Of a stretch of 64,000 nt of DNA, positions 1 through 64,000 are shown one piece after another. The stretch lies in the IMG/VR virus record IMGVR_UViG_3300044731_002337, positions 124,001 to 188,000 of that record; one strand, given 5' to 3'. The position numbers and the translations under genes are program-made. Positions within the stretch are counted from its first letter, which is position 1, and the number at the start of each line of letters is the position of its first letter. The notes under the pieces are model-generated. The model had not been told where the DNA came from. It did not search any database and saw nothing but the letters and a program-made list of their open reading frames with translations.

Positions 1-744
1 GAAGATACCATTGACTACCCCATCTCAAATTGCCATTACTATGAACCGTGAATTGGGGTACTGTCTCTTGACAACATTGTAAAAACGGCGATGTATTACT
101 ATCTTGGGCTAGGCGAATGCATGGTGAAACCCGTGAAGCAGTGGTATGAGTAAATAAATCCAAGACAGGTTTATCATAATACGAATGGAATATATGGGAT
201 CCATCACCTGTTACACGATAGGTAGAGGCTTGATTACACATTAAATTTACAAAACAACCATTCAAAGGATCAATTTGTGTTTCGGTGGTTAAAGTGAGCA
301 TAGATGTATTTCTGAGTTCGGTTGCAAATGATTTGAGAAAGATGAATGGTGAAGATAAACTATGTTCGATACGTAAAGTAGGGTCCTTTGTGGAGAAGGA
401 TAGTATTGTATCGCCAATGGATAAGGATTCCTTCAAGTCTATGGAGTTGTATTGAATGCTATCTTTATCTAAATCAATACGTAAATCGATAGGTACGACT
501 TGAAAGGCAGCATTCACACCTAATAGACGGTTACCATGTGTTGTGTTGAGAGTAAGGTTAGAGGTAGTAATCGATTTAAATGCGACATTATCTGTTGAAC
601 TTAGGAATTGATCTGATTGGCGAAGTATTTCAAATTGTTTGTGTGTAAGGTCTTGTGTAGTATTGGGTCTGAAAAAATTCCATGATACCATAGTTGCTGC
701 ATAAATAGCTATAATGGCTACAATAAATAAAGAATATTTATCAT
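1..744 (-). CDS. Hypothetical protein with N-terminal hydrophobic anchor; runs off the window edge
   Basis: Manual translation from ATG at 744 (MINILYLLLAIIAIYAATMVSWNFF...) stays open to position 1; absent from the ORF track because no stop lies in the window. Confidence 0.6.
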
Positions 745-791
745 ACATTTAGTTTTGTTTTCTATCTCTTTTTTTTTTATTTGTGATTGGT

Positions 792-1829
792 TTAAATAAA
801 TTCTCCAAGGTCGTGAATGATTGTGGTTGTATTTTCGGATTCGTTTTTTAATTGGGCGTAATCAGTTTCCTTCTTCTCAAAAAAGTTGGTTTTCCCAAGC
901 AGTCCAATGCTCTTCATAAAGTCGAAGCGGTTTGAGGCATGAGGGTATAATATGGGAGCACCTATTGCGACTAAGAGGGTATTGGCTACACATTGAATGT
1001 ATTCGCACACATGGCGAAAGGGCAGTTGTGGAATGGGATCATCCGAATCCAATAGATGTTGAGCAAATTCACATTCAAATTCAACAAAGTCATGACAAAT
1101 AGCGTGAACTAGTGGGACTGTAAGTTTTTGATGAATTTCTTGGTAGATGAGAATCCAATTGACACAATGTTTGCCTTCATCCGCCATAATGTATTCGTTA
1201 CCTTCGACGAGGCCGTGGCATTTATTGTAAACGTAGCGAACCATGCATAGGTTGAGAAAGGAGGAAGAGAATAGGATACCTTCAGTGAAGAGCATGATGA
1301 CAACGCGAACAGGGAAAGGAGTCTTGTGAGTACAGAATTGTTGGGCCCAATTAAATTTCGGTTGAATGATGGGATCATGATAGACAGAGGAAAATAATAA
1401 TTCTCGTTCTTCAGGATCAGTTACTAATGTTTGAATGACTTGATTGTAGGTTTCAATATGTACCAACTCCATGGTAGCTGCATATTGAAGCATGAATCGT
1501 ATTTCGGGTACTTGAATGTCTTGTACTAGTTCATCAGCTAGACTTTCCAATACCAGGTTATCTGCATTAGCAAAGAAAGCCAAGGTTTTGAGAAGCATAC
1601 GTTGCACATTTTTGGGTAATGTAACAAAGTCTTGGCGATCAGAGGTATAATGAATCATATCTGCTCGCCATACAGATCGTTCTTGTGCCTTGTATTGATC
1701 CCATGCTTTAGGGTATTGAATAGGAAATAATTGGTAACGCTTTGCATGTAATAATGGTTCCAATTCTGGGTTAAAACGAAATGGATCAATGGGGGGTAAA
1801 GAATGGTTTTTGCGCTGATAGGAAAACAT
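792..1829 (-). CDS. nrdB: Ribonucleotide reductase small (beta/R2) subunit
   Basis: Ferritin-like R2 motifs: FFANADNLVLE, ELVHIETY, FTEGILFSSSF, DEGKH, C-terminal KTNFFEKKETDY. Confidence 0.95.
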   Translation of the reverse strand: MFSYQRKNHSLPPIDPFRFNPELEPLLHAKRYQLFPIQYPKAWDQYKAQERSVWRADMIHYTSDRQDFVTLPKNVQRMLLKTLAFFANADNLVLESLADELVQDIQVPEIRFMLQYAATMELVHIETYNQVIQTLVTDPEERELLFSSVYHDPIIQPKFNWAQQFCTHKTPFPVRVVIMLFTEGILFSSSFLNLCMVRYVYNKCHGLVEGNEYIMADEGKHCVNWILIYQEIHQKLTVPLVHAICHDFVEFECEFAQHLLDSDDPIPQLPFRHVCEYIQCVANTLLVAIGAPILYPHASNRFDFMKSIGLLGKTNFFEKKETDYAQLKNESENTTTIIHDLGEFI

Positions 1830-1895
1830 GCCGTGTCTGTTTTTTTTCTTATGTTATGAGATATGACAAAAAAAAATTGGGATCGGAAATATTTT

Positions 1896-1929
1896 GCTTC
1901 TCATTACCCATGGCAGTATAACAGGTTAA
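1896..1929 (+). mobile_element. Right-end remnant of the TTAA-flanked MITE-like element
   Basis: gcttctcattacccatggcagtataacagg-ttaa resembles the right ends at 4444 and 46437 (gcttctcattacccctggcggtttagaagg-ttaa); the TTAA contains the stop of ORF 1926..2420. Confidence 0.55.
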
Positions 1930-2420
1930 TGGGCATGATGTTCTATAAGGAGTTTCCTGCGTGATTTTTTGGTGGTTGGAGGTTTAATGGGTATCACGCC
2001 TTTATTGAGTCGTTTATGTTGATGATTGACGCGATAAAGTTTATATTTTTCGATATCATCCACTTTGGTAACACGGAAGCGATGTTGAGCGGTGGGGACT
2101 TGATATTCCATCATGACATCGAATTGCTTTTGGGCCATTTGTAAAACTTCTTCATCGGGTAGATCTGGATGGCAATCACGCCAGAATCGTAAGAGGTAAT
2201 TCATGAGATTGAGACGTGTCAGGTTAGGTGTACGTTGAATGAGTTCATGGGTAACCACATAATTATTGGTAATGGGTAATAAATCACCTGGCTGTTTTCC
2301 AAGGAATTCAATCATATCATTCACATTATAGGCTTTTAATTCACTTCGAAGCTTTGATAATTCGGTACGTAAGCAGTGCATATCATATTGAATTTGTGCA
2401 AATCGTTGGTGGGGTTCCAT
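1926..2420 (-). CDS. Hypothetical protein
   Basis: 164 aa ORF with an A-rich upstream run typical of this genome. Confidence 0.65.
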   Translation of the reverse strand: MEPHQRFAQIQYDMHCLRTELSKLRSELKAYNVNDMIEFLGKQPGDLLPITNNYVVTHELIQRTPNLTRLNLMNYLLRFWRDCHPDLPDEEVLQMAQKQFDVMMEYQVPTAQHRFRVTKVDDIEKYKLYRVNHQHKRLNKGVIPIKPPTTKKSRRKLLIEHHAH

Positions 2421-2554
2421 TTTTTTTATTGTTTTTCTTTAGTAGTCATTTGGTTAACTCTTCTAAAACTCGTTTTCTATGTTTTATGATGGCGTATGAG
2501 TCATAAAATTCATGGTTCTGAGAGGGGCAAATAGAATAAAAGAAAAAAAAAAGA

Positions 2555-3865
2555 ATGTGTGATCATGTAGTTAGACGTGTATTGCAGGGTTTGAATGATC
2601 GCCCTGCAGTGAGAGCAGATGGTACATATGATGCAGTGTTACCTTCCATGTTATTTACGAATGATATAGATTGTAATGGTGGGTTGTATAATGAGAATAT
2701 GTTAGAATCTACAGGTATAAAAGCAATAAGAGATGATGATGGTGTGGGTAAAAGTTATGATACATATAAATCATGGATTGGTAGGTCAGTTGATTCGGCG
2801 AATCTTGATATAGCGTATGTGAATACAAATTATCATCAGAAGAGTTATTATTTACCACGAAATAGTCTAGAGTATAGACATGAAGTAGTCTATGCATTTA
2901 ACTCTATGATTTTTCCACCACAGTGTATCGAGATTGAGATAGAAGGATATACGGGGGGTATTACAACCGACCGAGGATTACGACTTCGAAGAAAGATGAG
3001 AGGTCCAACCATCATACATAATACAAGAGCGGTGAAATATGACGAAATGTATAAATTTGGGTCAACTGGTTATGTACCTTTACCTATGTATTACTCGTCA
3101 AGTTCCCAAAGTAGTTTATTGACCTTGGCTAGTGATGATTTGAGAAAAATGGACCACTATGATGCAAATGGTACTTGTTCGGTGCAGCATCGCATCAATA
3201 TAGTGCAAGCCAAGGATGTAGAAGCAATGATTCGAGATTCGTGTATGGGTGATTTACTCTATTATGGAGGATACCTGATAGAGCGTTATGTACCACAAGG
3301 TCCATTTTGTGATGGTTACATGCGACAATATTGTAATCGTAAGGTGAAGGAGGAAGACACGCTGAATATGGACAAGGATATTTGTTCATGTTTCCGTGAA
3401 GAAGCATCGATGATTACCAAGTCGATTACGGCAAAAGTCGAATTACCAGTAGTGTGTAATGGTGTTGATTGTATGGGTAAAAAGAGTTATAAGACTTTGG
3501 CGATGAAGCAGTTACCATGTCGTCGTATGTTGTGTAAACAAGAAATTCAAGGGATAAGGGAAGCTGGAGAGAATGTGATTACTTGTAATGGAACTTATTT
3601 CCACCATGATGCCCAGGTAAGAATTATACAAGAGTATTATGATAAAGCGGCAGAGATGGAAAATATGTCGAAAGAAGAGGTAGTTTATGAATCTAAAGTT
3701 GGTAATGATCGTTTGGAATCTAGTCTTCCTGCTCAGCCAGTGTATGTATGGGTATGTTTGGGTATATCTTATTTATTGATTTTGATTTTTTCATTTATTT
3801 ACTTATTTCCTCCGAGTTTTTTCTCGTTACTGGAAGACAAAGTGAATGAGCAAAAAGTTGAATAG
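2555..3865 (+). CDS. Cys-rich membrane protein resembling the poxvirus G9/A16/J5 entry-fusion family
   Basis: Pattern CDGYMRQYC...ICSCF...PVVCNGVDC..KSYK...PC..LCKQEI followed by a C-terminal TM (VWVCLGISYLLILIFSFIYLF). Confidence 0.6.
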   Translation: MCDHVVRRVLQGLNDRPAVRADGTYDAVLPSMLFTNDIDCNGGLYNENMLESTGIKAIRDDDGVGKSYDTYKSWIGRSVDSANLDIAYVNTNYHQKSYYLPRNSLEYRHEVVYAFNSMIFPPQCIEIEIEGYTGGITTDRGLRLRRKMRGPTIIHNTRAVKYDEMYKFGSTGYVPLPMYYSSSSQSSLLTLASDDLRKMDHYDANGTCSVQHRINIVQAKDVEAMIRDSCMGDLLYYGGYLIERYVPQGPFCDGYMRQYCNRKVKEEDTLNMDKDICSCFREEASMITKSITAKVELPVVCNGVDCMGKKSYKTLAMKQLPCRRMLCKQEIQGIREAGENVITCNGTYFHHDAQVRIIQEYYDKAAEMENMSKEEVVYESKVGNDRLESSLPAQPVYVWVCLGISYLLILIFSFIYLFPPSFFSLLEDKVNEQKVE

Positions 3866-4316
3866 GATTGAAAGGGCAACATGGCAACGGATTCATGTCA
3901 TTAGCTCATCTGATGATGACAATACATATCGAATCTTGGGGACACAGGGAAATGAATACAAGGTCACCATTGACGAGTCGAATTGGAAACATAGTACTTG
4001 TTCATGTCCGGATTTTACTCGACGTCGACGATTATGTAAACATGTTTATTATGTCTTGATTAAGGTGAAGCGAATGACACAAGAACAATTAGAAGGAGGA
4101 GAAGGAAGTAGTAAGGCTATTGAATTCTACAAACCGAATGAGGGTGATGAATGCGCCATTTGTTATGATGGATATAAGGAGAATGAAAAAGCAACATCGT
4201 GTGAAAAGTGTGCAAAACCATTTCATGTGACATGTATTAAGGCCTGGAAGTCACATTGTGAAAAGACCAGAGTCAAAGTAACATGTCCATTATGTAGACA
4301 TAAATTGACTATTTAA
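3846..4316 (+). CDS. SWIM zinc finger plus RING finger protein
   Basis: SWIM CSCPDF...LCKHVYYV; RING CAICYD...CEKCAKPFHVTCIKAW...CPLCR. Confidence 0.9.
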   Translation: MSKKLNRIERATWQRIHVISSSDDDNTYRILGTQGNEYKVTIDESNWKHSTCSCPDFTRRRRLCKHVYYVLIKVKRMTQEQLEGGEGSSKAIEFYKPNEGDECAICYDGYKENEKATSCEKCAKPFHVTCIKAWKSHCEKTRVKVTCPLCRHKLTI

Positions 4317-4444
4317 CCTTTTAGGTTGTACCGAAAAACCGCCAGATTTTATTACGGAATAATAAGTTCTGCATTGCAGTGTTCAAACATAATATTTTTC
4401 GATAAATTCCAAGGGCTTCTTATTACCCCTGGCAGTTTAGAAGG
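4317..4444 (+). mobile_element. piggyBac-like MITE, copy 1 (128 bp), flanked by TTAA
   Basis: TTAA at 4313-4316 and 4445-4448; termini CCTTTTA...TAGAAGG form a short imperfect inverted repeat; near-identical copy at 46289..46437. Confidence 0.7.
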
Positions 4445-4756
4445 TTAATCCAAACGAATAAGGATACCTCCAAGTCCTGTAATAAAGTTCATTTGTTTGG
4501 GGGTAGTAATGTGGGGGATGAGGATATGCTCATGAGGTGGAAAGGAATGGATATCTTGTTCCAGTTGTTGAAAGATGAGATCATGGTCAATTTGTTCTTG
4601 GATAAAAGTAGATCGTTCTTGATCTGAGAGAGGTTGATCGTCAATGAGATTGTGTAAATAATCTTCGGGTAGTAGCATATGGAAACCAAGCTTTTCGAAT
4701 TCGAGGGCTTTGGTCATGCGTGAAATTGGAGTGGCATCCGTTAGACCGACAATCAT
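4445..4756 (-). pseudogene. Degenerate or truncated dNMP-kinase-like protein
   Basis: Starts MIVGLT and ends LIPHITTPKQMNFITGLGGILIRLD (compare V(I/S)DVRFxNE..I...GG.IIRI); P-loop GKS/T is lost; the stop coincides with the MITE TTAA. Confidence 0.35.
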
Positions 4757-4841
4757 GGTTGGGAGAGTTTACGGTCAATGAACATAATAAGAAAGCTTGT
4801 CATCGGATGTTGTTAAAAAAAATAGATACAAAAAAAAAATC

Positions 4842-6653
4842 ATGTTATTATGGGTAACCAATTGGAGTGATGAGAAGTGTCAAGACGAATCCTATATGGT
4901 ACAAGAAGGAAATAAATATAGATTGGAATTTTATGAAGATACCAATGTCTTGGATGTATGGAGACATTATGAAGGATTTCCATGGCGAGCGTATAGTAAA
5001 TATCGTGATGGCTGTGATGTATTTGGTTCAAGGTATGCTGATATTTTAGGGTCAACTGTGAAATTACCCGTAGTAGTGACAGAAGATCAATTTGATATGA
5101 TGTTATATCCTAAGCCTAAACTGAGGAATAGGAAAAGGGTATCTTTAGTGCGGTGTGAGCATGAAAGGAGACAATTAGAAGTGTTTTTAATGTTTCATCA
5201 GCAGGTGCCTGTTGATAGAGCGATTGGGATAGTGGATAATGTGACCAAACAGTTTACATCTCCTTTTGCATTACGAATGAATTTTGGGGCACAACGTTTA
5301 ACTGGGGGTGTAATTATAGGTGATTATTGTAGTTACACTTCATCAACTGTGATTGGTTTCTTTGCCCAAAGTACTGTTGCCTCCATGTTAGCCATTGTAA
5401 AAGATACGGATTATTATACGGTAAGTAAATTGAAGCAAGATTATCCAGATATCTCCGTGTGGTGGGAAGCCAAAGATGTGGATAAAACATCAAGAAAGGT
5501 GGTTATGAATTATAATTTATGGCAAACGTGTGGTCATGAAGTAGTACAAAGGCGATGGCATAACGTGATTATTGATGAATGTCCTATTACGGATCGATTT
5601 TTGACGTCGAGTTTATGGGTAATTGATATAGGGTTTGATCGACAGGATGTATGTAGGTGGCTTGAATTGTTTCAGTGGCATGAATTATTTGGTATGGAGC
5701 AAGTGGATAGTGATGTGGAGGATATGTTTTTATTTTACAATGTTGTACACAATAAACCTGTAGATGTGACTTTACCTAAGATTCAAGTGTCTCATAAGTT
5801 TATGAAGTTTACAGAGGATTATCCGTTCAAGTGGATGTATCGAGCGTTACAAAATGGGCATAGTCGTCCAGTAGAATTATGTAAGCGCCTATTACATATG
5901 GAGATATATGATCAATTTGATGTTTTATTTTTCACAATGATCTTGTCTGATGGTGAGGTATCATCTATGTTGCCATTTGAAGAGTTGCCACATATGGAGA
6001 GAGAAGGGGATTATTCATGTGTAGTATGTCAAGATGAAGAGGCCAAAGGTTTTGTGAGAAATCAAGTGTGCGAACATGTATTGTGTTATAGTTGTATGTA
6101 TCAAGTGAATGTATTGCATCAGAAATGTCCATTGTGTCGAAGAGATTATGGTGGAGAGTTTTATAGATCGATGGTGAATTTTGGGTGGGAGCAAGTGAGA
6201 ATTCCAGAATTATGGAAGAGACCGACATCAGGTAGGATGCAAGAGTTGGTACATTTAGTGGAGGAGTTTATGAATGAGGGGAAGATTGTGATTACTTCAG
6301 GTATAGGTATTCGGTATTTGAGAATGATTGGTCAAGCTTTACAGAAAATGTTTGAGGATAAGTATGTGGTGATATGCCAGGAGTTTAAGTTGATGGATGT
6401 GAATATGGCGGATATTGTATTATTGACTCATGATGATTTATGGTATGTGAGACATCATCCTGGGATACATACATTGATTACATTAGATATAGATTTCAAT
6501 CGAATAGTGAATAAGTGTATTTATTATTATTTTAGGGAGTGTAAGAATAAGTTTGTGGTGGCACCAGCGCAAGGTATGACTGAAGTATTGGCCAATGATG
6601 TACAATGGAGTAACGAGAGAAAACTATTACAACAAATGTTGGACAAGTTTTGA
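4842..6653 (+). CDS. RING-finger protein in a degenerate Rad5/16-like SNF2 scaffold
   Basis: RING CVVCQD...CEHVLCYSC...CPLCR sits between eroded SNF2 motifs (GGVIIGD, VIIDEC, SGRMQELVHLV...KIVITS); no GKT Walker A; likely start ATG 4842. Confidence 0.6.
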   Translation: MLLWVTNWSDEKCQDESYMVQEGNKYRLEFYEDTNVLDVWRHYEGFPWRAYSKYRDGCDVFGSRYADILGSTVKLPVVVTEDQFDMMLYPKPKLRNRKRVSLVRCEHERRQLEVFLMFHQQVPVDRAIGIVDNVTKQFTSPFALRMNFGAQRLTGGVIIGDYCSYTSSTVIGFFAQSTVASMLAIVKDTDYYTVSKLKQDYPDISVWWEAKDVDKTSRKVVMNYNLWQTCGHEVVQRRWHNVIIDECPITDRFLTSSLWVIDIGFDRQDVCRWLELFQWHELFGMEQVDSDVEDMFLFYNVVHNKPVDVTLPKIQVSHKFMKFTEDYPFKWMYRALQNGHSRPVELCKRLLHMEIYDQFDVLFFTMILSDGEVSSMLPFEELPHMEREGDYSCVVCQDEEAKGFVRNQVCEHVLCYSCMYQVNVLHQKCPLCRRDYGGEFYRSMVNFGWEQVRIPELWKRPTSGRMQELVHLVEEFMNEGKIVITSGIGIRYLRMIGQALQKMFEDKYVVICQEFKLMDVNMADIVLLTHDDLWYVRHHPGIHTLITLDIDFNRIVNKCIYYYFRECKNKFVVAPAQGMTEVLANDVQWSNERKLLQQMLDKF

Positions 6654-6674
6654 GGTTGTTTAAAGAGGTTATAA

Positions 6675-7676
6675 GTGAGGTTGAGAGAGTATTCCGATAG
6701 AGGATTTATGGGTTATAAAAAAGATAGAAAGTCGAATTTGTTGAAGAAGATGAGTAAAGTGATGGTAGCGCGAACGATTCCGTCGATATTGGCGGCAGTG
6801 AAAGGGGGGGCAAAGTTGGAGGTGGTGTCGAATACCAAGACGTGGACAGCTGGTGGTGTAAAAGGATCCAAGACATGGGGTGTATTGCATATTGATGGGA
6901 AGGAAACGCCTATAGAGTTTCATGATGTGAGATGTCCTAGAGGATTGCATACCAAGACATTTGATAATAAGTTGTCCGTTTCTTTGAGTGCTTATTGGTC
7001 GGTAGATCAGTTGGCGGAGATACAAGAGTTGGAGAATTTGATTGTGCGTGAGGGTGTATTTGTAACGTATAGATCAAAGCTAACTCAGTTTGAAAAGCCG
7101 GAAGAGTTTCAAAAGTACAAATGGACTGGAGCAGCTCCACCAGCGCAACCTGTCAAGGATAAGAGTGGACTCATCAAGGAGGGGGAATTTTATCCTCGTA
7201 GTTCATATATTGATTGTCCTTTTAGCAAGACCAAAGATGATGGGCATGCACCCAATTTTGAATTGAAGAATGTAGATGGAACTGACGTGGAAATTTGGGG
7301 CAAGTTGGAAGGCTCCAAATTGAATGTAAAGCGCATGTTTGTCTCTTATGAGATTGTAGTGCCTCCAAATGGGGATAAAAATTTCAAGGTGAAGTTGATA
7401 TGTAGGGGAATTACATTGAATGAAGGGGGCAATGTGACAGTGTTGAGTGAATCACAATTGGAAAATAATGCCACCTCGAGTAATAAGAGGGTTATGAGTG
7501 AAGCATCTTCAGAACCGGATAACAAACGAAGAAGAGTGGGCGAATCATCATCATCATCAACTACTACATCTGCACCATCATCAAGCACTACGGAATCGGT
7601 CAAGGCTTCTTCTACTCCTTCTTCTGTTTCTACAGGAACGAAAGAAGCTCTCCCGACTAGAGTTGCTGTCAAGTAA
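6675..7676 (+). CDS. Hypothetical protein with Ser/Thr-rich tail; possibly NCLDV OB-fold ssDNA-binding protein
   Basis: 333 aa ORF; beta-rich core then a low-complexity tail containing NKRRR; the SSB assignment is only a loose resemblance. Confidence 0.55.
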   Translation: MRLREYSDRGFMGYKKDRKSNLLKKMSKVMVARTIPSILAAVKGGAKLEVVSNTKTWTAGGVKGSKTWGVLHIDGKETPIEFHDVRCPRGLHTKTFDNKLSVSLSAYWSVDQLAEIQELENLIVREGVFVTYRSKLTQFEKPEEFQKYKWTGAAPPAQPVKDKSGLIKEGEFYPRSSYIDCPFSKTKDDGHAPNFELKNVDGTDVEIWGKLEGSKLNVKRMFVSYEIVVPPNGDKNFKVKLICRGITLNEGGNVTVLSESQLENNATSSNKRVMSEASSEPDNKRRRVGESSSSSTTTSAPSSSTTESVKASSTPSSVSTGTKEALPTRVAVK

Positions 7677-7812
7677 TTTTTGTTTCCATTGACGGGCATC
7701 ATGAAGTAATTGTTGGTATTCATTACGAATAAACGTCTTGTGTGGTTTATGCTTTTTGACTTTGAATTTATTACTTTTGCGGGATGTTTTGGGTGGATCA
7801 TCAAAAAAAGAA

Positions 7813-8103
7813 ATGGCGTCGATGAGTCCGTACATGATTGCAGGCATAACTATTGCTTGTATTTTCTTTACAGTGTTTGTAGTAATGTGGTATAAGCGCC
7901 GGCTCATTTTCAAAGCAGTCGAGGCCAAGATTGATTTTAGTGATATTAGTTCTAAAGAGGAAGATATTTATCCAGATCGAGCTAAAGGTATGGTTCTACT
8001 CTTTGCAGGTATTGCATGCATGTGTGGATTTTTCATCTTTTTCGTCGTACAACAAAAGAGTGGTTTTATTAATGGTAACAATAAGAGTTCTTTAGAATTT
8101 TAA
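7813..8103 (+). CDS. Small two-TM membrane protein
   Basis: MASMSPYMIAGITIACIFFTVFVVMW and a second hydrophobic segment; A-rich ATG context at 7813. Confidence 0.6.
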   Translation: MASMSPYMIAGITIACIFFTVFVVMWYKRRLIFKAVEAKIDFSDISSKEEDIYPDRAKGMVLLFAGIACMCGFFIFFVVQQKSGFINGNNKSSLEF

Positions 8104-10004
8104 TCGAACATGGTGGTCACATCGAGTGCTTCTTTGGAGGAGGCAGCTAATGTTTTGACTTTTTGGAATATTCGTTCGTCGGATGTACCTTGAGATAAGA
8201 GTACATAATAGTGGACAGGACGTGTTTGGCCGATGCGATAAGTACGGTAGATACCTTGTTCCATAGGCGACCAACAATACCAAGGTTGAATAAAGATGAC
8301 GTGATTGGCTTCCGTCAAGTTGAGACCACGATTACCTAACGCTAGAGTACTAAATAGCATAAATACATTGGGATCCGTTCTAAATTGGCTATAATAAGGT
8401 TCTCGTCGATCAGGTGGTACTTCACCATAAATAAAACGATACTTGTCTTGAAATTCATTGGGTAACGCCTTGATAGCGAGTTGTAGTGGTTTGACTTTAT
8501 TGCCAAATATAATACATTTTTCATTGGCGGCACGAATAGAGGTAATAATGGATACCAATGCAGTTAATTTGCTGGATTTGATTCCTGCTTCACCATTCAC
8601 ATCCGCGAGCCAACTGTTGAATTCAAAACTAAATTGAATAGGGGATAAACCAATGAGAGTTCGATCTTGGCTAGTATCATTAGAGGTGTGATCATCGTCA
8701 CGGTGGATTAAGTGGGCCGCGACACAAAATGATAATTCAGCGTCAACCGTTTGTTTGAGGCGTTCAACGTAGGTTTGGTGGACTTTACCATAGGTGGTAT
8801 GTAATTGCTGTACATTGAATTCGTGTGTTTTCATGATTTGGGAGTGAAGTTGGGCTTCCATGGGATGAAGTGGGATAATGACGATATGTTCATGCTTGGT
8901 TGGGAGTAGACTAGCATCTAGGCATGAATAGTCGCGTAGAACTAGGTGGGGAGCTAGATATTGTTGGAAAAATGGGACACTAATATGTTTGGAAACTTTA
9001 ATGTCATCAGGAAGAATAAAGCCGCAGAAGAGGAGTTGATGGTAGACGTCACGCAAGTGGTTATGAATAGGTGTTCCTGTCATGCAGATTCTACGACTAC
9101 ATTGGAGTCTCATTACACTGCGAAAGTTGAGTGTCTTATCATTACGAATATCATGACTTTCATCTAGAATGGTTCGATACCAGAGTTGTGGAGTAAGAAT
9201 GCAAGCTGGATTTTTCATGTGGTTGGAGAGCATAGCATAACTAATGATGATGACATCGAATTGTTGTATGTCCTTTGAAGTGAGTAACCTGAAGGATTGT
9301 CCTTCCCAATAGCCGGGATGATAGATGGCAACGTTGAGTTGGTGACCAAAGAATTTTTTGAATTCTCGGTGGACAGTACCTACTAGATTGGCAGGACATA
9401 CATAGAGAGTGGGGCATTGTAATGATCGTTGTTCTTTTAACGTGAGCATTGTTAAGTATGCGATGACTAGTGTCTTTCCTAATCCCATGAGCATGGCAAT
9501 GATCCCACCAGAGACGCCTGGAGTGAAATAAGGTACAGCAAGAGGGTTCAGTTCACGTTGATATAGCCAATACACTAATTCTAATTGGTAAGGGTAAATC
9601 GTATAAGGTTTGACAAGTTGAATGTTTTGGGCATCAGGGGGCATAAGTTCATAGATTATATCCGGATCATGGAAAGGTGATGGTGCAGGTGTAGTCTCTG
9701 GTTTGAGTTGGATATACCCTTTATGATGACGTTGATTTGCACGATTGAAACTAATATTTTTGAACATGGAGAGGTCATGACGTGGAATTTTGGAAGGTGG
9801 CGGAAGTGAATCTTGTTGACATGATAAAAACTCTTCGACTTGAGTAGAGAGTTCAGACTCTTCAAATGAGTTGAGTGTATCTCCAGGTTCAGGAATTTTG
9901 AAATCTTCTGGTTCGCTGGAGAGTTCATGATGCTTGCGCTTGGTTATGACGACATCTTCATCGCCCATATCAGTAAAAAGAGGAAATCGGTCGTAAATGG
10001 ACAT
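8100..10004 (-). CDS. SNF2-family helicase/ATPase
   Basis: GGIIAMLMGLGKT, ILDESH, MTGTPIHN, GLNLTEANHVIF, QGIYRTYRIGQTRPV. Confidence 0.93.
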   Translation of the reverse strand: MSIYDRFPLFTDMGDEDVVITKRKHHELSSEPEDFKIPEPGDTLNSFEESELSTQVEEFLSCQQDSLPPPSKIPRHDLSMFKNISFNRANQRHHKGYIQLKPETTPAPSPFHDPDIIYELMPPDAQNIQLVKPYTIYPYQLELVYWLYQRELNPLAVPYFTPGVSGGIIAMLMGLGKTLVIAYLTMLTLKEQRSLQCPTLYVCPANLVGTVHREFKKFFGHQLNVAIYHPGYWEGQSFRLLTSKDIQQFDVIIISYAMLSNHMKNPACILTPQLWYRTILDESHDIRNDKTLNFRSVMRLQCSRRICMTGTPIHNHLRDVYHQLLFCGFILPDDIKVSKHISVPFFQQYLAPHLVLRDYSCLDASLLPTKHEHIVIIPLHPMEAQLHSQIMKTHEFNVQQLHTTYGKVHQTYVERLKQTVDAELSFCVAAHLIHRDDDHTSNDTSQDRTLIGLSPIQFSFEFNSWLADVNGEAGIKSSKLTALVSIITSIRAANEKCIIFGNKVKPLQLAIKALPNEFQDKYRFIYGEVPPDRREPYYSQFRTDPNVFMLFSTLALGNRGLNLTEANHVIFIQPWYCWSPMEQGIYRTYRIGQTRPVHYYVLLSQGTSDERIFQKVKTLAASSKEALDVTTMFD

Positions 10005-10560
10005 TTCTTTATTTTTATGTTATTGGGTGATATGGTTGTTCCACTTGCGTACCTATGTGCAATTCTTACATTTAAATGAAACCAGTTCTAATCTAGTGGC
10101 TATTTATGATCGAGTATTTCAAAAGTTACCTTTGATGGATGCTCAACTCTACATCACCTTTGTCATGGTACTCTTTTATGGGTGTGCGATATATGATATT
10201 TACAAACACAAGGAAAATTGGATAGTCGTATCAGATCACTATTTTTTATTAATTTCAATACGTATGATCATGATGAGCCTATTACCATTGAAGGCTTCGG
10301 ATCAGATGATCAGAGCAAGTGATGTATGGGATGTGTATACAGGGGCCTTGGTGAACGATTTATTCTTTTCTGGCCACGTAAGTTTAATTGCCTTGTTTTA
10401 TTTCCAGTTTGGGGAGCATTGGTATGGTTATTTGGTAATGGGAGTCGCAGTATCCATGGCCATGCTATTATGTCGTATGCATTATACCATTGATATCCTG
10501 GTAGCACCATTTATTAGTTTTGGGGTGGTGCATCTGCGAAAGTCTTGTTTTGGAGCATAG
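9997..10560 (+). CDS. Sphingomyelin/IPC-synthase-like PAP2_C membrane enzyme
   Basis: DLFFSGH and RMHYTIDILVA match the D3 and D4 catalytic motifs (H, H, D triad); multiple TM segments. Confidence 0.8.
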   Translation: MDISLFLCYWVIWLFHLRTYVQFLHLNETSSNLVAIYDRVFQKLPLMDAQLYITFVMVLFYGCAIYDIYKHKENWIVVSDHYFLLISIRMIMMSLLPLKASDQMIRASDVWDVYTGALVNDLFFSGHVSLIALFYFQFGEHWYGYLVMGVAVSMAMLLCRMHYTIDILVAPFISFGVVHLRKSCFGA

Positions 10561-13500
10561 ATAATGATTCAAGTGTATTCAAATCACTAGCGAATATTGC
10601 AAGTTTCTTATCCAAGTGAAGTTTGTTCTTCGTATCAATGGGTGGGAGGCATAAATTGAGGAATTGAGTGAATGCGGAAGTGGATAAATGTGCAGATAAA
10701 CCACAGCCTTTGATGCGTGAATCTTGATAGAGGTTTTGGATGTTGGAACTACTAAAATCTTTGACGACCCAGTTCATGATGTAAAAGTGAATGTGATTGG
10801 GGAGGTATGGGGAGCCAAATTGGAGGTGAATAAGGTAGTCTTTTGTAGCTACGGCGAGAAGATGACATGCCTTGTAAGTATCTTCTATGGTTGTGATGGT
10901 ATCTGAATCATAGGTACGATTTTGTCCTTCATAAAGTGAAAATTGTTTAAGAGGGATTTGTAAGGTCTTTTCAAGTAGTGTCTTGTGTTGAGAAATGAGG
11001 TTGATGATTTTGGCCATGACAACATTTGAATCCATGCCTACGACCACAGTGAGTACATGAGGTACCGTGTGAATCGTTACATGTCGTTGAAAGTTTCGTA
11101 TAGCTGTTTGCTCATCATCATCTTTAATGGGTGCAGTCACATCAACTTTGGGCTTATTATTGGTGATGGATTTTTCTAAGCTTTCTAAACGTTTTTGGAG
11201 AGCAGTTTGACCATTTCGTTGCGCATCAGCTAGGTCCTTCACATTTAAAGGTTCTTTGAGACCAGAAGTTTGTAATAATCGTGTGCTACGCTGTAAACTT
11301 GAATCATAAAGTTCTTGTAGATGAATGATTCGATCACGCTGATTACGTAATTGAATGGATTCATCTTTGACTTGTGCATTTATTTTATCTAAACGATCAC
11401 GTGTAATTTGATTGATCAGTTCATCGTCTTCAGCTTCATTGTCAAGTTGGATAACGATGGCCGGTGCTTTGGTGTCTAGATTTTCTTTCACTTGGGCTGC
11501 AGGGGCAATATCTTGTGTCTTTTGTATGAGGTCAACTTGGGTTAGGAGTGAATTGTGTCGATCTTTGAGTTCATCAATATCCTTGGGTGGATCCTTGGCA
11601 TGGATGAGTTCCTTAATTTGGTCCTGTGATTGACGAAGTTCTTTGACAATTGGTTTTAACCCATTCTCGGTTGTCGCTTCAGGTGCCTTGAGTTTTGCTG
11701 CTAATTTATCTTGTTGATCTCGAATTTGTTTGGGTTGTGGTGGTAGCATGAGTGAGTTGATACGTTCACGGGCGTCATTATATTTCAATGTGCATGCATC
11801 GATGGTGGTTTGGATGATAGTCGACGCCTTGGTTGGGTTTAATTCAAGATCATGGATACCCAACTCTTTGGCGGATCGAAGTTGGAGTAGAGTTTGAGTG
11901 ACAATGTGTTTCATTTGTTCACGAGCCCATTGACGATCAGTCTCTTTTGGGAAACGTTTAGGTAATTGAGAATCCAATAATTTACCCGTATCTTTTAATT
12001 GTTTCTCAATGAGTACAACCGCATCATTCAATTTATTCACCAATTCAGGTTCCTTTTTATTAACTTGTGATTCCAGTTCTTTTATTTTATTCTGTAATTG
12101 ATCTGTTTCCTTTTCATTGGACAAGAAACGATCCTGATACTTACGAAAGATTTGTAATTGTTCACCTTCTAGGGCACGTTTATCCTTAATGGCTTGATAA
12201 TCTGCTACTAAAATATTGTGCTGTTTTTGAGAAGCGATAATACGTTCTTCCAATTGTTTATTGAGAGCCAAAGCTTTCTCTAATTGATCTTGCCTGGATT
12301 CAGCGACTTGTTGGCGTTGTTCTAAATTGAGTACATGTTGTGCTTGACTAGCTGATTTCTTGTGACATGAATCTAGTTCATCGCGTATGGCTAAAATCTC
12401 TTGGTTCATTTGTTCGACATTGTCTGCTGATTTACAATGTTTAATTTTTTGTTTGTATTCCTGAAGCTCGTTTTCTAATTGTGACCGTTCTGCAGCGAGC
12501 ACTTTGGCCGTTTCTAATTGTTTAGCGACCTCGGCTTGAAGTTGCTTCGTAACGGTTTCACAAGTCATGGACGCCTCTTTGAGTTTTTGATTATCGGTTG
12601 CCATGGTCTTGAGACGTTCCAGCTCCAAACTTTGATTCTCAAACATGGCCTTTTTCATGTTGTACTCACTTTCCAATAGTTGATATTTGGTAGGGTCAGA
12701 GTGTGATACAAGTCGTTTGGTGAGTGTCTCGAGTTCTCGTTTTGCCTCCTTAAGTTGTGATTCCATTTCCTTCTTTTCGTTGGTGAGCTGTACAATAACC
12801 TGTGTAATCTTGGTGGTCTCTGGTTTGGTGGATTTCACAGGTGAAGTTGGATCAGTCAGTTTGGCCCGTAATTCTTCTAGACGTGAAATAGTCTCTGTTA
12901 TGGGTACTAACATGGGTTCATCTGCACGAATCGCCTTGACCTGTTCTGCTAATGAATGAATATGTTTCAGAAAGGCTCCATTTTTAGCGACACATGAAGT
13001 ACTGATATCATGGGCGAATCCAACGCGTTGTTCTACTTGTTGGTATTGAGTGTTCAGTTCATTCCAGCGTTTCTCCCAATCTGCTTCTTTCGCTTTCCAC
13101 GCCTTTTCATTGGCATCTTTCTCAGCAAGGATTCGTTTGACAGAAGAGTCTTTATCATCGATAAGCTTGGCAATAGAGGATTCCTTATCCGTCAAGATTT
13201 TTCGCAAGGTAACTTCTTTATCCTCGATAAGTTTCTTAATGGTTGAATCTTTGGAAAGGTTGGAAGCTTGATATTCGTCAGTTAGCTTTTTTATGGTGGA
13301 TTCACGTTCTTTGTGCACTTGATGTAGTTCTTGAGTAAGCTGTTTGATGCGTTGTTCTAATGTATAATATTGGGATTTAGCGTTTGCCAAGTTTTGTTTA
13401 TCAATAGGGGCATCATTGGTTAGGGTGGTAATCAATTCTAAAAGTGATGTCGTATCCTCATAAATGGTTTGTAATGATTGATGTTGGTCAATATAGGCAT

Positions 13501-13888
13501 TGTTTTGGTCCTTCAATTGATCATAAACTAGTTGAAGACGTGCAAGCTTAGTCTGATTATAATTAAATCGGTCAGTAACACGTGTTAGTTCAGCAGCGAC
13601 TTGATCACCTTGTTGAATAAATGTATTGATTTGAGTTTGTGTCTTGGATTTACAATCATCATTGGTACATGCAGCTAGTTCTTTGGTAAGACGATCACGT
13701 TGTTCTTGAAGTTGAAGACGTTGTTTGGTTAGGTCTTGACTTTGTAATTTCGCCTGGTTCATATCTTGGGTTAATTCATCTAATAGTTCTTTATAGTGTT
13801 GAATGATTTGTGTATTGGTTTCTGAACGGCTACGTAAAGAGGTATTATGTTGATTCAACTTTTCACGAATTCGTGTAAGTTCATTCAT
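10514..13888 (-). CDS. Large coiled-coil protein (about 1124 aa)
   Basis: Long heptad-rich Q/E/K/L sequence; likely start MNELTRI at 13888 after an A-run. Confidence 0.75.
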   Translation of the reverse strand: MNELTRIREKLNQHNTSLRSRSETNTQIIQHYKELLDELTQDMNQAKLQSQDLTKQRLQLQEQRDRLTKELAACTNDDCKSKTQTQINTFIQQGDQVAAELTRVTDRFNYNQTKLARLQLVYDQLKDQNNAYIDQHQSLQTIYEDTTSLLELITTLTNDAPIDKQNLANAKSQYYTLEQRIKQLTQELHQVHKERESTIKKLTDEYQASNLSKDSTIKKLIEDKEVTLRKILTDKESSIAKLIDDKDSSVKRILAEKDANEKAWKAKEADWEKRWNELNTQYQQVEQRVGFAHDISTSCVAKNGAFLKHIHSLAEQVKAIRADEPMLVPITETISRLEELRAKLTDPTSPVKSTKPETTKITQVIVQLTNEKKEMESQLKEAKRELETLTKRLVSHSDPTKYQLLESEYNMKKAMFENQSLELERLKTMATDNQKLKEASMTCETVTKQLQAEVAKQLETAKVLAAERSQLENELQEYKQKIKHCKSADNVEQMNQEILAIRDELDSCHKKSASQAQHVLNLEQRQQVAESRQDQLEKALALNKQLEERIIASQKQHNILVADYQAIKDKRALEGEQLQIFRKYQDRFLSNEKETDQLQNKIKELESQVNKKEPELVNKLNDAVVLIEKQLKDTGKLLDSQLPKRFPKETDRQWAREQMKHIVTQTLLQLRSAKELGIHDLELNPTKASTIIQTTIDACTLKYNDARERINSLMLPPQPKQIRDQQDKLAAKLKAPEATTENGLKPIVKELRQSQDQIKELIHAKDPPKDIDELKDRHNSLLTQVDLIQKTQDIAPAAQVKENLDTKAPAIVIQLDNEAEDDELINQITRDRLDKINAQVKDESIQLRNQRDRIIHLQELYDSSLQRSTRLLQTSGLKEPLNVKDLADAQRNGQTALQKRLESLEKSITNNKPKVDVTAPIKDDDEQTAIRNFQRHVTIHTVPHVLTVVVGMDSNVVMAKIINLISQHKTLLEKTLQIPLKQFSLYEGQNRTYDSDTITTIEDTYKACHLLAVATKDYLIHLQFGSPYLPNHIHFYIMNWVVKDFSSSNIQNLYQDSRIKGCGLSAHLSTSAFTQFLNLCLPPIDTKNKLHLDKKLAIFASDLNTLESLSMLQNKTFADAPPQN

Positions 13889-13933
13889 TTGCTCCTTTTT
13901 TTTTTTATTTATGACAGATAAAAGTAAAAAAAA

Positions 13934-14992
13934 ATGAAACATAGAGAGTTAACCCTTGTAACAGAAATCGATACTTTACATGATGTAATCTCACAAGGCG
14001 AAAAATCATGGATGGATCAATTGTCTAAGAAAGTAATCAATCCGCCTAAACTATGGCATAGAGTATATTATTATAAGCGTTTTTATCAACGATTTGCTGA
14101 AGCTCGTTATCGTTTTAATCATTTAATTTTACCAGTATTAGTGTGTAAATATCCTGATGCAACTAGACAAGTTCAATCGCTAGCTACTGCATTAGACATT
14201 TGGTATACGAATCCACAAGAGGACCGTTTCATATGTGATTTGATTCGAGCGATCAAGGTATGGTTACATGAAACACAAAAGAAGAGTGATGAGTATTTGC
14301 CAGTATTTCGAGAGTTGCGGAGGCAATTTGTGGTGGAAATATTGGTGAATAGGGATGTGATGATGGTAAAAAATAATATACATGAATTGATGATGTATTC
14401 TACTTTATTATGGTGTTCTCGAGGAGAGTCTCAATCTGAGATGGAATATAATCGTGGATTACCACATGAAGAGATGGCATCTGATGTACAAGATATATTG
14501 CGCCAGGTAAGGGAATATTGTCGAAAGTTAAGGTTCAAGAGGCCTCAAGAAGGGATTGCTATAAAGCATATGAGTCCATGTGAGCAATGGCATGAATTGG
14601 TATTGTATATCATGTCCTTATTTGAAATGAATCATATCATTGGTAAAGATGCATATGTCACAAGATATGAAAATGTGGATTGGATTTATATGAAGGATTG
14701 TAAAGAGATTGAATCGATTATTGAACATCCAAGTTTTTGGTTGAAGAAAAAGTTTGATATGTCATCTCCCATTGAGTTAAAGTTTAATTATTCGCAATGG
14801 TTACAGTCGAATAAGAATACGGGTTCATTGGATACTTTACCTATTCCATCTTCATTTTCTTATCATGTTAAAAATGATTGGACGGTTCAAGCACAAAAAG
14901 ATTCCCATTTGATTATAACGTCTCTGGCGATAGGCATGTGGATAGTTTACCGATTGAACCATTGGGTTATTGCTCACAGTATTCAACTATAA
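13934..14992 (+). CDS. Hypothetical protein with possible C-terminal TM
   Basis: 352 aa ORF. Confidence 0.7.
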   Translation: MKHRELTLVTEIDTLHDVISQGEKSWMDQLSKKVINPPKLWHRVYYYKRFYQRFAEARYRFNHLILPVLVCKYPDATRQVQSLATALDIWYTNPQEDRFICDLIRAIKVWLHETQKKSDEYLPVFRELRRQFVVEILVNRDVMMVKNNIHELMMYSTLLWCSRGESQSEMEYNRGLPHEEMASDVQDILRQVREYCRKLRFKRPQEGIAIKHMSPCEQWHELVLYIMSLFEMNHIIGKDAYVTRYENVDWIYMKDCKEIESIIEHPSFWLKKKFDMSSPIELKFNYSQWLQSNKNTGSLDTLPIPSSFSYHVKNDWTVQAQKDSHLIITSLAIGMWIVYRLNHWVIAHSIQL

Positions 14993-16414
14993 ATGAGTCA
15001 AGACGATCCTATGACAGCTTGGTTATTAGGAAAGACTTCACCCAAATCTTCTCCATCGCCACCACCAAGGAAACAAGCTTCCATCAAGGAAATGTTTTCG
15101 GTCAAAGCTCCAGAGCCAATTAAGAATATGTCTTCTATAGACGACTTATTCCCATTGACACGATTGACACCACAAGATGAATTTGATAAGATGCAAGTCG
15201 AGGTCCAGGAAAGAAGGGAAGAAAGGAAGAGTTCATTTGGTGTAAGGATAGGTGGAGTGAAATCGTTGGTGAGTAGTGGAGTCAAGTCAAAGCCTTATGA
15301 GATGCCACCACATTATGTGAATGAAGGACACATCAAGAAGGTCAAGGCATGGATCTTGAATACGGAGAGAACATGTCCATTAGCTTGGATTTGTGGTCCT
15401 TGTGGATGCGGAAAGACGTATATTGCTCAAAAAGCGTTGCAAGGAATTACGATCATTTCATTGGACGTTGATAGTGATATGTATACGTTGGAATATTTGC
15501 GAGAGTTATCGAATACTCGTGAATCAGTGGTCTTTGTATTGGACAATGTATCCTTTTCTGAATCTTCGGTGATGACCTTGTTGAAATTAGTAGTGCAACT
15601 ATGGGGTATCAAGAAGGATAAGAAGCAAAAGAGGCCAAAAGGACGATATGTGCCTTTGGTGTTGATTACAGAGGAGACTTATCATGCCAAGTTTAATGAA
15701 CATGTGGCGAATCTGGTGAATCACCTGAAAGTTACGGTAACACTTCCCAGTGAAACCCAAACTGAGGATATGATCAAAAAGTTGAGTTTGTCTCAAGTCA
15801 CGGCGAAGGATGTAGGATGTAATTGGCACAAGTTACGTATTCAAAAAGAGTCTGGAATTCATTATGGCATCATGTATTTGGGTAATTCGATCTTTGAGCA
15901 GTTTAAAATGTTATTCACATTAGCGAATCTGGAGAAATGGTATTACTTGTGGAGACTAGATGAGGAACAATGGATAAACATGATGTGGGAAAATATACCA
16001 AGTCGAGTATCTATTTCTCAATGGAGCAATATCACAGAATCGTTATCAGCCAATGCGATCATGTATTTGAATATTAGGGAAGAAATTGGTCGGTTTATTT
16101 GCCATGAGTTGAAACAGTATACTGAATACGTGTCTTTGCCATCCAAGGTGTATTTTCCAGCTGTGGCTTATGTGGAACGAGAATTGGTCAAGATATTACA
16201 ATTATTGAATAAGGCGGAACTGGATGAATTGATGAAGACGGAAAAGAAGAAGCGTAAAAAGATGGATACAAGTACAATGATTGAGAGACGGATACATCCT
16301 ATCGCAGCATGGAGAGGCGATTGTGATCCAGAAAAGTATGCTCGATTAGTCTTTGAAAATCCATGTCCAGACATTGTGCAAAGATATACCAGTTTATTAA
16401 AATGTACATTATAA
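14993..16414 (+). CDS. AAA+ ATPase, replication factor C large-subunit-like
   Basis: Walker A GPCGCGKT, Walker-B-like FVLDNV, PLVLITEE; TAAATG start context. Confidence 0.7.
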   Translation: MSQDDPMTAWLLGKTSPKSSPSPPPRKQASIKEMFSVKAPEPIKNMSSIDDLFPLTRLTPQDEFDKMQVEVQERREERKSSFGVRIGGVKSLVSSGVKSKPYEMPPHYVNEGHIKKVKAWILNTERTCPLAWICGPCGCGKTYIAQKALQGITIISLDVDSDMYTLEYLRELSNTRESVVFVLDNVSFSESSVMTLLKLVVQLWGIKKDKKQKRPKGRYVPLVLITEETYHAKFNEHVANLVNHLKVTVTLPSETQTEDMIKKLSLSQVTAKDVGCNWHKLRIQKESGIHYGIMYLGNSIFEQFKMLFTLANLEKWYYLWRLDEEQWINMMWENIPSRVSISQWSNITESLSANAIMYLNIREEIGRFICHELKQYTEYVSLPSKVYFPAVAYVERELVKILQLLNKAELDELMKTEKKKRKKMDTSTMIERRIHPIAAWRGDCDPEKYARLVFENPCPDIVQRYTSLLKCTL

Positions 16415-16466
16415 CGTCGTCATGCAAACTTGCGGTAACTTTTGGTTTATTCGAAGAGGTCACATT
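16413..16466 (+). repeat. Solo copy of the dispersed GGTAAC-family repeat
   Basis: 47 of 54 nt identical to 51456..51509; begins at the stop codon of the RFC-like gene. Confidence 0.8.
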
Positions 16467-16527
16467 AAGAATGAATTGTCCGATGAAAGTTGATGGATGA
16501 TTTATAATTTTTTCATTTATGTGAGAA

Positions 16528-17163
16528 ATGTATTTGGTGGGTCTAGATATTAGTTTGCGAAGTCCTGGATGGGTTGTGATTGATGAGGTGAAGAAGGTTA
16601 TACATTTATTTGGGTTACGGCAGAGAGTGAGTGATCCTTTAGGAATGTTTTGTGGGCTATGTAAAGAAGGATATACATTCAAGTTTACCCTACTATTTCA
16701 TCCATCGTTTCATTTATCCTCGGATACGGTGGCCAATCGAACCACTATCTATCAGTACATTAGTATGGCCATCATGTCAAGTTTAGTGTTAGCTATGCCA
16801 GAGCACAAAGTGAGGCCTGTTCATGTTTTGATTGAGAATTATGTGTATGGGGCTGTAGGGAGTCAAGCTATTCATTTATTATGTGAATTGGGCGGTCTAA
16901 TTCGAACCCATATTCATGCTACATTTCCTCAAGCTGTATGGGTTGAAAAGATGGCAGTATCGATTAAGAAATCGTTTACGGGATCAGGAAGAGCTAAGAA
17001 GAAGGATATGATTAATGAGTATCATCGACGGGGTTATCCTGAACTACCAAGTTCGTCTCATCCTTGGGAGGACATGGTGGACGCTTTAGCAATGGCTCTA
17101 TGTTTACGTGATAACTTGGTCAAACCTGCAATCTCATTCACATCGCAATCAAAATTGGGATAA
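16528..17163 (+). CDS. RuvC-like (poxvirus A22-type) Holliday junction resolvase
   Basis: VGLDISLRSPG, VLIENY, KKSFTGSGRAKKKDM, DMVDALAM. Confidence 0.88.
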   Translation: MYLVGLDISLRSPGWVVIDEVKKVIHLFGLRQRVSDPLGMFCGLCKEGYTFKFTLLFHPSFHLSSDTVANRTTIYQYISMAIMSSLVLAMPEHKVRPVHVLIENYVYGAVGSQAIHLLCELGGLIRTHIHATFPQAVWVEKMAVSIKKSFTGSGRAKKKDMINEYHRRGYPELPSSSHPWEDMVDALAMALCLRDNLVKPAISFTSQSKLG

Positions 17164-17525
17164 GCTGCAATGACAGTTTCCATGAAGCTTTGAGTAATAT
17201 GATCATGATAATCATTAATTTGTTTACGTAATGTTTGAAGTTTATGTTCTCCTGTCAGTCCTAAACGACTTTCAGCTTGAAGTGGCCCATTATGACGACG
17301 AACTAACTCATCCATGATAATTTTGGATTCCACTATACCCTGTAATTTGAACATGGGGTGTGATGTATTTGCAGACTCGAGTAATAAACGTGCAGCTTCT
17401 TGTACACGTTCTTGATCAAGTGCAATATCATCACGTTTGCAGCGATAGTTCTCGTGGGCCTGAAAGCTAAGTACGACAACGAGAAGGGCAAAGATGAAAA
17501 AGGCGATGGCGGTAGCAGAGGCCAT
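17058..17525 (-). CDS. Hypothetical protein with N-terminal signal/TM
   Basis: MASATAIAFFIFALLVVVLSF; the 3' end overlaps the resolvase gene. Confidence 0.6.
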   Translation of the reverse strand: MASATAIAFFIFALLVVVLSFQAHENYRCKRDDIALDQERVQEAARLLLESANTSHPMFKLQGIVESKIIMDELVRRHNGPLQAESRLGLTGEHKLQTLRKQINDYHDHITQSFMETVIAAYPNFDCDVNEIAGLTKLSRKHRAIAKASTMSSQG

Positions 17526-17549
17526 TTTAGTTTCTTTTTTTTTTTATTA

Positions 17550-18311
17550 TTAGAATGGTGAAATAGTTATTTTGTTCTCGTCTCGCAGATCCATGACCCA
17601 GTTTTGGGGTGGTAGGTCAAAATGTTTGGCAATGGTAAAATACTCGTGTGCAGGATCAGTTGGCATCATAATGCGAACTCCATTCTTGAAATTCACCGCC
17701 TGATTTTTATCTGAGGTCATTACGATCATAGGTTGTTCATGTAGAAGCCCTTGAGTAATGGGGAGACATCGTTGTAAACAAAGTAATAATTGTCGAATAA
17801 AATGTTTTTCATTATCAATTTCTTTGCTGAATGTATTGTATCCGCCAATATAATGTAACTGTGATCCATTCCAAAAAATAAGGGGATAAGTTCCAAAATA
17901 ATTAGGTATGCGGTCAATGATTCGGTAGTTACCAATGAGGGAATTGAGTTGATTGATTTTTGAATAATGGGTATGATGATACTGGGGATATTTTTTCGAG
18001 GGTAAAGGTTGGTTGAGTAGTGATTTGGCGGCATTCGAGTAGCCGCAAGTGGAAAGGCCTAATCCAAGGAATCCATGTGGAGCTGATTCAAGGATGGATG
18101 GTGGAACAAAATAATTGTAAAAATGACGCATAGCAACAAGGCAATCACCATCTGTATTGTAATCTAGCCAATTTTCCGTGTTCGGTTTACGTAAACGATG
18201 GAGTACACGTTGTTGGGGATCGACGTGACGTGTATTTACGAAATGAGACAAATCACTCAATTGGGATAAGAATGTAGGGTTATGTTCACGTGTTGTCCAA
18301 TTAAGGTTCAT
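17550..18311 (-). CDS. Hypothetical protein
   Basis: 253 aa ORF with an A-run before the ATG. Confidence 0.65.
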   Translation of the reverse strand: MNLNWTTREHNPTFLSQLSDLSHFVNTRHVDPQQRVLHRLRKPNTENWLDYNTDGDCLVAMRHFYNYFVPPSILESAPHGFLGLGLSTCGYSNAAKSLLNQPLPSKKYPQYHHTHYSKINQLNSLIGNYRIIDRIPNYFGTYPLIFWNGSQLHYIGGYNTFSKEIDNEKHFIRQLLLCLQRCLPITQGLLHEQPMIVMTSDKNQAVNFKNGVRIMMPTDPAHEYFTIAKHFDLPPQNWVMDLRDENKITISPF

Positions 18312-18346
18312 TTTTTTTTATAAATAGGGGTATAAAAAAACATCAA

Positions 18347-19777
18347 ATGGCAGCTACTTCTTCTTGGACATCACTGGAGATAGATGATAAGTCCAAAGAC
18401 ATATTTACTAATGCAACCAAGTTCAAAATACTTTTACGTTATGTATACATTCATACGTCAGGATCCACTCCAAGTTTTGAGGATGTAAAAACGGCATTGA
18501 AAACAGTTCACAAGAATAACATTTACCCAATCATGGGGGATACACCAGTTTCAACAGAGAGACCATGGCGTGAAGGTCATATTTATCTCAGTCCAACCTC
18601 AGATTTACCTGATGCCCAAATCGAGGAGATCATTGTGAGTGAATCGGTGTTAAGTGGATTTGTGACCAGAACAAGTACGGTTGCGAATTTAGTTAGCAAG
18701 TTATCATCATTTGTACCTAATGTAGATGGGAGCTTATATATGTTTATTGTACAGAACATGAATCTGAATGGGGTACCTATACCACTGTTGGATACCCATA
18801 GTGAAACAGCTTCGGCTATGATCTCGAGATTTGGATTTGTCTCCTCACAGACATTAAATATCAGTGGTATTGAAAATCCATATCCTTCCTTTAATTCTGG
18901 ATACAAGACGATTTTACATGCATTGGGTCATATGTTGGGACTTCCACATCCGTTCAAGCATGAAGATTGTGGAGCTACATTTACGGATTCATTGAATACA
19001 AATTATTCGGGTCGAACATTGAGCCGTGTACATGATGAGTTGTATGCGGACAAGCAAAAATATGATAATATGTTTGTTACGTTGGATGCTAATGGTCAAG
19101 TCGAGGGAACCAATTCATTTCGGATCAGTAATTTAATTGGAACCAAACCATTGGATATGTTTACTAATTTTCAAAATGCGGCGTTCGATTATACATGTGT
19201 CTCCAAAACAGCCCCACTTCGAGAAGGAGCTAAACGTATGATGGATGTGTCACCGGATGATGTTCGTTTAGGTTTTACAAATGATAATGTGGTATTAATG
19301 CGTCGAAACTTAATGAATTACGACAAGTCAAAGTCGGTTTCTGGGGCTAGTGGAATATTTGGGGTTACATTGGAAAAGGGTACTACAGGTCGAGTACCGG
19401 ATACAAAATGTGATAACGACGCATGTAAGCCTCCCAAACCAACAACACCTCCTCCTGGGACAAATACTGGACTAACAACGGTGAAGACTTCATCCAAACT
19501 GAGTGTAGGGGCCATTATTGGTATTGTATTAGGGGTACTAGCTTTCTTACTCATTGTTGGATATTTTGGCTATCGATATCGTAAAAATAAAATGAAACCC
19601 AAGACGCCATTATTACCTGCAACGAAAGGAGTTGTACCTGCAGCTAATGTAGCACCTGAACTCTATCAAGGTCCTGCTGCAAATCTTGAAATCCTAAAAC
19701 CTATGGAACCTTTAGCTAAGCCAGATCCTAAAGCCAAACCAGTAGAAGGCGAACGTATCGATTGGGATAATATTTAA
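18347..19777 (+). CDS. Pappalysin/M43-like metzincin, probably inactive, type-I membrane protein
   Basis: HALGHMLGLPH (HExxHxxGxxH with Glu replaced by Ala), AAFDY at the NxMDY Met-turn position, C-terminal TM AIIGIVLGVLAFLLIVGYFGY. Confidence 0.75.
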   Translation: MAATSSWTSLEIDDKSKDIFTNATKFKILLRYVYIHTSGSTPSFEDVKTALKTVHKNNIYPIMGDTPVSTERPWREGHIYLSPTSDLPDAQIEEIIVSESVLSGFVTRTSTVANLVSKLSSFVPNVDGSLYMFIVQNMNLNGVPIPLLDTHSETASAMISRFGFVSSQTLNISGIENPYPSFNSGYKTILHALGHMLGLPHPFKHEDCGATFTDSLNTNYSGRTLSRVHDELYADKQKYDNMFVTLDANGQVEGTNSFRISNLIGTKPLDMFTNFQNAAFDYTCVSKTAPLREGAKRMMDVSPDDVRLGFTNDNVVLMRRNLMNYDKSKSVSGASGIFGVTLEKGTTGRVPDTKCDNDACKPPKPTTPPPGTNTGLTTVKTSSKLSVGAIIGIVLGVLAFLLIVGYFGYRYRKNKMKPKTPLLPATKGVVPAANVAPELYQGPAANLEILKPMEPLAKPDPKAKPVEGERIDWDNI

Positions 19778-19975
19778 CCTTGACTAATAAATATGGATCA
19801 TTTTCTAATTTTTTTTTTGGTTCTATTGTTTGGAAAAAAAAAAGGTGGAGTCCAACACCTGACAAAGTGATTAGATTAGAACATGTGTGTACATACATTA
19901 TACATCATAACATCTTACCCATTAAGCTACGCACCAAACACGGCATAATATTGGGGGTACTTAATCCATCCACCT

Positions 19976-20635
19976 TTTTTCCAATTGAAAAACATTTTGT
20001 ACTTCTTTTATCGCCGTGAAAAAATATTTTATTCAAATTGAAAAGACATCGTTACTTCTTCTATTGAGATGGAAAAACATTTTTACTTCTTCGATTTACA
20101 TGGAAAGAGATTTTTATCACCTCGAAATACTTTTGTTCCTAATGAAAAACATTTTTACCTCTTCTATTGCCATGAAAAAATATTTTCAACACCTCGAGAA
20201 ACTTTTTTCTAAATGGAAAAACATTTTTATTCCAGTTGAAAACATTTTTACTTCTTTTATCACCGTGAAAAAACATTTTATTCCAATTGAAAAACATTTT
20301 TTACTTCTTTTATCCAAATGGAAAAATATTTTCTATCACCTCGAAAGGTATTTTACTTCTTTTATCCAAATGCAAAAACATTTTTATTCCAATTGAAAAA
20401 CATTTTTTTACTTCTTCTATTGCCATGAAAAAACATTTTTAACACCTTGAACAACTTTTATTCCAATTGAAAACATTTTTACTTCTATTATCGCCGTGAA
20501 AAACATTTTATTCCAATTGAAAACATTTTTACTCCTTTTATTGCTATGGAAAAACATTTTATTCCAAAGTGAAAACATTTTTTACTTCTTGTATCACCTC
20601 GAAATACTTTTATTCCTGATGAAAAACATTTATTC
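19976..20635. repeat. AT-rich interspersed repeat array with core (T/G)GAAAAA(C/T)ATTTT
   Basis: About 20 cores counted by eye, alternating with TTCCAATT and TACTTCTTTTATC(G/A)CCG linkers; non-coding interval between convergent genes. Confidence 0.9.
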
Positions 20636-20649
20636 GAATGAATAAGAAG

Positions 20650-21015
20650 TTACGTGTCAGAGTCTTCTGTGAGAAAAAGGGCTTGCATAATTTGTTTGGC
20701 GTACCAGTGACAATGGAAACGGTCCAGCATTGTGACTAATGCGGATTCGACGCCACCCAGAGTTCGGTTCCAATCGTTTCGATAGAGAAAGAATACGGCC
20801 TTGTGTTGAAAAGATTTGTGTTCATCATCGTCATCATGCCATGTAATTGTATACATGAGTGTATTGCTATTATGTACTTCGAAACAGCCAAAGAAAATAT
20901 GCCACATCCAATTTTCATCTTTATCATCCATGGAAAAGGGTAATTCAGAACCGATTGCCTTGGAACGAATAAAATCACAAAACTCATCAATCATACTTGG
21001 TACAAAACATGCCAT
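20650..21015 (-). CDS. Hypothetical protein
   Basis: 121 aa ORF. Confidence 0.55.
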   Translation of the reverse strand: MACFVPSMIDEFCDFIRSKAIGSELPFSMDDKDENWMWHIFFGCFEVHNSNTLMYTITWHDDDDEHKSFQHKAVFFLYRNDWNRTLGGVESALVTMLDRFHCHWYAKQIMQALFLTEDSDT

Positions 21016-21097
21016 TCTCCTTATATAGGTTTTTTTTTACCTTCCTATCATGTTATTGTATGTTGTTTTGAGGTTATACGTGAGAAATAAAATAGTT

Positions 21098-21742
21098 TTA
21101 TGAATATGGTTTGATTCTGTACTCCTTATCCATGACCCAATGAGAAACATAAGGTATCATGGCATTAAGGGTTGGATAATTATGAATGATGAGGACATGT
21201 TGGTTCAACGCCTCATGTTGAAGTGTCTCTGCAAGTGTGTATGGATTCATTTCCGGTTTGAGGACATAGAGAGACAAGTCCTTGTAAGAGATATTGAATT
21301 CAAATAGAGAACATTGGACGAGATGAATTTGTCCATCAGGGGGTGAGTTGAGGACCGAGCTAAATGATGGTTTGCTGGGAACAATTTGTCCATGTTCATT
21401 GTATTCATGTGAGGATGAATTCCAAGGTCCAGACACACAAGGTCCATTAAGAAATTCGGGTAAATTCACACTCGCATCATATCGTTTTACAACCAAGTGA
21501 GGAAAGACAAAACTCCATCGTAAAGTTGAATAAATGTATCCAGCATTGATAGGTTTCTCAAATAAGAGTAACACATCAAAGTAAAAAAAGTCCTGATTCG
21601 GTGGATGGACTTGTTTGATCCACCATTCATGAAAAGACTGTTCACGGGACTCTTGTCTTCGGTATTTGAATAACCATGACAATAAAGTTTCAATTGTACT
21701 CTCATCACATCGAGGAACCCGCGCATACCAACAAGAAGACAT
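21098..21742 (-). CDS. Hypothetical protein with faint resemblance to an HUH Rep N-terminus
   Basis: YARVPRCDESTIETLLSWL resembles Rep motif I (FLTYPxC); catalytic HUH and YxxK are not retained. Confidence 0.5.
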   Translation of the reverse strand: MSSCWYARVPRCDESTIETLLSWLFKYRRQESREQSFHEWWIKQVHPPNQDFFYFDVLLLFEKPINAGYIYSTLRWSFVFPHLVVKRYDASVNLPEFLNGPCVSGPWNSSSHEYNEHGQIVPSKPSFSSVLNSPPDGQIHLVQCSLFEFNISYKDLSLYVLKPEMNPYTLAETLQHEALNQHVLIIHNYPTLNAMIPYVSHWVMDKEYRIKPYS

Positions 21743-21822
21743 GAATAAATTTGACTATGTACTGATTCACCATTCTTGGCGGAAAATCCAATAAAAAAAG
21801 ATTCTTCATATGGAAAAAAAAA

Positions 21823-22191
21823 ATGTGGCTTATTATTTTGGTAAGTGTCATTGTGTTATTAGTATTGGATTTGATGTATTTAATGATTATTAAGCATCAT
21901 TTTAATGACCAGGTGAAACGAGTGCAAGGAGAAAATATCCGGTTAAATTATTATGGAGCTGCTATATGTTATATGATTTTATTATTTGGTTTGCATTACT
22001 TTATCTTGTATCCAGAAAAAGGGGCATTTGAAGCCTTACTATTGGGATTGGTGATTTATGGAGTTTATGAATCTACAAATATGGCTATATTCAAGGACTG
22101 GACATGGTATATCTTTATGGTCGATACATTGTGGGGTGGAGTTTTATTGGCGAGCACTACAATTATTGTTCAACGTATAATCCCCCCATAA
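21823..22191 (+). CDS. DUF2177-family membrane protein
   Basis: LLGLVIYGVYESTNMAIFKDW...VDTLWGGVL signature. Confidence 0.85.
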   Translation: MWLIILVSVIVLLVLDLMYLMIIKHHFNDQVKRVQGENIRLNYYGAAICYMILLFGLHYFILYPEKGAFEALLLGLVIYGVYESTNMAIFKDWTWYIFMVDTLWGGVLLASTTIIVQRIIPP

Positions 22192-22708
22192 AAGCGGTAT
22201 GAGGTAAAAGTTTAATGTGTGAATGTTGATCCACATTGTTTTGTTCATAGAGCCAGACATATGGATCACTATGATGCTCTGGGGGGATATGTTGAATAGG
22301 AACATACACATGATAACGGTGGAAAAAGTAGAAATGAGTTGTAGATTTGGCAAATGGAAAAGGTATCACATTAGGGCCCATATTTGAAAAATAGACTTGA
22401 ATGTTTTCCTCTTGAGGTATTGAAAAATGAATGATGGACTTGCCAACAATGCTTACGTAAGATTGATCTTTCATTTGACATAGAAGACTATTAGGTCCTT
22501 TAGAATGCCACTCTTCTTGACATACTCGATCTTTACAATGACAATGTCCATGAAAGATATGTTGCGCTGTGAAATAAAATAAGAATTCACCCTTTTCTTC
22601 TTCTTCAGTCTCTTCATCAAAGTTAATATCATAGACTTTAACTTGCATATGTTCAATCTCCACCCAATAGATCAAATTACCAAAATCAACAATGGGTACA
22701 ATCTGCAT
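22163..22708 (-). CDS. Hypothetical protein of a type seen in large DNA viruses
   Basis: GPNSLL...YVSIVGKSIIHFS...YFSNMGPNVIPFPFA pattern. Confidence 0.6.
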   Translation of the reverse strand: MQIVPIVDFGNLIYWVEIEHMQVKVYDINFDEETEEEEKGEFLFYFTAQHIFHGHCHCKDRVCQEEWHSKGPNSLLCQMKDQSYVSIVGKSIIHFSIPQEENIQVYFSNMGPNVIPFPFAKSTTHFYFFHRYHVYVPIQHIPPEHHSDPYVWLYEQNNVDQHSHIKLLPHTAFMGGLYVEQ

Positions 22709-22779
22709 GGATAATAAATAGAATAGATCACATAAGGAACAAATCGGAATACCTAAATAAATTGTTGTTTATTATTGGT

Positions 22780-25700
22780 TTATGATGAGCAAGTATTGCA
22801 AACAACTGGTGTAGTAAAATTGAATTTGGTGGGCTTATCAATGGTGCGGAAATAGTAGCTGGCTGTTTTGAGGCCAAGATTCCAAGCAAAGCACCAGTAC
22901 TTGACAACTTCGATCGCCATATTCTCTCCACGTTTCATGTAGACATTGAGACTGATACTTTGGTCGACAAAACGAGAGCGATCGGCAGCCATGAGAGTAA
23001 TTTGGGCAAGTGGGATATCTACAATGGATCGGTAACGTTTCTTAATGTAATCCGGAATGGAAGCAATGTCGGTGAGTGATCCATTATTCGCTAGAATTTC
23101 ATCGTGAACAGGAATGGTAGATTTGGCATCAAATTTCCAAAGACCTGCTTCTTTGAGATCTCGTACCAGGTATTTGTTGAAGACATTGTATTCTCCAGTG
23201 TTCATGTATCGTTTGAAGCTACAGGCCAGGGCAGGTTCAAAGCATTCAAAGTTTCCTAAAATGATGGAAGTACCTGCAGTGGGCATATGAGCCATTAACA
23301 GGGAGTTGAGCATTTTGTTGGGTTTGGTCTTGATATCATGACGTAATTGGTCCCAGTTCCATCCGACACTTGTAGTAATATAGTCATGATGGGGTCTCTT
23401 TTCATAAATCTTTTGAGCCTGATTGTATTTGTCCCATAAATCTTGTTGTAAAATACCGGATTCAATGGGTGATCCAGCGATACTAGGATAATTGCCCCGT
23501 TCTTGAGCCAGGTCATGGGAACCTTTTAGGGCGGCATAATACATGGTTTCAGCGATTTGATAATTGAGACGTTGTGCTTCTTTTGAATCAAAGTCGAGTT
23601 TGAGGATCATAAACACATCTGCGAGTCCTTGAATGCCAATGCCAATAGGTCGATGTCTCATGTTGGAACGCCTTGTAGATTCCAGGGGATAAAAATTGAG
23701 GTCAATGACTTGGTTCATATGGTACACTAGATTATATACCACTTCATACAATTCTTGAAAATCGTATTGATCATCATGGATAAATGCCTTGAGGGAAACG
23801 GAGCACAAATTACAAACCGCGGTTTCTTCTGGTGAAGAGTATTCAATGATTTCTGTGCATAGATTAGATGATTTGATGGTACCGAGATTTTTTTGGTTGG
23901 ATTTGTGGTTACAGTGATCTTTGAATAGGATGTAAGGTCCGCCGGATTCGACTTGTGATTTGACAATGGCGAGGACAAACTCTCGAATGGGAACTTGTGC
24001 TTCATAGAGCCCTTGTGATTCATACTGGAGGTAGAGTTGTTCAAAAGCTTCACCATGCACGTCATCTAGCCCTCGACACTTTTGAGGGTTCATGAGGGAC
24101 CATACTTGTGGTTGATTGTGTTGATAATCTAGAATGATACGTTTCATGAACAAGTCGTTAACCCATAGAGCATAGAATAGGTCAGTAGCTGAAATGGTAT
24201 TGGCGGTCAAGGGGGATTTCAATTCTAAGAATTCCAAAACATCTGCATGCCATGGTTCTAGATAGACTGCAATGCTTCCTTTACGTTTACCACCACCATT
24301 ATGAGCGACCATACAGGATGTGACATAGGATGGGTCGGAGGACCTTTCCATTTCCAGGTCGAAGCAGTCATCAATGGTGGGTGGGCTGTGAATTACATTG
24401 TGAATAGGTAGACAGAGGTAGTTTTGGACTTGTATGCATGGTGTGAGGCGGCGACCATCTTGATCCTTGGGTGGCCATATCATACGGTATTCATTAGGAT
24501 AAATCTCCTCAATCAGAGCAAAAGAATATCCAAGTCGGTTAGCACAATATTCCAACGAATGCTTCTTTTGGGGGGAAACATTCTTTAACGTGGGACCTTG
24601 AAGTTCAAGACCTTCCATGAAATCGGCGACTTGGTCTAAGGGGGCGAATAGAATGGAGGCAGGAATGTCTTGTCGATTACATTGAAGTAGACCCATTAAT
24701 TGACCTTCAGGGATAATGATTTCCGTAGTGGAAAGACAGCGAACAGATACAATGGAAGATAACCAGGTTCGATCAATGTCTGGGCTTAGGAGGTGAAAGG
24801 TGATGAGTCCTTCTTGACATTGCCAGTTCATATCTGCGGTGATGAGGCCCAAGAGTTTTAAGAGATTTGAGTCGACATCAGGGATTCGTTTTTGGAGTTC
24901 AATGGTGTTGCAAATAGCGAGCCAGTGTTTGCGGGGATCGATTTCGTGGATGGTGGTGTAAAAGGGGAGAGCTCTTGATCCAAAGGTGTTGTCAATGACG
25001 AGAATAGGGTGAGAATCGGTGATGCCATGTGATACACGGTGATTAGGGAAAACTAAATGGTGGAATTGGAGTGATTTCTTGGTGGAAATAATTTTCTGAA
25101 TATGGTGAAAGTCTCCAAAACGGTTCATGACAAGATCATTGACTTGTAAGGATTGAATTTTGCGCCAACCAGTGGAAGTCATGACCCGGGTATCACCTTG
25201 AAAGCATTGGTCGACATAGCATGCTACAGAGTTATACACTTTGAGCATGGGTCCTACACCTCCAGTGACTCCATTAGTACCCTTGATATACGAATTCTTG
25301 CTACGGGTATTGTGGATGTTGATGCCAATGCCACCCGAGTGTTTGGAGATGATGCTACATTGCTTCCATCGATCAGCAATACCTTCAATGGAATCATCCC
25401 CAGCATATAAGAGAAAACATGAACTCATTTGGGGATGCATGGTTCCCGCGTTAAAGAGAGTAGGTGTAGCCATGATACATTTGCCCAGAGATAAATAATG
25501 ATACAACTGTATAGCTCTCTTGGTATTCATAGGGTTCAGGGCAATCGCTATTCTCATCCACATAAATTGTGGTTCCTCCAAAGGTACTGACACCATGATA
25601 TGCTGCCCATTATGTTCTACTCGCTTGTAAGTGTTGAGAAGGTATTTGCCATTAATAAGTTGGGTAATCGCCGCACAGTCAAATATAATGTTTCGATCAT

Positions 25701-26124
25701 GGTCAATTGTGGCTTCAATGAGGTCCATGTCAGGAATGTGTTCAAATGATTCGTGTAAGAGTGGTGACAACTCTCCCGTGCGTGGATTCACATTAGCGCG
25801 TGCTAGTCGAACATATTCTTTAAACGAATTTGGGGTGGATTTCTGGAGATTGGAGACTATAATTTGGCCGGCAAAGAGGTTATTGTCTGCAAAATAAGTA
25901 TCATGGGCGGCAACATTCGCAGATATAGTATCGAGTTCAGAGGTGGAAATGCCATCTGTAATTTGGTCAACTGTAGCACGGCATATTTTGAAAATTGACA
26001 CATCAATGGGACGTTTTAAGATACGGGTCATATGATCACGTATCGAGTTAAGACGTGCAGTAATTCGTTGAGGATCAATGGGTTCTTTTGTTCCATCACG
26101 GGTAGTAACACATCGAGGTTCCAT
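22780..26124 (-). CDS. nrdA: Ribonucleotide reductase large (alpha/R1) subunit, class Ia, containing an intein
   Basis: N-terminal ATP cone, ATPTLFNAG, MSSCFLL, GGIG, KGTNG, YVDQ/GGGKRKG, LEPWH, SNLCTEI, RPIGIGIQG, MPTAGTS, DQSIS, C-terminal CxxC. Confidence 0.97.
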   Translation of the reverse strand: MEPRCVTTRDGTKEPIDPQRITARLNSIRDHMTRILKRPIDVSIFKICRATVDQITDGISTSELDTISANVAAHDTYFADNNLFAGQIIVSNLQKSTPNSFKEYVRLARANVNPRTGELSPLLHESFEHIPDMDLIEATIDHDRNIIFDCAAITQLINGKYLLNTYKRVEHNGQHIMVSVPLEEPQFMWMRIAIALNPMNTKRAIQLYHYLSLGKCIMATPTLFNAGTMHPQMSSCFLLYAGDDSIEGIADRWKQCSIISKHSGGIGINIHNTRSKNSYIKGTNGVTGGVGPMLKVYNSVACYVDQCFQGDTRVMTSTGWRKIQSLQVNDLVMNRFGDFHHIQKIISTKKSLQFHHLVFPNHRVSHGITDSHPILVIDNTFGSRALPFYTTIHEIDPRKHWLAICNTIELQKRIPDVDSNLLKLLGLITADMNWQCQEGLITFHLLSPDIDRTWLSSIVSVRCLSTTEIIIPEGQLMGLLQCNRQDIPASILFAPLDQVADFMEGLELQGPTLKNVSPQKKHSLEYCANRLGYSFALIEEIYPNEYRMIWPPKDQDGRRLTPCIQVQNYLCLPIHNVIHSPPTIDDCFDLEMERSSDPSYVTSCMVAHNGGGKRKGSIAVYLEPWHADVLEFLELKSPLTANTISATDLFYALWVNDLFMKRIILDYQHNQPQVWSLMNPQKCRGLDDVHGEAFEQLYLQYESQGLYEAQVPIREFVLAIVKSQVESGGPYILFKDHCNHKSNQKNLGTIKSSNLCTEIIEYSSPEETAVCNLCSVSLKAFIHDDQYDFQELYEVVYNLVYHMNQVIDLNFYPLESTRRSNMRHRPIGIGIQGLADVFMILKLDFDSKEAQRLNYQIAETMYYAALKGSHDLAQERGNYPSIAGSPIESGILQQDLWDKYNQAQKIYEKRPHHDYITTSVGWNWDQLRHDIKTKPNKMLNSLLMAHMPTAGTSIILGNFECFEPALACSFKRYMNTGEYNVFNKYLVRDLKEAGLWKFDAKSTIPVHDEILANNGSLTDIASIPDYIKKRYRSIVDIPLAQITLMAADRSRFVDQSISLNVYMKRGENMAIEVVKYWCFAWNLGLKTASYYFRTIDKPTKFNFTTPVVCNTCSS
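24298..25206 (-). mobile_element. Intein (303 aa) with degenerate LAGLIDADG domain; C-extein +1 residue is Gly
   Basis: Starts CFQGDTRVMT, ends CFDLEM...CMVAHN; removal gives seamless YVDQ-GGGKRKGS; blocks LLGLITADM and FMEGLELQG are eroded LAGLIDADG motifs. Confidence 0.92.
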
Positions 26125-26141
26125 AATTTCTCTTTTTATTA

Positions 26142-27770
26142 TTACGGGTTATTTGGTCTCGGAACTTTAGAACCACGTTTTATAGAATTATTTCCGCGCA
26201 CCTTGGCTCGAAGTACTTCCAAACGTTTAATTCTTTCTTTCGTATCCTCTTCACTTTCCTTGGCGAGTTTCTCACTTTCCACGAATTGTTGTTGAACCTC
26301 TTTGAATGTACTGGCAACACCTTGGTTTTGAGTGACAATATCATGAATCAAAGGGAAAAGTTTGGTGTTATTGACTTTCACAATCTCATCCGAAAGTTCA
26401 AAGACGTTGGACATGAGAATGCATGTAATAAAACGTTCATACATGGGCTGCGTAATATTCCATGAGGATTCCCACGCTTTTTGAGATTCATCAAACATAT
26501 GTTTAAAAAAACCAAGAAATTCCTTCTTTTCTTTATCGTTGGGGATATCATTAAACATACGGTTGATAAATGTAACACCATACGTTTTTCGATCATAGTA
26601 GTCCATGGCATCAATATAGGTCATTTCTTGTTGAATCACTCGATGAAGGACTAATTTATGGAAACCATTGCTAGAACAGAGTGATTTGAAATCAATAGCA
26701 TTTTCGTGATAGTCTACGATTCCAGGAAACTTTTTTGGAATGTTATTGGCCAAGTATTGTAGAGAGAGATAGATGAGAGTCTTGATAATGATGGTGAATG
26801 ATTCTACGGGATTGTCTTTTTGGTAATCTTTCAAGTTGGAAGCATTCATGAGATTAATGAAATGTTCCTTGTGAAAAATATAGAGTTCCATGAATAGGAT
26901 AGTCATAAAACGTACAAATTGAACGATGGTAGCGATTAAGATGAGACGTTTATAATAGTGGGTCCCAGGGACTTTATCACTATACCATGTAATATATGTC
27001 TTTTCATTGGCTTCTTTTTCCAACTCAGGCTTACGTGCAAATGTCTGAAAATCGTGAGCGAGGTAAGTGGAAATGTCATCGGGTAGATAACGGTGTAGAA
27101 AATAAATGTGCATGTATTGAGGTACTGTTCTTCGGTCTTCAATCGAGTCAAAATATGCGTGATCGCGTCGAAATTGTTGACGAACACTTGGCATTTTGAT
27201 GGTAACATAATGGGTGCGAAGAATATCATGATGTTCTTGGAGGAAACGGTGAAATGGTCGACAACAAACAGTGAGGCCCATGTAAAAAGGCATGGATCGA
27301 GGATTGGTACATGAATCTAAAAGTCCTGCTTGTTCTTCACATGCAAATACTCTTTTATACTTTTCAGAAGAAAAAGTCACAGGTAATTTATCGATTTGAT
27401 TGGGGTTTAAAAGTGAGACTTGACGTTTTTCAATGGTTTTACTTTGTAACTGACTAAGACCAGCTGAGATGCTAACATTAAATTTCATAAGATCTTCCTT
27501 CTCGATATCAGACATGATCATTAGTGTTACAAGTGCATCTCCATAATCCTGTTTCATCAATGCATCGTTATATTTGAGTTCAATCAATTGTTGAATTCGA
27601 GTATATTGTTCTTTGGTTTTGGTAAGATCTTGTTTGACTATATTGTTTTGGTCTTGCATGGTATTCTTATCATTGGTGATTAAGCTTACCAGCTGATTGA
27701 CTGCATTTACACTTTCAGCTGAGAAACCAGTATATTGATTGGGTATTGGAGCTGGTTGTAATTGGGACAT
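26142..27770 (-). CDS. Hypothetical protein
   Basis: 542 aa ORF with coiled-coil termini. Confidence 0.7.
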   Translation of the reverse strand: MSQLQPAPIPNQYTGFSAESVNAVNQLVSLITNDKNTMQDQNNIVKQDLTKTKEQYTRIQQLIELKYNDALMKQDYGDALVTLMIMSDIEKEDLMKFNVSISAGLSQLQSKTIEKRQVSLLNPNQIDKLPVTFSSEKYKRVFACEEQAGLLDSCTNPRSMPFYMGLTVCCRPFHRFLQEHHDILRTHYVTIKMPSVRQQFRRDHAYFDSIEDRRTVPQYMHIYFLHRYLPDDISTYLAHDFQTFARKPELEKEANEKTYITWYSDKVPGTHYYKRLILIATIVQFVRFMTILFMELYIFHKEHFINLMNASNLKDYQKDNPVESFTIIIKTLIYLSLQYLANNIPKKFPGIVDYHENAIDFKSLCSSNGFHKLVLHRVIQQEMTYIDAMDYYDRKTYGVTFINRMFNDIPNDKEKKEFLGFFKHMFDESQKAWESSWNITQPMYERFITCILMSNVFELSDEIVKVNNTKLFPLIHDIVTQNQGVASTFKEVQQQFVESEKLAKESEEDTKERIKRLEVLRAKVRGNNSIKRGSKVPRPNNP

Positions 27771-27838
27771 GTATTTCTTTTTTTTGAGGTGATAATTTTA
27801 ATAAATTTACAGACATGGGAGGAAAATGATGTTTGGTT

Positions 27839-28441
27839 TTATGTGGTCATGGCTTTCATGGCTTGTCGTAGTTTCATGTAGCAGTGGCCTTGATAGATGG
27901 CGTCTGATAGTGCGTGGTGAATTTCTTCGTGAAGTCGTTTACCCCCTAATCGTTGCATAATGGTGGAGACATTAGTTCGATGCATTCTAGCGTATCCTCG
28001 AGCTAAGGAGATGAGACATTGACATGAAAAGCCTAGTTCAGTCTTATTGGGTGGGCCATACGCTTGAAAGTAGCATTTGAAAAACATCCAGTCGAAGCAA
28101 GCAGGGGAAGCAACCCATGTAATATGATGGAAAGGTGTGAAGAGCTTAAGCCAAGAGTCAATGGCGTTCATGGCTATATGGGGATCAAGTTGATTGATGC
28201 ATACTTCAGTGTAGAGTTTGGGATGTTTTAACCAGAAGTTGGACATACATTTAGGGTCTGCTACTTTGCCTTGTTGTGGTTTTACATTTTGGTAAAAAGT
28301 AGATACAATATGTCCATGTGAGTTGAAAAGTGCGATACCAATGGATAACATGTTGTGTTGTAATGGATTATCCCCATCCGCCTCAATGTCTAACGAGGCA
28401 TACAGTGGTGTCTTGTACATATTTTTATTTGCATTAAACAA
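27839..28441 (-). CDS. DEDDh 3'-5' exoribonuclease (RNase AS/Rv2179c-like)
   Basis: SLDIEADG, MLSIGIA, PACFDWMF, HHALSDAIYQ. Confidence 0.85.
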   Translation of the reverse strand: MFNANKNMYKTPLYASLDIEADGDNPLQHNMLSIGIALFNSHGHIVSTFYQNVKPQQGKVADPKCMSNFWLKHPKLYTEVCINQLDPHIAMNAIDSWLKLFTPFHHITWVASPACFDWMFFKCYFQAYGPPNKTELGFSCQCLISLARGYARMHRTNVSTIMQRLGGKRLHEEIHHALSDAIYQGHCYMKLRQAMKAMTT

Positions 28442-28461
28442 TAAATAAAAAAAGAAAAGAA

Positions 28462-29145
28462 ATGATGAATGTAACCGAAAGAGTGTTAGTAGCGATACTA
28501 GTTCCCGCGATAGCAGGACTATTATTATTACTCGGAATATATTTATATCGTCGTCGAGCCATTATCGCGGAAAGTAAAAATCAAAAGGAGGGTGAACAAC
28601 CATCTAACACAACACAAGTGGGTTTTATGACGGAAGCGAATCAACAGGGTATGGGTCCATGGCAGGATAAGTATTCCATAGAAAAACTAAAAGAGAAGAG
28701 AGATGAAGTGATTAAACTAATACAAGCTTATCAAACGACATTGGGTGAAATTCAAGGAAGTGTACATACTATTACAGCTGAAAATAGGCGAAGAACAGGT
28801 TGGGAAATGACTTTGAATAAGACATCAGCTGGATTGGGTGTAGGGGTTACAAAATCGATAGCCTTTGCATCGAATGCATTTGAAGAACGTAACAAAAAAG
28901 CTCAGAAATGGTTGAAGAAAGTGGATGAAACAGGATGGGACAGCGATTTATTTAGGAAAAGAAAAGATGCATGGGAGACATTACATAAACTAGGGAAGGA
29001 AATTGAGGGGGCTGATAAGGGTTTATTCGCCGAAAAATTAGCCCTAGCTGGATTTGCTGCAGCTGAAAAAGAAAATGCTGATAAATTAGGTCAGGAAATG
29101 AAAGTGTGGTTAGAGTCTCAAGGTAAAAAGCCAACCAATGAATAA
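28462..29145 (+). CDS. Membrane-anchored hypothetical protein
   Basis: N-terminal TM VLVAILVPAIAGLLLLLGIYLY followed by RRR. Confidence 0.65.
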   Translation: MMNVTERVLVAILVPAIAGLLLLLGIYLYRRRAIIAESKNQKEGEQPSNTTQVGFMTEANQQGMGPWQDKYSIEKLKEKRDEVIKLIQAYQTTLGEIQGSVHTITAENRRRTGWEMTLNKTSAGLGVGVTKSIAFASNAFEERNKKAQKWLKKVDETGWDSDLFRKRKDAWETLHKLGKEIEGADKGLFAEKLALAGFAAAEKENADKLGQEMKVWLESQGKKPTNE

Positions 29146-29172
29146 ATAAAAAGAAAAAAAGGGAAAAAAGAA

Positions 29173-29415
29173 ATGTCATGGTTAGAAAGTGCCAAGACTC
29201 AATGTTATGATTTTGTATTTGCAAGACCTATGAAACAAATTAGTGAAAAGACTGGATATCTGAAATGGATGATGATCTTTTGTATTTTAACTTCAGTCAC
29301 TTCATTATTTGTGTGTTGTTATATGTATCACAATGTTAAAGGGATGAAGCAACATATAGTATACCATCGAAACCCTGCTTATACATCAATGAAAAATTAT
29401 CAGCAGCCTACATAG
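29173..29415 (+). CDS. Small single-TM protein
   Basis: 80 aa with a central hydrophobic segment; A-rich start context. Confidence 0.55.
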   Translation: MSWLESAKTQCYDFVFARPMKQISEKTGYLKWMMIFCILTSVTSLFVCCYMYHNVKGMKQHIVYHRNPAYTSMKNYQQPT

Positions 29416-29436
29416 AAAAAACAAGAGTATAAAAAA

Positions 29437-30582
29437 ATGTCGGATTATTGTTCGACGCCACAGCCAAGCCATGAAGAGGTCGTGGCTAAGAATACACCGG
29501 ATTATTTTCGCACATTAGAGCAACATCGTACGAATGATACGATCTATGTAGCAGTGAAATATGTATTTATTCAGCAGCATCCAACTGAGCAATTACCATT
29601 ATATCTAGTGCAAGCGAATCATGATCAATTGAATCAGAGTTTTTTGGGTAAGAATGTGCAGGAGATAGATACTTTACCGAATACGAGTAAACAGCCATGG
29701 AAGGATCTAGTAGCAGTAGCGAATATTCAATTTTTACCGTTGAAGAGTAGTGAAGTGACATTGGAGGTATTGACTACGAATAAGGTATTGGATAATCAGA
29801 ATCCATTGAATGATTGTGTGGAGATAGCGTGTAGTCATGATAATATAATTAATGTGTATTTTGCCAAGTTGAGTGGGCAGACGAGTACGTTGGGAATAGC
29901 GAGGTTAGCGTCCAATATTATATTTTGTGATATGCGAACTGTGGGGAGTATAGCTGTCCCAGGAATGATGACTGGATATAGTCTGGGTAAAGTATTGGTA
30001 CATGAAATGGGGCATGCATTAGGGTTGTATCATACATTTTCGGATGCGACTAATCGTTGTGATAATCATAAACGGTATCCGGACATTCCAGAGCAATTGA
30101 GTCCAAATTTTGTAGCATCGGTGGAATACCGTGGTGGTCAATGGGTTCAAGTGAATGATAACCGTGATCGTGAACTCGCCGGTGAATCAGATATTCGCTC
30201 ATGTGCAAAAGTTGTTGGACAAATTGATGGCCAGTTAAGTGAACAAGCAGTCAATTATATGGATTATGCACGCGATCCAGATTCACGAATGTTTACTCAA
30301 AGTCAAGTTGATGTTATGCGAGCCCATTTAGTGAAGCATTCCAATTATACTCGAGAATCTGGTGTGACCACTACGAATACCACTGCAGCACAATCCGCCA
30401 TTCCCGAAGATTGTCATGATGATACCAGTGACTCGAGTGGACTATCAACTGCTGCCATTGTTGGCATTGTCATTGCTGCGGCGACTCTATTAGTTATCAT
30501 CATTGGATTCTTGATATGGAGAAATTATTATCAAGCTCCGATTCGAGAAGAGTTGAGAAATGTAAAACAACAAGAAAGATGA
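29437..30582 (+). CDS. Pappalysin/M43-family zinc metalloprotease, type-I membrane protein
   Basis: HEMGHALGLYHTF, Met-turn NYMDY, MFTQSQVDVMR, C-terminal TM. Confidence 0.9.
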   Translation: MSDYCSTPQPSHEEVVAKNTPDYFRTLEQHRTNDTIYVAVKYVFIQQHPTEQLPLYLVQANHDQLNQSFLGKNVQEIDTLPNTSKQPWKDLVAVANIQFLPLKSSEVTLEVLTTNKVLDNQNPLNDCVEIACSHDNIINVYFAKLSGQTSTLGIARLASNIIFCDMRTVGSIAVPGMMTGYSLGKVLVHEMGHALGLYHTFSDATNRCDNHKRYPDIPEQLSPNFVASVEYRGGQWVQVNDNRDRELAGESDIRSCAKVVGQIDGQLSEQAVNYMDYARDPDSRMFTQSQVDVMRAHLVKHSNYTRESGVTTTNTTAAQSAIPEDCHDDTSDSSGLSTAAIVGIVIAAATLLVIIIGFLIWRNYYQAPIREELRNVKQQER

Positions 30583-31623
30583 GTTGTAATGCATCTCAGA
30601 CATTGGTCCATGCGTGTCGATTCATGGAATGTTTAATGGAAAAAAATGGTGTTAGTAAACAAGAGGTGAAGCATATGTACTCATCTGGACAAGAATGTGC
30701 ATTCTTATATCATCCCAAGATTAGTGTGATATTGTTTCGCCCTGATGATCCTACAACAACAACTTATTTAAAAATGAGTGTGTTAGATCCAGTATTCATT
30801 CCTACCGATACAGTGATTGAACAAGGGAAGAAGAAAACAGAAATACAAACCTCCAACTTAACTGAATCAGTGTGGAAACATTTTAGGGTATTTATTCTTT
30901 TTTTTTTGTCTTTCTCTTGTTTGTTTGTTTAATGTTATGATAGGCTACGTATCCTCTTGTGAAACGATGGATTATGGTCTCCTCAGACATTAATACATTT
31001 ACCAATACTCTATTACTAGAACTAATGTGGATGTCTGAATCAATGTCTATGCAACACTTTAAGTACATTGAATTGGGAGATCCTCGAATTATTACTGAAC
31101 ACAAGTTTCAACCATTGAGTGTGGAAAGAGTGGATAAGGCTCCAACTGAAAACTGTCGACAAATTCTAGTGCATGATATCTTTGCACGATTTTATGGAGC
31201 ACAAGTAGGGCATGTATTGAAATGTCAAGGTATCCATAGACAATCTGGTGAACAAACAGATTATTTACAGGTATATTTTTTTTCGTTTACATGTACTTTA
31301 CAGCTTATACTATGTTTTAGGTATCTTATATTCATTACATTAAAGGAAATAAGTTGAAACCAGCAAAACTTCCAGAACAAGCAAAACAGGAAAGTATTGT
31401 GTTGGAAGAAGAGGAAGAGGAGGATGAGGAACTGGAAGAAGAAGAAGAAGAAGAGGAGGAAGATGAAATAGAGGAAGTACAAGTAGAGGAAGAAACATCA
31501 GAGTCTGAAACTGAATCGGAAGAGGAATCGGAATCCGAGTCTGAGGATGAAGAGGAAGATGAAGATGATTCTGAATCGGATGAGGAGGACGAAGAGGATG
31601 ATGATGATGATGATGAGCAATAA
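30579..31623 (+). CDS. rpb5: RNA polymerase subunit RPB5 homolog with acidic C-terminal tail; three exons join(30579..30887,30944..31270,31321..31623)
   Basis: RPB5 C-domain ITEHKFQP...QILVHDIFARFYGAQVGHVLKC...YLQV; three track ORFs join in frame (939 nt) after removing two GT-AG introns. Confidence 0.8.
30888..30943 (+). other. Spliceosomal-type intron 1 of RPB5 (56 nt, phase 0)
   Basis: AGG|GTATTT...T-rich...TTTAAT...GATAG|GCT; splicing joins WKHFR to ATYPLVKRWIM in the frame of ORF 30959. Confidence 0.8.
31271..31320 (+). other. Spliceosomal-type intron 2 of RPB5 (50 nt, phase 0)
   Basis: CAG|GTATAT...TTTTAG|GTA; joins DYLQ to VSYIHYIKGNKLKPAK in the frame of acidic ORF 31354. Confidence 0.7.
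31405..31616 (+). repeat. Poly-Glu/Asp low-complexity coding repeat
   Basis: GAA/GAG/GAT runs. Confidence 0.9.
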
Positions 31624-31629
31624 ACACAT

Positions 31630-33669
31630 TTATGATAAAGAAGGTGGTTCTGGTGGTTGAGGTGGTGAAATGGAAGGTGAAGTGGGTAAGGAAGCTGGTA
31701 GTATATCTCGCGGTAATGAATCAAATGGAGGTAGATTTGATATCATAGTAATACGTTCATTGATACGTCGTTTCCATTGATCTGTAAAAGGTTGTTGTTC
31801 CAGGTCATCTACCAATGTAACGAAAAAGGGAATAGAAGCCCAGTTAGCTGACGTATGTTGTAAAGCACTTCGTAACGCATCATAAGGTTCTTCTAAAGGA
31901 TATTTCTGTAAAGCATAATTGAAAAAAGTGGATAGTAAATTAGGATTAGGTGGTAGTTCAGTCAGATTTACATAGAGTATTTGTCCATCGAGAGTTGTAG
32001 CTTGTTGAGTGAGCAAGTTGTACTGCATGACTTGTGGACTATAATCAAAAAACTTACGAATGGTAGCAAACACTTGATTGGCTTGTTGGCGAGTAAGTTC
32101 ACCTCGAATATCTAATTGCCGTTGTGGGTTAAGTTGTTTTCGCAAATACTCCCGTTTACTTAATCGATTAAATGCAGACCTAAATTCAATAGCACTTGAA
32201 AGTTTCATGGATGGGAAATGGTTAGCGTCATTATTAGTCGACATCATCTCTAGTTGAGAAGGATCTTGTTCGCGGCGTTGTACAACTTCATAAATAGGGG
32301 TTTTCAATAATTCATTCAATGTATGTGTATTTCTTTCATGTAATTCTTTGGCCTTGTCACGAACATCTGCTCGAGCTGGAATGACTGCAACGACGGGTTG
32401 GGCAGCGACTTCAGCCACATTATCTTTTTGAATGAGATTTCCTAGGCAAGTAGTAAATTGTTTAATGGCATCATAATTATCAATTTGAATATTGGCGGAT
32501 GCAGCCTTTCGATCATCATCTGGTGGCGTTGGAGCCGGATGTTTCATAAAATAAAGCAACATATCAAACATGGTCGTCAATAAATAATTCGCATTTGCCG
32601 CATCGAGTTCATATTCCTCAGTAAGAATTTGAAATAGATTGATTTGGGGATCACATGCATATTGATTGTCACCAAACAGGAAATTGGCTACATCATCTTC
32701 ATTTTGAGTGTACTTGCGAAATACATCTATAACATTCTTCCTAGTTTTGCATTTGAGTGTTATGTTATTACGGCGATATAAGGATAAGGCTGCAGTGCGC
32801 CAGGAAATGAGAAACTCGCATGCATATTGATGGTTTAGAATTTGACTACGATCTTCAGGAAAGCTGTAGGTTACGTGTGTGAATACATGGGAGAAAATAT
32901 TGGCAAAGTTGGAGGAGCTTTGATTGGTATGTCTCCAGAATAAGTTGAAAGGTGATTGTTTGAATTCAAATACCTTTTTGTTGTTCAAAGCTCGTGGTTT
33001 CAAGTGTTTGATGGGGCATGATTTATGTTTGTAGAGTCCACCTTGTTTATCTTGTGTGGATAAAGGTTCATGGCAAGCGGGGCACTGAATAGGTTTTTGG
33101 AAACATTCATGACAGACAGCATGTTCTTCTACGCCTTGATTATGAGTGTCGCAAACATAGTTCGTTTTGCAATAAAAACATGGGGCTATATTGGTGCGTG
33201 ATTGACATTCGTAGCATGTGATGGGGCATTTATGGTTGAATTCTTGTATGCCGCAAATGGGGCACTTTTGGATGGTGATGGTTGTACCTCCATATTCGGT
33301 GAGAACTGGGGAGCCATTATCTAATAGGGTGGATTTGAGACGATGAATGCGTAGCCAAGTGATGGTAATAGGATCGACATCCGTTTTGGGTAAGTACCAT
33401 TCTTTGGAGACGTCATAATAGGTATCTGTCTTATTTTGGAAGCGCATGAAATCGTACCATACGAGATCACCACGGACATGTCTACGCCAATAGACTTGAT
33501 GTTGACCTAATGAGAGGGATGGACAATGACGAATATCATCAGGTGGAATAACTTGGGGTAATGTTTTGGGTAAAGAATAAGGAGGCATCAATGGTCGAAG
33601 ATATTGTTCTTGAAAACATCTTATAAATGGTATTTCATTCTCATGATAACAAGAAGGTAAATGAATCAT
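31630..33669 (-). CDS. Hypothetical protein with multiple CxxC zinc-binding motifs
   Basis: CPICG, CYEC, CFYC, CHEC, CPACH. Confidence 0.7.
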   Translation of the reverse strand: MIHLPSCYHENEIPFIRCFQEQYLRPLMPPYSLPKTLPQVIPPDDIRHCPSLSLGQHQVYWRRHVRGDLVWYDFMRFQNKTDTYYDVSKEWYLPKTDVDPITITWLRIHRLKSTLLDNGSPVLTEYGGTTITIQKCPICGIQEFNHKCPITCYECQSRTNIAPCFYCKTNYVCDTHNQGVEEHAVCHECFQKPIQCPACHEPLSTQDKQGGLYKHKSCPIKHLKPRALNNKKVFEFKQSPFNLFWRHTNQSSSNFANIFSHVFTHVTYSFPEDRSQILNHQYACEFLISWRTAALSLYRRNNITLKCKTRKNVIDVFRKYTQNEDDVANFLFGDNQYACDPQINLFQILTEEYELDAANANYLLTTMFDMLLYFMKHPAPTPPDDDRKAASANIQIDNYDAIKQFTTCLGNLIQKDNVAEVAAQPVVAVIPARADVRDKAKELHERNTHTLNELLKTPIYEVVQRREQDPSQLEMMSTNNDANHFPSMKLSSAIEFRSAFNRLSKREYLRKQLNPQRQLDIRGELTRQQANQVFATIRKFFDYSPQVMQYNLLTQQATTLDGQILYVNLTELPPNPNLLSTFFNYALQKYPLEEPYDALRSALQHTSANWASIPFFVTLVDDLEQQPFTDQWKRRINERITMISNLPPFDSLPRDILPASLPTSPSISPPQPPEPPSLS

Positions 33670-33696
33670 GTTTGTTTTTTTTTTCTTGTTTTTTTT

Positions 33697-34272
33697 TTAT
33701 TTTGTGACTGAATAAATTTTTGGTGTTGTAATACTCCATTCACTTAAGTTTTCTTTCGATTTCTCATAAGTCTGTTGTAACCAGGAGATTAATGATTCGT
33801 TACTATTGGTAAATTGAATATCTGATTTTTTCATGACGACCAATGTGGCCGCGAAAGCCGCTAACGTATGCCATATAGAATGCCACAATTCATATTTGAA
33901 CGTAGTAACACTGGTATCTTCACGTGATCCATGAGTAAGGTAGGCAACGAATGCGGTAATACCCGTGCTGAAAATGGCCAATACACGCCAATGGAAGAAT
34001 CCGAGTTCAGCAGTTAATCGTAGGCCTAGAACTAGGATCACCATGACGGTAAGGCTAGCCCAAATTTCATCCGAGGTTGCGTGTCTGCATTCATTGGACA
34101 AGTGATACAGTGTAGAGAAGATGGCAGCCATAAAGAGGATGACAGATATGGCAACAGGTTGAGTGTAAAGAGAGATAAGGGCAGGGACAAACATAAGGGT
34201 GGAGGATACTTTTAAATACACTCTCATGTTCGAGTCATAATTGTTGTTGCTGTGATGATAATGATGATTCAT
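33697..34272 (-). CDS. CREST-superfamily multi-TM protein (TMEM8, ceramidase or PAQR-like)
   Basis: FSTLYH (SxxxH), a conserved Asp (SDEIW), HSIWH (HxxxH), several TM segments. Confidence 0.7.
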   Translation of the reverse strand: MNHHYHHSNNNYDSNMRVYLKVSSTLMFVPALISLYTQPVAISVILFMAAIFSTLYHLSNECRHATSDEIWASLTVMVILVLGLRLTAELGFFHWRVLAIFSTGITAFVAYLTHGSREDTSVTTFKYELWHSIWHTLAAFAATLVVMKKSDIQFTNSNESLISWLQQTYEKSKENLSEWSITTPKIYSVTK

Positions 34273-34805
34273 GATAATGTTGTTTTTTTATGATTTGTGA
34301 TTTTCTTTGTATGGTCATGACAGAGAATAATTCCCAATATAGAAGGCGTTCCCTGAAATCCACATCGACATGGTAGATATTTACAATGGAGTTCTCGATC
34401 CACACAATATTCGCACATGTCATCATTGTGTTGAAAATAATTCCAACAACAGTTATTGCAAAAAAAGTTGATAGGCCATGCTTGAGCCCATAATTGTTTC
34501 CAAGATACTTCTGCTTCTTTACACCATAGCCACCAATAATATCGAACACTTGTCCAAGGTAAGGAATAAGGTACATAGCCTTCACGTCGTAAAAAACTTC
34601 GCAAATCATTACCCTTTAAGTTGGTGGAAAGAGCATATTCAATCATTCGTTTTACAAGAATAGGCCATAAAGCAGTTAATTCTTCTATATTGATAAATGG
34701 GGCGGTTTTACGTAATGTATTCGGTGTCACCCAAGAACATAATTCAAGTAGAACAGTACGATTCATTTTTAATTGTGGATTTCTAAATGGGTATCGGAAG
34801 AACAA
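34269..34805 (-). CDS. Hypothetical Cys-rich protein
   Basis: 178 aa with CNNCC, CEYC and CRCG motifs. Confidence 0.6.
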   Translation of the reverse strand: MFFRYPFRNPQLKMNRTVLLELCSWVTPNTLRKTAPFINIEELTALWPILVKRMIEYALSTNLKGNDLRSFLRREGYVPYSLPWTSVRYYWWLWCKEAEVSWKQLWAQAWPINFFCNNCCWNYFQHNDDMCEYCVDRELHCKYLPCRCGFQGTPSILGIILCHDHTKKITNHKKTTLS

Positions 34806-34813
34806 AAGTAAAA

Positions 34814-35914
34814 CTATAAAAGTTTCCTGGCTTGATTCTTGACTGCTGAACTGAATTGTAAAACTTTACCTCCTGCATGTAATAAGATGGGTGCCCTGAG
34901 TGCAATGAAAATTTGATAGAAAATCAAGAGAAAGACAACGCCCACAATGACCATGACAAGGCTTGGTACTTGTTCAACAATTCTAGATAAAAGTTTGAAT
35001 ACCGTTACACCAATGAGAACTGTGTTATCGATGAATTCAGTTAAGGAGGATTGTAGTTCGATAACTTTGGATTTGGTTTTATAATCAATGGCTACCATCA
35101 TACGTGATTGTGTAATGTGTGATGAAACGAGTGTACTGTACATGGCAAGAGAAAGACGTTGTGTCACATTTTGAAGAAGTACAGAAGTTGAGCCAGGTTC
35201 AATGGTAACGCCTTGCATAATAATGGCTTGGCTTTTAATGGATTGTAAAGTAGAGGAAGTGATTATGTTTCGAATGGAATCCACCATGGACACACTAAAC
35301 CTATCAATTTCATTATCAGATTCAAGTTTAGTCCCCATTTGTTTCAATTTATCACGGTTTCTTTCCACTTCAATTTTGGCTTGGTTTTTCATACCGAATA
35401 CAAAGGCTTTTTGGAATTGGTTTGACGTGACATCGCATTCCAGGGTCATGGTGGCACTAAGTTCTTGGTTTAGGTTGACAACGAGACATTGGGAGCATAC
35501 ATAGTTGCATGTAGCTCGTAAATCTTGTAATTGCTGTGCAGTAAACTCTTGTGGAGTATATTGTGATTCAGGTAAAGATGCAGCCAAAGATTCTAATGAG
35601 ATGCGATCTTGGATAACTCGTTCAATTTGGGTTCGACAATAAGTGCAATTGGGATTTGTGCTTACACGTGTACCCATATCTGCATCACATGAGATATTCA
35701 CAGATTGACGTATATAAGAACCTTGGTCACATAGAGTAGTTGCATACATTAATCCATAAGCGATGATATTCGAGATGACCGTATTGGCAGTACTACCTAC
35801 CAGTCCAGTGACTTGATCTGCTTTGTAAAATGTAGCAATGTGATCTGCACCTGGAGTGTTATTGACCCCAACACAGTTTAGTCCTGTTTGAGTCTCCCAA
35901 TCACGCGAACACAT
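34814..35914 (-). CDS. Putative virion membrane protein, L1R/F9L-like
   Basis: Cys pattern QSVNISC...CTYC...CNYVCSQCLVVNLNQ...LEC and a C-terminal TM; no N-terminal myristoyl Gly. Confidence 0.45.
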   Translation of the reverse strand: MCSRDWETQTGLNCVGVNNTPGADHIATFYKADQVTGLVGSTANTVISNIIAYGLMYATTLCDQGSYIRQSVNISCDADMGTRVSTNPNCTYCRTQIERVIQDRISLESLAASLPESQYTPQEFTAQQLQDLRATCNYVCSQCLVVNLNQELSATMTLECDVTSNQFQKAFVFGMKNQAKIEVERNRDKLKQMGTKLESDNEIDRFSVSMVDSIRNIITSSTLQSIKSQAIIMQGVTIEPGSTSVLLQNVTQRLSLAMYSTLVSSHITQSRMMVAIDYKTKSKVIELQSSLTEFIDNTVLIGVTVFKLLSRIVEQVPSLVMVIVGVVFLLIFYQIFIALRAPILLHAGGKVLQFSSAVKNQARKLL

Positions 35915-35941
35915 GTTTTTCTTTTTTTTTCTTATATAAAA

Positions 35942-36502
35942 ATGTCATCATTGACCTTGTTAAAAGGTATTGGTAAAAAGAGAAGTGAAGAGTTTGAGTC
36001 ACAAGGTATCTATACAATAGAACAATTATCACAAGCTACTAAACTGACTCCTACCCAAGAAAAGTATCAAAAAGCAGCTATTGAATACTTACAATCAAAA
36101 GGAATTACAACTGTATCAACGACGACGACTCATAATACTTCAAGTGAAGAAGTAGACGAGACAAGTGAAAATGTGTGTATGAATTATGTATTTGATAAGC
36201 ATACATGGTTAGGTAAACAGGTTAAAATACCAGTTGGCGCGAATAATGTTATTCATAACGCTATCATTAAGGAATTATTATTAGAACATGGTGAACGATT
36301 AGTCATTTTATGTAAAGATATGGTGACTAAGAAAACATCCTTTTGGCAAATTCCTACATTGGCTACATTGAACTTTGAATTACCCCCTTTACGTATTACT
36401 CTTAGTGAAGCAGACATGGAATTGATTCAACATAATCTGGAATATATTTTGAGCACTCTTTGGCAAAGTGATTATATTCGTAGTTGTATTCAACCAGAGT
36501 AA
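35942..36502 (+). CDS. Protein with N-terminal helix-hairpin-helix DNA-binding motif
   Basis: LTLLKGIGKKRSEEFESQGIYTIEQL; start ATG 35942. Confidence 0.7.
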   Translation: MSSLTLLKGIGKKRSEEFESQGIYTIEQLSQATKLTPTQEKYQKAAIEYLQSKGITTVSTTTTHNTSSEEVDETSENVCMNYVFDKHTWLGKQVKIPVGANNVIHNAIIKELLLEHGERLVILCKDMVTKKTSFWQIPTLATLNFELPPLRITLSEADMELIQHNLEYILSTLWQSDYIRSCIQPE

Positions 36503-36507
36503 CTTCT

Positions 36508-37830
36508 TTAGGAATATAAATCCGGAAGTATTGGAATCGTATTGTACAAAGTAATAAAAAGTGCAAAGGTAAATAGTGTAGTTACTATAATCGTAAACCC
36601 ATTTGAATTGGTTTTTTCTGCTTCTGCTTCTTCTTGTGTTGATGATAAAAGTGAGGAAGTTATAGTTTTCAATTCATGTAGTATTTCATCGCATCGATGG
36701 GCTACCTCTTCGATTGAACAAGAAGTTACCTGCTCATTGATAGTTGTATTTATGGTATCCATACAGGTATTGTGAAGAGTGAGTATGACTCCATGTTGCG
36801 CCTTGAGACATTGTGTCAGTTCATTGTAGTGACGGGTACATTGGGCTAATATAGTTTGCTGTAATGCGTCAATGTGTCGTTGTTGTATTTGATTATTGTC
36901 TTGAAGATCCATTTGCCCCATAATTCGTTGAACAGTATTGTCATGATATAAAGTCATTTGTTGTTGCAACTCTGAACTAATGAAATGTTGGAGTTCTTGA
37001 TAATCTTTTTCGAGTCCATCGCAAAGACGTGTACCCAATTCCTCAGTTGTATTCTGCATAGCTGTGATAATATCCTCCTTACATGTAACACCATGATCCA
37101 TAAACGTATTGTGGAGCTTATCACTCTCTAACATAAATGTATTCTGAAGCAAAGTCGTCACATGATGGTGAAATTTGTCAAGTTGTCGTTTGTCATGTAA
37201 AAACCATTCTTCCTTGGAAGGTAAATGGGCAAATAATTCTTCCTTCGAAGGTAAATGGGTAAACAATTCTTCCTTGGTGGGTAAGCTGCGTGACAGATCA
37301 TCTTTAGAAGGTAAATGGCGAAATATTTCATCACGATAGGGTAATTGGCGAATCACATCTTCCTTTGTGGGCAGGTGTTTTACAATATCTTGTTTGGTTG
37401 GTAAACGGTTTTGTATTGTTGCTTCTGTTTTGGATAAGAATTCTTCCTTGGTTGGTAATAGGTGGTGAGAGGGAAGGTGAGCCATTATTTCATCCCGTGT
37501 TGGAAAATGATTAAGAATTTCTTGCTTCATTGGTAGTTGACTCACTAGCTCTTCCTTGGAGGGTAATCGATTAAGTATCTCTTCTCTGGTAGGTAAATGA
37601 GAGGTGAATTCTAGCTTGGAGGGTAATCGATTAAGTATCTCTTCTCTGGTAGGTAAACGTTGTAATAACTCTTCCTTGGTAGGTTCATCTTTGGAAAGGT
37701 GGTGTTTCTTAGGCTTGGGATGTTTCTTATGTTCATGGCAAGGATGTTGAGAGAGACAAGAGGTTGGACTAGGTAGAATAAATGATTCATTCGTACCATG
37801 GTTGTTAGGTAGTTGCTTGTGTTTATTCAT
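36508..37830 (-). CDS. Membrane-anchored protein with tandem 11-aa LP(T/S)KEE repeats
   Basis: More than a dozen LP(T/S)(K/R)(E/D)E-type units; C-terminal TM FTIIVTTLFTFALFITLY. Confidence 0.75.
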   Translation of the reverse strand: MNKHKQLPNNHGTNESFILPSPTSCLSQHPCHEHKKHPKPKKHHLSKDEPTKEELLQRLPTREEILNRLPSKLEFTSHLPTREEILNRLPSKEELVSQLPMKQEILNHFPTRDEIMAHLPSHHLLPTKEEFLSKTEATIQNRLPTKQDIVKHLPTKEDVIRQLPYRDEIFRHLPSKDDLSRSLPTKEELFTHLPSKEELFAHLPSKEEWFLHDKRQLDKFHHHVTTLLQNTFMLESDKLHNTFMDHGVTCKEDIITAMQNTTEELGTRLCDGLEKDYQELQHFISSELQQQMTLYHDNTVQRIMGQMDLQDNNQIQQRHIDALQQTILAQCTRHYNELTQCLKAQHGVILTLHNTCMDTINTTINEQVTSCSIEEVAHRCDEILHELKTITSSLLSSTQEEAEAEKTNSNGFTIIVTTLFTFALFITLYNTIPILPDLYS

Positions 37831-37883
37831 TGGCCTTTTTTATACACTTATTTCTGTTACGAGACCAATGCGACTAAACACGA

Positions 37884-37965
37884 GTTACCTCTCCAAATGA
37901 ACCTAAATGTTACCTCTCCAAATGAACCTAAATGTTACCTCTCCAAATGAACCTAAATGTTACCT
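37884..37965 (-). repeat. 25-bp tandem repeat (3 copies plus a partial), GGTAAC family in reverse orientation
   Basis: (gttacctctccaaatgaacctaaat) x3; reverse complement ggtaacatttaggttcatttggagaggtaac matches ggtaacttctggttcattcgaagaggtaac at 51.4 kb. Confidence 0.9.
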
Positions 37966-38028
37966 AAAGTGTGCATGATAATGGCTTGACAATAGTTCTT
38001 TTTGCATAAAAATGTGACTAATTTTATT

Positions 38029-38980
38029 TCATTGGATTACGGGAAAGGGAAGTAGTTCATTCACAGAAATATTTTCAGCAATGGCGATAATGGTGTCTGT
38101 AACTTGTTTCCATGTAAAAGGTAGTGATTGTGAGGGACCAGAAATGATCCATTGTGCATCACGGTATTCGCATGCCACAACAGCATTCTTGGGGAGAGGA
38201 TAAGGACAAATAGCGGCCGAAATGATGACATTATCTTTGGATTTGAGTAGATAGTCGCCTTGATAGAAGCGGTAGTATTGTACTGTCGAAGGAGTTCCAT
38301 CAGGCCAAGGTAATTCTCGAATCGATTCAAATGGTTGAATAGTACAATAAATGCGATGTGATCGTAATCGTAATTGGGGTATTACTTTAGATCCGTATGA
38401 TGATGAAGAAGAAGAAGAAGAAGATAATGCTTCAGATGAAGTATCCATGAAATCCAAGGCTTCAATAGGTAGCATGTAGGTAAATTTTAGAATATGACTC
38501 ATTTCCACTAGTGGTTTGACATGAAGTCCAAAGGGAATTTCAGGATGATGCACTACCTTATTATACAATGTGGGGTAAAGTGATGATTTCACTACGCAAG
38601 GGGATACAGAGATGGAGGTAGTTGAAGCAGTAGGACATTTCGAGATCATTTGAATGGCTTGAATGGCTAATTCCCATCGTTGATCGTACCTGAGATGTTT
38701 GGCAGGGTTTCCACACATCATATAACAATCCATAATCGTAAAGCAAAATCCTTGGTCGTTAAGTTGAACCATTTCTCCATCGAGTACGGTTCCAGCAAAT
38801 AATGGGATAGGTAGTTTGGAAGGCATATGTTTCAGTTTGGTGGTCTTCTTTTGTTGATCCATGAGAAAGAGTTGTATGCAGTTCTTGTATGTGGTGAATA
38901 ATAATAGCCCGCGGATACCATTTAAGTAAGGTACCATGACATAACGTTGAGGTTGGAATTCGAGTTTCTTGGGTCGAAAG
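38029..38980 (-). other. Degenerate mRNA-capping guanylyltransferase plus OB domain fused to RPB1
   Basis: YVMVPYLNGIR (motif I KxDG changed to YLNG), TVLDGEMV (III), FTIMDCYMMCG (IIIa), YDQRW, VVACEY...W, TIIAIAENISVNELL. Confidence 0.75.
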
Positions 38981-41900
38981 GGGATTACATCTTGAATCAT
39001 TTGAAAGTGATAGCCACTACCAAGACCCATATTCTTATTGCACATGGCAGCAGCTGCAATAGTATTCCCTGGATCCCACCTTCCCATATCTACATTTTCC
39101 ATAACGTGTCTAGATGACTCTTCAAACGAGGCTTGCTGCATAGGTGCAATACGTTTGGCAGCTTCATTCTTCTTGTATCCTTCATGTATACCAGTCATGG
39201 TCATGTATCGAGCCATGAGTTCCAAGTGTCGTGCATCAGTAGAATCTCCCATGACTAACACGAATTCATGGGTCAACACTTGGGTTGTGGCATAAACGCC
39301 CATAAACTTTTGGGTATCGCCGGTATGAGTGCTGTACGATTGCTGAACATCGACTAATGGGTGCGTATTCCAAATTGAAAAATCAGATTGGTCCGTAATG
39401 CATACCCAGCGATTTGAAGCTTGTTGTTCAATAATATACTTGGAGATGCCATCCAATTTACCCCTCACAATGGTTTGGTGAAAGATATTGTAAGCGACGC
39501 CGTACAGGGCATGTGTGGTTGGATTCTTGACCTTGCACTTGATTTGTCTCAAGGCGAAAGTCCAAATGCCCACGGAAGGTGTTAAACGAATACAAAATAG
39601 GGTCTTGTCTACTTTGTGAATCGCGGAAATGGGAATTTGGATGGTATGGTGTAATGCGAGAATGATATTGTAGTCTTGTACCAAATAATATGCTTTGAGC
39701 TTCGGGTCAATATGGAGGCGGATAGTCATACTTGATTCATCAATCTTAGGGTAGTCAGAGAGGATTTCAGAGAGATATACAGTTCTCCAGGTCATGGCCG
39801 TATAATGGACTTCAGCTTCCGTGACATGAGGTAGAAAGACAATATTCATCATGGCTAGGCTATTATTGGCATCAATCAAGTTATTCAATTTGTTGACTCC
39901 TGTAACTTGCGTATTCTTTTTCCCAGAGGAGTGAGGCGACTTTAAATTACCTTGTGTGTATACTTCTCCCACACTATGAGTCGCATTCATTCCAATAGCT
40001 TCTCCTGGCAAAATGGTTCTTCTTTGTATCGTATGGTAAATCAATCGAAGTAACTTGTACCAGGCAACACTAGACAACTTCCATACCACCAATACATTAT
40101 GAGGGCAGCACCACACACGTAATAAAACATGAAGCTTGTGGTGTTGGGCAGGAACAAGTCTCTCCTTGACCATACTTTGCCAGATATAGGTAAACGACGT
40201 AATGATTTCGGTTTCCATAAGATCAGGTGATGAAGTATAAGTGGTGGCTTGTTGAAAGAGATGCTTGATATGAAAGGGAGATTTGAATGTCAAGTCTTGA
40301 TCCTTGATTTTATCCCAAAGTAACCATGACTCACGATAGAATACATGATGATGATGATTAGGCCAAAGTTCTAGAGTTGGCGGTGTAATTGTTTCCCATA
40401 CCAAGTATTGAGGGTCAAGAGAATCACCTCCATAAGTAAACCAAACGGTTGGACCAGGTTTATGGATATCTTCTTTGCGAAAGGCATGTTGTCTTCGATT
40501 GCCAGAATAACTGTCTACTGCATGGCCAAAAGTGTCTGCAATAATACCCATATTACAATAGGCCATCTTCTTCTCCAAGTAGCCTGATTGTGAAGTACCC
40601 TTGATCTTGTTGATCACTGATTCCGTGGTAGGTTGTGCTTGGGTCATTAGATCATGAAAAGTGAGACCCATAGCATAAGGATGTTTGATAAAGCCATGCG
40701 CTACAAGTGATTTGTCGTGAGGGTGGAAATGGCTAGTCACATTAGGAATTCGTTCATGTGTGAGATACGCTTGTCCCACAACACCCATCATTTGAGATAA
40801 GGATGCCCAATTTGCCTTGGTGCCACTTTGAATCATAGCCAAGTATCCATTGTGTAACGTATTTCGATCCCTTGCTGTTACCAACTCTTCAATCCGATCT
40901 TGAATCGACTTGGTGTAAAACTGAATGTGCTGTCCAACTACATCTTCAGGTTGCTCCTGCATATTTTGAAGCTTGTGATAATTGGGACATGAATCCGCAT
41001 CTTCCCAATACATTTGGTGATAGCTACAAGAGTGTCCACGCATGTCTAGATATTCTTGGGTGATTAGATAGCCTTCATACAGGAAATCCATGGCTTCATC
41101 GAGGGAATGGTACATGATGATATCTCTAAGGACGCCATTGAGAACTTTTTCCGTAAACACGGTATGAATGTGAATGGAGCTAGGTAGGATACAATGCATC
41201 ACTTGTCTCCCGGTCCATAATTGGCGAGGTTTCCAAACTGCAGGTGGAGGTATGGTGATGAACCGAGTCACATGTCCTAGTAACACCGAGACTTGATCCT
41301 TGGTCAAAAATGTATCTTCATGGGTCAATAAAAAAGCGCCAATCACTGGATTTTGACTGAATTTAATCCATAGTCCTCCATCTTTCATGGTGTGAAACTT
41401 GACCGCCATAATCTCCATCACCTCTGCCCGAGCTTCAATGGTTTGAGGAATGTGTACACTTAGTTCATCGCCATCACAATCCGCATTAAAAGGTAAAAAA
41501 ACACTCACGTGAAGATTAATGACAAACGAATTGGGAATCACTTTGACTTTGAATCCCATAGTCGATCCACGATGGAGTGTTGGTGCTCGATTCACAATCA
41601 CCCAATCATCCTCCAAAATGTGACGACGAACATAAGCCACGTCATGCACGTTAATGTCGCGACGGTTATCATAGTATTCCAAATCAATGGTGCGTCCATC
41701 CTTCATTTGCATGGAATTGGCGCCAGGATAGTGATGTGGGCCATTCAAAATCCATTTGTGAGCTTGGTTCATGTTGAAGGAAGATACGGGGACGTTAATG
41801 GTCAGTCCCATACATGTGGATTGCGGGAGGCCACAGTAAGTAGGGTGAATCCATGTACAACCTTCCAATACAAGTCGTGCATAATGATATTTTCGCCACG

Positions 41901-43109
41901 CCACAATAAAGCCTTGCATACGGCTACTTTGTTTCGATTTGCTAGTCTTCTTAAACTTGGTATCCACTGAATTGGGGGTTTTACCATATTGGGCATTCTT
42001 GGGGATTAGTTTGCGATACTTTTCAAAGTGGAATGCAGAGATTTGGTTTTGGAGGTTTCGCCAGGCACATTGATTGGTCACGTTGCCACAAGACGCTTCA
42101 TTGGAAAGTTTACATTTGCTCAGTTTCTGGTTAATGAGTTGAAGCTGGGCCCGGTATTGTTGCCGTTGTTGAATATTGAGTTGTTTTCGTTCTTCGCTGG
42201 TTAAGGATTCTTTTTGAAAGCAAACTTTAAAATCTGGATGAATGAATCCCTTGTATAGATATTGGGAAAGAATAATGGGGTCCTTGGATTGTTGCAATTT
42301 CATTTCGAGTAAAAGTTTGCTTTGGAGGACATTTTTGAGCATCTTGGTCCAATCATTGGGGTATTGTTTAGAGCCATTTTTGGTAGGGAAAGTACTATTA
42401 GGTCTAGTGGTGAGTGCCGGGACAGCTAGAGCCGAAAACATTCGAGCCTTGGGTAAGTTGTATTGTCCAAGTCCCATAATATGCATCATTTGTTCATTCT
42501 TCGAAATGTCCTCCAAGAGTTTTTGAATTTCAAATGGACCAAACGAAATGGGCTTCCATGATGGATTGGATTGGTAAAGTTGAAAATCAGTCTTGGAAAG
42601 TGTTACAACTCCCCGTATAATATTATCATGACCCGATTCTGTTGTCCATTTGATATAGGATTTACCACATTCACATGCCCTGAAGAAACGAGTATATTTA
42701 AGTAACGTATTGAGTCGTTTTTCAGAGGGTAGTTGAAGAACTTTCTCGCACATATGGGAAGTAATGCGGAGGCGTTGACAATAAAAGCAAACTAGATTGA
42801 GTATTTTCAAAAGGGTTGACATGGCGCCTACATGGAAACAGGGAATAGGTAATTCCATATGTCCAGTATGTCCAGGACAATTATGGGTTGTCTCTCCACA
42901 TTGCTCACATAATGAATCCCATGATTTACATCCCAAAACACCTACAAGAAGAAAAGTAAAGAAAGATCAAAGGGCGAAAAAAAAAATGTACCTGAAGTAA
43001 GATCTGTATTGGTTTTGATTTCTAATACACTTTGTTTACGAACACGATCCGAGTCAATAAGGAAACATTGTAATGCATCTACTTCACGTAATGGTGGAAG
43101 TGAATCCAT
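38029..43109 (-). CDS. rpb1: RNA polymerase largest subunit (RPB1) with fused C-terminal guanylyltransferase-like domain; exons complement(join(38029..42941,42992..43109))
   Basis: CEQC...CPGHTGH, CFYC, NRAPTLH, FNADCDGDE, GTSQSGYLEKK, PGEAIG, EVYTQGNLKSPHSSG, LGSGYHF; exon 1 supplies RVRKQSVLEI; spliced length 5031 nt is in frame; an upstream in-frame ATG at 43178 is possible. Confidence 0.93.
42942..42991 (-). other. Spliceosomal-type intron in RPB1 (50 nt, phase 1)
   Basis: CAG|GTACAT...polypyrimidine...TTGTAG|GTG; joins TDLTSG to VLGCKSWDSLCEQC. Confidence 0.85.
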
Positions 43110-43161
43110 TGTGATTACATTACTTTTATTATGTTGGTTTTTTTCGGATCGGAATCTTGAG

Positions 43162-43419
43162 TTATTTGGTAATGACAACTGTAGTGCGTGGTGATTTGGT
43201 GAACCAATCTTTGATAGAGGTAAGAATTTGTACGGAATATTTGATGAGGATAAAGGCTACACGAACAAAGATGAGAAAGGATAGTAGGGCAATAATGACG
43301 ATCAGATATGTTTTGTAATTGGTTTCAGGGGGTGTTGGATTTGGATTGGTTGAAAGGTTTTGTAAAAAGGCTTCATCTAGTTTAGCTAATTCTTCTGGCG
43401 TTGGAGATTTCAAAGACAT
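43162..43419 (-). CDS. Small single-TM protein
   Basis: 85 aa with a TM (YLIVIIALLSFLIFVRVAFILI). Confidence 0.6.
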   Translation of the reverse strand: MSLKSPTPEELAKLDEAFLQNLSTNPNPTPPETNYKTYLIVIIALLSFLIFVRVAFILIKYSVQILTSIKDWFTKSPRTTVVITK

Positions 43420-43485
43420 TTCTCTTTTTTTTTTATTTTACTTTGCTTATGGTTTTTTTTTTCTCCGATAGGGGATAGAATCATA

Positions 43486-44259
43486 ATGTGGGAAAAAAAA
43501 GTTTTGGTACTTATTATGGAAGGTCAATGGGCATTGGCCAATGAAGCGACTTATGGCTTTTGGGTACATATGATGGTTCTAGGACCAGACAATTCGAAAG
43601 GTCAATCATTTTTCAGTTACGAACAAGTCCATGAGGGTTTATTTGTGGTGATTGATTTCTTAGCATGTATCAATACGCTATCATTAAGACCATTTTTTCA
43701 TGAGGAGTGGAAGGAGATTATGGTGAACATTCAAACGTTGATGTGCTATTGGTTCCCCGATTGTGTGGTGAAGAGATCAGAGGGTAAAGAAGTGCCCAAG
43801 TTATTGCCCAAGTCGAAAGGGATATGGATTCCTGATCATGTCATCTACAAATTCATGCATCGTTTATGGACATCACATCGAGTGGAAATTGCAAATGTGA
43901 TTAAAAAATCAAAAACCTTGGCAAGTCCACCGAAAAAGTTTGATACGTTGGAAAAAGTGTACAAGAATCATTGGTTACAATTGTGTCGAACTACCTTTTT
44001 CGCTGTACAACAGTCCAAAGAAATAGAGGCAAAGAATACCATGTTTGGACCCTTTTTTTCACATGTCATGAACATCAATGAACAAGGCAAGATGCAGATG
44101 GATAAATTACGTAAGAGTACAAAGAGGAAAACTATGTCAACCACTACTTTGTCAAGTCCTTCTCCAATGAATGCATGTTTATTATCATTTCCGGAGGAAC
44201 CTTTACGATATGTTCACCAATTACCCTTTCCATCCATGAGAAGACGATTATCCTGTTAG
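43486..44259 (+). CDS. Hypothetical protein
   Basis: 257 aa ORF. Confidence 0.6.
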   Translation: MWEKKVLVLIMEGQWALANEATYGFWVHMMVLGPDNSKGQSFFSYEQVHEGLFVVIDFLACINTLSLRPFFHEEWKEIMVNIQTLMCYWFPDCVVKRSEGKEVPKLLPKSKGIWIPDHVIYKFMHRLWTSHRVEIANVIKKSKTLASPPKKFDTLEKVYKNHWLQLCRTTFFAVQQSKEIEAKNTMFGPFFSHVMNINEQGKMQMDKLRKSTKRKTMSTTTLSSPSPMNACLLSFPEEPLRYVHQLPFPSMRRRLSC

Positions 44260-44262
44260 TCT

Positions 44263-45915
44263 TTATGTGGTTTGTTGTTCTGATTCGTCTTGGTTCTTTT
44301 TTTGTCTACTGTAATCTTTAAATTTTGGGACGTCTATACGGAAGAGGCGTTGCACATTTTCGCGTAAACTTTGCTTTAGCATTTCACAATTACTTTCTTC
44401 AAGTGCAGTGGGTAGTTGGCCCTCAATAAAAAATCGATAGTAAGCATACATCTGCACATGATTTTTTGAAAACTTTTCTTTTTCCATATATTTACCATTC
44501 AAAAACTGTGTTTGGTATTCTCCAAATTCGTCAGCATGTTTTGTAAGGTACATTTGATGCAAGGTATACTTACCGTCTTCTTTTTCTTTTTCGTCACCTA
44601 ACAATTCAAGTTGCGATAAACCATTTTTGAAAACATCTTGAAGAATAGTGACATCCGATCCATTTTTGTATTTGTAATCTGCGTTAAAATATTCACGTAA
44701 GGATGCAAGGTACACTCGAACTCGATTTTTGATTCGGAGATATTGCTCAGGCGAAAAGTGTTGGTCAGGATTCTGTTGTTTCTGTTCTTTTAGATATTGG
44801 CCAATGTTTTGAAGGCATGTTGCGAATAGAGCTTTAGGTGATGGAATTGCACCGGTAATGCCTAGGTTTTCATATTCACCAGTTTGGTTCAACTTGGCAT
44901 AAGGAAACAACTTGTTTATAAAGTATTGTTCAATTTCATCCTTACCGATGGAAAGGGAAGACCAGTTGATCTCGATTTCTCTAGCCCAATATTGATCTTC
45001 AAACAAATAGTTTGCCATTTTTCTGGCGTGTTTATAGTGGTTCGCAGCAAGTTCTTCATGACTCTTAGCATTTTCGCCGCCGCCTTTTGGTTTTTTATCA
45101 TCAAAGCGTTCGATTTTTTGTTCGAATGTTAGGAAATTCTTATCCCAACTCCGGTAAGTGTAGCCAAGCGTGAAGCCACCTCGTAATGACGCAATACCCA
45201 ACCCAACAGCAGAGATGACTATAGATAAGATCCATAATGCATTGGTTTGAAACAAGCTACCATATTGAACGGAAAAGATGAGAAAGGTAATCGTAACAAA
45301 AAACACGTGTAAAGGGATGATGGTAAACAGACCATCACTCCAGCTATAGTGAGTACCATATTTCCGGTTGATGAAGAAGTAGAGAAACAAGGGGATAAAA
45401 ATTAGGATGAATAAAGTTGAATACATCATACCTTCTGTGCTACTTGAGTTCATACTTACAATGAAAAAAATACCTGCTAAATAGAATAGTGGCATAGCAA
45501 GCCATAACTCTTTCCCTCCACCAGGCCAGCTTAACATCCATGTCGATGCAGACCATACCTTCGCTCTGAAACTCTTTTTTGTTGCCTTTTCTTTGTAGAG
45601 AAGAGGTTTCTCTTCTGATGTAGTTTGTCCGTCGTCTGGTTTGTCTGTGACTGGTACTTCATTTGGTTGTGGAGGTAGTGCTGGAGGTACTGCTGGAGGT
45701 AGTTTTGAACGTATTGCTGGAGTCTCTGTCATTGGTACTACAGTTCTCTTAGTCAATGGTGATTTTGATGCTGTTCGTGGAGCCGCGCCGAATGTGAAAG
45801 GGATTGCTGGAGTCTCTGTCATTGGTACTACAGTTCTCTTAGTCAATGGTGATTTTGATGCTGTTCGTGGAGCCGCGCCGAATGTGAAAGGGATTGCTGT
45901 TTCGGGAGTGTCCAT
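44263..45915 (-). CDS. Multi-TM membrane protein with duplicated Pro-rich N-terminus
   Basis: Start MDTPETA at 45915; four hydrophobic segments; 30-aa duplication. Confidence 0.7.
   Translation of the reverse strand: MDTPETAIPFTFGAAPRTASKSPLTKRTVVPMTETPAIPFTFGAAPRTASKSPLTKRTVVPMTETPAIRSKLPPAVPPALPPQPNEVPVTDKPDDGQTTSEEKPLLYKEKATKKSFRAKVWSASTWMLSWPGGGKELWLAMPLFYLAGIFFIVSMNSSSTEGMMYSTLFILIFIPLFLYFFINRKYGTHYSWSDGLFTIIPLHVFFVTITFLIFSVQYGSLFQTNALWILSIVISAVGLGIASLRGGFTLGYTYRSWDKNFLTFEQKIERFDDKKPKGGGENAKSHEELAANHYKHARKMANYLFEDQYWAREIEINWSSLSIGKDEIEQYFINKLFPYAKLNQTGEYENLGITGAIPSPKALFATCLQNIGQYLKEQKQQNPDQHFSPEQYLRIKNRVRVYLASLREYFNADYKYKNGSDVTILQDVFKNGLSQLELLGDEKEKEDGKYTLHQMYLTKHADEFGEYQTQFLNGKYMEKEKFSKNHVQMYAYYRFFIEGQLPTALEESNCEMLKQSLRENVQRLFRIDVPKFKDYSRQKKNQDESEQQTT
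45713..45899. repeat. Exact 90-bp tandem duplication within the CDS
   Basis: AIPFTFGAAPRTASKSPLTKRTVVPMTETP occurs twice; DNA offset is 90 (45713 and 45803). Confidence 0.92.
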
Positions 45916-45982
45916 TTTCTCTTTTTTATTAATATGATTTTTTTTCAGGGGGAAAGGAAAAAAGAATTGTGGGTGATAAGAA

Positions 45983-46288
45983 ATGAGGTATGGATATCGT
46001 GAAGAACGGAAGTATATTGAAGAAACTAGGCCCAATTCTTATCTAGAACTTTCCCCGCCACCAGTGAATCAAGGTACAGCTGAAGTAAAATGGTGGCGCA
46101 TCAGTGATATTTCATCATTTCTCGTATGGTATAAACGTCCATGTAAATATATAATTCATGAGGTGTTAAATGAGGGGGAGGTTCAGACGCCGCCATGGAA
46201 AGATGATTATGTAAACTTTATCAAACTGGCAGACAGAAAGTCAATGTATGAGTATTATTATGTTATGACCAATAAAGGATATATTTAA
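45983..46288 (+). CDS. Hypothetical protein
   Basis: 101 aa; the stop codon lies in the MITE left TTAA. Confidence 0.55.
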   Translation: MRYGYREERKYIEETRPNSYLELSPPPVNQGTAEVKWWRISDISSFLVWYKRPCKYIIHEVLNEGEVQTPPWKDDYVNFIKLADRKSMYEYYYVMTNKGYI

Positions 46289-46437
46289 CCTTTTAGGTTG
46301 TACCGAAAAACCGCCAGATTTTATTACGGAATACAAAAAAATCGTAGGATCATAATAAGTTCTGCGTTGCAGAGTTCAAACATAATAATTTTTAATAAAT
46401 TCCAAGGGCTTCTCATTACCCCTGGCGGTTTAGAAGG
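46289..46437 (+). mobile_element. piggyBac-like MITE, copy 2 (149 bp), flanked by TTAA
   Basis: TTAA at 46285-46288 and 46438-46441; nearly identical to 4317..4444 apart from an internal insert of about 21 bp. Confidence 0.7.
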
Positions 46438-46490
46438 TTAATAAACTATTTTTTTTTTATTTTTATTGTGAATCACACACATGTATTTGT

Positions 46491-48245
46491 TTAGTAGGCA
46501 AAGTAGTTGAGGTTAAGTCCAGGGGTCATGGCGCGGTTATCAGCATTACCTTGGAAGTTCAGAAGGTTACTGGCGGCACTTCCAACACCTGAGCTGAGGA
46601 AGATGGCAGGTGCATTTTCGTAAGTGGTGAGGCCGACACATGATCCAACGGTATTGAGGAGGCCATCATTCATGTAGAGACTACTGTAGGCCACGGTTGT
46701 TTCACCAGTCACATAGGCGTACATGGGTAGGTTTTGGTAGCGTGTCTCAGTTTCATCACTGGCGACTTGGAATAAAACTCCCCATTCACCTGTAGTTTGA
46801 ACGGAGGCAGCGAAAGTACCATTACACTTGTATTTGAGGGTCTTGACATTGGCGCTAGGGAAGGAAATGACACCTGCCGTATTGAGCGAGTAGCAGTATT
46901 CCAACTTACCAGAAGTAGCATTTTGCCAAACTGCGACCAATTGGCTGGGTGAGACGTGCAACAGAGCAAAGTCAGAATAATTGGTAGCATCCACGGTAGT
47001 TGCTGGTGCCACATCAATCTTAGTGAAGGTAGGGGTCACTAAATCAGCAGAGGCGGATAGATAAGCGACACCAGTATTATTGGAAGTTCCAGCTACGGTA
47101 AAGCTAACCGCCAATCGTTTGGTTCCATCTGGATGAGTGAATGGGGTTAGGTTAAGGGATCGAGAGTTAGCAGCAAGAGCAGAGAGACCTCCAGAGGCAG
47201 AAGTGATGACATTGACTGGGGTACCAAATGTGAAGGTGGAAACATTGGGATCAGAAGAGCTCACAGTAGGAGTTCCTACGACAATCTTGACCTTGTACAC
47301 AGGATCTGAATTCACTACTAGATATCCAATGACAACCTTACCATCAAATTCGCACATGGCCAAAGTACCAGCCACAAAGCCAGTACCAGCATTCACTAAC
47401 GAGTCTGTGGTATCAATATTATTGAAAGCACAGTCAGCTTCAGCCGAAGACAAGGCGCTGTGGAGACGTCTAAACTTAATTTGTGTAGCACTGGCATTAG
47501 GATCAACCCAGGCTAATGCTGCATGCTCAGCAAGGGAACAAACCGCGAAATCGAAAGGGTAACCATACTTGGTGGCACTGCTAACCGTCCTGTTATATTG
47601 GGTAATCATTTGGGGTAGAATCCACGAGTGAGTTAAAGGGGAATAGAAAGTGTACATAAGACTGGAATTTCTAGTAGTGGACAAAGTTAAGTCGCCACCA
47701 GCAGTATAGTCGGTGTAATACATGCAGCATAATCCATTTACCTTGTCAGAAGCATTCACGGTAGCAGTAGAGGAAATGGATAAGGTGACAGGTGCAGCCT
47801 TGATTTGATTTCGGTGATGACGGTGATCAGCGCGGGAGGTAGAGATAGTAAAGGTATCAGTTACACCACTCGCAGACAAGACTTTTGTTTGTTTACCACC
47901 AGCTTCCCAATCCGGTTGTAATTGGACCACAGCCTTGGTACTGGTTAATTCTCGAATGGAAGTAGGTCGAACATATCCATCTAGAGTGCTTCGTGATTCT
48001 AAGAGAAAGAAAGGGTTGGCCGTATGAGGCTTAGTAAAAGTTAATTCGTAATCATTGGGTAATGACAAGGTGTCAGGTGTGGGAACATGTTTAGACACAG
48101 CTTCTTGCTCTCTCACTGGGGGAGGAACGGAGCCAAGCTTATTAGCCTTGTTGTTGTAGTTGTGAATACCTAATCCCATACCAGCGACACCACAAGCCAC
48201 TGCACAAAGGAGTACAAACCAAAGAACCATGTGAGTTACTTCCAT
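46491..48245 (-). CDS. Putative virion surface or fibre protein with N-terminal TM and beta-rich body
   Basis: Start MEVTHMVLWFVLLCAVACGVAGMGLGI at 48245; A/S/T/G-rich beta-strand sequence. Confidence 0.65.
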   Translation of the reverse strand: MEVTHMVLWFVLLCAVACGVAGMGLGIHNYNNKANKLGSVPPPVREQEAVSKHVPTPDTLSLPNDYELTFTKPHTANPFFLLESRSTLDGYVRPTSIRELTSTKAVVQLQPDWEAGGKQTKVLSASGVTDTFTISTSRADHRHHRNQIKAAPVTLSISSTATVNASDKVNGLCCMYYTDYTAGGDLTLSTTRNSSLMYTFYSPLTHSWILPQMITQYNRTVSSATKYGYPFDFAVCSLAEHAALAWVDPNASATQIKFRRLHSALSSAEADCAFNNIDTTDSLVNAGTGFVAGTLAMCEFDGKVVIGYLVVNSDPVYKVKIVVGTPTVSSSDPNVSTFTFGTPVNVITSASGGLSALAANSRSLNLTPFTHPDGTKRLAVSFTVAGTSNNTGVAYLSASADLVTPTFTKIDVAPATTVDATNYSDFALLHVSPSQLVAVWQNATSGKLEYCYSLNTAGVISFPSANVKTLKYKCNGTFAASVQTTGEWGVLFQVASDETETRYQNLPMYAYVTGETTVAYSSLYMNDGLLNTVGSCVGLTTYENAPAIFLSSGVGSAASNLLNFQGNADNRAMTPGLNLNYFAY

Positions 48246-48343
48246 TTTTTTTCGGTAAGTCTTCTTTTTGTTTTTTTTTATGCAGTGTGTAAAAAAATTT
48301 TTCAAGGACTCAAGAACATGTAGATAAAAAAAAAAGATTATGT

Positions 48344-48790
48344 TTATTGTCCATTTACCCATTCTAAAACTCCTTGGCTTGAACCATCGCCATCAGGGCG
48401 TCGTACACGCGTTGATAATTTAAGATTGCGCTTTTCCCCTCTCTTTTTCTCTTCTCGATAACGTTCGACCATTTGTTCTGCGGACAATTGTTCATTTCTT
48501 CGCCATGAATCGATAAAGGAGGAAAATAAACGTACTAAATCTTCTTCTTTTAATGTGGGTTCAGATTTGTGTTTATCTACCGTAATCCATGGACCAGCAC
48601 CTTGACCGGAGATATCGATACACGACTTATTAAAACCTCTCAACATGACTTCAATAATTTCCTTTTCATACTTGTCAATAGTTGTCTTTTTTTCTTTGAC
48701 ACCACTATTAATGGATTCAATTTCAGACTTACCTTGTCGGTATGCAGAGTACTTTTCTACTAGTATCTGTTTCGCTTGTTCTGAATTCAT
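48344..48790 (-). CDS. Hypothetical coiled-coil protein (DUF5760-like)
   Basis: KEKKTTIDKYEKEIIEVM pattern; TAAATG start. Confidence 0.55.
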   Translation of the reverse strand: MNSEQAKQILVEKYSAYRQGKSEIESINSGVKEKKTTIDKYEKEIIEVMLRGFNKSCIDISGQGAGPWITVDKHKSEPTLKEEDLVRLFSSFIDSWRRNEQLSAEQMVERYREEKKRGEKRNLKLSTRVRRPDGDGSSQGVLEWVNGQ

Positions 48791-48871
48791 TTATATATAC
48801 TTTTTTTTTTCTAATATTTGTGACTGGATCTTTTTTTATTTCGCGTTTGTTCCGATCTGGAGGGGACATAG

Positions 48872-49798
48872 TTGGAAGGAAACAATTTGATCATGCATCA
48901 TTTATGGAAGCAGTTAATGATGAGCAAGGTATATATGACGGATGTGTTTAAAGTTTGGAAGTTTGAGATGTATATCAAGGATCGTCGACCAATTACATCA
49001 GTTCATTTGGCAAAGAATTCGCAAGGTGCCTGGTGTGTGTTCAAGACGATTAATGTGGGCCGTTGTATGTCCATGTTTGTTGAAGTCTTGGTGTTACGTG
49101 TCATGCAAAATACGCCGGGAATAGTACGTATGGAAGAGTGGGCATACAATGTGGCACATGATGTAGTGATTATTCAATTTCCTCGAATGGTGATGGATTT
49201 GCAGCAGTTCATGTATAAGTGGCGTCATCATGCAAGGGTACGTCGAAAATATATGTTGGCCAATGTAGCGGGTCTATTGGAGACATTGGTGGAAGTGCAT
49301 CGCCATGGTATTGTTCATCGAGATCTCAAGCCCGCCAACATTTTATTGGATGACAAGGAATATTGGTTTTTGCATGATTTTGGAAATTCGATATGGGAGC
49401 ATAAGCCGGGACAAGAGTATGCTACAGACATGGCAAATACAGTAACACACCGTCCTCCGGAATGTATGGGTAAAGATCGAATGGTAGCCTATGATCAAAA
49501 GATTGACGTTTGGGCTTTGGGAATCATATGTTATGAATTGTGGTTTGGATCATTACCTATTGAAAGCTACGAGTACAATGTGATTCGTGATTTCTATCTA
49601 CTAAATCCTGTGGAAACATGGGCAACTTTATGGTCCTTACCTGAACCATGGATGAACTTTTTTTACAAGTGTCTCCAATCCAACCCTCAACATCGATTTT
49701 CAGCATATCAACTCATGGCATTACCTTTATTCAAGGAGGTCTTACCTGGTAATGCCAAGAATTCCCGATCTCCTATCGCCATTCCATTACATACCTGA
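48872..49798 (+). CDS. Ser/Thr protein kinase
   Basis: VFK, HRDLKPANIL, DFG, THRPPE, DVWALG; no canonical Gly-rich loop. Confidence 0.92.
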   Translation: MEGNNLIMHHLWKQLMMSKVYMTDVFKVWKFEMYIKDRRPITSVHLAKNSQGAWCVFKTINVGRCMSMFVEVLVLRVMQNTPGIVRMEEWAYNVAHDVVIIQFPRMVMDLQQFMYKWRHHARVRRKYMLANVAGLLETLVEVHRHGIVHRDLKPANILLDDKEYWFLHDFGNSIWEHKPGQEYATDMANTVTHRPPECMGKDRMVAYDQKIDVWALGIICYELWFGSLPIESYEYNVIRDFYLLNPVETWATLWSLPEPWMNFFYKCLQSNPQHRFSAYQLMALPLFKEVLPGNAKNSRSPIAIPLHT

Positions 49799-49804
49799 CG
49801 AGTG

Positions 49805-51783
49805 ATGGATAACAATATATGTCCTGTTTGTTCAATTCAATGTGCCAATGTCGAGTCATTTCGTGACCATGTAGCCCATGAACATGAAGACTATAAACAT
49901 TTTGCATGTGAATTGCATATTGCGGAACAACCTTGCAAGGCTAGATACAAGTATAAGAAGGATCTACTCATTCATCAAAAGAAAGTGATTCATGATCAAG
50001 TGAGGCAATATGTATCTCCAGCGTATCATCAACTAAGATTAAGGACAAAACATGCTACGTCATGGGTGCATTGGACCTCATTGTATGTTCAATATAAATC
50101 TCCCAGTGATCCGGTATTGTCGAATGAGCAAAAAATGTCAGTGGAGCAGTTGATGAGTAGGCTGAAGCAGGAGGAGATGTGGGTGGAAGAAGCAGTTTAT
50201 GATTCATGGCAATTTGAAGAAATGGTGGAGCAATTGGAGAATTATTGGAATCAGGCCAAGACAATTGGAAATCAATTACGTCTATTATTTTGGCATGTCC
50301 TGTATAAGTTCTGTGTGGATCCTTTACTTTCGGATTCGGTGGTTCATTTTTTACACAAGAGGTCCAGTAAATATTTTATCAAGGCGACCAAAATTGTGCA
50401 AGGATCATTAGGTGTACAAATCATGGACCCTTATCAAATGGTGGAACTACGTTATCGAATCTTGGTAGAACTTCAAAAGCAACAGCAAGAAGTATTGGAT
50501 CCATTTATTCTTCAATACTATCGTGAGAGATCATCTAAGATGCCATTACTCGAGTTTGGATTGAAATTAAGGTGTTGGATAGATTTGATGATTCGGTTTA
50601 CCAATATTCCTATGAGAATTCAAGCGACCAAGGAACTTCATTTAGGGTATCCGTTTCGAAAGACGGATGTGGCCGAACATCATGTGGCAAGATTATTATA
50701 TGAGAATGGTGTCTTTACCCGTTTATTCATGTTTGATAAAGTGGGCAAAACAGGTAAGCATTAATGATTTTTTTGTTTGTTTGTTTGTTGTTAACTATGC
50801 ACAAAAAAGGTGCTCATCGTCCAATTCGATGTCCTTTACCAGGATTTATAACTCCTTACTTATTATTCTACATTAAGTATTGTCGACCAACGGAAAAGGA
50901 GAATTCCTTGGTATTTCTCAATGCGACGGGCAGTGCATGGAAACAAGCATCAAGGGATATTAAGATGTATATGCAAGATGTATTGGACATTCAAGTGAAT
51001 GCATTAGATCCTTCAGGTCGTTTTGTTCATGGGTCAAGGTCTATCATGTTGGCGAATTATGCATTGCGTGTACGATTTGATCCATTGAAGTTACAACAAT
51101 TTGCTACCTTGATGAGACATTCGTTTGCGACGATGAATTCTTATTACTTGTTATGGACGGATTGGGCGACAGCGAGACTTGCCATGTCCGACTTTAATCA
51201 AGCGTTTGGTTTATCTGCCCCCGAAGAAAAACCATGTGATTTTTCAGCCTTTGATGTCCATTTTTCTTTCACTCAGGGTATAATGGAAGAAAAAGAAGTA
51301 TCGCCACAGATTGAAACATTATCATGTAAACCTGCAGTAAATTCTCGTTCATTCGAAGAGGTAACATCGTCATTCGAAGAGGTAACTTCTGGTTCATTTG
51401 AAGGGGTAACATCGTCATGCAAACCTTTGGTAACTTCTGGTTCATTTGAAGGGGTAACATCGTCATGCAAACCTTTGGTAACTTCTGGTTCATTCGAAGA
51501 GGTAACATTGTCATGCAAACCTGCGGAAACATCGTCATGCAAACCTGCGGTACAAGAGCAAAAGAGTGGAAATGGTTGTGACAAGTGTGGTAAAGTAATG
51601 ACGATTTATGGTCCTTATGGGAAGAGGAAGCATGTGAAGCAATATGGATGTTATTGGTATGAATGTAAGGATTGTGAGTTGAAGAAATGGATACCATTAG
51701 GATATATGACGGAATATAGTCATTCACGAAAATCCAAGAATCACGATAAGATTATGGCATTTATTAAAGCTTCTTTGAAATAA
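49805..51783 (+). CDS. C2H2 zinc finger plus tyrosine-recombinase-like protein; exons join(49805..50753,50810..51783)
   Basis: N-terminal CPVC...HVAHEH and C...HQKKVIH; TNIPMR, DK, HGSR, MRH and SYY give the R-K-H-R-H-Y set; two track ORFs join in frame (1923 nt). Confidence 0.7.
50754..50809 (+). other. Spliceosomal-type intron (56 nt, phase 1)
   Basis: CAG|GTAAGC...TTAAC branch-like...AAAAG|GTG; the spliced product DKVGKTGAHRPIRCPL aligns with the intronless paralog DDKNMNSHLPIIVPV. Confidence 0.85.
51314..51550 (+). repeat. Tandem array of 48-bp GGTAAC-family units and sub-units inside the CDS
   Basis: VTSGSFEGVTSSCKPL repeats with degenerate flanking copies. Confidence 0.9.
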
Positions 51784-51792
51784 TAGATCTTG

Positions 51793-52263
51793 TTACTTGA
51801 CAAGGTACATGTTGGCTTCGGTTCCAGCGTGTAAAAGTTGCCAATTAGGGTGAACGGGTTATTGTGGTTTCACTGGAATTTGACCTAGTAGACCAACAAT
51901 AACCCATTCAGGTCGTTGAGATCTGGGGACATACACTTTAGAGGCATCAAATGTAGGGTTCAAGCGATCTCGTGTAATGGTATTGGTCACAGGATTGGTG
52001 GGAATGATTTTGCTCTTGAGTTCTGCGGTAAGGATGGTTACGCGAGCATTGGTGACCAAGGAGTTGAAGGATGTATTTTCGGGTGTAACAACTACGTCAT
52101 AGTTAGGAATGGTTGGGTTGGTTGTAGTTTCAAATTGATGAAATGCTCCGGCTTCATCACGCCATGATACAACTTGAATTTGTTCGGTCAAGGTATTACC
52201 AAATGGCCCTTTAATATATTTACCTTTCCATTTATTCCATTGCGAATTACCTACAAGAGCTGC
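51793..52263 (-). pseudogene. Peptidase_G2/IMC (fibre autocleavage chaperone) C-terminal fragment with an in-frame stop
   Basis: ALVGNSQWNKWKGKYIKGPFG...YVPRSQRPEWVIVGLLGQIPVKPQ*PVHPNWQLLHAGTEANMYLVK*; no in-frame ATG upstream. Confidence 0.7.
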
Positions 52264-52363
52264 AAAAAAAAAGTATCATACTACCACCAATCATTTTGAT
52301 GTTTGTGGCGTGTTATTCCTTGTCGTGATGCATGGTGGGTTTTTTTTTGTAGAGATGGATAGT

Positions 52364-53404
52364 TTATCTGTCCCGTTTAAGGACTAGACTTTTGAGTTGT
52401 TGAACATTGAGGTCTATTGCCGGGTTAAATTGGATGCGATGATTAGGGAAGCAAGCGGTGAGTGATTCTTGCAGAGTAGTATCCGTTTTAGGTGGTAATT
52501 CTGGGAAGTGTTGAAATAAAGGGTGAGAGTCGAATAAGAGTGTACATCGAGATAATGTTTCGATGGGGATGACATGAGTGGTTACTGTGGTACCCCATTG
52601 AAAGTTACCTTGTCGAATAGCTTGACCCATATCTTCCCAACTTTGTAAAGTGGATCGATTGGAAGGGTATAAGAGTTTTACATTTTCATGTTGATTATAG
52701 GATTGGTGATCGTAGAGTGAAGTAGATACTTGACCCCATTTTGTACCTGTAGCATATCGTTCTTGTTGCATTTGGTGTGTATGTCGCATTACTAAACTCA
52801 CATCATGCATAATGGATTGATTAAAATTGGTAACGACTCCAATGGTATCTGCTATAATATGGCGCATGTTATGGAGTAAACGTGGTCGAATAATTCGTTC
52901 GAGTTTCAAGTGTGTGGCTATAAACGTCTTGACATCTGAGGCGATACGTGTCCAAGGTGTGGCGCCATGAAATAGGTAAGGTCCAGGGGCTCGTAAATGG
53001 AGAATATAATATGCTAAATAATAGGATAATGTATCTCCAACAGGTACAATGATAGGTAGATGACTATTCATATTTTTATCATCGTACCAAATGCGATGAA
53101 AGCGTTTATTACGAAATATAAGTTTGCTTGTATAGGGTACATGATGTAGGGATCCTTGTTCTTCCCAAATCAAATGTTCAGAGGCTTGACTACGATGAGG
53201 TACATTAGTCACACGTAATGCTAGGTCAATCCAACATTTGAAAAACATTTCTTTATTGGGTATACCATCTATTCGGCTTGGATGATTCGTCATAAACAGT
53301 TCCATATCAGGTTGCCATTTTGCAAGTTCATGTACAATGACATTACGAAGAATATAACGATCAAAAGCAGTCAAATCTTCTACAGCAGGCATTTGTAAGT
53401 TCAT
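52364..53404 (-). CDS. Tyrosine-recombinase-like protein, paralog of 49805..51783
   Basis: TNVPHR, DDK, LHNMRH, VMRHT, QERY. Confidence 0.7.
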   Translation of the reverse strand: MNLQMPAVEDLTAFDRYILRNVIVHELAKWQPDMELFMTNHPSRIDGIPNKEMFFKCWIDLALRVTNVPHRSQASEHLIWEEQGSLHHVPYTSKLIFRNKRFHRIWYDDKNMNSHLPIIVPVGDTLSYYLAYYILHLRAPGPYLFHGATPWTRIASDVKTFIATHLKLERIIRPRLLHNMRHIIADTIGVVTNFNQSIMHDVSLVMRHTHQMQQERYATGTKWGQVSTSLYDHQSYNQHENVKLLYPSNRSTLQSWEDMGQAIRQGNFQWGTTVTTHVIPIETLSRCTLLFDSHPLFQHFPELPPKTDTTLQESLTACFPNHRIQFNPAIDLNVQQLKSLVLKRDR

Positions 53405-53447
53405 CTTGTTATTATTTTTTCTTCTTCAACAGGATATGGAAAAAAAA

Positions 53448-53951
53448 TTATAGATAACGTTTTTCGGTTATGCGCCACGGTCGATGTAATGTATCCAAGG
53501 TTTTACATTCCTCGAATAAAGATAATATGTAATTATCCTTGGTCTTGTCATGTCCTTGATTCATAACAATGAGTACTACGGATTCCATAAGACTATACAC
53601 TCGAAAACAATCAATATCCAATTGATCTTTTCTGTCTTCTGTAAAATGCAAGTAAAACCAATTCATCATTTGCTCATCGACTGTTAGATCAAGGGGTTTA
53701 TCCAAATTATGAGTAGTCATAAATGTCTTGAGCCTTTCTCGTACATAAGCTCCCATTGATCCTTCTCTTGTGGAAGGGATAGTTGTGGATTGGCTATACG
53801 TCTTGCAACATGGCATTTTAAGTTTATTCCATAACGTTAGCATAGCTATATTATGTCTTGTGCAATACTCCATAGCTTGGCGAAAATGAGTAGCCCATTC
53901 ATCAGTACTCATGTTGTACTCTTTTGTTTTATCTACTCGAATCTTACTCAT
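53448..53951 (-). CDS. Hypothetical protein
   Basis: 167 aa ORF. Confidence 0.6.
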   Translation of the reverse strand: MSKIRVDKTKEYNMSTDEWATHFRQAMEYCTRHNIAMLTLWNKLKMPCCKTYSQSTTIPSTREGSMGAYVRERLKTFMTTHNLDKPLDLTVDEQMMNWFYLHFTEDRKDQLDIDCFRVYSLMESVVLIVMNQGHDKTKDNYILSLFEECKTLDTLHRPWRITEKRYL

Positions 53952-54107
53952 CTACTAACTAATAAAAAAAAATAGAAAAAAATGTGTTTATATCCTTGAT
54001 CTCATTTGGGAAATGTCGTGTAATAAAAATGGCTAGTCCCATTACTCGAGTTAACTTGTCTACTGTTCCCTTTCCTGAAGAAGTATTTCCATCAGGGGGA
54101 TTCGGCT

Positions 54108-54497
54108 GTGTTTGTAGGTGCATGGATGTGTGTGGAAGATGCCAATGCATTTGTAACCAAAGTGAATAATACTGACAAGGCTCGAGAGTATCCATCAGCA
54201 CGTATGTATATTCTCAATGAGCATATGAATCAAGAGGGTATTGAAAAGTTGGCTTTGGTGTATTTCAATTGTGTATTGTCATTATTTTGTTATATGATGG
54301 AATTGCATGCAGGTTCAACACAACATTTGAGGGTTGATGGAATGGATGGATGGTTTCATTTGTATCGTAAATATGTGGAAGAATGGTTATCTTATGAAGG
54401 TGAACCAAGACAATGGTTGAAAGAAATGAATGTTAATGCAAACTGGTCTGTATGGGCATATAATGAACATCTAACCACGGATGATAATGGTCATTGA
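54108..54497 (+). CDS. Hypothetical protein, start uncertain
   Basis: 129 aa ORF overlapping a short upstream ORF in another frame. Confidence 0.5.
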   Translation: MFVGAWMCVEDANAFVTKVNNTDKAREYPSARMYILNEHMNQEGIEKLALVYFNCVLSLFCYMMELHAGSTQHLRVDGMDGWFHLYRKYVEEWLSYEGEPRQWLKEMNVNANWSVWAYNEHLTTDDNGH

Positions 54498-54573
54498 CAT
54501 ACCCGTACAATTGAATTCGTTGAACTCGATCATTAACTTTAGATGATAAGAATAAAAATAAAAAGATTGTGTA

Positions 54574-55254
54574 ATGACGTCTTTGGTTTTGTTGCAGGCA
54601 AAGTTTTTGTTTCAGAAATTCAAGTTGTATGATATGAATAGTGTACAGAGAGCTTTATGGTATTATAAGGATACAATGAAGGGGGAAAGTAAAATGACAA
54701 CTCGAAAGTTTTTACATGCGATGTATAAATTGATACCTCATCATTTGCAGTGGGTAGGAGAGGCGAGTAAAATAGATAGTATAGTACATCGATTTATGAA
54801 TTATCAGAACCGTTTGCCTCGATGTGGGGTAATTTTATTATGTCAGAATAAGGTATTGGTGTTGAGGTCATTGTATGGGAGGAATTTGATGTTTCCAATG
54901 GGGAAGCAATTGAGGAATGAATCAAGTCACAAGTGTGCTGAAAGGGAATGTGTAGAAGAAACTGGATTGCAAGTTTATTTGGGGGAACATAGTGAACGGG
55001 TTGAGTTAAAGATGAATGGTCATACACCACGATACTTATATATTTACAAATTAGAATGTAATATTAATTTATTAAGGATTTCACCGCAGACACATTATGA
55101 AGTAAGTAATTATCGTTGGGTAGATTGGGAATGGTTTAATGAAGACAAACCATTTCGTGGATTTACAGGTCAAGGTTGGAAGTGGCTTATTCACTATCTT
55201 CATCATCGAATATATCCTCCCCTTTTGCTAACGCATGTTCCACCAGTACTGTGA
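54574..55254 (+). CDS. Nudix hydrolase, Dcp2-like mRNA decapping enzyme
   Basis: YQNRLPRCGVILL (Dcp2-like) and Nudix box FPMGKQ...CAERECVEETGL. Confidence 0.85.
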   Translation: MTSLVLLQAKFLFQKFKLYDMNSVQRALWYYKDTMKGESKMTTRKFLHAMYKLIPHHLQWVGEASKIDSIVHRFMNYQNRLPRCGVILLCQNKVLVLRSLYGRNLMFPMGKQLRNESSHKCAERECVEETGLQVYLGEHSERVELKMNGHTPRYLYIYKLECNINLLRISPQTHYEVSNYRWVDWEWFNEDKPFRGFTGQGWKWLIHYLHHRIYPPLLLTHVPPVL

Positions 55255-55409
55255 GTCTAGCACAATATTCATTCATCAAACGTAATTGATTGGTTACTGT
55301 ATCCATTTGTTCAATGATACTATCAAGACGGGTTAAAACATCTGTGGGTGGAGTGGACATGATTGAGTTTTCTTTTTTGCGAATTTGAAAAAAAAAAGAA
55401 TGGATAGGT

Positions 55410-55670
55410 GTGAGTATACGAATAAGAAGTAGAAAAAAAAAAGCAAGGAAGAGAAATTTTTGGATGAAAGAGCAAAGGTGTTGGTATTGGGTATCAGTAT
55501 TAATTCAGATAACAATAGTCATTTGGTTTATTATTATATTCTTCCGTATGAAACATTTTGAAGCAATGGCATTAACATGTAAGAATTTGTGTCATGAAAA
55601 CTTTGAGCGATTACAAAAAATAAATGGGAAAGTGGGAAACTCTATGGCACCAAACATTACCTCAACGTGA
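55410..55670 (+). CDS. Small single-TM protein
   Basis: WYWVSVLIQITIVIWFIIIFF; the true start is probably the internal ATG (MKEQR). Confidence 0.45.
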   Translation: MSIRIRSRKKKARKRNFWMKEQRCWYWVSVLIQITIVIWFIIIFFRMKHFEAMALTCKNLCHENFERLQKINGKVGNSMAPNITST

Positions 55671-56337
55671 AATATCTCGGCGCATACAGGAGCAGATTGA
55701 GCAATTTCGAGACTCATATGAATTGACTGAAGCCTATATTGAGAGAGTGTTCAAGTATATTGATCGTGTATGGGGTGATGATATTTTATTGGGAGATTGT
55801 AAAGTGGTGATGGAGTACAAGGTATACCATGTTGGGGTTCCAGATGATTTAAGGGCAGCAGCAGCATGGGTCGCTGGAAACTTATTATGTGTAAATGCTG
55901 AATTACTGAATCAATTGTTCGTGACTGAAAAGTATTATTATGTAGGCGGGATTCAATTATGTGATGTGTTTAGTGTGTTGATGCATGTTCTGTTACATGA
56001 GTATGTCCATGTATTTATGCACTATGCGAGAAGGTGTGGAATGTATGATTGGCGAGATGTACATGGGCCGGAATTTATGAAACGAATTCAATTATGGTAT
56101 GGTCACACTGATCACCAGCATAGTTTAATCCCTGGATTTCAAGAGAATCGAATTATGCGTCAAGCCGAAGTAGGACAAAAAGTAAGAATCTTTGTGGATC
56201 GAGATCATTATGTGCTAGGTCATATTGTTGAACGAACGGGTAATGAAATTAAGGTGAAAGGATGTTTATGCCCTTCTGATCGAGCAATTCAAGGTGTTGT
56301 CACGCATGTTGGAAGAATTATTTGTATTATTAACTAA
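55624..56337 (+). CDS. SprT-like zinc metalloprotease
   Basis: VLLHEYVH...HGPEF. Confidence 0.85.
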   Translation: MGKWETLWHQTLPQREISRRIQEQIEQFRDSYELTEAYIERVFKYIDRVWGDDILLGDCKVVMEYKVYHVGVPDDLRAAAAWVAGNLLCVNAELLNQLFVTEKYYYVGGIQLCDVFSVLMHVLLHEYVHVFMHYARRCGMYDWRDVHGPEFMKRIQLWYGHTDHQHSLIPGFQENRIMRQAEVGQKVRIFVDRDHYVLGHIVERTGNEIKVKGCLCPSDRAIQGVVTHVGRIICIIN

Positions 56338-56340
56338 TGT

Positions 56341-57012
56341 TTACGTATTCTTGGCCTTGAGATAGGATAACGCATCTACGGTATGGGGCGTCATGGTATG
56401 TAGGTCGATATAATTCGCTTTGATGGTCACTATATTATCCACAAGATTAGTGAGGGATAAGTTTTCAAGTGAATCGACAAAGACGGATCGAACATATTTG
56501 TGACCATCAATAATGGCGCGACCTGTCTTTTGTTGAGGATCAATGGTAATGACAAAAGGAATTAATTGTTTCAAAAGACGATCACCATTCCATCTCATTA
56601 ATAGAGTTGTGTCATCAATTTTAGTTGTGGTAACACCGTAAGCAACTTGTGTTTCTAATAGAGAGAGTTCGACGCGGTCATGAAGTTTACCTGCATCTCG
56701 ACTACGTTTACGGTAAGGTTCTGAGAGTTCAAGCCAATAAGGTTCAATAGTAAATGATTGATCTGGTTTTTGAATCAGTTCATAGACTACAATGTTTTCA
56801 TTTTTGCTTCGATAAACAATGAAAATAACAGAGGGATGAATTCGTTGTATATCACTTAGGAGTTTATCTTTGGAAAATTGTACATTGTGTTCTGGATTTT
56901 CAAAGCTCTTTACCGTAGTTGATTTTTTAGGACTAAGAAGATCAGAAACAATACGAAACATAATTTGTTCTTCTTCTTCTTTTTTTTTTAGTTTCTTTTT
57001 TTTCCCCGACAT
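56341..57012 (-). CDS. DUF4833-like protein
   Basis: FIVYRSKNENIVVYE...PYW...ELSLLE..AYG. Confidence 0.65.
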   Translation of the reverse strand: MSGKKKKLKKKEEEEQIMFRIVSDLLSPKKSTTVKSFENPEHNVQFSKDKLLSDIQRIHPSVIFIVYRSKNENIVVYELIQKPDQSFTIEPYWLELSEPYRKRSRDAGKLHDRVELSLLETQVAYGVTTTKIDDTTLLMRWNGDRLLKQLIPFVITIDPQQKTGRAIIDGHKYVRSVFVDSLENLSLTNLVDNIVTIKANYIDLHTMTPHTVDALSYLKAKNT

Positions 57013-57039
57013 GATGAGTGGGTATGAGTTTTGTGATTT

Positions 57040-57531
57040 GTGAGAATGACATCATGTGTGGTGAAGGAATGTGATGAAGATGGAATTTATTGCGAGGCTT
57101 GCTGTAAGACATGTGGATGTTATTTTCATTTGAATGTATGCAAGAAGCAAGTTTGCCAATTGTGCAATGCGGGATATGAACCATGGAAGGAAGATTCTCA
57201 TTTGTGTACATCCTGTGATGGGTTAAAGGAGGTTCGACTTCAATGTGCTTTTGAACAGTGCAAGGCTGTATTTGGAATTCAACGTGTACATTGTTGTGAA
57301 AGTTATTTCTGCAATGAGCATTACAAGTATCAAGATTGGCGCAAGTGTTGTTCGGCATGTACGAGGAATAGTACATTATGTATTGTGTGTGTCAAAACTA
57401 AGAATTGTCCATGTGGATTTCAACCCTGTGTGGAATGTGAACGATTTTTTCACAAGGATCAATTGGATGAAGAAGGACAATGTTTATTATGTTTCCATTC
57501 ACCTTACTATCATATGAATGTGGAACCATGA
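57040..57531 (+). CDS. Cys-rich zinc-binding protein
   Basis: More than 25 Cys in CxxC pairs. Confidence 0.65.
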   Translation: MRMTSCVVKECDEDGIYCEACCKTCGCYFHLNVCKKQVCQLCNAGYEPWKEDSHLCTSCDGLKEVRLQCAFEQCKAVFGIQRVHCCESYFCNEHYKYQDWRKCCSACTRNSTLCIVCVKTKNCPCGFQPCVECERFFHKDQLDEEGQCLLCFHSPYYHMNVEP

Positions 57532-58158
57532 TCCAAGTGAATACAGTGAATCCCAAAGGACGCAATTGTGTGATCTTGTTTGTTGTGTGAATATGGTTTG
57601 TGGGGTTTGGGTGGATAGAGGGATTGGAGGGGAATGCCATACACCAGGTAAGATAGCAAGACCTTGTGGATCACCGGGTTCTTGGTTGAAAATGAGTGCT
57701 GAGATTAGGGTGGTATCTAAAGGTCCAGGTGGGGCGAGTAGCATTAGGTAAGGATTCCGTGGTTGCTGGTGAAAAAAATGTTGACTACTATCCGGGTGAT
57801 AATTTAGTTCGCGAAGGAAAAGGTCAGAGGTGCGATGTAAAAGGGCGACACGATAAGGTTTCGAATTGACAGCATGATTTTTGGCCATGAGGTATTGAAT
57901 GTGTGAAGAATAAGATTTGTACTCCAGTGTGAAATTACCAGATGATATAGTGGGATCACATAGTACAGTGTCTCCTGAAGCTAATATCATGGGTTTGGTA
58001 ATGGTTTGATTTGGAGTAATAGGCCAATGAGTCTTGTAAAGCGGTTGTACATAATTAGAGCAAACCGATAAGGAAGCAGATGTACATGGAATTGTCAAAC
58101 GTTGGTGTAATGGAAATTGGCGGGTCACTGAAAACTTGGCATAGCCACTAATTGACAT
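57499..58158 (-). CDS. Ureidoglycolate lyase (AllA)-like cupin
   Basis: LNYHPDSSQHFF (compare ERHxxxSQAF), MLLAPPG, QGLAILPGVWH. Confidence 0.7.
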   Translation of the reverse strand: MSISGYAKFSVTRQFPLHQRLTIPCTSASLSVCSNYVQPLYKTHWPITPNQTITKPMILASGDTVLCDPTISSGNFTLEYKSYSSHIQYLMAKNHAVNSKPYRVALLHRTSDLFLRELNYHPDSSQHFFHQQPRNPYLMLLAPPGPLDTTLISALIFNQEPGDPQGLAILPGVWHSPPIPLSTQTPQTIFTQQTRSHNCVLWDSLYSLGSWFHIHMIVR

Positions 58159-58255
58159 TCTTTTTTTTATCTTGATTATTTTATATTGTGATTTTATAGT
58201 TGTGATCGGGATTTAGACATGTTCCGATATAGTGAGACAGGTTTGAGTGTAGAAA

Positions 58256-58870
58256 ATGGAACTGTCAAGTAGAATACAAACTATTTCGGATTGGTATGAA
58301 TGGGCAAATCAATTATCATTGAGGGATGCGTTATACATTTTACGAAAGCATGAGAGTGAATGGGTGGTAATGGATCAACGTTTTTATGGGATTTTGTATC
58401 CTTTGGGGTTATCCTTATTTCATTATCAACCCATGATTGAAATGTTTCAAAACAACCTGTCCTTATGGTGTGAATCGATTGTCCGGGTAACGTTTCATGT
58501 TCCTTTTGATGACATGGATGTAAAGTTGATTCGAATTTTGAGTGGATTAGTACCGAAGCAAGTCATGGTGAATGAGGTGTTGAGTAATTGTGGGAAGCCA
58601 TTTTTGGAATGTTTTCAATGTTTGTTGTTGCAAGGGTTTTCCATTGAGGATTTGGTACCTATCATTAAGAGGGCATGCAATCAAAGAGATACACGGTTAT
58701 TATGGTGGTTGGTGAATTCTGGGTATGATTGGATTTGTGTACGCGAGGCAAGTGATCAAGATTATATGGGTACAATATTGGGTATACGAAACTTGGAATG
58801 GTGTAAACAGAATTATTGTCTTGGTGGAGATGTTCATCTATGGTCATGCGTTTCCAAGTTTATTTACTAG
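58256..58870 (+). CDS. Hypothetical protein
   Basis: 204 aa ORF. Confidence 0.55.
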   Translation: MELSSRIQTISDWYEWANQLSLRDALYILRKHESEWVVMDQRFYGILYPLGLSLFHYQPMIEMFQNNLSLWCESIVRVTFHVPFDDMDVKLIRILSGLVPKQVMVNEVLSNCGKPFLECFQCLLLQGFSIEDLVPIIKRACNQRDTRLLWWLVNSGYDWICVREASDQDYMGTILGIRNLEWCKQNYCLGGDVHLWSCVSKFIY

Positions 58871-58916
58871 GTTGGAAAAAAAAAGAATAAGTGTGAGAAA
58901 AAAAAAAGTAATAAGC

Positions 58917-59207
58917 ATGGATAACTTGTCACAAAAAGCTAAGGACGAAATTGAGAAATTTATTGCGAGTAAATTACAACAACAACCAAAAGGTGAACCT
59001 CATGAATATACTGAATTTGTGAGCGAAACATTATCAGTTACCCAAAAATTACCCAAACAATGCCGTGGAGATGCGGTGCAATACATTTATCAAAAAGTAT
59101 CTGCGGACCAATCGAATGGATTTAAACCGGATTATGATATTACAACATTGATTAACATGATGTCTGAAATCAGAGCTATGGGATGTAAATGTGGGTTTAT
59201 GAAATAA
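58917..59207 (+). CDS. Hypothetical protein
   Basis: MDNLSQKAK..., ATG 58917 after an A-run; the track ORF over-extends upstream. Confidence 0.55.
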   Translation: MDNLSQKAKDEIEKFIASKLQQQPKGEPHEYTEFVSETLSVTQKLPKQCRGDAVQYIYQKVSADQSNGFKPDYDITTLINMMSEIRAMGCKCGFMK

Positions 59208-59326
59208 AAAAATGGTTATGCTTTGGGGTGCATTGTAGTCATTTGAAATTGATATAAATGAAAGTTAGGGGAAAAGTTCCGATAGGGGGTTATTAGGGTT
59301 TACTTTTTATCTGTTGTTTGGTGATT

Positions 59327-62300
59327 ATGGATGAGGAACAGTGCCATATATTGCGTAAGGAGTTGTTGCAATTATGGATTCAAAAGATAGGATTTCAAAC
59401 TGATGAAGCACAAAATTATGATTCGGGGCTTGAATCTGTGTTGGAAATGTTGAAGGAGTTGTTGGTGGTATCTGAAGTGCACAATGGGGAGAAGCATGAA
59501 ATTAAGTTGGCAAATTGTTATTTTGTACGCCCATATGAGAATGGTGTAGGATTGGATACGCCATTAAAAGCCTTGTTACATGGAAGTTATGATGCGTTGA
59601 TAAAGGGTGATTTCTTGTATTCCAAGTATGGTGAAGGAGGACAATTATTATTTCAAAACAAGATTACGGGATATACGATATGTGAATTTCCAGTCATGTT
59701 GGGGTCAGTGTTGGATCATCAATCTACAGGGTTGACTTCAGCGCAAATCTATCACAAGCGTTATCTCAAGTCATCATGTTTCATAAGCAACATGCATGTA
59801 CGAATATTCCCAGCAGAAGAGTTTATTGTGAATAACCGGATATTGCATCGGCCGGCAAATGGATCTGAAGTGAGATCGACGTTTTTCTTTGGGGAGAGAC
59901 GATACCGTACGAATAGTACATTGCAAATAGGCTGGAAACTCAAGAATAACAAGGGTATTAAGTGGTGGCGAGAATATCCTAGATTGGAGATTAAGGTGCC
60001 GTACGAAAATCCTCCCATATTTATTTCCTTGATGGTGGTGGTGATGGGCTTAGGATATATAGTGGAGGAGTTTGTGGAATGGATTGCTCGGTTTCGACGT
60101 GTACCTGCTTCGACCAAGACACTCTCCTTACAACAAGTCGTTTTATCTGATGTCTGTGGATGCCAAAATTCGTATGATGCCTTGCTATTGATTGCCAAGT
60201 TGTTCAAGAGGACACATAAGATTAATTTGGACCAGGACAAGGCAGAGTCAGCCAAGGAAATCTTGAGACGGGAGATATTACCGCATTTAACGCACTATTC
60301 TCAAAGTACCAATGAAGCGGTATTGTTATGGGAAAGACGACGCAAGATGGTGATGTTCGCTATGATTGTGGCTGATATATTTGATCGTATGGATGGAAAG
60401 AGTTCGAATGTGAATAGCCGAAGTTACAAGTTTATTCGGTTCAAAACACCTATTCAATTCATGTTGGAGTTGATGAGGAAGAATGTGAAGAATGCTTGTA
60501 CGGTAGCCAAGGCGAAATTGCAGCATATGTTGAATAACAAGTTGCCCATTTTGTTGCATTACATGTTGCAGCCATCGATGTTTGAATTGACAACGGCGAT
60601 TAAGAATGGTAATTTTAATCCTTCGGGGAGGAAGAATACCAAGTCGAGTACGCACAATACGGGCAAGACGGATGTTATTACGTTGGGATATTGTTCTGAT
60701 TCCTATCCGGAGCAAACTGGCAAGATTATTAAGAAGCCAACGCAACAGTGTCATGATTTGAAGGCGAATGTATCTGATCCGTCGCAAGTAGGGTATGTTT
60801 GTATGTACATGACCCCTCAAAGTAAGCATTGTGGTGTATTTCGTCACAAGGCTATGGGAGCTCGATTTTCCCCAAATGTGAATATGATCAAACTGCAACA
60901 ACAATTGGAGCGTTTGGTTGGAGAATGGATTGTTGACGACTATGTTCATGGTGCCTGTGTCATGTATGACGTCTTTGGTGGATTCATGGGCTGGATATTG
61001 AATCCTCGAGAGTTTTGTGGTTACCTGATTGAAAAGAGACGACAAGGTTTATGGTATCGTCATGGAAATATTGAGTATATTGAGGAGGAGAACCAGATAT
61101 GGTGTAATGTAGGGGGTGATCGATTGGTACGGCCATTGATTGTTGCTTCAGCTTGGCCCAAGTTATGTCATGGTTTGGATCGATATCGTTTACAATTTTC
61201 CTTGTTGCAACAAGAGGGGATTATTGAATGGTTGGATCCGAATGAGGAGCAATGTGGATTGGTCAAGGTGGCAGCTACATTTGAGGAAATTATGGATCCA
61301 TTAGGTGGATATACTCATATTGAGATTCATGTATCATTGGTATTGGCAGTGAATATGACTCGAGCGTTTTTCAATTACAATTCGGGTCCACGAGAATTAT
61401 ATACTGGATTAATGAATACCAAAGCGTTATCCACCAAGTTACCAGACATTGGGGCTACCAAGTCTCATATGGTGTATGGTCAGCAATTCCCTTTAATGTC
61501 TGATCCTGTGACGGAGGCGTTAGGGAATCGAGCGCGTGAGCCAAACGGGACGAATGTGACAATTGCAATCATGCCTGCCCATGGGAATATGGAGGATTCA
61601 GTAGAGTTTTCTCAAGGATGTGTGGATTTAGGGATGTTCATGTCGGTGCAACATAACATGGAGCTGGTGGTGAGGAATGAAGAGTGTGAGATTCGCAAAC
61701 CGGATGCTCGATGTGAGTTGAAGAGTAGTGAACATGCGTATCGACATTTGGATGATAATGGCATTGTGAAGATTGGATCCCAGTTGGAAGTTGGTGATGC
61801 GATTGTAGGGATGGTGAATATGAAGAAGCGTAAAAGGTTACGATGTGTAAGTCAATTTCTAACCTCTGGAACGGGTGGTCGAGTTACGGATATCAAGACT
61901 TATATGGATGATAAGAAAAAGATCAAAATAGTGCATGTGACGTATGTATCAGCTCACAATCCAACGGTAGGGGACAAGTTTTTCATTGGACATGGACAAA
62001 AATTTACGGTGGCTCGAATGGTGAGACGAGAAGATATGCCATTTAATCCTATGACGGGGATGAGTCCAGATTTGTTATTCAATCCTCATAGTTTAACTCG
62101 ATCCACTATGGGGATGTTATTGGATATACTTTTCAGCAAAGGGAGGACATTGGAGCCAGAGTTGATTGATGCGTTTGATACGGTGATGTTACATCCGGAG
62201 TTGCATAAGAAGAAGTTACGGAAGGTGGAGGAAGTGTTATTGCGTCATGGATTTTCGATAAGTGGTACAGAGATGATGTGTAATGGGAAAACGGGTGAGA

Positions 62301-62758
62301 TGATGGAATGTCCAATCTTGATGGGTCCAGTGTATGTACACGTGTTGAATCATATCGCCAAGCAAAAATGTCGTCATCGTGATACGGGTCCTATGGCGGA
62401 TGGTACGCATGATCCTCAACTAGGAATGAGGCATGGTGCAATGGAAGGATGGAATTTATTAAGTCAAGGATGTACTGAAGTATTCAAAAGCACCAATCGT
62501 GAAGAAGGAGATAAGTTTCAAGATTTTTTCTGGTGTGAGAAACATGAAATGCCTGCTAATGGATCTATCGCATTGAAAGTATTCCATTGTCAAGCGTGTG
62601 GCAATGCAGATCATGTAGTTCGGTTACAATTACCTTACAAGTTTATATTGATTATGCAAGAGACATTTGCAGCTCATATGGGTCATTCATTACATATCAA
62701 ACCAGGAGATGTACCATTTGTGCATGATCCAACTTTGAATTTTTGGAATCAATCATGA
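59327..62758 (+). CDS. rpb2: RNA polymerase second-largest subunit (RPB2), highly divergent
   Basis: EFPVMLGS, GYVCMYMTPQSKHCG, RLVRPL, GNMEDS, GDKFFIGHGQK, PDLLFNPHS, LMGPVYVHVLNH, C-terminal zinc ribbon CQAC and LPYKFILIMQE. Confidence 0.93.
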   Translation: MDEEQCHILRKELLQLWIQKIGFQTDEAQNYDSGLESVLEMLKELLVVSEVHNGEKHEIKLANCYFVRPYENGVGLDTPLKALLHGSYDALIKGDFLYSKYGEGGQLLFQNKITGYTICEFPVMLGSVLDHQSTGLTSAQIYHKRYLKSSCFISNMHVRIFPAEEFIVNNRILHRPANGSEVRSTFFFGERRYRTNSTLQIGWKLKNNKGIKWWREYPRLEIKVPYENPPIFISLMVVVMGLGYIVEEFVEWIARFRRVPASTKTLSLQQVVLSDVCGCQNSYDALLLIAKLFKRTHKINLDQDKAESAKEILRREILPHLTHYSQSTNEAVLLWERRRKMVMFAMIVADIFDRMDGKSSNVNSRSYKFIRFKTPIQFMLELMRKNVKNACTVAKAKLQHMLNNKLPILLHYMLQPSMFELTTAIKNGNFNPSGRKNTKSSTHNTGKTDVITLGYCSDSYPEQTGKIIKKPTQQCHDLKANVSDPSQVGYVCMYMTPQSKHCGVFRHKAMGARFSPNVNMIKLQQQLERLVGEWIVDDYVHGACVMYDVFGGFMGWILNPREFCGYLIEKRRQGLWYRHGNIEYIEEENQIWCNVGGDRLVRPLIVASAWPKLCHGLDRYRLQFSLLQQEGIIEWLDPNEEQCGLVKVAATFEEIMDPLGGYTHIEIHVSLVLAVNMTRAFFNYNSGPRELYTGLMNTKALSTKLPDIGATKSHMVYGQQFPLMSDPVTEALGNRAREPNGTNVTIAIMPAHGNMEDSVEFSQGCVDLGMFMSVQHNMELVVRNEECEIRKPDARCELKSSEHAYRHLDDNGIVKIGSQLEVGDAIVGMVNMKKRKRLRCVSQFLTSGTGGRVTDIKTYMDDKKKIKIVHVTYVSAHNPTVGDKFFIGHGQKFTVARMVRREDMPFNPMTGMSPDLLFNPHSLTRSTMGMLLDILFSKGRTLEPELIDAFDTVMLHPELHKKKLRKVEEVLLRHGFSISGTEMMCNGKTGEMMECPILMGPVYVHVLNHIAKQKCRHRDTGPMADGTHDPQLGMRHGAMEGWNLLSQGCTEVFKSTNREEGDKFQDFFWCEKHEMPANGSIALKVFHCQACGNADHVVRLQLPYKFILIMQETFAAHMGHSLHIKPGDVPFVHDPTLNFWNQS

Positions 62759-63144
62759 AAAGAAAAAAAGGCATGAAGTTGATTCGTCAAGTTACGAAAA
62801 AGGATCGTATTGATAAAACAGATGGTGTATGTGAACCTATTGATAATTCACAGTATCGATGGATGAAGTGGTGTTATCGTGTTGTCATTATGCAAACATT
62901 TATTGGATGTCTAGTAGCTTATAGTATGGCAGACATGTCAAAAACTTCCAAATGGTTAGGTTTTGCAATATCACTTGCAATAGGTAATGTATTGATGTTA
63001 ATGTTTACCTTGAATACATCATTAAGTGAAATGGGTACACATCAATATACGAATGTTGAACCGAATAAGCCATGGAATCAAGAGTTTCGAGATCGAATAA
63101 AACAAATTATTGGACCAGGGTATGAAAAATATGTATTAGAATAG
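62743..63144 (+). CDS. Two-TM membrane protein
   Basis: Two hydrophobic segments. Confidence 0.55.
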   Translation: MESIMKRKKGMKLIRQVTKKDRIDKTDGVCEPIDNSQYRWMKWCYRVVIMQTFIGCLVAYSMADMSKTSKWLGFAISLAIGNVLMLMFTLNTSLSEMGTHQYTNVEPNKPWNQEFRDRIKQIIGPGYEKYVLE

Positions 63145-63155
63145 AAAAAAAAAAG

Positions 63156-63371
63156 ATGATGAATAGTCGAGTAAGTACACCTTTATCACCACCTGGTATG
63201 TCTTCAACTCCCCCAAGACCTAAACGTTTATCTGGAAATTATGATCCACAAGCAAATGATATTGATGTCTCATTAGTTAAGATTGTTATGCATCCATCCG
63301 CAGAACATGCCATACTACATCATGCTTTAACAATGATCAAATTAAAGAATATTCGTCCATCATCTACATGA
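63156..63371 (+). CDS. Small hypothetical protein
   Basis: 71 aa with an A-run before the ATG. Confidence 0.4.
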   Translation: MMNSRVSTPLSPPGMSSTPPRPKRLSGNYDPQANDIDVSLVKIVMHPSAEHAILHHALTMIKLKNIRPSST

Positions 63372-63433
63372 TGAAAAGAAGACCTTCCGATGTGTAAAAA
63401 ATGGGGGTTTGAAAGAAGGAAATTCATTTACTA

Positions 63434-64000
63434 ATGTCGCAAGCCTTGTCACCATTCGTAGTGGATCGTGGATCAATAAATGGCCATGATAATTATCAAG
63501 GATCAAGAGATTTGTCTCAGCAGCAACAACAACAACAACAACAGCAACAATTGACAGCGCCTCTAATGTTAATGATGCAAGTACTACAAGAAATGTTAAA
63601 GTTGATGCAATGTATGAGGGAAGAAGTTATGTTACGATTACCAAAGAAACGACTTTTGGAAGAAGAAGAAGAGGAAGAATTGGAAGATGAACTAAAGGAG
63701 AGGAAGAAGAAGAAGAAGAAACCTAAACTAATGAAAAAGGTGGAAGGTGATGTCCAGTGTCGAGTTTTTAATTATGAATTGGTATTGATATCGACATTCT
63801 TGATGACCAGAGTTGGATTGGAAAGTGTTTGTATGTTGGAGTTTAATAAGACGTGGGCAGTGGCTGTGAATTCGACTGTCTTGTCTAAAAAATTGGCCGA
63901 ATTGATGAAAAAGAATGGGATGTTATCTCATGTGGAAAGGAGGCAAATGAATAAGAATGGAACAAAACCTTTACGAACATTTTCCAAGGCGAGTTTGAAA
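63434..64000 (+). CDS. Hypothetical protein with poly-Q, poly-E and poly-K tracts; runs off the window edge
   Basis: Manual translation MSQALSPFVVDRGS...LSQQQQQQQQQQQLTAP...EEEEEELEDELKERKKKKKK is open to 64000. Confidence 0.6.
   Translation, partial: MSQALSPFVVDRGSINGHDNYQGSRDLSQQQQQQQQQQQLTAPLMLMMQVLQEMLKLMQCMREEVMLRLPKKRLLEEEEEEELEDELKERKKKKKKPKLMKKVEGDVQCRVFNYELVLISTFLMTRVGLESVCMLEFNKTWAVAVNSTVLSKKLAELMKKNGMLSHVERRQMNKNGTKPLRTFSKASLK

What the first reader, a model, noticed from the sequence alone, without database searches (positions are those of the whole stretch)
30888..50809. Spliceosomal introns in a giant-virus-type genome, concentrated in its own RNA polymerase genes
Seen in sequence: four introns of 56, 50, 50 and 56 nt, all GT-AG and very T-rich, each restoring the reading frame between adjacent broken ORFs. 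All four upstream exons end in AG or AGG, and three downstream exons begin with GT, an AG|GT proto-splice pattern. Three of the four lie in RPB1 and RPB5. Established: spliceosomal introns occur in some nucleus-dependent giant viruses (pandoraviruses, chloroviruses, some mirusviruses) and in endogenised giant viruses. Inference: the viral transcription machinery cannot be made until the host spliceosome processes these transcripts. That implies an obligatory early nuclear phase, possibly a splicing-gated switch to autonomous transcription; alternatively the introns were gained after endogenisation.
Basis: partly seen in the sequence, partly recalled or inferred. Interest (0 to 1): 0.9.

Follow-up and report, generated by a model that had tools for sequence, protein, structure and literature searches.

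The report
Tiny spliceosomal introns in giant-virus genes
Four 50-56-base GT-AG introns interrupt three genes of an uncultured freshwater giant virus, two of them RNA-polymerase subunits, so the virus probably needs its host's nuclear splicing machinery, as pandoraviruses and mirusviruses are already thought to.

Summary
All are GT...AG, T-rich and not multiples of three.

ORF logic alone proves nothing, because random GT..AG pairs bridge ORFs just as often. Comparison with four related metagenomic viruses is decisive. The RPB1 intron and both RPB5-like introns are missing base-for-base from every relative, whose ORFs run straight through. The fourth intron is shared with the sister virus, at the same site but 46 nt long and with diverged sequence. 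A third virus has its own 44-nt GT-AG intron elsewhere in that gene.

An RPB1 tree makes the three polymerase-gene introns recent gains. The window is 100% identical to independent assemblies from Lake Mendota samples, so these are not artefacts. There is no Rfam hit and no stable fold, so they are not self-splicing introns.

The "nuclear phase" reading is a reasonable inference and is already published as a concept. "Concentrated in RNAP genes" is only suggestive: RPB2 has no intron and only 22% of the genome was seen. Endogenisation is disfavoured but not excluded. Verdict: a new member of a known kind.

The parts
30579..30887 (+). RPB5-like gene, exon 1. The ATG at 30579 overlaps the stop of the upstream M43 peptidase gene. 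An upstream in-frame ATG at 30516 is less likely.
   Evidence: Aligns to the N-terminal part of the intronless orthologues in L007, L008 and L009 (A7; tblastn). The start is inferred from the orthologue N-termini.
30888..30943 (+). Intron 1 of the RPB5-like gene: 56 nt, GT..AG, phase 0, 66% T, TTAAT with its A 12 nt from the 3' end.
   Evidence: Exactly absent from L007, L008 and L009. Has an in-frame stop if retained (sequence). Motif positions.
30944..31270 (+). RPB5-like gene, exon 2. Holds the conserved C-terminal RPB5-type motif (...ITEHKFQP...ARFYG..VG.V...).
   Evidence: A7. PDB profile hits to RPB5.
31271..31320 (+). Intron 2 of the RPB5-like gene: 50 nt, GT..AG, phase 0, flanked by the direct repeat AGGTAT.
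   Evidence: Exactly absent from L007, L008 and L009, where the frame continues into the same ...VxYxxSIKGNK... and acidic tail.
31321..31623 (+). RPB5-like gene, exon 3: short conserved stretch plus a poly-acidic tail of about 75 aa.
   Evidence: The tail is present in all three orthologues (A7).
42992..43109 (-). RPB1 exon 1: 39 codons plus the first base of a split Gly codon.
   Evidence: 83-87% identical to the N-termini of the intronless RPB1 proteins P0003 and L007.
42942..42991 (-). RPB1 intron: 50 nt, GT..AG, phase 1, 60% T. Its 3' TAG is an in-frame stop if the intron is retained.
   Evidence: Absent base-for-base from L002/L007, L008, L009 and the outgroup L010. More distant RPB1 proteins are also continuous across the site.
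38029..42941 (-). RPB1 exon 2: Rpb1 domains 1-5 plus a C-terminal domain resembling the mRNA-capping guanylyltransferase.
   Evidence: Pfam. PDB hits to eukaryotic Pol II RPB1.
49805..50753 (+). Gene 'g4' exon 1: C2H2-like zinc finger at the N-terminus, function unknown.
   Evidence: 80% identical to the L007 orthologue. Weak Zn_SUZ12 hit.
50754..50809 (+). g4 intron: 56 nt, GT..AG, phase 1, TTAAC with its A 16 nt from the 3' end.
   Evidence: Same site in L007 but 46 nt and a diverged sequence. Absent from L008.
50810..51783 (+). g4 exon 2: highly conserved domain followed by C-terminal repeats.
   Evidence: A9 and A10.
59327..62758 (+). RPB2, an uninterrupted ORF. Serves as the intronless comparator among the polymerase genes.
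43148..43154 (-). TTCCGAT promoter-like motif, about 40 nt upstream of the RPB1 ATG.
49763..49769 (+). TCCCGAT promoter-like motif, about 40 nt upstream of the g4 ATG.
30536..30542 (+). CTCCGAT variant of the motif, about 40 nt upstream of the RPB5-like ATG.
   Evidence: Sequence.

Best explanation
The four elements are genuine U2-type (GT-AG) spliceosomal introns in the genome of an uncultured, deep-branching giant virus from Lake Mendota. The virus encodes no known splicing machinery in the part seen. The pre-mRNAs of RPB1, the RPB5-like subunit and g4 must therefore meet the host spliceosome, which means at least these genes are expressed through the host nucleus.

Shown: the introns exist, they are precise, and they must be removed for the proteins to be made. 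Three of them (RPB1 and both RPB5-like introns) were gained after the split from the sister virus. The g4 intron is older and shared with that sister.

Inferred:
- Removal is by the host spliceosome.
- There is a nuclear step for a class of genes marked by a TTCCGAT-like upstream motif.
- Introns accumulate in this class because only transcripts that pass through the nucleus can both acquire and tolerate them.
For: Precise presence or absence against orthologues:
- RPB1.
- RPB5-like introns 1 and 2.
- The g4 intron is at the same site in the window (56 nt) and L007 (46 nt), with unalignable intron sequence between highly conserved exons, and is absent from L008.
- L008 has its own 44-nt GT-AG intron at another g4 site.
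- A systematic scan finds only these.

Intron features:
- All six have GT..AG termini, lengths that are not multiples of three, and a YTNAY motif whose A lies 12-16 nt from the 3' end.
- By hand, a random indel has GT and AG at its ends with probability of about 0.004, and all six do.
- Retention gives early stops or frameshifts and removes essential parts, including the RPB1 zinc motif and the conserved RPB5 C-domain.

Evolution:
- The RPB1 tree is ((window, L007) 89/94, (L008, L009) 100), with L010 outside. Single gains are therefore more parsimonious than repeated losses.
- At the three window-specific introns the last exon codon is a synonymous variant giving AG|G (TCA, AGG, CAG). Intronless relatives have TCT/TCG, CGA and CAA. 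This fits selection for splice-site strength or a preference for such insertion sites.

Exclusions:
- No Rfam family matches anywhere in the window.
- Folds of each intron with its flanks are no more stable than shuffles, z from -0.8 to +1.2.
- The same sequence, introns included, appears in independent assemblies: Logan SRR27430816, Logan SRR12658723 and JGI 3300037541, all 100% identical. The Lake Mendota co-assembly 3300059473 has the same broken gene calls.

Precedent: pandoraviruses (PMC5995976) and mirusviruses (PMC12768974).
Against: - There is no RNA evidence. No spliced RPB5 product exists in the protein collection.
- The 5' splice sites are weak beyond GTA/GTT.
- The genome looks equipped for autonomous, cytoplasm-style transcription: RPB1 fused to a capping-enzyme-like domain, RPB2, RPB5-like, a Nudix/Dcp2-like decapping enzyme, and Erv1/Alr just outside the window. 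This sits awkwardly with nuclear expression, although pandoraviruses show the same mixture.
- The host is unknown, so intron length and branch motif could not be matched to it.
- Only 64 kb (plus about 9 kb) of roughly 295-299 kb was examined.
Confidence: 0.8

Rival explanations
1. The contig is an endogenised giant-virus element in a eukaryotic chromosome. The introns were acquired there, as in decaying or latent GEVEs, and are spliced as part of host-type expression.
For: - Spliceosomal introns are typical of endogenous giant viruses, for example punuivirus in Chlamydomonas (bioRxiv 10.64898/2026.10.09.758095).
- g4 and its paralogue have a motif pattern reminiscent of tyrosine recombinases, by eye only.
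- Sequences are 100% identical across samples, which a host-borne element would also show.
- SNF2 and HMG-box genes are present.
Against: - The window is about 87% coding on both strands, with long intact ORFs and no host-like stretch.
- Only four tiny introns were found in about 60 genes.
- Exons are conserved with synonymous divergence from relatives, including intact RNAP, RNR and kinase genes.
- Four related viruses from other metagenomes keep the same synteny.
- The intron-bearing genes carry the same virus-type upstream motif as intronless genes. In punuivirus, by contrast, intron-bearing genes form a host-like module.
Confidence: 0.1
2. The intervening sequences are not spliced from RNA. 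They are skipped by the ribosome (programmed translational bypassing, as in T4 gene 60 or the mitochondrial 'byps'), or removed by some virus-specific, non-spliceosomal mechanism.
For: The lengths of 44-56 nt are in the range of known bypass elements. The RPB1 and g4 introns have identical GGT codons at take-off and landing (sequence).
Against: - All six elements have GT..AG ends and a branch-like motif. Bypassing needs neither.
- The two phase-0 RPB5-like introns have no matching take-off and landing codons.
- No hairpin or other stable structure is present.
- Exon ends have evolved towards the AG|G splice consensus.
Confidence: 0.03
3. The insertions are simply disruptive. RPB1, the RPB5-like gene and g4 are pseudogenes in this strain.
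For: No transcript evidence. Prokaryote-style gene callers split all three genes.
Against: - Exons on both sides stay open and conserved over 4.9 kb of RPB1.
- The g4 intron has persisted in two diverged lineages with conserved flanking exons.
- A virus with its only RPB1 broken would not persist unchanged across several samples.
- All the insertions have splice-site ends.
Confidence: 0.04
4. The elements are assembly or homopolymer artefacts.
For: Each window intron contains a T7-T10 run.
Against: The sequence is identical in at least three further independent assemblies with DNA available. The elements are 50-56 nt, not 1-2 nt. Homologous introns with different sequence occur in relatives.
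Confidence: 0.01

Closest known systems
Spliceosomal introns of pandoraviruses (and Mollivirus)
   Same: GT-AG introns in a minority of genes of a giant virus that also encodes its own multisubunit RNA polymerase. They are read as evidence for an early nuclear, host-dependent phase (PMC5995976; PMC5413956).
   Different: - Here the introns are 44-56 nt, although I did not retrieve pandoravirus intron lengths for comparison.
- The lineage is unrelated and uncultured.
- Nothing is known about virion content or RNA.
- Here the gains can be dated to after the split from a sister genome.
Spliceosomal introns of mirusviruses, especially intron-poor Demutovirales
   Same: - Low intron density: 0.042 per kb reported there against about 0.06 per kb here.
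- Intron positions vary between close relatives.
- Canonical GT-AG ends.
- The 'evolutionary trap' idea that introns in early genes tie the virus to the nucleus (PMC12768974).
- The window also has RING, Snf2, RNR and RNAP genes, which are listed there as common mirusvirus functions.
   Different: - The mirusvirus length distribution peaks near 80 bp. These are 44-56 nt.
- The branch consensus WCTAAC is matched only loosely.
- No HK97-type virion gene was seen, so membership of Mirusviricota is untested.
- The RPB1 and RPB2 here have very few relatives in 5.8 billion proteins.
Self-splicing group I introns in RPB1/RPB2 of Marseilleviridae, mimiviruses and clandestinovirus
   Same: The same genes (the viral RNA polymerase large subunits) are interrupted (PMC5413956; PMC8383183).
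   Different: Those introns are hundreds of bases long, structured and detected by Rfam. Here there is no Rfam hit and no structure, but there are GT-AG ends.
Intron-bearing latency module of the endogenous giant virus punuivirus (Chlamydomonas)
   Same: Host-type GT-AG introns mark a subset of the genes of a giant virus.
   Different: Punuivirus introns average 176 bp. They sit in host-like latency genes that lack the viral promoter. Here the intron genes include core RNAP subunits and share the virus-type upstream motif.
Introners and intron transposition
   Same: The two 56-nt introns share a (TTTG)3 run found nowhere else in the window. The two 50-nt introns share the start GTAYAT(8-10)CG. 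AGGT-type direct repeats flank the introns.
   Different: The similarity is short and low-complexity. There is no family of near-identical copies, and no candidate source (host genome) was available.

Membership tests
U2-type spliceosomal intron | GT at the 5' end and AG at the 3' end | tested here: met
   All four in the window, plus the two in relatives.
U2-type spliceosomal intron | Branch-point-like YTNAY upstream of the 3' splice site, with a pyrimidine-rich tract | tested here: met
   The motif's A lies 12-16 nt from the 3' end in all six. T content is 0.46-0.66 in the window introns. This is a weak test, because the motif is common in T-rich sequence.
U2-type spliceosomal intron | Precise absence from orthologous genes, with exon continuity restored on removal | tested here: met
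U2-type spliceosomal intron | Removal from RNA by the spliceosome (spliced transcripts observed) | not testable with these tools
   No transcript data. No spliced product in the protein collection.
Group I / group II self-splicing intron | Conserved catalytic RNA structure, with a length of hundreds of bases | tested here: not met
   No Rfam match in the window at gathering thresholds. Length is 50-56 nt. Fold z-scores run from -0.8 to +1.2.
Archaeal/tRNA-type (bulge-helix-bulge) intron | A BHB motif spanning both junctions | tested here: not met
   MFE structures of each intron with 20-nt flanks show no helix pairing the two junctions and no excess stability.
Programmed translational bypass element | Matching take-off and landing codons, a stop after take-off, and a stabilising hairpin | tested here: not met
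   Matching GGT codons occur only at the two phase-1 introns. There is none at the phase-0 introns, and no hairpin.
Introner (transposon-derived intron family) | Several introns with high sequence similarity | tested here: inconclusive
   The pair i1/g4 scores above all 300 shuffles, but only through a (TTTG)3 run. The other pairs are not significant.
RNA polymerase subunit RPB5/RpoH (identity of the gene holding two of the introns) | Sequence or fold match to the RPB5 C-terminal domain | tested here: inconclusive
   No Pfam hit even for full-length orthologues. The top two PDB profile hits are RPB5, with E 0.18 and 0.51 and a sensible alignment. The top two Foldseek hits are chain E (204-205 residues, taken to be the RPB5 homologue) of the ASFV RNA polymerase structure, E 8e-3, but the model's pLDDT is 50.
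Nucleocytoviricota (giant viruses proper) | Double-jelly-roll major capsid protein, A32 packaging ATPase, VLTF3, D5 primase-helicase, PolB | not tested
   None of these was found in the window or the roughly 30 kb of flanking gene lists. Present are RPB1, RPB2, RPB5-like, both RNR subunits, a Ser/Thr kinase, a weak RuvC-like hit and Nudix/Dcp2, with Erv1/Alr next to the window.
Mirusviricota | HK97-fold major capsid protein, portal, triplex proteins, terminase | not tested

The most novel reading that the evidence does not exclude
A virus lineage caught in the act of intron gain. Three introns entered the genes of its own RNA polymerase after the split from a sister genome. At least one (RPB5-like intron 1) may have been copied from the older g4 intron, by reverse splicing or a tiny introner. 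All of them lie in genes of one promoter class (TTCCGAT). Under this reading, intron gain is progressively locking an otherwise transcription-autonomous virus into a nuclear step. The Lake Mendota 20-year series could show the gain in real time.
Probability: 0.12. Interest if true: 0.8.

Novelty: new member of a known kind. Interest (0 to 1): 0.55.

Why it matters
Spliceosomal introns are the clearest genomic sign that a large DNA virus sends transcripts through the host nucleus. Here they sit in the virus's own RNA polymerase genes, in a lineage that otherwise looks equipped for autonomous transcription and whose RPB1 even has a capping-enzyme-like domain fused to it. Three of the introns are demonstrably young.

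This gives a clean natural example for the "evolutionary trap" idea and for studying how new introns arise. Intronless sister alleles are available, the same virus recurs across samples of a 20-year lake time series, and a possible donor intron lies in the same genome.

It also warns that prokaryote-style gene calling splits core marker genes of such viruses. That can distort marker-based phylogenies and completeness estimates.

Tried and rejected
1. ORF-bridging statistics. GT..AG pairs that join open frames are as common as decoy pairs, so that argument was dropped in favour of comparative evidence.

2. Further introns in the window.
- Every junction between adjacent same-strand ORFs was inspected. 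No candidate resembled the four.
- A 50-nt GT-AG candidate at 48309-48358 (minus strand) was rejected because part of that stretch is conserved coding sequence in L008.
- Nothing convincing turned up in about 9 kb beyond the window.

3. T-runs in the introns as terminators for the viral polymerase, which would 'gate' these genes to host Pol II. Rejected: sense-strand T7+ runs occur 11 times in ordinary coding sequence and are not enriched 3' of genes.

4. g4 as a tyrosine recombinase. The conserved R..K..HxxR..RH..Y pattern is visible by eye. Pfam, a PDB profile search and Foldseek on a low-confidence model gave no support.

5. Phylum and family assignment. The closest solved RPB1 structures are eukaryotic Pol II, not ASFV. 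RPB2 has only four relatives above 33% identity and no named virus among them. The SNF2 protein is INO80/Rad54-like. No capsid gene was found, so the assignment is unresolved.

6. More relatives. The metagenome scan with the RPB5-like profile returned only the two contigs already held.

7. Sample accessions in the literature. Only 3300059473 was found, and it is the Lake Mendota co-assembly.
Full report
**What is there**

The window is part of IMG/VR contig IMGVR_UViG_3300044731_002337 (294,773 bp).
- 30888-30943: 56 nt, plus strand.
- 31271-31320: 50 nt, plus strand.
- 42942-42991: 50 nt, minus strand.
- 50754-50809: 56 nt, plus strand.

All four begin GT and end AG, and T content is 46-66%. 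The upstream exons end AG or AGG. Three downstream exons begin GT. The phases are 0, 0, 1 and 1. No length is a multiple of three. Each segment, if retained, gives an early in-frame stop or a frameshift.

**Is it more than chance?**

I therefore looked for relatives.

IMG/VR holds a syntenic contig (L002/L007; RPB1 72% identical). A protein search found further RPB1 relatives, and I fetched their contigs (L008 and L009 from metagenome assembly JACCDN01; L010-L012).

The results:
- The pieces tile the intronless orthologues with no residue missing or added (A7).
- In the DNA alignments the gaps fall exactly on the GT...AG boundaries. This holds for RPB1 and for both introns of the RPB5-like gene.
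- The fourth intron sits at the same site in L007, but there it is 46 nt with unalignable sequence between well-conserved exons. It is absent from L008.
- L008 has its own 44-nt GT-AG intron elsewhere in the same gene.
- An all-against-all split-HSP scan over the shared 24 kb recovers exactly these six and nothing else.

Six independent indels with GT and AG at their ends, none a multiple of three, cannot be coincidence.

**Not an artefact**

The same sequence, both RPB5-like introns included, is 100% identical in contigs from Logan SRR27430816, Logan SRR12658723 and JGI 3300037541. The 299,086-bp contig of JGI 3300059473 has the same broken gene calls around RPB1, g4 and the RPB5-like gene. 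That sample is the Lake Mendota 20-year co-assembly.

**What kind of intron?**

- No Rfam family, group I and II introns included, matches anywhere in the window.
- Each intron folded with its flanks is no more stable than shuffles. This rules out self-splicing introns, bulge-helix-bulge introns and hairpin-dependent bypass elements.
- All six carry a YTNAY motif (TTAAT, CTTAT/TTTAC, TTTAC, TTAAC, CTAAT, CTAAT) with its A 12-16 nt from the 3' end.
- At the three window-specific introns the last exon codon is a synonymous variant that creates AG|G: Ser TCA, Arg AGG and Gln CAG. The intronless relatives have TCT/TCG, CGA and CAA. Spliceosomal recognition would predict that pattern.

The best reading is short U2-type spliceosomal introns. 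RNA-level proof is missing, and no spliced product is in the protein collection.

**Which genes?**

*RPB1* is unambiguous, with Pfam domains 1-5. Its closest solved relatives are eukaryotic Pol II subunits.

*The 'RPB5' gene* has no Pfam hit, even for the full-length orthologues. A profile of three orthologues finds RPB5 as its two best PDB matches, with a sensible alignment of the C-terminal domain (E 0.18 and 0.51). A low-confidence model (pLDDT 50) finds the ASFV RNA polymerase chain E (204-205 residues, taken to be the RPB5 homologue) as its two best fold matches. I call it a probable RPB5-like subunit. It has a conserved poly-acidic tail.

*The fourth gene (g4)* has an N-terminal zinc finger and a highly conserved domain with paralogues (52364-53404, and in relatives). 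By eye, its conserved residues resemble a tyrosine recombinase. No tool supported that.

*RPB2* is an uninterrupted ORF.

**History**

An RPB1 tree gives ((window, L007) 89/94, (L008, L009) 100), with L010 as outgroup. The RPB1 intron is absent from all of them and from more distant homologues. The two RPB5-like introns are absent from L007, L008 and L009. Single recent gains in the window's lineage are the parsimonious reading.

The g4 intron predates the window/L007 split, or else was lost in L008.

The two 56-nt introns share a (TTTG)3 run found nowhere else in the window. The two 50-nt introns share the start GTAYAT(8-10)CG. This hints at copying between sites, but the similarity is short and of low complexity.

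**Context and mechanism**

The window and its flanks encode:
- RPB1 with a C-terminal capping guanylyltransferase-like domain, a fusion shared by the whole clade.
- RPB2 and the RPB5-like subunit.
- Both RNR subunits, the large one with an intein.
- A kinase.
- A Nudix/Dcp2-like enzyme.
- A weak RuvC-like hit.
- SNF2, RING and HMG-box proteins.
- Erv1/Alr.

All three stop codons are used.

A TTCCGAT-like motif lies 27-53 nt upstream of the ATG of RPB1, RPB2, g4, the kinase, both RNR genes and a few others. Eleven of the 15 matches in the window are placed this way, although the motif is under-represented overall. The RPB5-like gene has a one-base variant, and an NCCGAT core is kept upstream of the orthologues in relatives.

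All three intron-bearing genes therefore belong to one promoter class together with intronless genes. I infer that transcripts of this class pass through the nucleus, where they can both acquire and tolerate introns. The concept is the one published for pandoraviruses and mirusviruses. A dedicated 'splicing-gated switch' is not supported by anything I could test. The idea that the introns' T-runs terminate the viral polymerase was rejected.

**Rivals**

- Endogenisation is disfavoured by the dense intact coding (about 87%), by synteny with conserved exons in four relatives, and by the shared virus-type motif. The contig ends were not seen.
- Translational bypass fails for the two phase-0 introns and lacks hairpins.
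- Pseudogenisation is contradicted by exon conservation and by the persistence of the g4 intron in two lineages.

**Novelty**

Spliceosomal introns in giant viruses are established, as is the nuclear inference drawn from them. Introns in viral RPB1/RPB2 are known, but mostly as group I introns.

New here:
- The lineage has very few relatives in the databases searched. Whether it belongs to Nucleocytoviricota or Mirusviricota is unresolved.
- The introns are very short.
- They were demonstrably gained recently, inside polymerase subunit genes.

I rate it a new member of a known kind, of moderate interest.

Noticed in passing
window 38029-39300 (-), the C-terminal ~420 aa of RPB1; also L010 14000-15484: RPB1 carries a C-terminal domain resembling the mRNA-capping guanylyltransferase (PF01331), sitting where eukaryotic RPB1 has its CTD. 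The score is 21 bits here and 47 bits in the outgroup L010, and the domain is precomputed in five relatives. This looks like a clade-wide fusion of polymerase and capping enzyme.
   Followed up: partly
window 1882-1888, 22743-22749, 26158-26164, 34793-34799, 43148-43154, 48850-48856, 49763-49769, 58205-58211, 58222-58228, 59277-59283: The motif TTCCGAT (TYCCGAK) lies 27-53 nt upstream of the start codons of RNR small and large, RPB1, RPB2, the kinase, g4 and others. It is under-represented elsewhere in the window. An NCCGAT core is kept upstream of RPB1 and RPB5 orthologues in relatives. It is probably a promoter element of one gene class.
   Followed up: partly
window 22780-26124 (-): The ribonucleotide reductase large subunit is 1114 aa, with a weak Hint-domain hit (E 5.8e-4, below Pfam's cut-off) between its N-terminal and barrel domains. 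This suggests an intein.
   Followed up: no
whole window: G exceeds C on the plus strand in every 2-kb bin (GC skew +0.01 to +0.37), although genes lie on both strands. The cumulative skew rises monotonically.
   Followed up: no
window 49805-51783 (+) and 52364-53404 (-); L007 2-1301; L010 328-1890: g4 belongs to a small paralogous family with a conserved R..K..HxxR..RH..Y pattern that looks like a tyrosine recombinase by eye. Sequence, profile and fold searches gave no support. g4 also has C-terminal SFEEVTS/SCKPxVTSG repeats.
   Followed up: partly
window 31400-31620 (+): The RPB5-like protein ends in a tail of about 75 aa made almost entirely of Glu, Asp and Ser. The tail is conserved in length and character in all three orthologues.
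   Followed up: no
L008 3756-3799 (-): The relative L008 has its own 44-nt GT-AG intron (GTTTGT...CTAAT...TAG) at a different site in g4 (around aa 57). It lacks the intron shared by the window and L007.
   Followed up: yes
window 30919-30929 and 50772-50789; 31271-31285 and 42977-42991: The two 56-nt introns share a (TTTG)3 run found nowhere else in 64 kb. The two 50-nt introns both start GTAYAT(8-10)CG. This could mean copying between sites or parallel slippage.
   Followed up: partly
window 36508-37830 (-): A 440-aa ORF with a weak homing-endonuclease-associated (HNH) repeat hit (E 3.5e-5, just below Pfam's cut-off) lies directly downstream of RPB1. It is poorly conserved in relatives, at about 30% over the N-terminal half only.
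   Followed up: no
window 20974-37584, 25828-34909, 29402-31487, 51465-63547, 1-4339: Contigs from Logan SRR27430816, Logan SRR12658723 and JGI 3300037541 are 100% identical to the window over 2-16.6 kb. JGI 3300059473, which holds the 299-kb version, is the Lake Mendota 2000-2019 co-assembly.
   Followed up: yes
window 30579-30582: The probable start codon of the RPB5-like gene overlaps the stop of the M43 metallopeptidase gene (ATGA). Likewise, only 3 nt separate the kinase stop from the g4 ATG. Genes are very tightly packed around the intron-bearing genes.
   Followed up: no

What the first reader, a model, noticed from the sequence alone, without database searches (positions are those of the whole stretch)
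31271..31623. RPB5 intron 2 appends a long poly-acidic tail; alternative C-termini are possible
Seen: splicing 31271..31320 fuses RPB5 to a tail of about 100 aa dominated by Glu, Asp and Ser. Intron retention, or the in-frame CAG acceptor at 31303, would instead give a short hydrophobic tail. Established: RPB5 contacts downstream DNA, and acidic tracts often act as DNA mimics or histone-chaperone-like elements. Inference: splicing may select between two RPB5 isoforms; the acidic one could help displace nucleosomes or basic core proteins during transcription.
Basis: partly seen in the sequence, partly recalled or inferred. Interest (0 to 1): 0.65.

Follow-up and report, generated by a model that had tools for sequence, protein, structure and literature searches.

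The report
Giant-virus RPB5 with acidic tail
A giant virus's RNA polymerase subunit RPB5 is interrupted by two genuine introns and ends in a 100-residue, extremely acidic tail found in all seven detectable relatives, so the tail is most likely a fixed part of the enzyme and not a splicing option.

Summary
The gene has exon 1 at 30579..30887, a 56-nt intron, exon 2 at 30944..31270, a 50-nt intron at 31271..31320, and exon 3 at 31321..31623. Both introns are GT..AG and T-rich. Five related viruses encode the same protein as one uninterrupted ORF of 312-337 aa. The three window exons tile onto these ORFs with no gap or overlap, so both splice junctions are confirmed by homology. A sixth relative (L013) has introns at the same two positions.

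The protein is a real two-domain RPB5: Pfam passes just above cut-off on the orthologue, and the top 44 Foldseek hits are all RPB5 or RpoH. The canonical RPB5 fold ends at the exon 2/3 junction. Exon 3 adds a conserved Lys/Pro linker and a 71-residue tract that is 79% Asp/Glu.

The complete tails are 92-118 aa. Net charge is -48 to -55 in six viruses and -34 in the most distant. No cellular or ASFV RPB5 seen here has such a tail.

The isoform-switch idea is unsupported but could not be tested, because no RNA run was listed. My best mechanistic guess is a tethered polyanion at the DNA-entry side of the polymerase, like the Rpc31/RPC7 acidic tail of Pol III. I rate it a new variant of a known kind.

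The parts
30579..30887 (+). RPB5 exon 1 (103 codons), the N-terminal 'jaw' module. Its ATG overlaps the TGA of the upstream M43 peptidase gene (ATGA).
   Evidence: Aligns end to end with residues 1-99 of the contiguous orthologue P0002.
30888..30943 (+). Intron 1: 56 nt, GT..AG, 66% T, phase 0.
   Evidence: Absent from five contiguous orthologues, which read WKxFR straight into xxYPxVKRW. L013 has a 42-nt intron at the same position.
30944..31270 (+). RPB5 exon 2 (109 codons): the end of the N-terminal module plus the C-terminal globe (RNA_pol_Rpb5_C).
   Evidence: Pfam PF01191 scores E 0.039 on this exon alone and 23.7 bits against a 23.5 cut-off on orthologue P0002.
31271..31320 (+). Intron 2 (the finding): 50 nt, GT..AG, 54% T, phase 0. 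It sits at the boundary between the RPB5 fold and the tail.
   Evidence: Orthologues read DYLQ straight into V[AST][YF]x[HY]SIK. L013 has a 43-nt intron at the same position.
31302..31303 (+). It would make a 33-nt intron and a 17-residue hydrophobic tail.
   Evidence: There is no evidence that it is used. It lies 2 nt after a CTTTAC motif that is also present 16 nt before the acceptor of the RPB1 intron; this is inference.
31321..31377 (+). Exon 3, first 19 codons: the conserved pre-acidic linker VSYIHYIKGNKLKPAKLPE.
   Evidence: Three Lys are invariant among the four full-length orthologues aligned, and Leu-Pro also in the full-length alignment. The same motif is present in L013.
31378..31404 (+). 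Exon 3: nine codons (QAKQESIVL) between the conserved linker and the acidic tract; not conserved.
   Evidence: this stretch differs among the relatives.
31405..31617 (+). Exon 3, poly-acidic tract: 71 residues, 56 Asp/Glu and 10 Ser/Thr. In the whole 100-aa tail, 9 of 12 Ser/Thr sit in S/T-x-x-D/E context.
   Evidence: It is an imperfect repeat (66-85% matches). Codon position 1 is 65% G and position 2 is 71% A, while position 3 is mixed, which is a coding signature.
31621..31623 (+). Stop codon TAA of the spliced RPB5. It lies 6 nt from the stop of the convergent gene (31630..33696, minus strand).
31355..31357 (+). TGA that would end the intron-retained or alternative-acceptor reading frame.
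42942..42991 (-). Supporting feature: a 50-nt GT..AG, T-rich intron in RPB1 (phase 1), of the same style as the RPB5 introns.
   Evidence: The sister virus reads TDLTSGILGCK without interruption.

Best explanation
Shown (about 0.95 sure): the locus encodes one spliced, 312-codon RPB5 subunit of a giant-virus RNA polymerase. Exons 1 and 2 make a complete two-domain RPB5. Exon 3 adds a conserved Lys/Pro-rich linker and a disordered poly-Asp/Glu/Ser tail of net charge about -53. The extension is a conserved, constitutive feature of a small, deep-branching clade of uncultured giant viruses.

Inferred (about 0.4 sure): the tail is a tethered polyanion at the DNA-entry side of the enzyme. RPB5 forms the lower jaw, where downstream DNA enters. 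In free polymerase the tail would occupy the basic DNA channel and keep the enzyme off non-promoter DNA. Promoter DNA would displace it when loaded. This is what has been proposed for the Asp/Glu tail of Pol III subunit Rpc31/RPC7, whose pre-acidic region cross-links to RPB5 at the DNA-entry surface. Here the same device would be wired directly onto RPB5.
For: Gene structure:
- The exons tile without gap or overlap on contiguous orthologues.
- The acidic frame has no ATG.
- The gene order Rv2179c-like gene, M43 peptidase, RPB5, convergent gene is the same in the relatives.

RPB5 identity:
- PF01191 is at cut-off on P0002, residues 149-220 matching profile positions 3-70 of 73.
- phmmer alignments to plant and fly RPB5 stop 3 residues before those proteins end.
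- In the AF2 model residues 1-227 are folded and 228-322 have pLDDT below 50.
- The top 44 Foldseek hits are all RPB5 or RpoH, including ASFV 8q3b_E.
- RPB1 and RPB2 lie in the same window.

Selection on the tail:
- Seven complete tails of 92-118 aa have net charge -53, -52, -53, -55, -48, -51 and -34, although their sequences differ.
- The linker is conserved.
- Codon periodicity is present.
- The folded body is near neutral, net +3 to -2.

Mechanistic precedent:
- The RPB5 N-terminal module contacts downstream DNA 15-20 nt ahead of the bubble, and the globe binds Rpb1 next to the Bridge helix and Switch 1 (PMC1802627).
- Subunit H, the globe homologue, is proximal to downstream DNA (PMC2847245).
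- The Rpc31/RPC7 acidic tail sits in the active-site tunnel of unbound Pol III. It is proposed to block non-specific DNA. Its pre-acidic region cross-links to Lys94 of ABC27 (Rpb5) at the DNA-entry surface (PMC10201443).
Against: - There is no RNA, protein or structural data for this virus. No RNA run was listed.
- The mechanism rests on position and charge alone. A histone or basic-protein chaperone role fits the same facts.
- The tail is longer than the Rpc31 tail (about 47 residues) and is not homologous to it.
- Ser/Thr in CK2-like context are more typical of chaperone-type acidic regions.
- The path from the RPB5 C-terminus to the cleft was not modelled.
- AF2 gives no docked conformation. 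The tail is simply predicted disordered.
Confidence: 0.4

Rival explanations
1. The tail is a built-in chaperone for histones or other basic proteins. Held at the leading edge of the polymerase, it captures basic DNA-packaging proteins stripped from downstream DNA, as the acidic disordered regions of Nap1, nucleoplasmin and FACT do. This would let a viral polymerase that lacks a CTD pass through chromatinised or protein-coated templates.
For: - Position of RPB5 at the downstream DNA entry (PMC1802627).
- Asp/Glu tracts interspersed with Ser/Thr in S/T-x-x-D/E context: 6-9 sites in six of the seven complete tails.
- Acidic IDRs of histone chaperones act by DNA charge mimicry (PMC10987829, listed).
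- Spliceosomal introns imply a nuclear phase in which host histones are present.
- The RPB1 ORF shows no heptad CTD, so CTD-recruited host elongation chaperones may be unavailable.
Against: - No histone-fold gene was found in the 295-kb record, although the record is only about 55% complete.
- No chaperone fold accompanies the tail.
- The most distant relative has only one S/T-x-x-D/E site.
- Nothing is known of how this virus packages its DNA.
Confidence: 0.25
2. The tail is a generic polyanion with no role at the DNA channel. It could keep the subunit soluble, drive the polymerase into a viral-factory condensate, or bind basic core proteins so that the enzyme is packaged into virions.
For: Composition and net charge are conserved, not sequence. 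The tail is predicted fully disordered. Blocks of basic linker followed by an acidic tract are typical of condensate-forming and packaging tails (general knowledge).
Against: Only three strongly acidic tracts exist in the record, so this is not a genome-wide habit. The tail always sits on the same subunit with a conserved linker, which argues for a position-specific role.
Confidence: 0.2
3. One reading: splicing of intron 2 is regulated and selects between a tailed RPB5 and a tail-less RPB5. The tail-less form would come from intron retention or from the AG at 31303.
For: - The RPB5 fold is complete at the end of exon 2, so a tail-less product could fold.
- The intron lies exactly at the fold/tail boundary.
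- It is present at the same position in a second, non-sister virus, L013, where retention also stops early.
Against: - Five relatives have no intron and make only the tailed form.
- The alternative tails are not conserved and are what a T-rich intron encodes by default.
- The AG at 31303 would make a 33-nt intron, shorter than all six homology-validated introns (38-56 nt).
- No spliced or unspliced transcript-derived protein of this virus is on record, and no RNA run was listed.
Confidence: 0.08
4. The acidic ORF is not translated. It would be an open frame produced by chance in a GA-rich 3' untranslated repeat.
For: Low-complexity GAA/GAG/GAT DNA keeps several frames open, on the minus strand as well. 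TRF finds period-3, -6 and -9 arrays.
Against: - The same frame stays open for 92-118 codons in seven viruses and is contiguous with RPB5 in five.
- The linker motif is conserved at the protein level.
- Variation is concentrated at codon position 3.
- Close strain pairs differ by in-frame indels only (L010 versus P0014 and L009 versus P0015).
Confidence: 0.02

Closest known systems
RPB5 / RPABC1 of eukaryotic Pol I-III, ASFV RPB5 (D205R; chain E of 8q3b) and archaeal RpoH
   Same: Two-domain fold with an N-terminal jaw module and a C-terminal globe. PF01191 matches, and every top structural hit is RPB5 or RpoH. The gene lies with RPB1 and RPB2 in one viral genome.
   Different: The solved RPB5 chains are 185-222 aa and end about 3 residues after the last strand. 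This protein continues for about 100 more residues with net charge -53. Sequence identity to any solved RPB5 is only 10-20%.
Acidic C-terminal tail of Pol III subunit Rpc31 (yeast) / RPC7 (human)
   Same: Both are Asp/Glu tails at the C-terminus of a polymerase subunit, preceded by a conserved pre-acidic region. In Pol III the tail lies in the active-site tunnel of the free enzyme, and the pre-acidic region sits at the DNA-entry surface next to RPB5 (PMC10201443).
   Different: The carrier subunit is different and there is no sequence homology (no Rpc31 family hit). The viral tail is roughly twice as long. Localisation in the tunnel is not shown here.
Other polymerase-borne or polymerase-targeting DNA mimics: sigma70 region 1.1, the Pol I expander (DNA-mimicking loop), the Maf1 acidic tail, T7 Ocr
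   Same: All are negatively charged elements that occupy or point into the DNA-binding cleft and compete with DNA. Maf1's acidic tail emerges toward the DNA-binding cleft (10.1101/859132). Ocr is covered in PMC7064336 (listed). The sigma70 region 1.1 and Pol I expander cases come from general knowledge.
   Different: None is attached to RPB5. Several of them are folded, not disordered.
Acidic disordered regions of histone chaperones (Npm2, Nap1, FACT)
   Same: Long Asp/Glu tracts with Ser in CK2-type context, acting by DNA charge mimicry (PMC10987829, listed).
   Different: No chaperone core domain is present here. The carrier is a polymerase subunit. No histone gene was found in the record.
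Spliceosomal-type introns in giant-virus genes (known from pandoraviruses, molliviruses and chloroviruses; general knowledge)
   Same: Short GT..AG introns interrupt core genes, including RNA polymerase subunits.
   Different: The clade here is AT-rich and has no close named relative: outside the clade the best RPB2 match is 27% identical. Intron presence varies between close relatives.

Membership tests
RPB5 / RpoH (Pfam PF01191, RNA_pol_Rpb5_C) | Sequence match to the C-terminal globe profile above the curated cut-off. | tested here: met
   Orthologue P0002 (66% identical to exon 2) scores 23.7 bits against a 23.5 cut-off, E 4e-05, covering profile positions 3-70 of 73. Window exon 2 on its own scores only 14.2 bits, E 0.039. 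The joined window protein was not searched.
RPB5 / RpoH | Two-module fold: a eukaryote-type N-terminal jaw module plus the C-terminal globe. | tested here: met
   The AF2 model of P0002 has residues 1-227 folded. The top 44 Foldseek PDB hits are all RPB5 chain E or archaeal subunit H, with TM-score 0.5-0.59 by target. The model is of the orthologue, not of the window protein.
RPB5 / RpoH | Assembles with the largest subunit in a multisubunit RNA polymerase. | not testable with these tools
   Context only: RPB1 and RPB2 are encoded in the same window.
RPB5 / RpoH | The protein ends just after the last strand of the globe. | tested here: not met
   Solved RPB5 chains end about 3 residues after the aligned position. 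This clade continues for 92-118 residues. This is the variant feature and does not affect membership of the fold family.
Spliceosomal-type intron | GT..AG boundaries, with removal restoring a frame collinear with intron-less homologues. | tested here: met
   for both RPB5 introns. for the RPB1 intron.
Spliceosomal-type intron | Spliced junction observed in RNA. | not testable with these tools
   No RNA run was listed for this sequence, so read laying could not be used.
Regulated alternative splicing (isoform switch) | The intron and the alternative product are conserved among relatives. | tested here: not met
   Five relatives lack the intron. One relative (L013) has it, but with an unrelated retained-frame peptide.
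Rpc31/RPC7-type polymerase acidic tail (functional analogy only) | C-terminal Asp/Glu tract on a polymerase subunit, preceded by a conserved pre-acidic region. | tested here: met
   The description of Rpc31 is taken from PMC10201443.
Rpc31/RPC7-type polymerase acidic tail | Homology to Rpc31/RPC7. | tested here: not met
   Pfam scans of exon 3, P0002 and P0003 give no Rpc31 family hit. The resemblance is functional and compositional only.
Rpc31/RPC7-type polymerase acidic tail | The tail occupies the DNA tunnel of the free enzyme and is displaced by DNA. | not testable with these tools
   This needs cryo-EM, cross-linking or biochemistry.
Histone-chaperone acidic IDR | Binds histones or other basic DNA-packaging proteins. 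| not testable with these tools
   Only the composition fits. No histone fold was found in the partial record.

The most novel reading that the evidence does not exclude
A deep-branching clade of uncultured giant viruses has built accessory transcription modules directly into its polymerase subunits. On RPB5 this is a tail of about -50 charge that acts as a DNA-mimicking gatekeeper or chromatin plough at the downstream DNA entrance. It would have evolved independently of the Pol III Rpc31 tail. On RPB1 it is a capping-enzyme-like domain in place of a CTD. In some members an old intron at the fold/tail boundary would allow a tail-less form to be made by intron retention.
Probability: 0.3. Interest if true: 0.7.

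Novelty: new variant of a known kind. Interest (0 to 1): 0.5.

Why it matters
RPB5 is shared by all eukaryotic nuclear polymerases and is conserved in archaea and many giant viruses. I found no RPB5 with a long acidic extension among the solved structures or in the papers searched.

A conserved charge of about -50, tethered at the point where downstream DNA enters, is a simple and testable device. Possible tests are deleting it, transplanting it, or measuring competition with DNA or histones.

If it gates the DNA channel, evolution would have reached the Pol III Rpc31 solution a second time on a different subunit. If it handles basic proteins, a viral polymerase would be carrying its own elongation chaperone.

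The locus also gives homology-validated examples of spliceosomal-type introns that come and go in polymerase genes of closely related giant viruses. Finally, public gene calls currently split this protein into three 'hypothetical' ORFs.

Tried and rejected
- **RNA evidence.** The look-up of sequencing runs listed no RNA run, so read laying was never called and isoform ratios are unknown.
- **Single-sequence searches.** The scan of viral contigs and the word search found only the virus itself. Four other samples carry a 100% identical copy, so they give no comparative signal.
- **Joined model left out.** The exons were used separately by reference, and the contiguous orthologue P0002 stood in for fold and family tests.
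- **My first guess, rejected.** I thought SYIHYIK was the missing last strand of the globe. Pfam and PDB alignments place that strand at EQxDYLQ in exon 2. The AF2 strand only runs about 3 residues past the junction.
- **My interim conclusion, rejected.** I thought the RPB5 introns were unique to the window virus. L013 has introns at the same two positions plus a third. By pairwise identity and an M43-gene tree, L013 is not the window's sister.
- **RPB6 substitution idea, inconclusive.** I asked whether the tail replaces a missing acidic N-tail of RPB6. No RPB6 hit was found, but the record is about 55% complete and its proteins are very divergent.
- **Histone and capsid searches.** Histone (PF00125) and NCLDV capsid (PF04451) searches of the record were negative. 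The capsid control rang nowhere, so that negative result is uninformative.
- **Complex prediction not used.** The polymerase cleft exceeds the size limit, and a disordered polyanion would not give a meaningful score.
- **Literature.** Searches for RPB5 acidic tails in giant viruses found nothing relevant.

Full report
**What the window is**

The window is bases 124001-188000 of a 294,773-bp IMG/VR virus record that CheckV rates about 55% complete. It encodes RPB1, RPB2, both ribonucleotide reductase subunits, an SNF2 helicase and a protein kinase, so it belongs to a giant virus of the nucleocytoplasmic large DNA virus kind.

Its RPB2 has relatives at 78% and 56% identity. The next best match is only 27% identical, and none of the matches is named beyond a generic subunit label. 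The virus therefore belongs to a small, deep-branching, uncharacterised clade. The host is unknown. I cannot exclude that the record is an endogenous viral element in a eukaryote, but the same sequence occurs 100% identical in several independent samples.

**The observation**

Reading the sequence gives this gene model:

| Part | Coordinates | Notes |
|---|---|---|
| Exon 1 | 30579..30887 | 103 codons; the ATG overlaps the upstream gene's TGA |
| Intron 1 | 30888..30943 | 56 nt, GT..AG, 66% T |
| Exon 2 | 30944..31270 | 109 codons |
| Intron 2 | 31271..31320 | 50 nt, GT..AG, 54% T |
| Exon 3 | 31321..31620 | 100 codons |
| Stop | 31621..31623 | TAA |

- Both introns are phase 0.
- Retaining intron 2 gives 28 mostly hydrophobic codons and a TGA at 31355-31357.
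- The AG at 31302-31303 is in that same frame and would give 17 codons.

**Are the introns real?**

No RNA run was listed, so the test had to be comparative. A full HMMER search of 1.84 billion representative proteins with exon 2 found two proteins of 322 and 312 aa, P0002 and P0003. Each is a single ORF in its own genome with the same neighbours: an Rv2179c-like gene, an M43 peptidase, this gene, then a convergent gene.

Aligning the three window exons as separate rows shows that they tile onto these proteins with no gap or overlap at either junction. A metagenome scan and a profile word search added L009, L010, P0014 and P0015, which are also uninterrupted.

A further relative, L013, is interrupted. 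It has GT..AG introns of 42 and 43 nt at exactly the window's two positions, plus a 38-nt intron elsewhere. Each of these is validated by collinearity with the contiguous proteins.

A third intron of the window's style (50 nt, 60% T) interrupts RPB1 at 42942..42991 on the minus strand. The sister virus reads straight through that site. Splicing is thus established by homology, not by reads.

The joined three-exon protein was never built or searched. Exons were used by reference, and the contiguous orthologue P0002 served for family and fold tests.

**Is it RPB5, and where does RPB5 end?**

- Exon 2 alone gives a sub-threshold PF01191 hit.
- P0002 reaches 23.7 bits against a 23.5 cut-off, covering profile positions 3-70 of 73 and ending at residue 220.
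- phmmer alignments to plant and fly RPB5 end at residue 221 of P0002, three residues before those proteins stop.
- An AlphaFold2 model of P0002 is folded for residues 1-227 and has pLDDT below 50 for residues 228-322.
- Its top 44 Foldseek matches in the PDB are all RPB5 or archaeal subunit H, including the African swine fever virus polymerase.

The canonical RPB5 is therefore complete at the exon 2/3 junction (Q222|V223 in P0002), and exon 3 is a pure extension.

**Anatomy and conservation of the extension**

The extension has two parts:

- **Linker.** A 19-residue segment (consensus SIKGNKxKPxKLPE) has three Lys invariant in both alignments and Leu-Pro in the full-length one, across proteins that are only 40% identical overall.
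- **Acidic tract.** In the window this is 71 residues with 56 Asp/Glu and 10 Ser/Thr.

Whole tails are 92-118 aa. Their net charges are -53 (window), -52, -53, -55, -48, -51 and -34, the last in the most distant member. L013's contig ends inside its tail, so it is not counted. The folded body is near neutral.

The tail sequences themselves are poorly alignable, and close strain pairs differ by in-frame indels. The DNA is an imperfect repeat. G dominates codon position 1, A dominates position 2, and position 3 is mixed.

The frame has no ATG, so it cannot be an independent gene. Public gene calls make it one only by using a TTG start. Only three strongly acidic tracts exist in the whole record. 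Selection is therefore acting on charge and length at this particular spot.

**The isoform hypothesis**

Five relatives have no intron, so they can only make the tailed protein. The hydrophobic alternative tails are what any T-rich intron encodes, and nothing like them exists in the relatives.

The AG at 31303 would give a 33-nt intron. The six introns validated here are 38-56 nt long. That AG also lies 2 nt after a CTTTAC that fits a branch-site consensus and recurs 16 nt before the acceptor of the RPB1 intron. This last point is inference.

On the other side, the intron at the fold/tail boundary is shared by two members that are not sisters. The window is 60-61% identical to all of L013, L005, L009 and L010, while L013 is 66-71% identical to the intron-less L005, L009 and L010. 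An M43-gene tree pairs L013 with L005 at 84/90 support.

The intron is therefore probably old and was lost repeatedly. Retention would yield a foldable tail-less RPB5 in both viruses. I put regulated retention at about 0.08. Only RNA data can settle it.

**How it most likely works**

[quoted passage not shown] The globe binds Rpb1 next to the Bridge helix and Switch 1 (PMC1802627). Subunit H, the globe homologue, is proximal to downstream DNA (PMC2847245).

The closest working precedent is the Asp/Glu tail of Pol III subunit Rpc31/RPC7. In unbound human Pol III it lies in the active-site tunnel and is proposed to keep the enzyme off non-promoter DNA. Its conserved pre-acidic region cross-links to Lys94 of Rpb5 at the DNA-entry surface, and DNA loading displaces it (PMC10201443).

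The viral protein has the same layout, a conserved pre-acidic linker followed by an acidic tail, attached directly to RPB5. I therefore favour a tethered DNA-mimic or gatekeeper role (about 0.4). The rivals are:

- a chaperone for histones or other basic proteins at the leading edge of the enzyme (about 0.25), which fits the CK2-like Ser sites and the nuclear phase implied by the introns;
- a non-specific polyanion role in solubility, condensates or packaging (about 0.2).

None of these is tested. Position, charge, disorder and conservation are shown; the rest is inference.

**Novelty**

The solved RPB5 chains seen here are 185-222 aa and lack any such tail. Literature searches found no report of one. 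All database members of this clade are unnamed or labelled 'hypothetical'.

This is a new variant of a known kind: a bona fide RPB5 with a conserved poly-acidic extension. It is of moderate interest in its own right. Interest would be higher if the tail proves to gate the DNA channel or to handle chromatin.

Noticed in passing
window 38647..38949 (-), inside the RPB1 ORF 38029..42966: The RPB1 ORF has no heptad CTD. Its last 300 or so residues give a weak mRNA capping-enzyme (PF01331) match, E 3e-4, below cut-off. An NGIRG motif sits where a KxDG-type motif would be expected (from memory, not checked). This may be an RPB1 fused to a capping-like domain.
   Followed up: partly
window 42942..42991 (-); L013:1926-1967, 2166-2203 and 2336-2378: Spliceosomal-type introns come and go among close relatives. 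The RPB1 intron is absent from the sister virus. L013 shares both RPB5 intron positions with the window and has a third, while five relatives have none. Intron-bearing genes use AGG and CAG at the exon ends where intron-less genes use CGA and CAA.
   Followed up: partly
whole record G000:C1 (the window is 124001-188000): The + strand has G well above C (22.4% against 15.6%, skew about +0.2) along about 280 kb, whatever the gene orientation. The skew flips only in the last 15 kb or so. This is a strand-wide mutational asymmetry without the usual switch.
   Followed up: partly
G000:C1:1-80 (outside the window): The left end of the record is a tandem array of a 27-nt unit beginning AGTTACCTCTTCG, and the right end is CA-rich. 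These may be terminal repeats of a linear genome.
   Followed up: no
window 22780..26148 (-): The ribonucleotide reductase large subunit is 1121 aa. It has a weak Hint-domain match at residues 314-361, between the all-alpha and barrel domains. This is probably an intein.
   Followed up: no
window 29416..30582 (+): An M43-type zinc metallopeptidase (HEMGH motif) with a C-terminal membrane anchor lies directly upstream. Its TGA overlaps the RPB5 ATG. The gene pair is syntenic in all relatives.
   Followed up: partly
window 30579..31623; L002-L004: Public gene calls split the RPB5 gene into three 'hypothetical' ORFs of 117 (98 on one contig), 127 and 89 aa, the last starting from a TTG. The contiguous orthologues are also unnamed.
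   Followed up: yes
window, many intergenic sites, for example 760-790, 33680-33710, 46450-46480, 48800-48830: Runs of about 10 A or T lie just upstream of many genes, often with a TGTGA/TCACA motif nearby. This may be a promoter element.
   Followed up: no
window 43405..43472 (+), 48250..48290 (+), 50753..50800 (+): Further T-rich GT..AG stretches look like introns. A strict pattern scan found 9 candidates in the record, including the 3 validated ones.
   Followed up: no
G000:C1:268662-269387 and 279315-280673 (outside the window): These are the only other strongly acidic tracts in the record. One lies in a 242-aa ORF and one at the C-terminus of what looks like a protein kinase.
   Followed up: no

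What the first reader, a model, noticed from the sequence alone, without database searches (positions are those of the whole stretch)
30888..30943. RPB5 intron 1 joins an orphan N-terminal ORF to the RPB5 core
ORF 30516..30932 ends in VFILFFLSFSCLFV, which is a translation of the T-rich intron. Splicing AGG|GT...AG|GCT joins it in frame to the RPB5 C-domain ORF, giving a normal two-domain RPB5 architecture.
Basis: partly seen in the sequence, partly recalled or inferred. Interest (0 to 1): 0.6.

Follow-up and report, generated by a model that had tools for sequence, protein, structure and literature searches.

The report
Short introns split giant-virus RPB5 gene
The 56-base T-rich segment is a real GT-AG intron inside the RNA-polymerase subunit 5 (RPB5) gene of an uncultured freshwater giant virus; related viruses carry the same gene uninterrupted, and two more such introns lie nearby, which suggests the virus needs the host's nuclear splicing machinery.

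Summary
Window 30888-30943 is a 56-nt, T-rich (66% T), phase-0 GT...AG segment. It separates an ORF ending in the intron-derived tail VFILFFLSFSCLFV from the ORF that carries the Rpb5 C-terminal domain.

The window is not a eukaryotic chromosome. It is part of a 295-kb giant-virus record seen in Lake Mendota metagenomes, with RPB1, RPB2, PolB and an A32 packaging ATPase.

The decisive evidence is comparative:
- Two related viruses encode the same protein as one uninterrupted ORF (322 and 312 aa).
- The window's three exon pieces map onto the 322-aa protein end to end: residues 2-98, 99/100-222 and 223-246.
- DNA alignment shows clean gaps of exactly 56 nt, and of 50 nt for a second intron at 31271-31320.
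- A fourth virus has introns at the same two sites with different lengths (42 and 43 nt) and unrelated sequence.
- The exons are under purifying selection (dN/dS about 0.12).

A third intron (50 nt) splits the 5' end of RPB1 at 42942-42991 on the minus strand and is absent from the relative.

The segments have no predicted RNA structure and match no Rfam family, so host spliceosomal removal is the best reading. No RNA run was listed, so splicing itself is inferred. This is a new member of a known kind.

The parts
29437..30582 (+). Upstream neighbour: M43-like zinc metallopeptidase with a C-terminal membrane anchor. Its TGA overlaps the RPB5 start as ATGA.
   Evidence: Pfam Peptidase_M43 E 1.6e-7. 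The same neighbour sits upstream of the RPB5 gene in all relatives.
30579..30887 (+). RPB5 exon 1 (103 codons): first two thirds of the N-terminal jaw domain.
   Evidence: BLASTP to the intronless orthologue P0005 covers residues 2-98, E 2e-28, 45% identity, and ends exactly at the junction. tblastn gives a separate HSP in its own frame.
30888..30943 (+). RPB5 intron 1: 56 nt, GT...AG, phase 0, 66% T, with a T10 run. This is the finding.
   Evidence: Sequence read. L012 and L014 have a clean gap of exactly this segment; L015 has a 42-nt GT..AG segment at the same site. No RNA fold (z +0.62) and no Rfam family.
30944..31270 (+). RPB5 exon 2 (109 codons): end of the N-terminal domain plus the whole Rpb5 C-terminal (RpoH-like) domain.
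   Evidence: Pfam Rpb5_C 14.2 bits, E 0.039, below threshold. 66% identical to P0005 residues 100-222, E 2.3e-33. P0005 itself passes the Rpb5_C threshold.
31271..31320 (+). RPB5 intron 2: 50 nt, GT...AG, phase 0, 54% T. Its 5' end is GTATATTTTTTTTCG, and AGGTAT is repeated at both borders.
   Evidence: Clean 50-nt gap in L012 and L014, and a 43-nt GT..AG segment at the same site in L015. Exon 3 aligns to P0005 from residue 223.
31321..31623 (+). RPB5 exon 3 (100 codons plus TAA): a conserved VxYxYxIKGNKxKPxKLPE stretch followed by a long Glu/Asp tail. This frame contains no ATG.
   Evidence: Translation. BLASTP to P0005 residues 223-246, E 3e-7. The same tail is present in P0005, P0006 and L015.
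42992..43109 (-). RPB1 exon 1: ATG 43109-43107, 39 codons plus one base.
   Evidence: 82% identical to residues 11-49 of the relative's contiguous 1702-aa RPB1, in a separate frame. Sequence.
42942..42991 (-). RPB1 intron: 50 nt, GT...AG, phase 1, 60% T. Its 5' end is GTACATTTTTTTTTTCG.
   Evidence: Exact 50-nt gap in the relative L020. The relative reads ...DLTSGILGCK... straight through. The big ORF's first ATG lies downstream of the conserved CPGHxGH zinc motif.
38029..42941 (-). RPB1 exon 2 (main body, including the stop codon).
   Evidence: Pfam Rpb1 domains 1-5. 72% identical to residues 42-1696 of the relative.

Best explanation
Window 30888-30943 is a genuine intron. It is the first of two (56 and 50 nt) in the RPB5 gene of an uncultured freshwater nucleocytovirus-like giant virus. 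A third, 50-nt intron lies in the neighbouring RPB1 gene.

Removing the two RPB5 introns from the pre-mRNA joins three exons (103 + 109 + 100 codons) into a 312-residue RPB5. That protein has an N-terminal jaw domain, a C-terminal RpoH-like domain and an acidic tail.

The introns are short, U-rich, unstructured and GT-AG bounded. The most likely mechanism is excision by the host's major spliceosome. That would mean these RNA-polymerase genes are expressed through the host nucleus, at least early in infection, as proposed for pandoraviruses and molliviruses.

Shown here: the intron boundaries, collinearity with intronless orthologues, conservation of intron position in a fourth virus, purifying selection on all exons, and absence of self-splicing structure.

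Inferred: that RNA splicing occurs, that the spliceosome does it, and that the nucleus is involved.
For: 1. Uninterrupted orthologues exist. P0005 (322 aa) and P0006 (312 aa) sit in the same gene neighbourhood.

2. The three window exons map to P0005 residues 2-98, 99/100-222 and 223-246 with no residue lost or added. tblastn gives three HSPs in three frames.

3. DNA alignment A1 shows clean 56- and 50-nt gaps in L012 and L014. L015 carries GT..AG segments of 42 and 43 nt at the same two sites, with unrelated sequence.

4. Between the two intron-bearing genes, summed exon by exon, pN is 0.26 and pS is 0.73, giving dN/dS of about 0.12.

5. The DNA is 100% identical in three independent assemblies, so this is not an assembly error.

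6. Stop codons rule out a single frameshift: TAA at 30930 and TAG at 30941. Exon 3 has no ATG.

7. The RPB1 intron was verified in the same way.

8. The motif GTAYATTTTTTTT occurs only twice in the 295-kb record, and both copies are at 5' ends of verified introns; 0.04 are expected by chance in the window.

9. No Rfam family matches and no fold stands out, with z scores of +0.6 to +1.3.

10. RPB5 identity is supported.

11. Precedent: pandoravirus and mollivirus encode an RNA polymerase that is not packaged in the virion, and they carry GT-AG spliceosomal introns (PMC11814242).
Against: There is no transcript evidence. No RNA run holding this sequence was listed, so excision has not been observed.

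The branch point is not established. The window's introns have only loose candidates (CTTTAC, TTTAAT).

A genome-wide scan for T-rich GT..AG segments that join ORFs did not exceed mirror-dinucleotide controls. Intron numbers elsewhere in the genome are therefore unknown.

The virus encodes its own multi-subunit RNA polymerase, which on its face suggests cytoplasmic transcription.

The host is unknown, so its intron style cannot be compared.
Confidence: 0.9

Rival explanations
1. The gene is not spliced. It is a decaying or split gene, for example in an endogenised viral copy, and the ORFs are either untranslated or translated as separate polypeptides.
For: Public gene callers annotate three separate genes of 117, 127 and 89 aa. 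Introns in endogenous nucleocytoviruses have been read as a sign of decay (PMC12768974). There are no RNA data.
Against: All exons are under strong purifying selection against another intron-bearing virus whose synonymous sites are saturated. Exon 3 has no ATG. The first ATG of exon 2 would remove the conserved YPLVKRW stretch. The first ATG of RPB1 exon 2 lies after the essential CPGHxGH zinc motif. Every insertion has GT..AG ends and restores exact collinearity when removed. Only one Rpb5-like locus exists in the record. Neighbouring genes are intact and densely packed.
Confidence: 0.04
2. The segments are removed from RNA by a mechanism other than the host spliceosome, such as a virus-encoded or unknown endonuclease-ligase system, in the cytoplasmic virus factory.
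For: The virus encodes its own RNA polymerase, which suggests cytoplasmic transcription. Two introns share an unusual 13-15-nt 5' motif found nowhere else in the record, and this could be a dedicated recognition signal. In the ~30 kb compared with the relative, all verified introns lie in RNA-polymerase genes.
Against: All five verified segments at the shared sites, in the window and in L015, plus L015's unconfirmed extra 38-nt segment, have canonical GT..AG ends. The window's three segments are also U-rich, but L015's are not. L015's second intron has an ACTAAC box 12 nt upstream of its AG, matching a spliceosomal branch consensus (WCTAAC, reported for Demutovirales in PMC12768974). No bulge-helix-bulge or other structure is predicted. 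No such viral system is known.
Confidence: 0.05
3. The reading frame is restored by recoding, through ribosomal frameshifting or polymerase slippage on the T8-T10 runs, rather than by removal of the segment.
For: Each of the three segments holds a run of 8-10 T near its 5' end.
Against: The upstream frame ends at TAA 30930. The downstream frame is closed by TAG 30941-30943. Joining them would need two shifts through the third frame. The orthologues have no residues corresponding to the segment.
Confidence: 0.01

Closest known systems
Spliceosomal introns of Pandoraviridae and Mollivirus (Nucleocytoviricota)
   Same: These are giant viruses that encode their own multi-subunit RNA polymerase yet carry canonical GT-AG introns. 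This has been taken to mean that early transcription depends on the host nucleus (PMC11814242).
   Different: This virus is AT-rich (38% GC), uncultured and from fresh water. Its introns are very short (50-56 nt) and U-rich. The verified ones lie only in RNA-polymerase subunit genes. No transcriptome or virion proteome exists for it.
Spliceosomal introns of mirusviruses, especially the intron-poor Demutovirales
   Same: They are GT-AG introns that vary in presence, length and sequence between close relatives. A WCTAAC branch motif is reported there (PMC12768974), and L015's second intron contains ACTAAC.
   Different: This record carries an A32-type packaging ATPase, a nucleocytovirus hallmark, and gave no herpes-type terminase hit (that search rang in no control genome, so it shows little). 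In mirusviruses the introns concentrate in virion-morphogenesis genes; here they lie in transcription genes. None of these introns encodes a homing endonuclease, as they are far too short.
Self-splicing group I introns in giant-virus genes (Faustovirus and Kaumoebavirus capsid genes; RNA-polymerase genes of some mimivirus relatives, the latter from my own knowledge)
   Same: These introns also interrupt core giant-virus genes, including RNA-polymerase subunits.
   Different: Group I introns are hundreds of bases long and highly structured. These segments are 50-56 nt, fold no better than shuffled sequence, and match no Rfam family.
Rpb5 / RPABC1 (eukaryotes), RpoH (archaea) and the ASFV RPB5 homologue (chain E of 8q3b)
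   Same: The architecture is the same two domains. The model's N-terminal part superposes on the Rpb5 N-terminal domain (ASFV Z 7.5, Pol II chains Z 6-6.7). The C-terminal part superposes on RpoH (Z about 6). There is a Pfam Rpb5_C match.
   Different: The sequence is very divergent. There is no Rpb5_N Pfam hit, and the Rpb5_C match is borderline. A Glu/Asp tail of about 75-100 residues follows the C-terminal domain, which cellular Rpb5 lacks as far as I know.
Introners (intron-generating mobile elements)
   Same: Two of the three introns share a distinctive 5' segment (GTAYA, then T8-10, then CG) that is found nowhere else in the genome. Intron 2 is flanked by a direct AGGTAT repeat.
   Different: Only two partly similar copies are known. 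They are far shorter than described introners, and they have no inverted repeats or clear target-site duplications.

Membership tests
Rpb5 / RPABC1 RNA-polymerase subunit | C-terminal RpoH-like domain (Pfam PF01191) | tested here: met
   The window's exon 2 alone scores 14.2 bits, E 0.039, below the 23.5-bit cut-off. Its 66%-identical intronless orthologue P0005 scores 23.7 bits, E 4e-5, over profile positions 3-70 of 73. A family profile hits only RPB5 chains in the PDB. Archaeal RpoH superposes on model residues 127-226 at Z about 6. The result is met but borderline.
Rpb5 / RPABC1 RNA-polymerase subunit | Eukaryote-type N-terminal jaw domain (Pfam PF03871) | tested here: inconclusive
   No PF03871 hit in the record or in P0005. 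The fold model's residues 1-145 superpose on residues 1-137 of Rpb5 chains: ASFV Z 7.5 with rmsd 3.1 over 106 residues, and Pol II chains at Z 6-6.7. However, the model is of low confidence (pLDDT 54.7), and Z values under 8 are middling.
Rpb5 / RPABC1 RNA-polymerase subunit | Encoded alongside the large subunits of a multi-subunit RNA polymerase and assembled with them | tested here: met
   RPB1 and RPB2 lie in the same window. Physical assembly into the enzyme was not testable.
Spliceosomal (U2-type, GT-AG) intron | GT at the 5' end and AG at the 3' end, with removal restoring one open frame | tested here: met
   All three window introns and both L015 introns at the shared sites meet this. 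The spliced frames are collinear with the uninterrupted orthologues.
Spliceosomal (U2-type, GT-AG) intron | Polypyrimidine tract and branch-point motif upstream of the AG | tested here: inconclusive
   The window introns are 54-66% T. Candidate branch sites in the window (CTTTAC, TTTAAT) are only loose matches. L015's intron 2 has ACTAAC 12 nt upstream of its AG.
Spliceosomal (U2-type, GT-AG) intron | Excision seen in RNA (junction reads, lariat) and dependent on the spliceosome | not testable with these tools
Group I / group II self-splicing intron | Conserved catalytic RNA structure | tested here: not met
   The segments are only 50-56 nt. Nothing in Rfam matches at E <= 1 over the introns. 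Folding z scores are +0.62, +0.73 and +1.31.
Introner-like mobile intron family | Several near-identical intron copies within one genome | tested here: inconclusive
   Only a shared 13-15-nt 5' motif in two introns. It is unique in the 295-kb record, with 0.04 copies expected by chance in the window. The rest of the intron sequence is not alignable.
Nucleocytoviricota (giant virus) | Hallmark genes: PolB, A32 packaging ATPase, RPB1/RPB2 and the double-jelly-roll capsid protein | tested here: inconclusive
   PolB, A32 (33.7 bits) and RPB1/RPB2 are present. No PF04451 capsid hit was found, but the record is estimated to be only 55% complete, and that search rang in no control genome.

The most novel reading that the evidence does not exclude
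The three introns belong to a small, recently mobile family of introner-like elements, marked by the shared 5' segment GTAYA-T8-10-CG. Under this reading they insert at AG|G sites, have so far been found only in this giant virus's RNA-polymerase genes, and are gained or lost between sister viruses. They would lock expression of the viral polymerase to the host nucleus, capturing a nucleocytovirus in transition from cytoplasmic to nucleus-dependent transcription. This would parallel the 'evolutionary trap' proposed for mirusviruses.
Probability: 0.12. Interest if true: 0.7.

Novelty: new member of a known kind. Interest (0 to 1): 0.5.

Why it matters
Prokaryote-style gene callers split this RPB5 into three unannotated ORFs (117, 127 and 89 aa; none has a Pfam hit on record) and truncate RPB1, so public catalogues misannotate core transcription genes of this virus lineage.

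Biologically, GT-AG introns in the virus's own RNA-polymerase genes imply that their messages must meet a spliceosome. That makes the nucleus-dependence of an uncultured freshwater giant virus directly testable.

Closely related viruses carry zero, two or three introns in the same gene. This offers a clean natural system for studying intron gain and loss in large DNA viruses. It also argues for intron-aware gene calling on giant-virus metagenome assemblies.

Tried and rejected
RNA evidence. The look-up of sequencing runs (kind rna) on window 29400-33700 listed no run.

Searches that found only the query or nothing:
- Word search with exon 2 found only the window's own gene call.
- PDB sequence searches with single exons gave only chance hits.
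- The protein-atlas feature search with exon 1 gave no usable hit.
- The search for related loci with exon 2, the 688-aa neighbour and RPB1 found no relatives. RPB2 found one, but that record is not held for the genome search.

Genome-wide intron scans. Scans for GT..AG segments that join long ORFs gave counts no higher than mirror-dinucleotide controls. Many 'GTAAG' hits are only TAA stop codons of tandem small CxxC paralogues. These scans cannot be used to count introns.

Other candidate introns that could not be verified:
- A PCNA/Rad1-like ORF pair.
- An ankyrin gene.
- An ATG-less Peptidase_G2 ORF.
- A TFIIS zinc-ribbon ORF.

Alternatives ruled out. Terminal inverted repeats as the cause of the GC-skew flip are rejected, as there is no match between the record's ends. 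A mirusvirus identity was considered because no NCLDV capsid hit was found; an A32 ATPase hit argues against it, and no herpes-type terminase hit was found either, though that search rang in no control genome.

Polarity of gain and loss. A four-taxon tree of the neighbouring M43 peptidase was unresolved (56% support), so gain versus loss cannot be decided.

All searches used single exons by reference. The natural uninterrupted orthologue P0005 stood in for the fold prediction.

Full report
**What the window is**

The window is densely packed with long ORFs on both strands and is about 38% GC. Pfam identifies:
- RPB1 at 38032-42966, minus strand.
- RPB2 at 59297-62755, plus strand.
- A ribonucleotide-reductase large subunit with a weak, sub-threshold Hint (intein-like) match.
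- An SNF2 helicase.

The window is bases 124001-188000 of a 294,773-bp linear IMG/VR virus record that CheckV rates 55% complete. That record also holds a single-ORF PolB and an A32-type packaging ATPase. It gave no NCLDV capsid hit and no herpes-type terminase hit, though neither of those searches rang in any control genome.

One metagenome that holds the same DNA is the Lake Mendota co-assembly. I therefore read the window as an uncultured freshwater nucleocytovirus-like giant virus, not a eukaryotic chromosome.

**The observation**

- The frame-0 ORF ends ...SVWKHFR and then VFILFFLSFSCLFV before TAA 30930-30932.
- Codon AGG is 30885-30887, GT is 30888-30889 and AG is 30942-30943.
- GCT at 30944 opens the next ORF, in the frame reached by deleting 56 nt.

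The acceptor AG is part of an in-frame TAG (30941-30943) that closes the downstream frame immediately before exon 2. The two ORFs therefore do not overlap, and no single frameshift can join them.

The same DNA is 100% identical in three other independent assemblies. The interruption is not an assembly error.

**Decisive comparative evidence**

The word search found only the window's own gene call, and Pfam left exon 2 below threshold. I therefore used the exhaustive HMMER search with exon 2 alone. It returned:
- P0005, 322 aa, 66% identical, with exon 2 matching residues 100-222.
- P0006, 312 aa, 53% identical.
- P0007, a 77-aa fragment.

P0005 and P0006 are single uninterrupted ORFs on long contigs (156.6 kb and 94 kb). 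Their gene neighbourhood is the same as in the window: an Rv2179c-like exonuclease, two small genes, an M43 peptidase, and then this gene.

Exon 1 aligns to P0005 residues 2-98 (E 2e-28) and stops exactly at ...WKWFR. Exon 2 begins at residue 99/100. The ORF after a second GT..AG segment (31271-31320, 50 nt) aligns from residue 223. tblastn of the orthologue against the window gives three HSPs in three frames.

The DNA alignment shows clean gaps of exactly 56 and 50 columns in both intronless genes. A fourth virus (L015) has GT..AG segments at the same two codon boundaries, but they are 42 and 43 nt long and their sequences are unrelated.

The three exons sum to 312 codons, which is the length of P0006.

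**Selection**

I compared the window with L015, the two intron-bearing genes, and summed exon by exon. Synonymous sites are saturated (pS 0.73), while nonsynonymous change is low (pN 0.26), giving dN/dS of about 0.12. All exons are therefore maintained as coding sequence in their respective frames, which excludes a pseudogene.

Exon 3 contains no ATG at all. The first ATG of exon 2 would cut off conserved residues.

**A third intron**

I screened for long ORFs whose first ATG lies deep inside the frame. RPB1 was flagged, because its 1645-codon frame starts upstream of the conserved CPGHxGH motif with no ATG before it.

On the minus strand, ATG 43109 opens 39 codons. A 50-nt GT..AG segment follows (42991-42942, phase 1), and then the main frame.

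The relative's RPB1 is one 1702-aa ORF that reads ...DLTSGILGCK... straight across the site. The DNA alignment shows an exact 50-nt gap, and tblastn splits the match into two frames.

Across roughly 30 kb that could be compared with the relative (window about 26-54 kb), these three are the only split genes.

**Kind of intron**

All three introns are 50-56 nt, 54-66% T and GT-AG bounded. They fold no better than shuffled sequence (z +0.6 to +1.3) and match no Rfam family. This excludes group I, group II and structured endonuclease-type introns and fits spliceosomal introns.

RPB5 intron 2 and the RPB1 intron both begin with GTAYA, then T8-10, then CG. The 13-mer GTAYATTTTTTTT occurs only at these two places in the whole 295-kb record, with 0.04 copies expected by chance in the window. 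That points either to shared origin or to a strong shared signal.

L015's second intron carries ACTAAC 12 nt upstream of its AG. This matches the WCTAAC branch consensus reported for one mirusvirus order (PMC12768974).

**Is it RPB5?**

Exon 2 alone is below the Pfam threshold (14.2 bits). The supporting evidence comes from the family:
- The orthologue P0005 just passes the Pfam threshold (23.7 against 23.5 bits).
- A profile built from the family hits only RPB5 chains in the PDB, though weakly (E 0.05-0.7).
- An AlphaFold model of P0005 residues 1-250 is of low confidence (pLDDT 54.7), yet its top 48 Foldseek matches are all Rpb5 or RpoH (best E 4e-5).
- VIA-align superposes model residues 1-145 on the Rpb5 N-terminal domain (ASFV Z 7.5; Pol II chains Z 6-6.7) and residues 127-226 on RpoH (Z about 6).

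The junction at residue 98|99 therefore lies inside the N-terminal domain. Exon 1 is not a separate domain, and exon 2 carries the rest of the jaw domain plus the C-terminal domain.

**Mechanism and context**

The best reading is removal by the host's major spliceosome. This implies that transcripts of the viral polymerase genes pass through the nucleus. Pandoraviruses and molliviruses are the precedent: they encode a polymerase that is not packaged in the virion and they carry GT-AG introns (PMC11814242).

This step is inferred. No RNA run holding the sequence was listed, so no junction reads could be examined.

The direction of change, gain or loss, cannot be decided. The four viruses are roughly equidistant, and a tree of the neighbouring peptidase is unresolved.

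**Limits and omissions**

Every search used single exons by reference, and the natural intronless orthologue served for the fold.

Genome-wide intron scans were not specific. Several further candidates remain unverified: a PCNA-like pair, an ankyrin gene, an ATG-less Peptidase_G2 ORF and a TFIIS ORF.

**Verdict**

The finding is a new member of a known kind, namely spliceosomal-type introns in giant viruses.

Its interest is moderate. It rests on the presence/absence polymorphism among relatives, on the fact that the verified introns all lie in RNA-polymerase genes, and on the shared 5' motif.

Noticed in passing
window 42942-42991 (- strand): A 50-nt GT..AG phase-1 intron splits the 5' end of RPB1. 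Exon 1 is 43109-42992. The intron is absent from the relative's contiguous 1702-aa RPB1.
   Followed up: yes
window 31271-31320 (+): A second RPB5 intron (50 nt) joins a conserved third exon that has no ATG. Its 5' 13-mer GTAYATTTTTTTT is shared only with the RPB1 intron in the whole 295-kb record.
   Followed up: yes
L015 2885-2922: The fourth virus has an extra 38-nt GT..AG segment (frame 0 to frame 2) in RPB5 where the window has none. The intronless relative L012 has a partly similar 42-nt in-frame coding insertion at the same place. This may be intronisation or exonisation, or a frameshift error in a short contig.
   Followed up: partly
whole record G000:C1 (window = 124001-188000); flip at about 282-284 kb: GC skew is strongly positive (+0.1 to +0.37) on the plus strand for about 283 kb regardless of gene orientation, then flips to -0.15 to -0.35. 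There are no terminal inverted repeats. This suggests a single replication switch point and unusually strong strand asymmetry.
   Followed up: partly
window 31396-31620 (+); also P0005, P0006, L015: The RPB5 of this virus clade ends in a Glu/Asp tail of about 75-100 residues after the C-terminal domain. The tail is conserved in all four viruses.
   Followed up: partly
window 22783-26148 (-): The ribonucleotide-reductase large subunit (1122 aa) has a weak, sub-threshold Hint_2 match (20.7 bits against a 28.4-bit cut-off, E 5.7e-4) at residues 315-362, and is longer than usual. This hints at an intein.
   Followed up: no
window 51859-52275 (-): A 138-codon ORF with a Peptidase_G2 (PF11962) domain has no ATG. 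A 10-nt ATG mini-exon (52294-52285) followed by a 25- or 34-nt GT..AG T-rich segment would supply a start. The ORF has no counterpart in the relative.
   Followed up: partly
G000:C1 108873-109934 (L011 873-1934): Two adjacent ORFs, the first with a weak Rad1/PCNA-like hit, are separated by a 48-nt GTA..TAG segment (109317-109364). This may be a split sliding-clamp gene. No relatives were found.
   Followed up: partly
G000:C1 217720-218125 (L025 1221-1626): A TFIIS-type zinc ribbon lies in a 76-codon frame. It is preceded by a 50-codon ATG-started ORF in another frame and by a T-rich GTATTG... segment. Introns of 37 or 67 nt would join the two frames. This is unverified.
   Followed up: partly
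G000:C1 28705-29001 (- strand; L008): An ankyrin-repeat gene shows two 42-nt GT..AG candidate introns. The first junction falls inside an ankyrin repeat. This is unverified.
   Followed up: partly
G000:C1 24.0-25.0 kb, 43.2-44.3 kb, 51.2-51.8 kb: Tandem small paralogous ORFs each end in a CxxC-x(10-11) motif followed directly by TAA. In scans they mimic 'GTAAG' splice donors.
   Followed up: no
window 30579-31623; L003-L005 gene calls: Public gene calls split RPB5 into three genes of 117, 127 and 89 aa, none with a Pfam hit on record; the last is given a TTG start. The RPB5 ATG overlaps the TGA of the upstream M43 peptidase gene as ATGA.
   Followed up: yes

Follow-up and report, generated by a model that had tools for sequence, protein, structure and literature searches.

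The DNA examined here, which we call the window, is a stretch of 64,000 nucleotides from a giant-virus-like metagenomic contig. The same sequence is deposited in NCBI as assembly GCA_041443045.1 (299,086 bp) and in IMG/VR as IMGVR_UViG_3300044731_002337 (294,773 bp). According to Pfam, the genes of the window comprise RPB1, RPB2, both subunits of the ribonucleotide reductase, an SNF2 helicase, a Dcp2-like Nudix protein and a Ser/Thr kinase, and an Erv1/Alr gene is found on the adjacent locus, just past the window edge. Comparison with PDB places both RPB1 and RPB2 far from their ASFV and vaccinia counterparts, and the best PDB match of RPB1 is the Rpb1 subunit of Pol II (260 bits). The Dcp2-like protein (54574-55254, plus strand; NUDIX E=2e-7, Dcp2 box A E=6e-5) probably acts in decapping, as do enzymes of poxviruses and ASFV, and its presence suggests that caps matter in the system of this virus.

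Several other features of the window can be mentioned here. The large subunit of the ribonucleotide reductase (22780-26124, minus strand, 1114 aa) has its barrel domain matched by Pfam in two stretches and carries a weak Hint-domain match at residues 307-354; an intein is probable here. Immediately 3' of RPB1, an ORF at 36508-37830 (minus strand) has a weak match to a homing-endonuclease-associated repeat (E=3.5e-5, below cut-off); relatives have at this position a gene of similar size without any Pfam match. Finally, although both strands carry genes, the GC skew, (G-C)/(G+C), is positive in all 2-kb bins of the window (0.01 to 0.37), so that the asymmetry of composition concerns the strand as a whole.

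The RPB1 gene and its introns

The main RPB1 ORF runs on the minus strand from 42936 to a stop codon at 38029-38031 and encodes 1635 aa. All five Pfam RPB1 domains are found in it above their cut-offs (E=2e-39 to 1e-10), and its metal-binding catalytic motif, of the NADFDGD type, reads NADCDGD. The gene itself begins further upstream, with a short exon of 39 codons and one base (43109..42992, ATG at 43109-43107). This exon was found by tblastn with the N-termini of orthologues: it is 64-83% identical to those of P0002, P0003 and P0009, which belong to the three sister lineages of the window RPB1 (P0002/P0007, P0003 and P0009), and it lies in a different frame from that of the main ORF. Together with the window, these sisters form what we call the dead clade, for reasons of active-site sequence given below. 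Exon 1 is separated from exon 2 by a 50-nt, T-rich GT...AG intron of spliceosomal type (42942..42991, minus strand). Its removal joins ...DLTSG to VLGCK, where the uninterrupted orthologues have ...DLTSGILGCK, and so restores the orthologue sequence. The whole gene thus spans 38029-43109.

Two further T-rich GT...AG elements, both on the plus strand, are found at 30888-30943 and 31271-31320, which brings to three the number of such elements in the window, all of 50-56 nt. They split the homologue of a conserved 322-aa gene that lies beside an M43 peptidase gene. Excising the three elements restores the frames that are seen uninterrupted in related contigs (L124 and L002). All three look like spliceosomal introns gained in the lineage of the window, which suggests that at least some transcripts of this virus pass through the host nucleus or otherwise access the host spliceosome.

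The polymerase core encoded by exon 2 (38998..42941, minus strand), which is delimited by the Pfam domains, the NADCDGD motif and the PDB match, ends with LGSGYHFQM. Beyond this motif, 322 further codons are read without interruption before the stop is reached, slightly more than the 310 or so first estimated. The core is followed by an 18-aa connector, IQDV...QPQR (38944..38997, minus strand; AlphaFold pLDDT 73-88), that leads to the first strand of a nucleotidyltransferase-like domain, the tail module starting about 26 residues past the core. The translation of the window RPB1 holds no heptad-repeat CTD of the Pol II type; a guanylyltransferase-like module follows the core directly and stands in its place, as had been proposed.

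A capping-enzyme module in the place of the CTD

AlphaFold models the tail with confidence (pLDDT 87.8, pTM 0.82) as two domains. The nucleotidyltransferase-like domain covers tail residues 15-185 (38431..38943, minus strand) and is supported jointly by the model, by Foldseek and by HMM and PDB profile matches. It is followed by an OB-like domain with a C-terminal helix (38032..38373, minus strand), in which the model places strands at residues 205-284 and the helix at 292-304. Disorder is confined to a Ser-rich loop, residues 190-202, where pLDDT falls below 50.

Foldseek, which aligns the model over both domains, gives as top match the capping enzyme of PBCV-1 (1CKM, E=3.9e-14, 325 columns), followed by Cgt1, Pce1 and human RNGTT, and each of the best 19 PDB matches is a capping guanylyltransferase whose alignment takes in the nucleotidyltransferase as well as the OB domain. 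Complexes of Pol II with capping enzyme of the 8P4A type are also among the matches, as are the cap-binding domains of snurportin-1 (1XK5, 3GJX and others, E=6e-6 to 3e-4), while the guanylyltransferase of vaccinia D1 is only a weak match (4CKB, E=1.2e-3). In BFVD, the matches are generic capping enzymes of giant viruses, at 10-18% identity. We also considered whether the tail could be a DNA or RNA ligase, and rejected this identity, since ligases appear only behind the 19 capping enzymes, at E of 1e-5 or weaker.

Sequence profiles agree with the structural comparison. The Pfam family that had been named for this check, PF01331 (mRNA_cap_enzyme), does match the tail (E=1.9e-4), but with 21.8 bits it stays below its gathering cut-off of 29.6. 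A profile made of the four dead-clade tails alone matches 1CKM at E=1.4e-5, and a profile of the wider family matches the PBCV-1, Pce1, Cgt1, Ceg1 and human enzymes at E=3e-29 to 8e-15. Conversely, HMMs built without any dead-clade sequence match the tail at E=5e-47 (A4) and 1.4e-43 (A6). The resemblance to capping enzymes is far beyond chance, and the tail is a nucleotidyltransferase and OB module of the capping guanylyltransferase kind, in line with the original prediction. These enzymes belong to the covalent nucleotidyltransferase superfamily and are represented in Pfam by PF01331 and PF03919.

A widespread family of fused polymerases

When the tail was run with HMMER, exhaustively, against 1.84 billion cluster representatives, 52 matches were obtained, about half of which are proteins of 1586-1925 aa with the match at their C-terminus. 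The reciprocal view is given by a search with the polymerase core, whose nearest RPB1 relatives nearly all carry a precomputed PF01331 match, and gene calls on the contigs of these relatives put all the RPB1 domains and the capping domain in one product. In total, about 35 metagenomic RPB1 protein clusters (1586-2017 aa) carry the fused domain with all six motifs intact in the HMM-alignment motif table, namely KxDGxR, DGE/D, FDC, DGxxFT, KxKP and RxRxKxxN. In every fused relative, window included, some 25-40 residues separate the position of motif I from the G-[ST]-G motif that closes the core. The RPB1-guanylyltransferase fusion is therefore not unique to the window, which holds a degenerate member of a widespread family.

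This recurrence also bears on the most trivial explanation of the fusion, namely that RPB1 and an adjacent capping-like gene were joined by a sequencing error, or that an intron or stop went unrecognised between them. In its favour, the 5' part of RPB1 is indeed interrupted by an intron, of 50 nt. At the junction, however, there is no stop or change of frame, the connector is conserved within the dead clade, and roughly 40 protein clusters, obtained from different samples with different assemblers, have a junction of identical architecture. At least five independent assemblies show the ORF at full length and free of frameshifts, and the fusion is seen in independent assemblies from NCBI, JGI, ENA and Logan, so the continuous frame is not an assembly artefact; we give this explanation practically no credit.

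Assemblies from ENA, Logan, NCBI and JGI contain the intact fusion family, but two of its signature peptides did not retrieve it from IMG/VR: only two dead-clade contigs were found there, and the matches to the peptides were only small stand-alone guanylyltransferases, none of them adjoining RPB1. A separate family of stand-alone capping enzymes (P0035, P0045, P0060, P0061, P0064 and P0065) is made of proteins of 470-650 aa with a conserved N-terminal extension of about 200 aa and a motif I reading KTNG, with Asn for Asp; its members lie on small metagenomic contigs with adjoining ankyrin-repeat genes. As to the surroundings of the fused genes, two lineages with an intact fusion have a HECT-domain gene of about 920 aa directly upstream of RPB1 and divergently oriented (L001 6347-9121 and L127 7124-9865), and no HECT-domain gene adjoins RPB1 in the dead clade.

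What the active site has lost and what it has kept

The three sister lineages are 55-59% identical to the window in the tail. We compared the dead clade with 31 intact relatives, taking the 57 positions at which 80% or more of the latter agree: 29 of these are kept in the dead clade and 28 are lost. The presumed nucleotide and phosphate contacts of the motifs follow the published work on PBCV-1 and Ceg1.

The original prediction had found the lysine that forms the covalent bond with GMP replaced by Tyr, and the same codon (38926-38928) is indeed found within a degenerate motif I that reads VPYLNGIR in the alignment (38911..38934, minus strand), where Asp is also replaced by Asn. The lysine is present in 31/31 intact relatives, and its position is occupied by Y, C, Y and H in the four lineages of the dead clade. 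Motifs I, III and IIIa had all been listed as present. This is right for motif III, GTVLDGE (38773..38793, minus strand), which is intact in the alignment, and mostly right for motif IIIa, FTIMDC (38725..38742, minus strand), which according to the motif table keeps its Asp-Cys and has Met as the residue preceding the Asp (mostly Phe in intact relatives, M/M/T/T/I in the dead clade), but motif I, as YLNG, is degenerate. The absence of motif VI stands, its residues R, K and N being replaced by S, S and F in the OB-like domain of the window, and to this have to be added the loss of motifs IV and V and that of the Arg that follows motif I. At the place of motif V (KxKP in intact relatives), the window has the Ser-rich, low-confidence loop (38380..38418, minus strand), as seen in the pLDDT values, alignment A2 and the motif table; the run of Ser is specific to the window lineage.

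Overall, eleven residues that are conserved in 30-31 of the 31 intact relatives are lost: K20, D22, R44, D175, G176, K198, K200, E271, R285, K287 and N290. Among the replacements are D175E, G176A, K198G, R285S, K287S and N290F, all at positions that are invariant (31/31) in the intact relatives. For K200, which is likewise invariant there, the window aligns a Lys inside the Ser-rich loop, and the three sister lineages are gapped. The loss of motifs I, IV, V and VI, and of the Arg after motif I, extends to all dead-clade lineages. What they keep is motif III, two residues of motif I (Gly and Arg), the Asp-Cys of motif IIIa, the lysine of VKP and a tryptophan of the OB domain, as well as a family-specific block after motif IIIa, CGN...LRYDQR.E.A, which is found in all four lineages. 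They also have a conserved basic stretch of their own, K..KLKHMPSKLP.

Since the nucleophilic lysine and ten further conserved residues of the active site are replaced, canonical lysyl-GMP chemistry can be excluded for the window module, as far as residues tell. It could still be asked whether the module is an enzyme that works with a non-canonical nucleophile or chemistry, as a nucleotidyl group could conceivably be borne by Tyr or His and motif III is intact. This we consider very improbable: the position of the lysine varies among close relatives, so that no substitute nucleophile is conserved, and the phosphate-holding motifs IV, V and VI are all gone.

A second possibility is that the module has turned into a ligand-binding domain, which would no longer transfer GMP and would still bind GTP, a cap or a 5' triphosphate end. 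The match to the cap-binding domains of snurportin-1 points this way, as do the kept Glu of motif III, the invariant Lys of VKP and the basic stretch of the dead clade. On the other hand, the Arg after motif I, the residue before the Asp of motif IIIa and motifs IV, V and VI are replaced, and the canonical pocket is unlikely to work. Most of the residues that line the GTP site in intact relatives being replaced, a working GTP pocket in the dead-clade module is unlikely, and the nucleotide binding that had been suggested as a possible role loses ground accordingly. Ligand binding in the broad sense is an unlikely reading of the module, though a more probable one than non-canonical catalysis.

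Direction of change and selection

The direction of change can be read from a maximum-likelihood tree for which the tails were cut off and only the polymerase cores used; this tree is unrooted and has several long branches. In it, the four dead lineages group together with an SH-aLRT of 100. P0067, whose motifs are intact, is the sister of the dead clade (support 100), inside the fused radiation. With the dead clade nested in this way, its inactivation is, on the sequences, to be read as secondary. This would hold for any root outside the dead clade and its stem, and a regain of six motifs is not plausible.

Decay is also seen elsewhere in the family. P0068 and P0056 have degenerate motifs, P0069 has exchanged the Lys for Arg, and P0079 is a 1445-aa protein with only a truncated remnant of the guanylyltransferase; the changes in degenerate lineages include D to E in motif I, K to M and K to R. 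These four cases show independent decay, and they suggest that some genomes can do without the catalytic function, perhaps through the presence of another capping enzyme.

Such losses could mean that the module is a functionless relic on its way to deletion. The tail does evolve faster than the core, with 57% identity to P0009 against 78%, and the remnant in P0079 and the degenerate motifs in P0056 and P0068 illustrate how decay can go further. However, the close pair P0002/P0007, where dS is unsaturated (0.21), gives a dN/dS of 0.040 over the 308 codons of the tail, against 0.016 for the core; this estimate comes from that pair only, the pairs of the window with its relatives having been set aside because their dS is saturated. 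The dead domain is thus under strong purifying selection. Within the four dead-clade lineages, the nucleotidyltransferase half, with a mean identity of 67%, is better conserved than the OB half, with 47%. The frame is kept at full length in all the assemblies counted above, the tail still has 29 of the 57 family-conserved residues, and its fold prediction is a confident one. Taken together, the dN/dS of 0.04 and this conservation speak for a maintained pseudo-enzyme and not for a relic, a reading to which we assign very little weight. The proposal of a pseudo-enzyme domain therefore holds, with a variable residue at the place of the lysine in a domain that selection preserves. The whole would apparently be a family of self-capping viral polymerases, from which the dead clade derived by secondary inactivation under continued selection.

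The search for a separate capping enzyme

A separate, intact capping enzyme in the same genome had been raised as a point to check. Within about 76 kb of the genome of about 299 kb, no second guanylyltransferase or capping enzyme was found. Pfam found none among 47 ORFs (40 of the window and 7 of the adjacent locus L126), and neither did four guanylyltransferase and capping-enzyme HMMs with which we scanned six-frame ORFs from three sources: the window, the adjoining 9.6 kb on its right side and the loci of relatives. Scanning IMG/VR gave no match on the contig of the window with a stand-alone guanylyltransferase profile, and none among the best 80 of 543 matches with a trifunctional capping-enzyme profile; a protein search aimed at this contig found no second capping enzyme either. 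The 1142-aa ORF at 10514-13942 was considered as a candidate divergent capping enzyme and obtained no support from Pfam or from the guanylyltransferase HMMs.

A probable built-in platform at the RNA exit

In cellular Pol II, the linker of the CTD leaves Rpb1 beside the RNA exit channel, and it is there that the capping enzyme binds. In the fused family, a module of about 320 residues is joined to the polymerase core, through a connector that has 18 residues in the window, at what would be the exit point of this linker. In the intact relatives, a guanylyltransferase on such a short tether would meet each nascent 5' end, and judging from their motifs, the polymerases of these relatives most probably guanylylate their own transcripts. 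In the dead clade, the module would be unable to make the enzyme-GMP intermediate, and yet it is kept by strong purifying selection. Most likely, it would then serve as a structural component of the polymerase, one without catalytic activity: tethered at the RNA exit, it would form a fixed platform that could hold or guide the nascent 5' end, recruit the capping activity that is present, or do both. The recruited enzyme might be a separate viral one encoded elsewhere in the genome, or the nuclear enzyme of the host. We favour this reading, that of an inactivated capping module kept as a non-catalytic platform of RPB1 at the RNA exit, with a probability of roughly 0.6.

We also put forward, more tentatively and at a little under even odds, a broader scenario. 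A group of giant viruses that seems not to have been described would have made a self-capping polymerase by placing a guanylyltransferase of the cellular or PBCV type, instead of a CTD, on the C-terminus of RPB1; in the subclade of the window, this enzyme would now be a non-catalytic module under selection, and the introns of spliceosomal type acquired by the window lineage may mark a shift towards host nuclear RNA processing.

The interest of the finding lies in the different ways in which capping can be coupled to transcription. Cells achieve this coupling by recruiting their capping enzymes to the phosphorylated CTD, and poxviruses and ASFV do so through separate capping enzymes that dock on the polymerase. 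A covalent fusion of RPB1 and guanylyltransferase that occurs in nature would represent a third, hard-wired solution, which to our knowledge has so far existed only as an idea of engineering (C3P3). The original prediction knew of no described fusion of this type, and we found none published in a full-text literature search, beyond whose reach most subscription journals lie. The giant-virus capping enzyme has been described as a separate three-domain protein (PMC3493329). The family context makes the finding more interesting than a lone odd fusion would be. The family offers a simple system in which to ask how near the RNA exit a guanylyltransferase is required to be, and it pairs apparently active forms of the module with inactive ones: secondary inactivation is clean in at least one case, and several other lineages are degenerate. 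It thereby amounts to a natural experiment on the change from enzyme to pseudo-enzyme. The family can also show what a polymerase devoid of a CTD needs from its capping module beyond catalysis, and the fused domain can serve as a marker for a group of giant viruses that the IMG/VR scan barely recovered.

Comparison with known systems

The closest known systems are the capping enzymes of PBCV-1 (A103R, 1CKM), Cgt1, Pce1, Ceg1 and RNGTT, which have the same nucleotidyltransferase and OB fold as the tail and are its best profile and structure matches. The intact fused relatives share all six motifs with these viral and cellular guanylyltransferases. The latter are free-standing, with some 60-80 residues before the Lys of motif I, whereas the window module is part of RPB1 and has lost its catalytic residues.

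Inactive domains related to capping are known in other contexts. Snurportin-1 has a capping-enzyme-like fold, is catalytically inactive and binds the m3G cap; it therefore resembles the tail as an inactive nucleotidyltransferase fold put to another use (1XK5). It differs from it in having the nucleotidyltransferase half only, in being an adaptor of nuclear import and in showing no detectable sequence relationship. In vaccinia, the D12 partner of D1 is an inactive methyltransferase-like subunit. D1 and D12 are separate polypeptides, in contrast to the covalent RPB1 module of the window. In the co-transcriptional capping complex, the D1/D12 capping enzyme is positioned at the RNA exit of the viral multisubunit polymerase (PMC10881513).

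The engineered C3P3 system consists of a capping enzyme tethered to a phage RNA polymerase (PMC10908868). It shares with the intact fused relatives the physical coupling of capping to the transcribing polymerase, and it differs from the fused family in being artificial and in using a single-subunit polymerase; its capping enzyme is active.

The nearest precedent for the dead module comes from ASFV, where the C-terminal domain of vRPB7 is a vestigial 2'-O-methyltransferase-like domain located in the stalk of the viral RNA polymerase and proposed to be a dock for the capping enzyme (PMC10881513). Like the tail of the window, it has a capping-related fold, has lost its cofactor and substrate sites and is fused to a polymerase subunit. 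Unlike it, the subunit is RPB7 and not RPB1, the fold is that of a methyltransferase and not of a guanylyltransferase, and the virus belongs to a different group. As a vestigial capping-related domain that would act as a docking site, it supports the reading of the dead module as a non-catalytic platform at the RNA exit.
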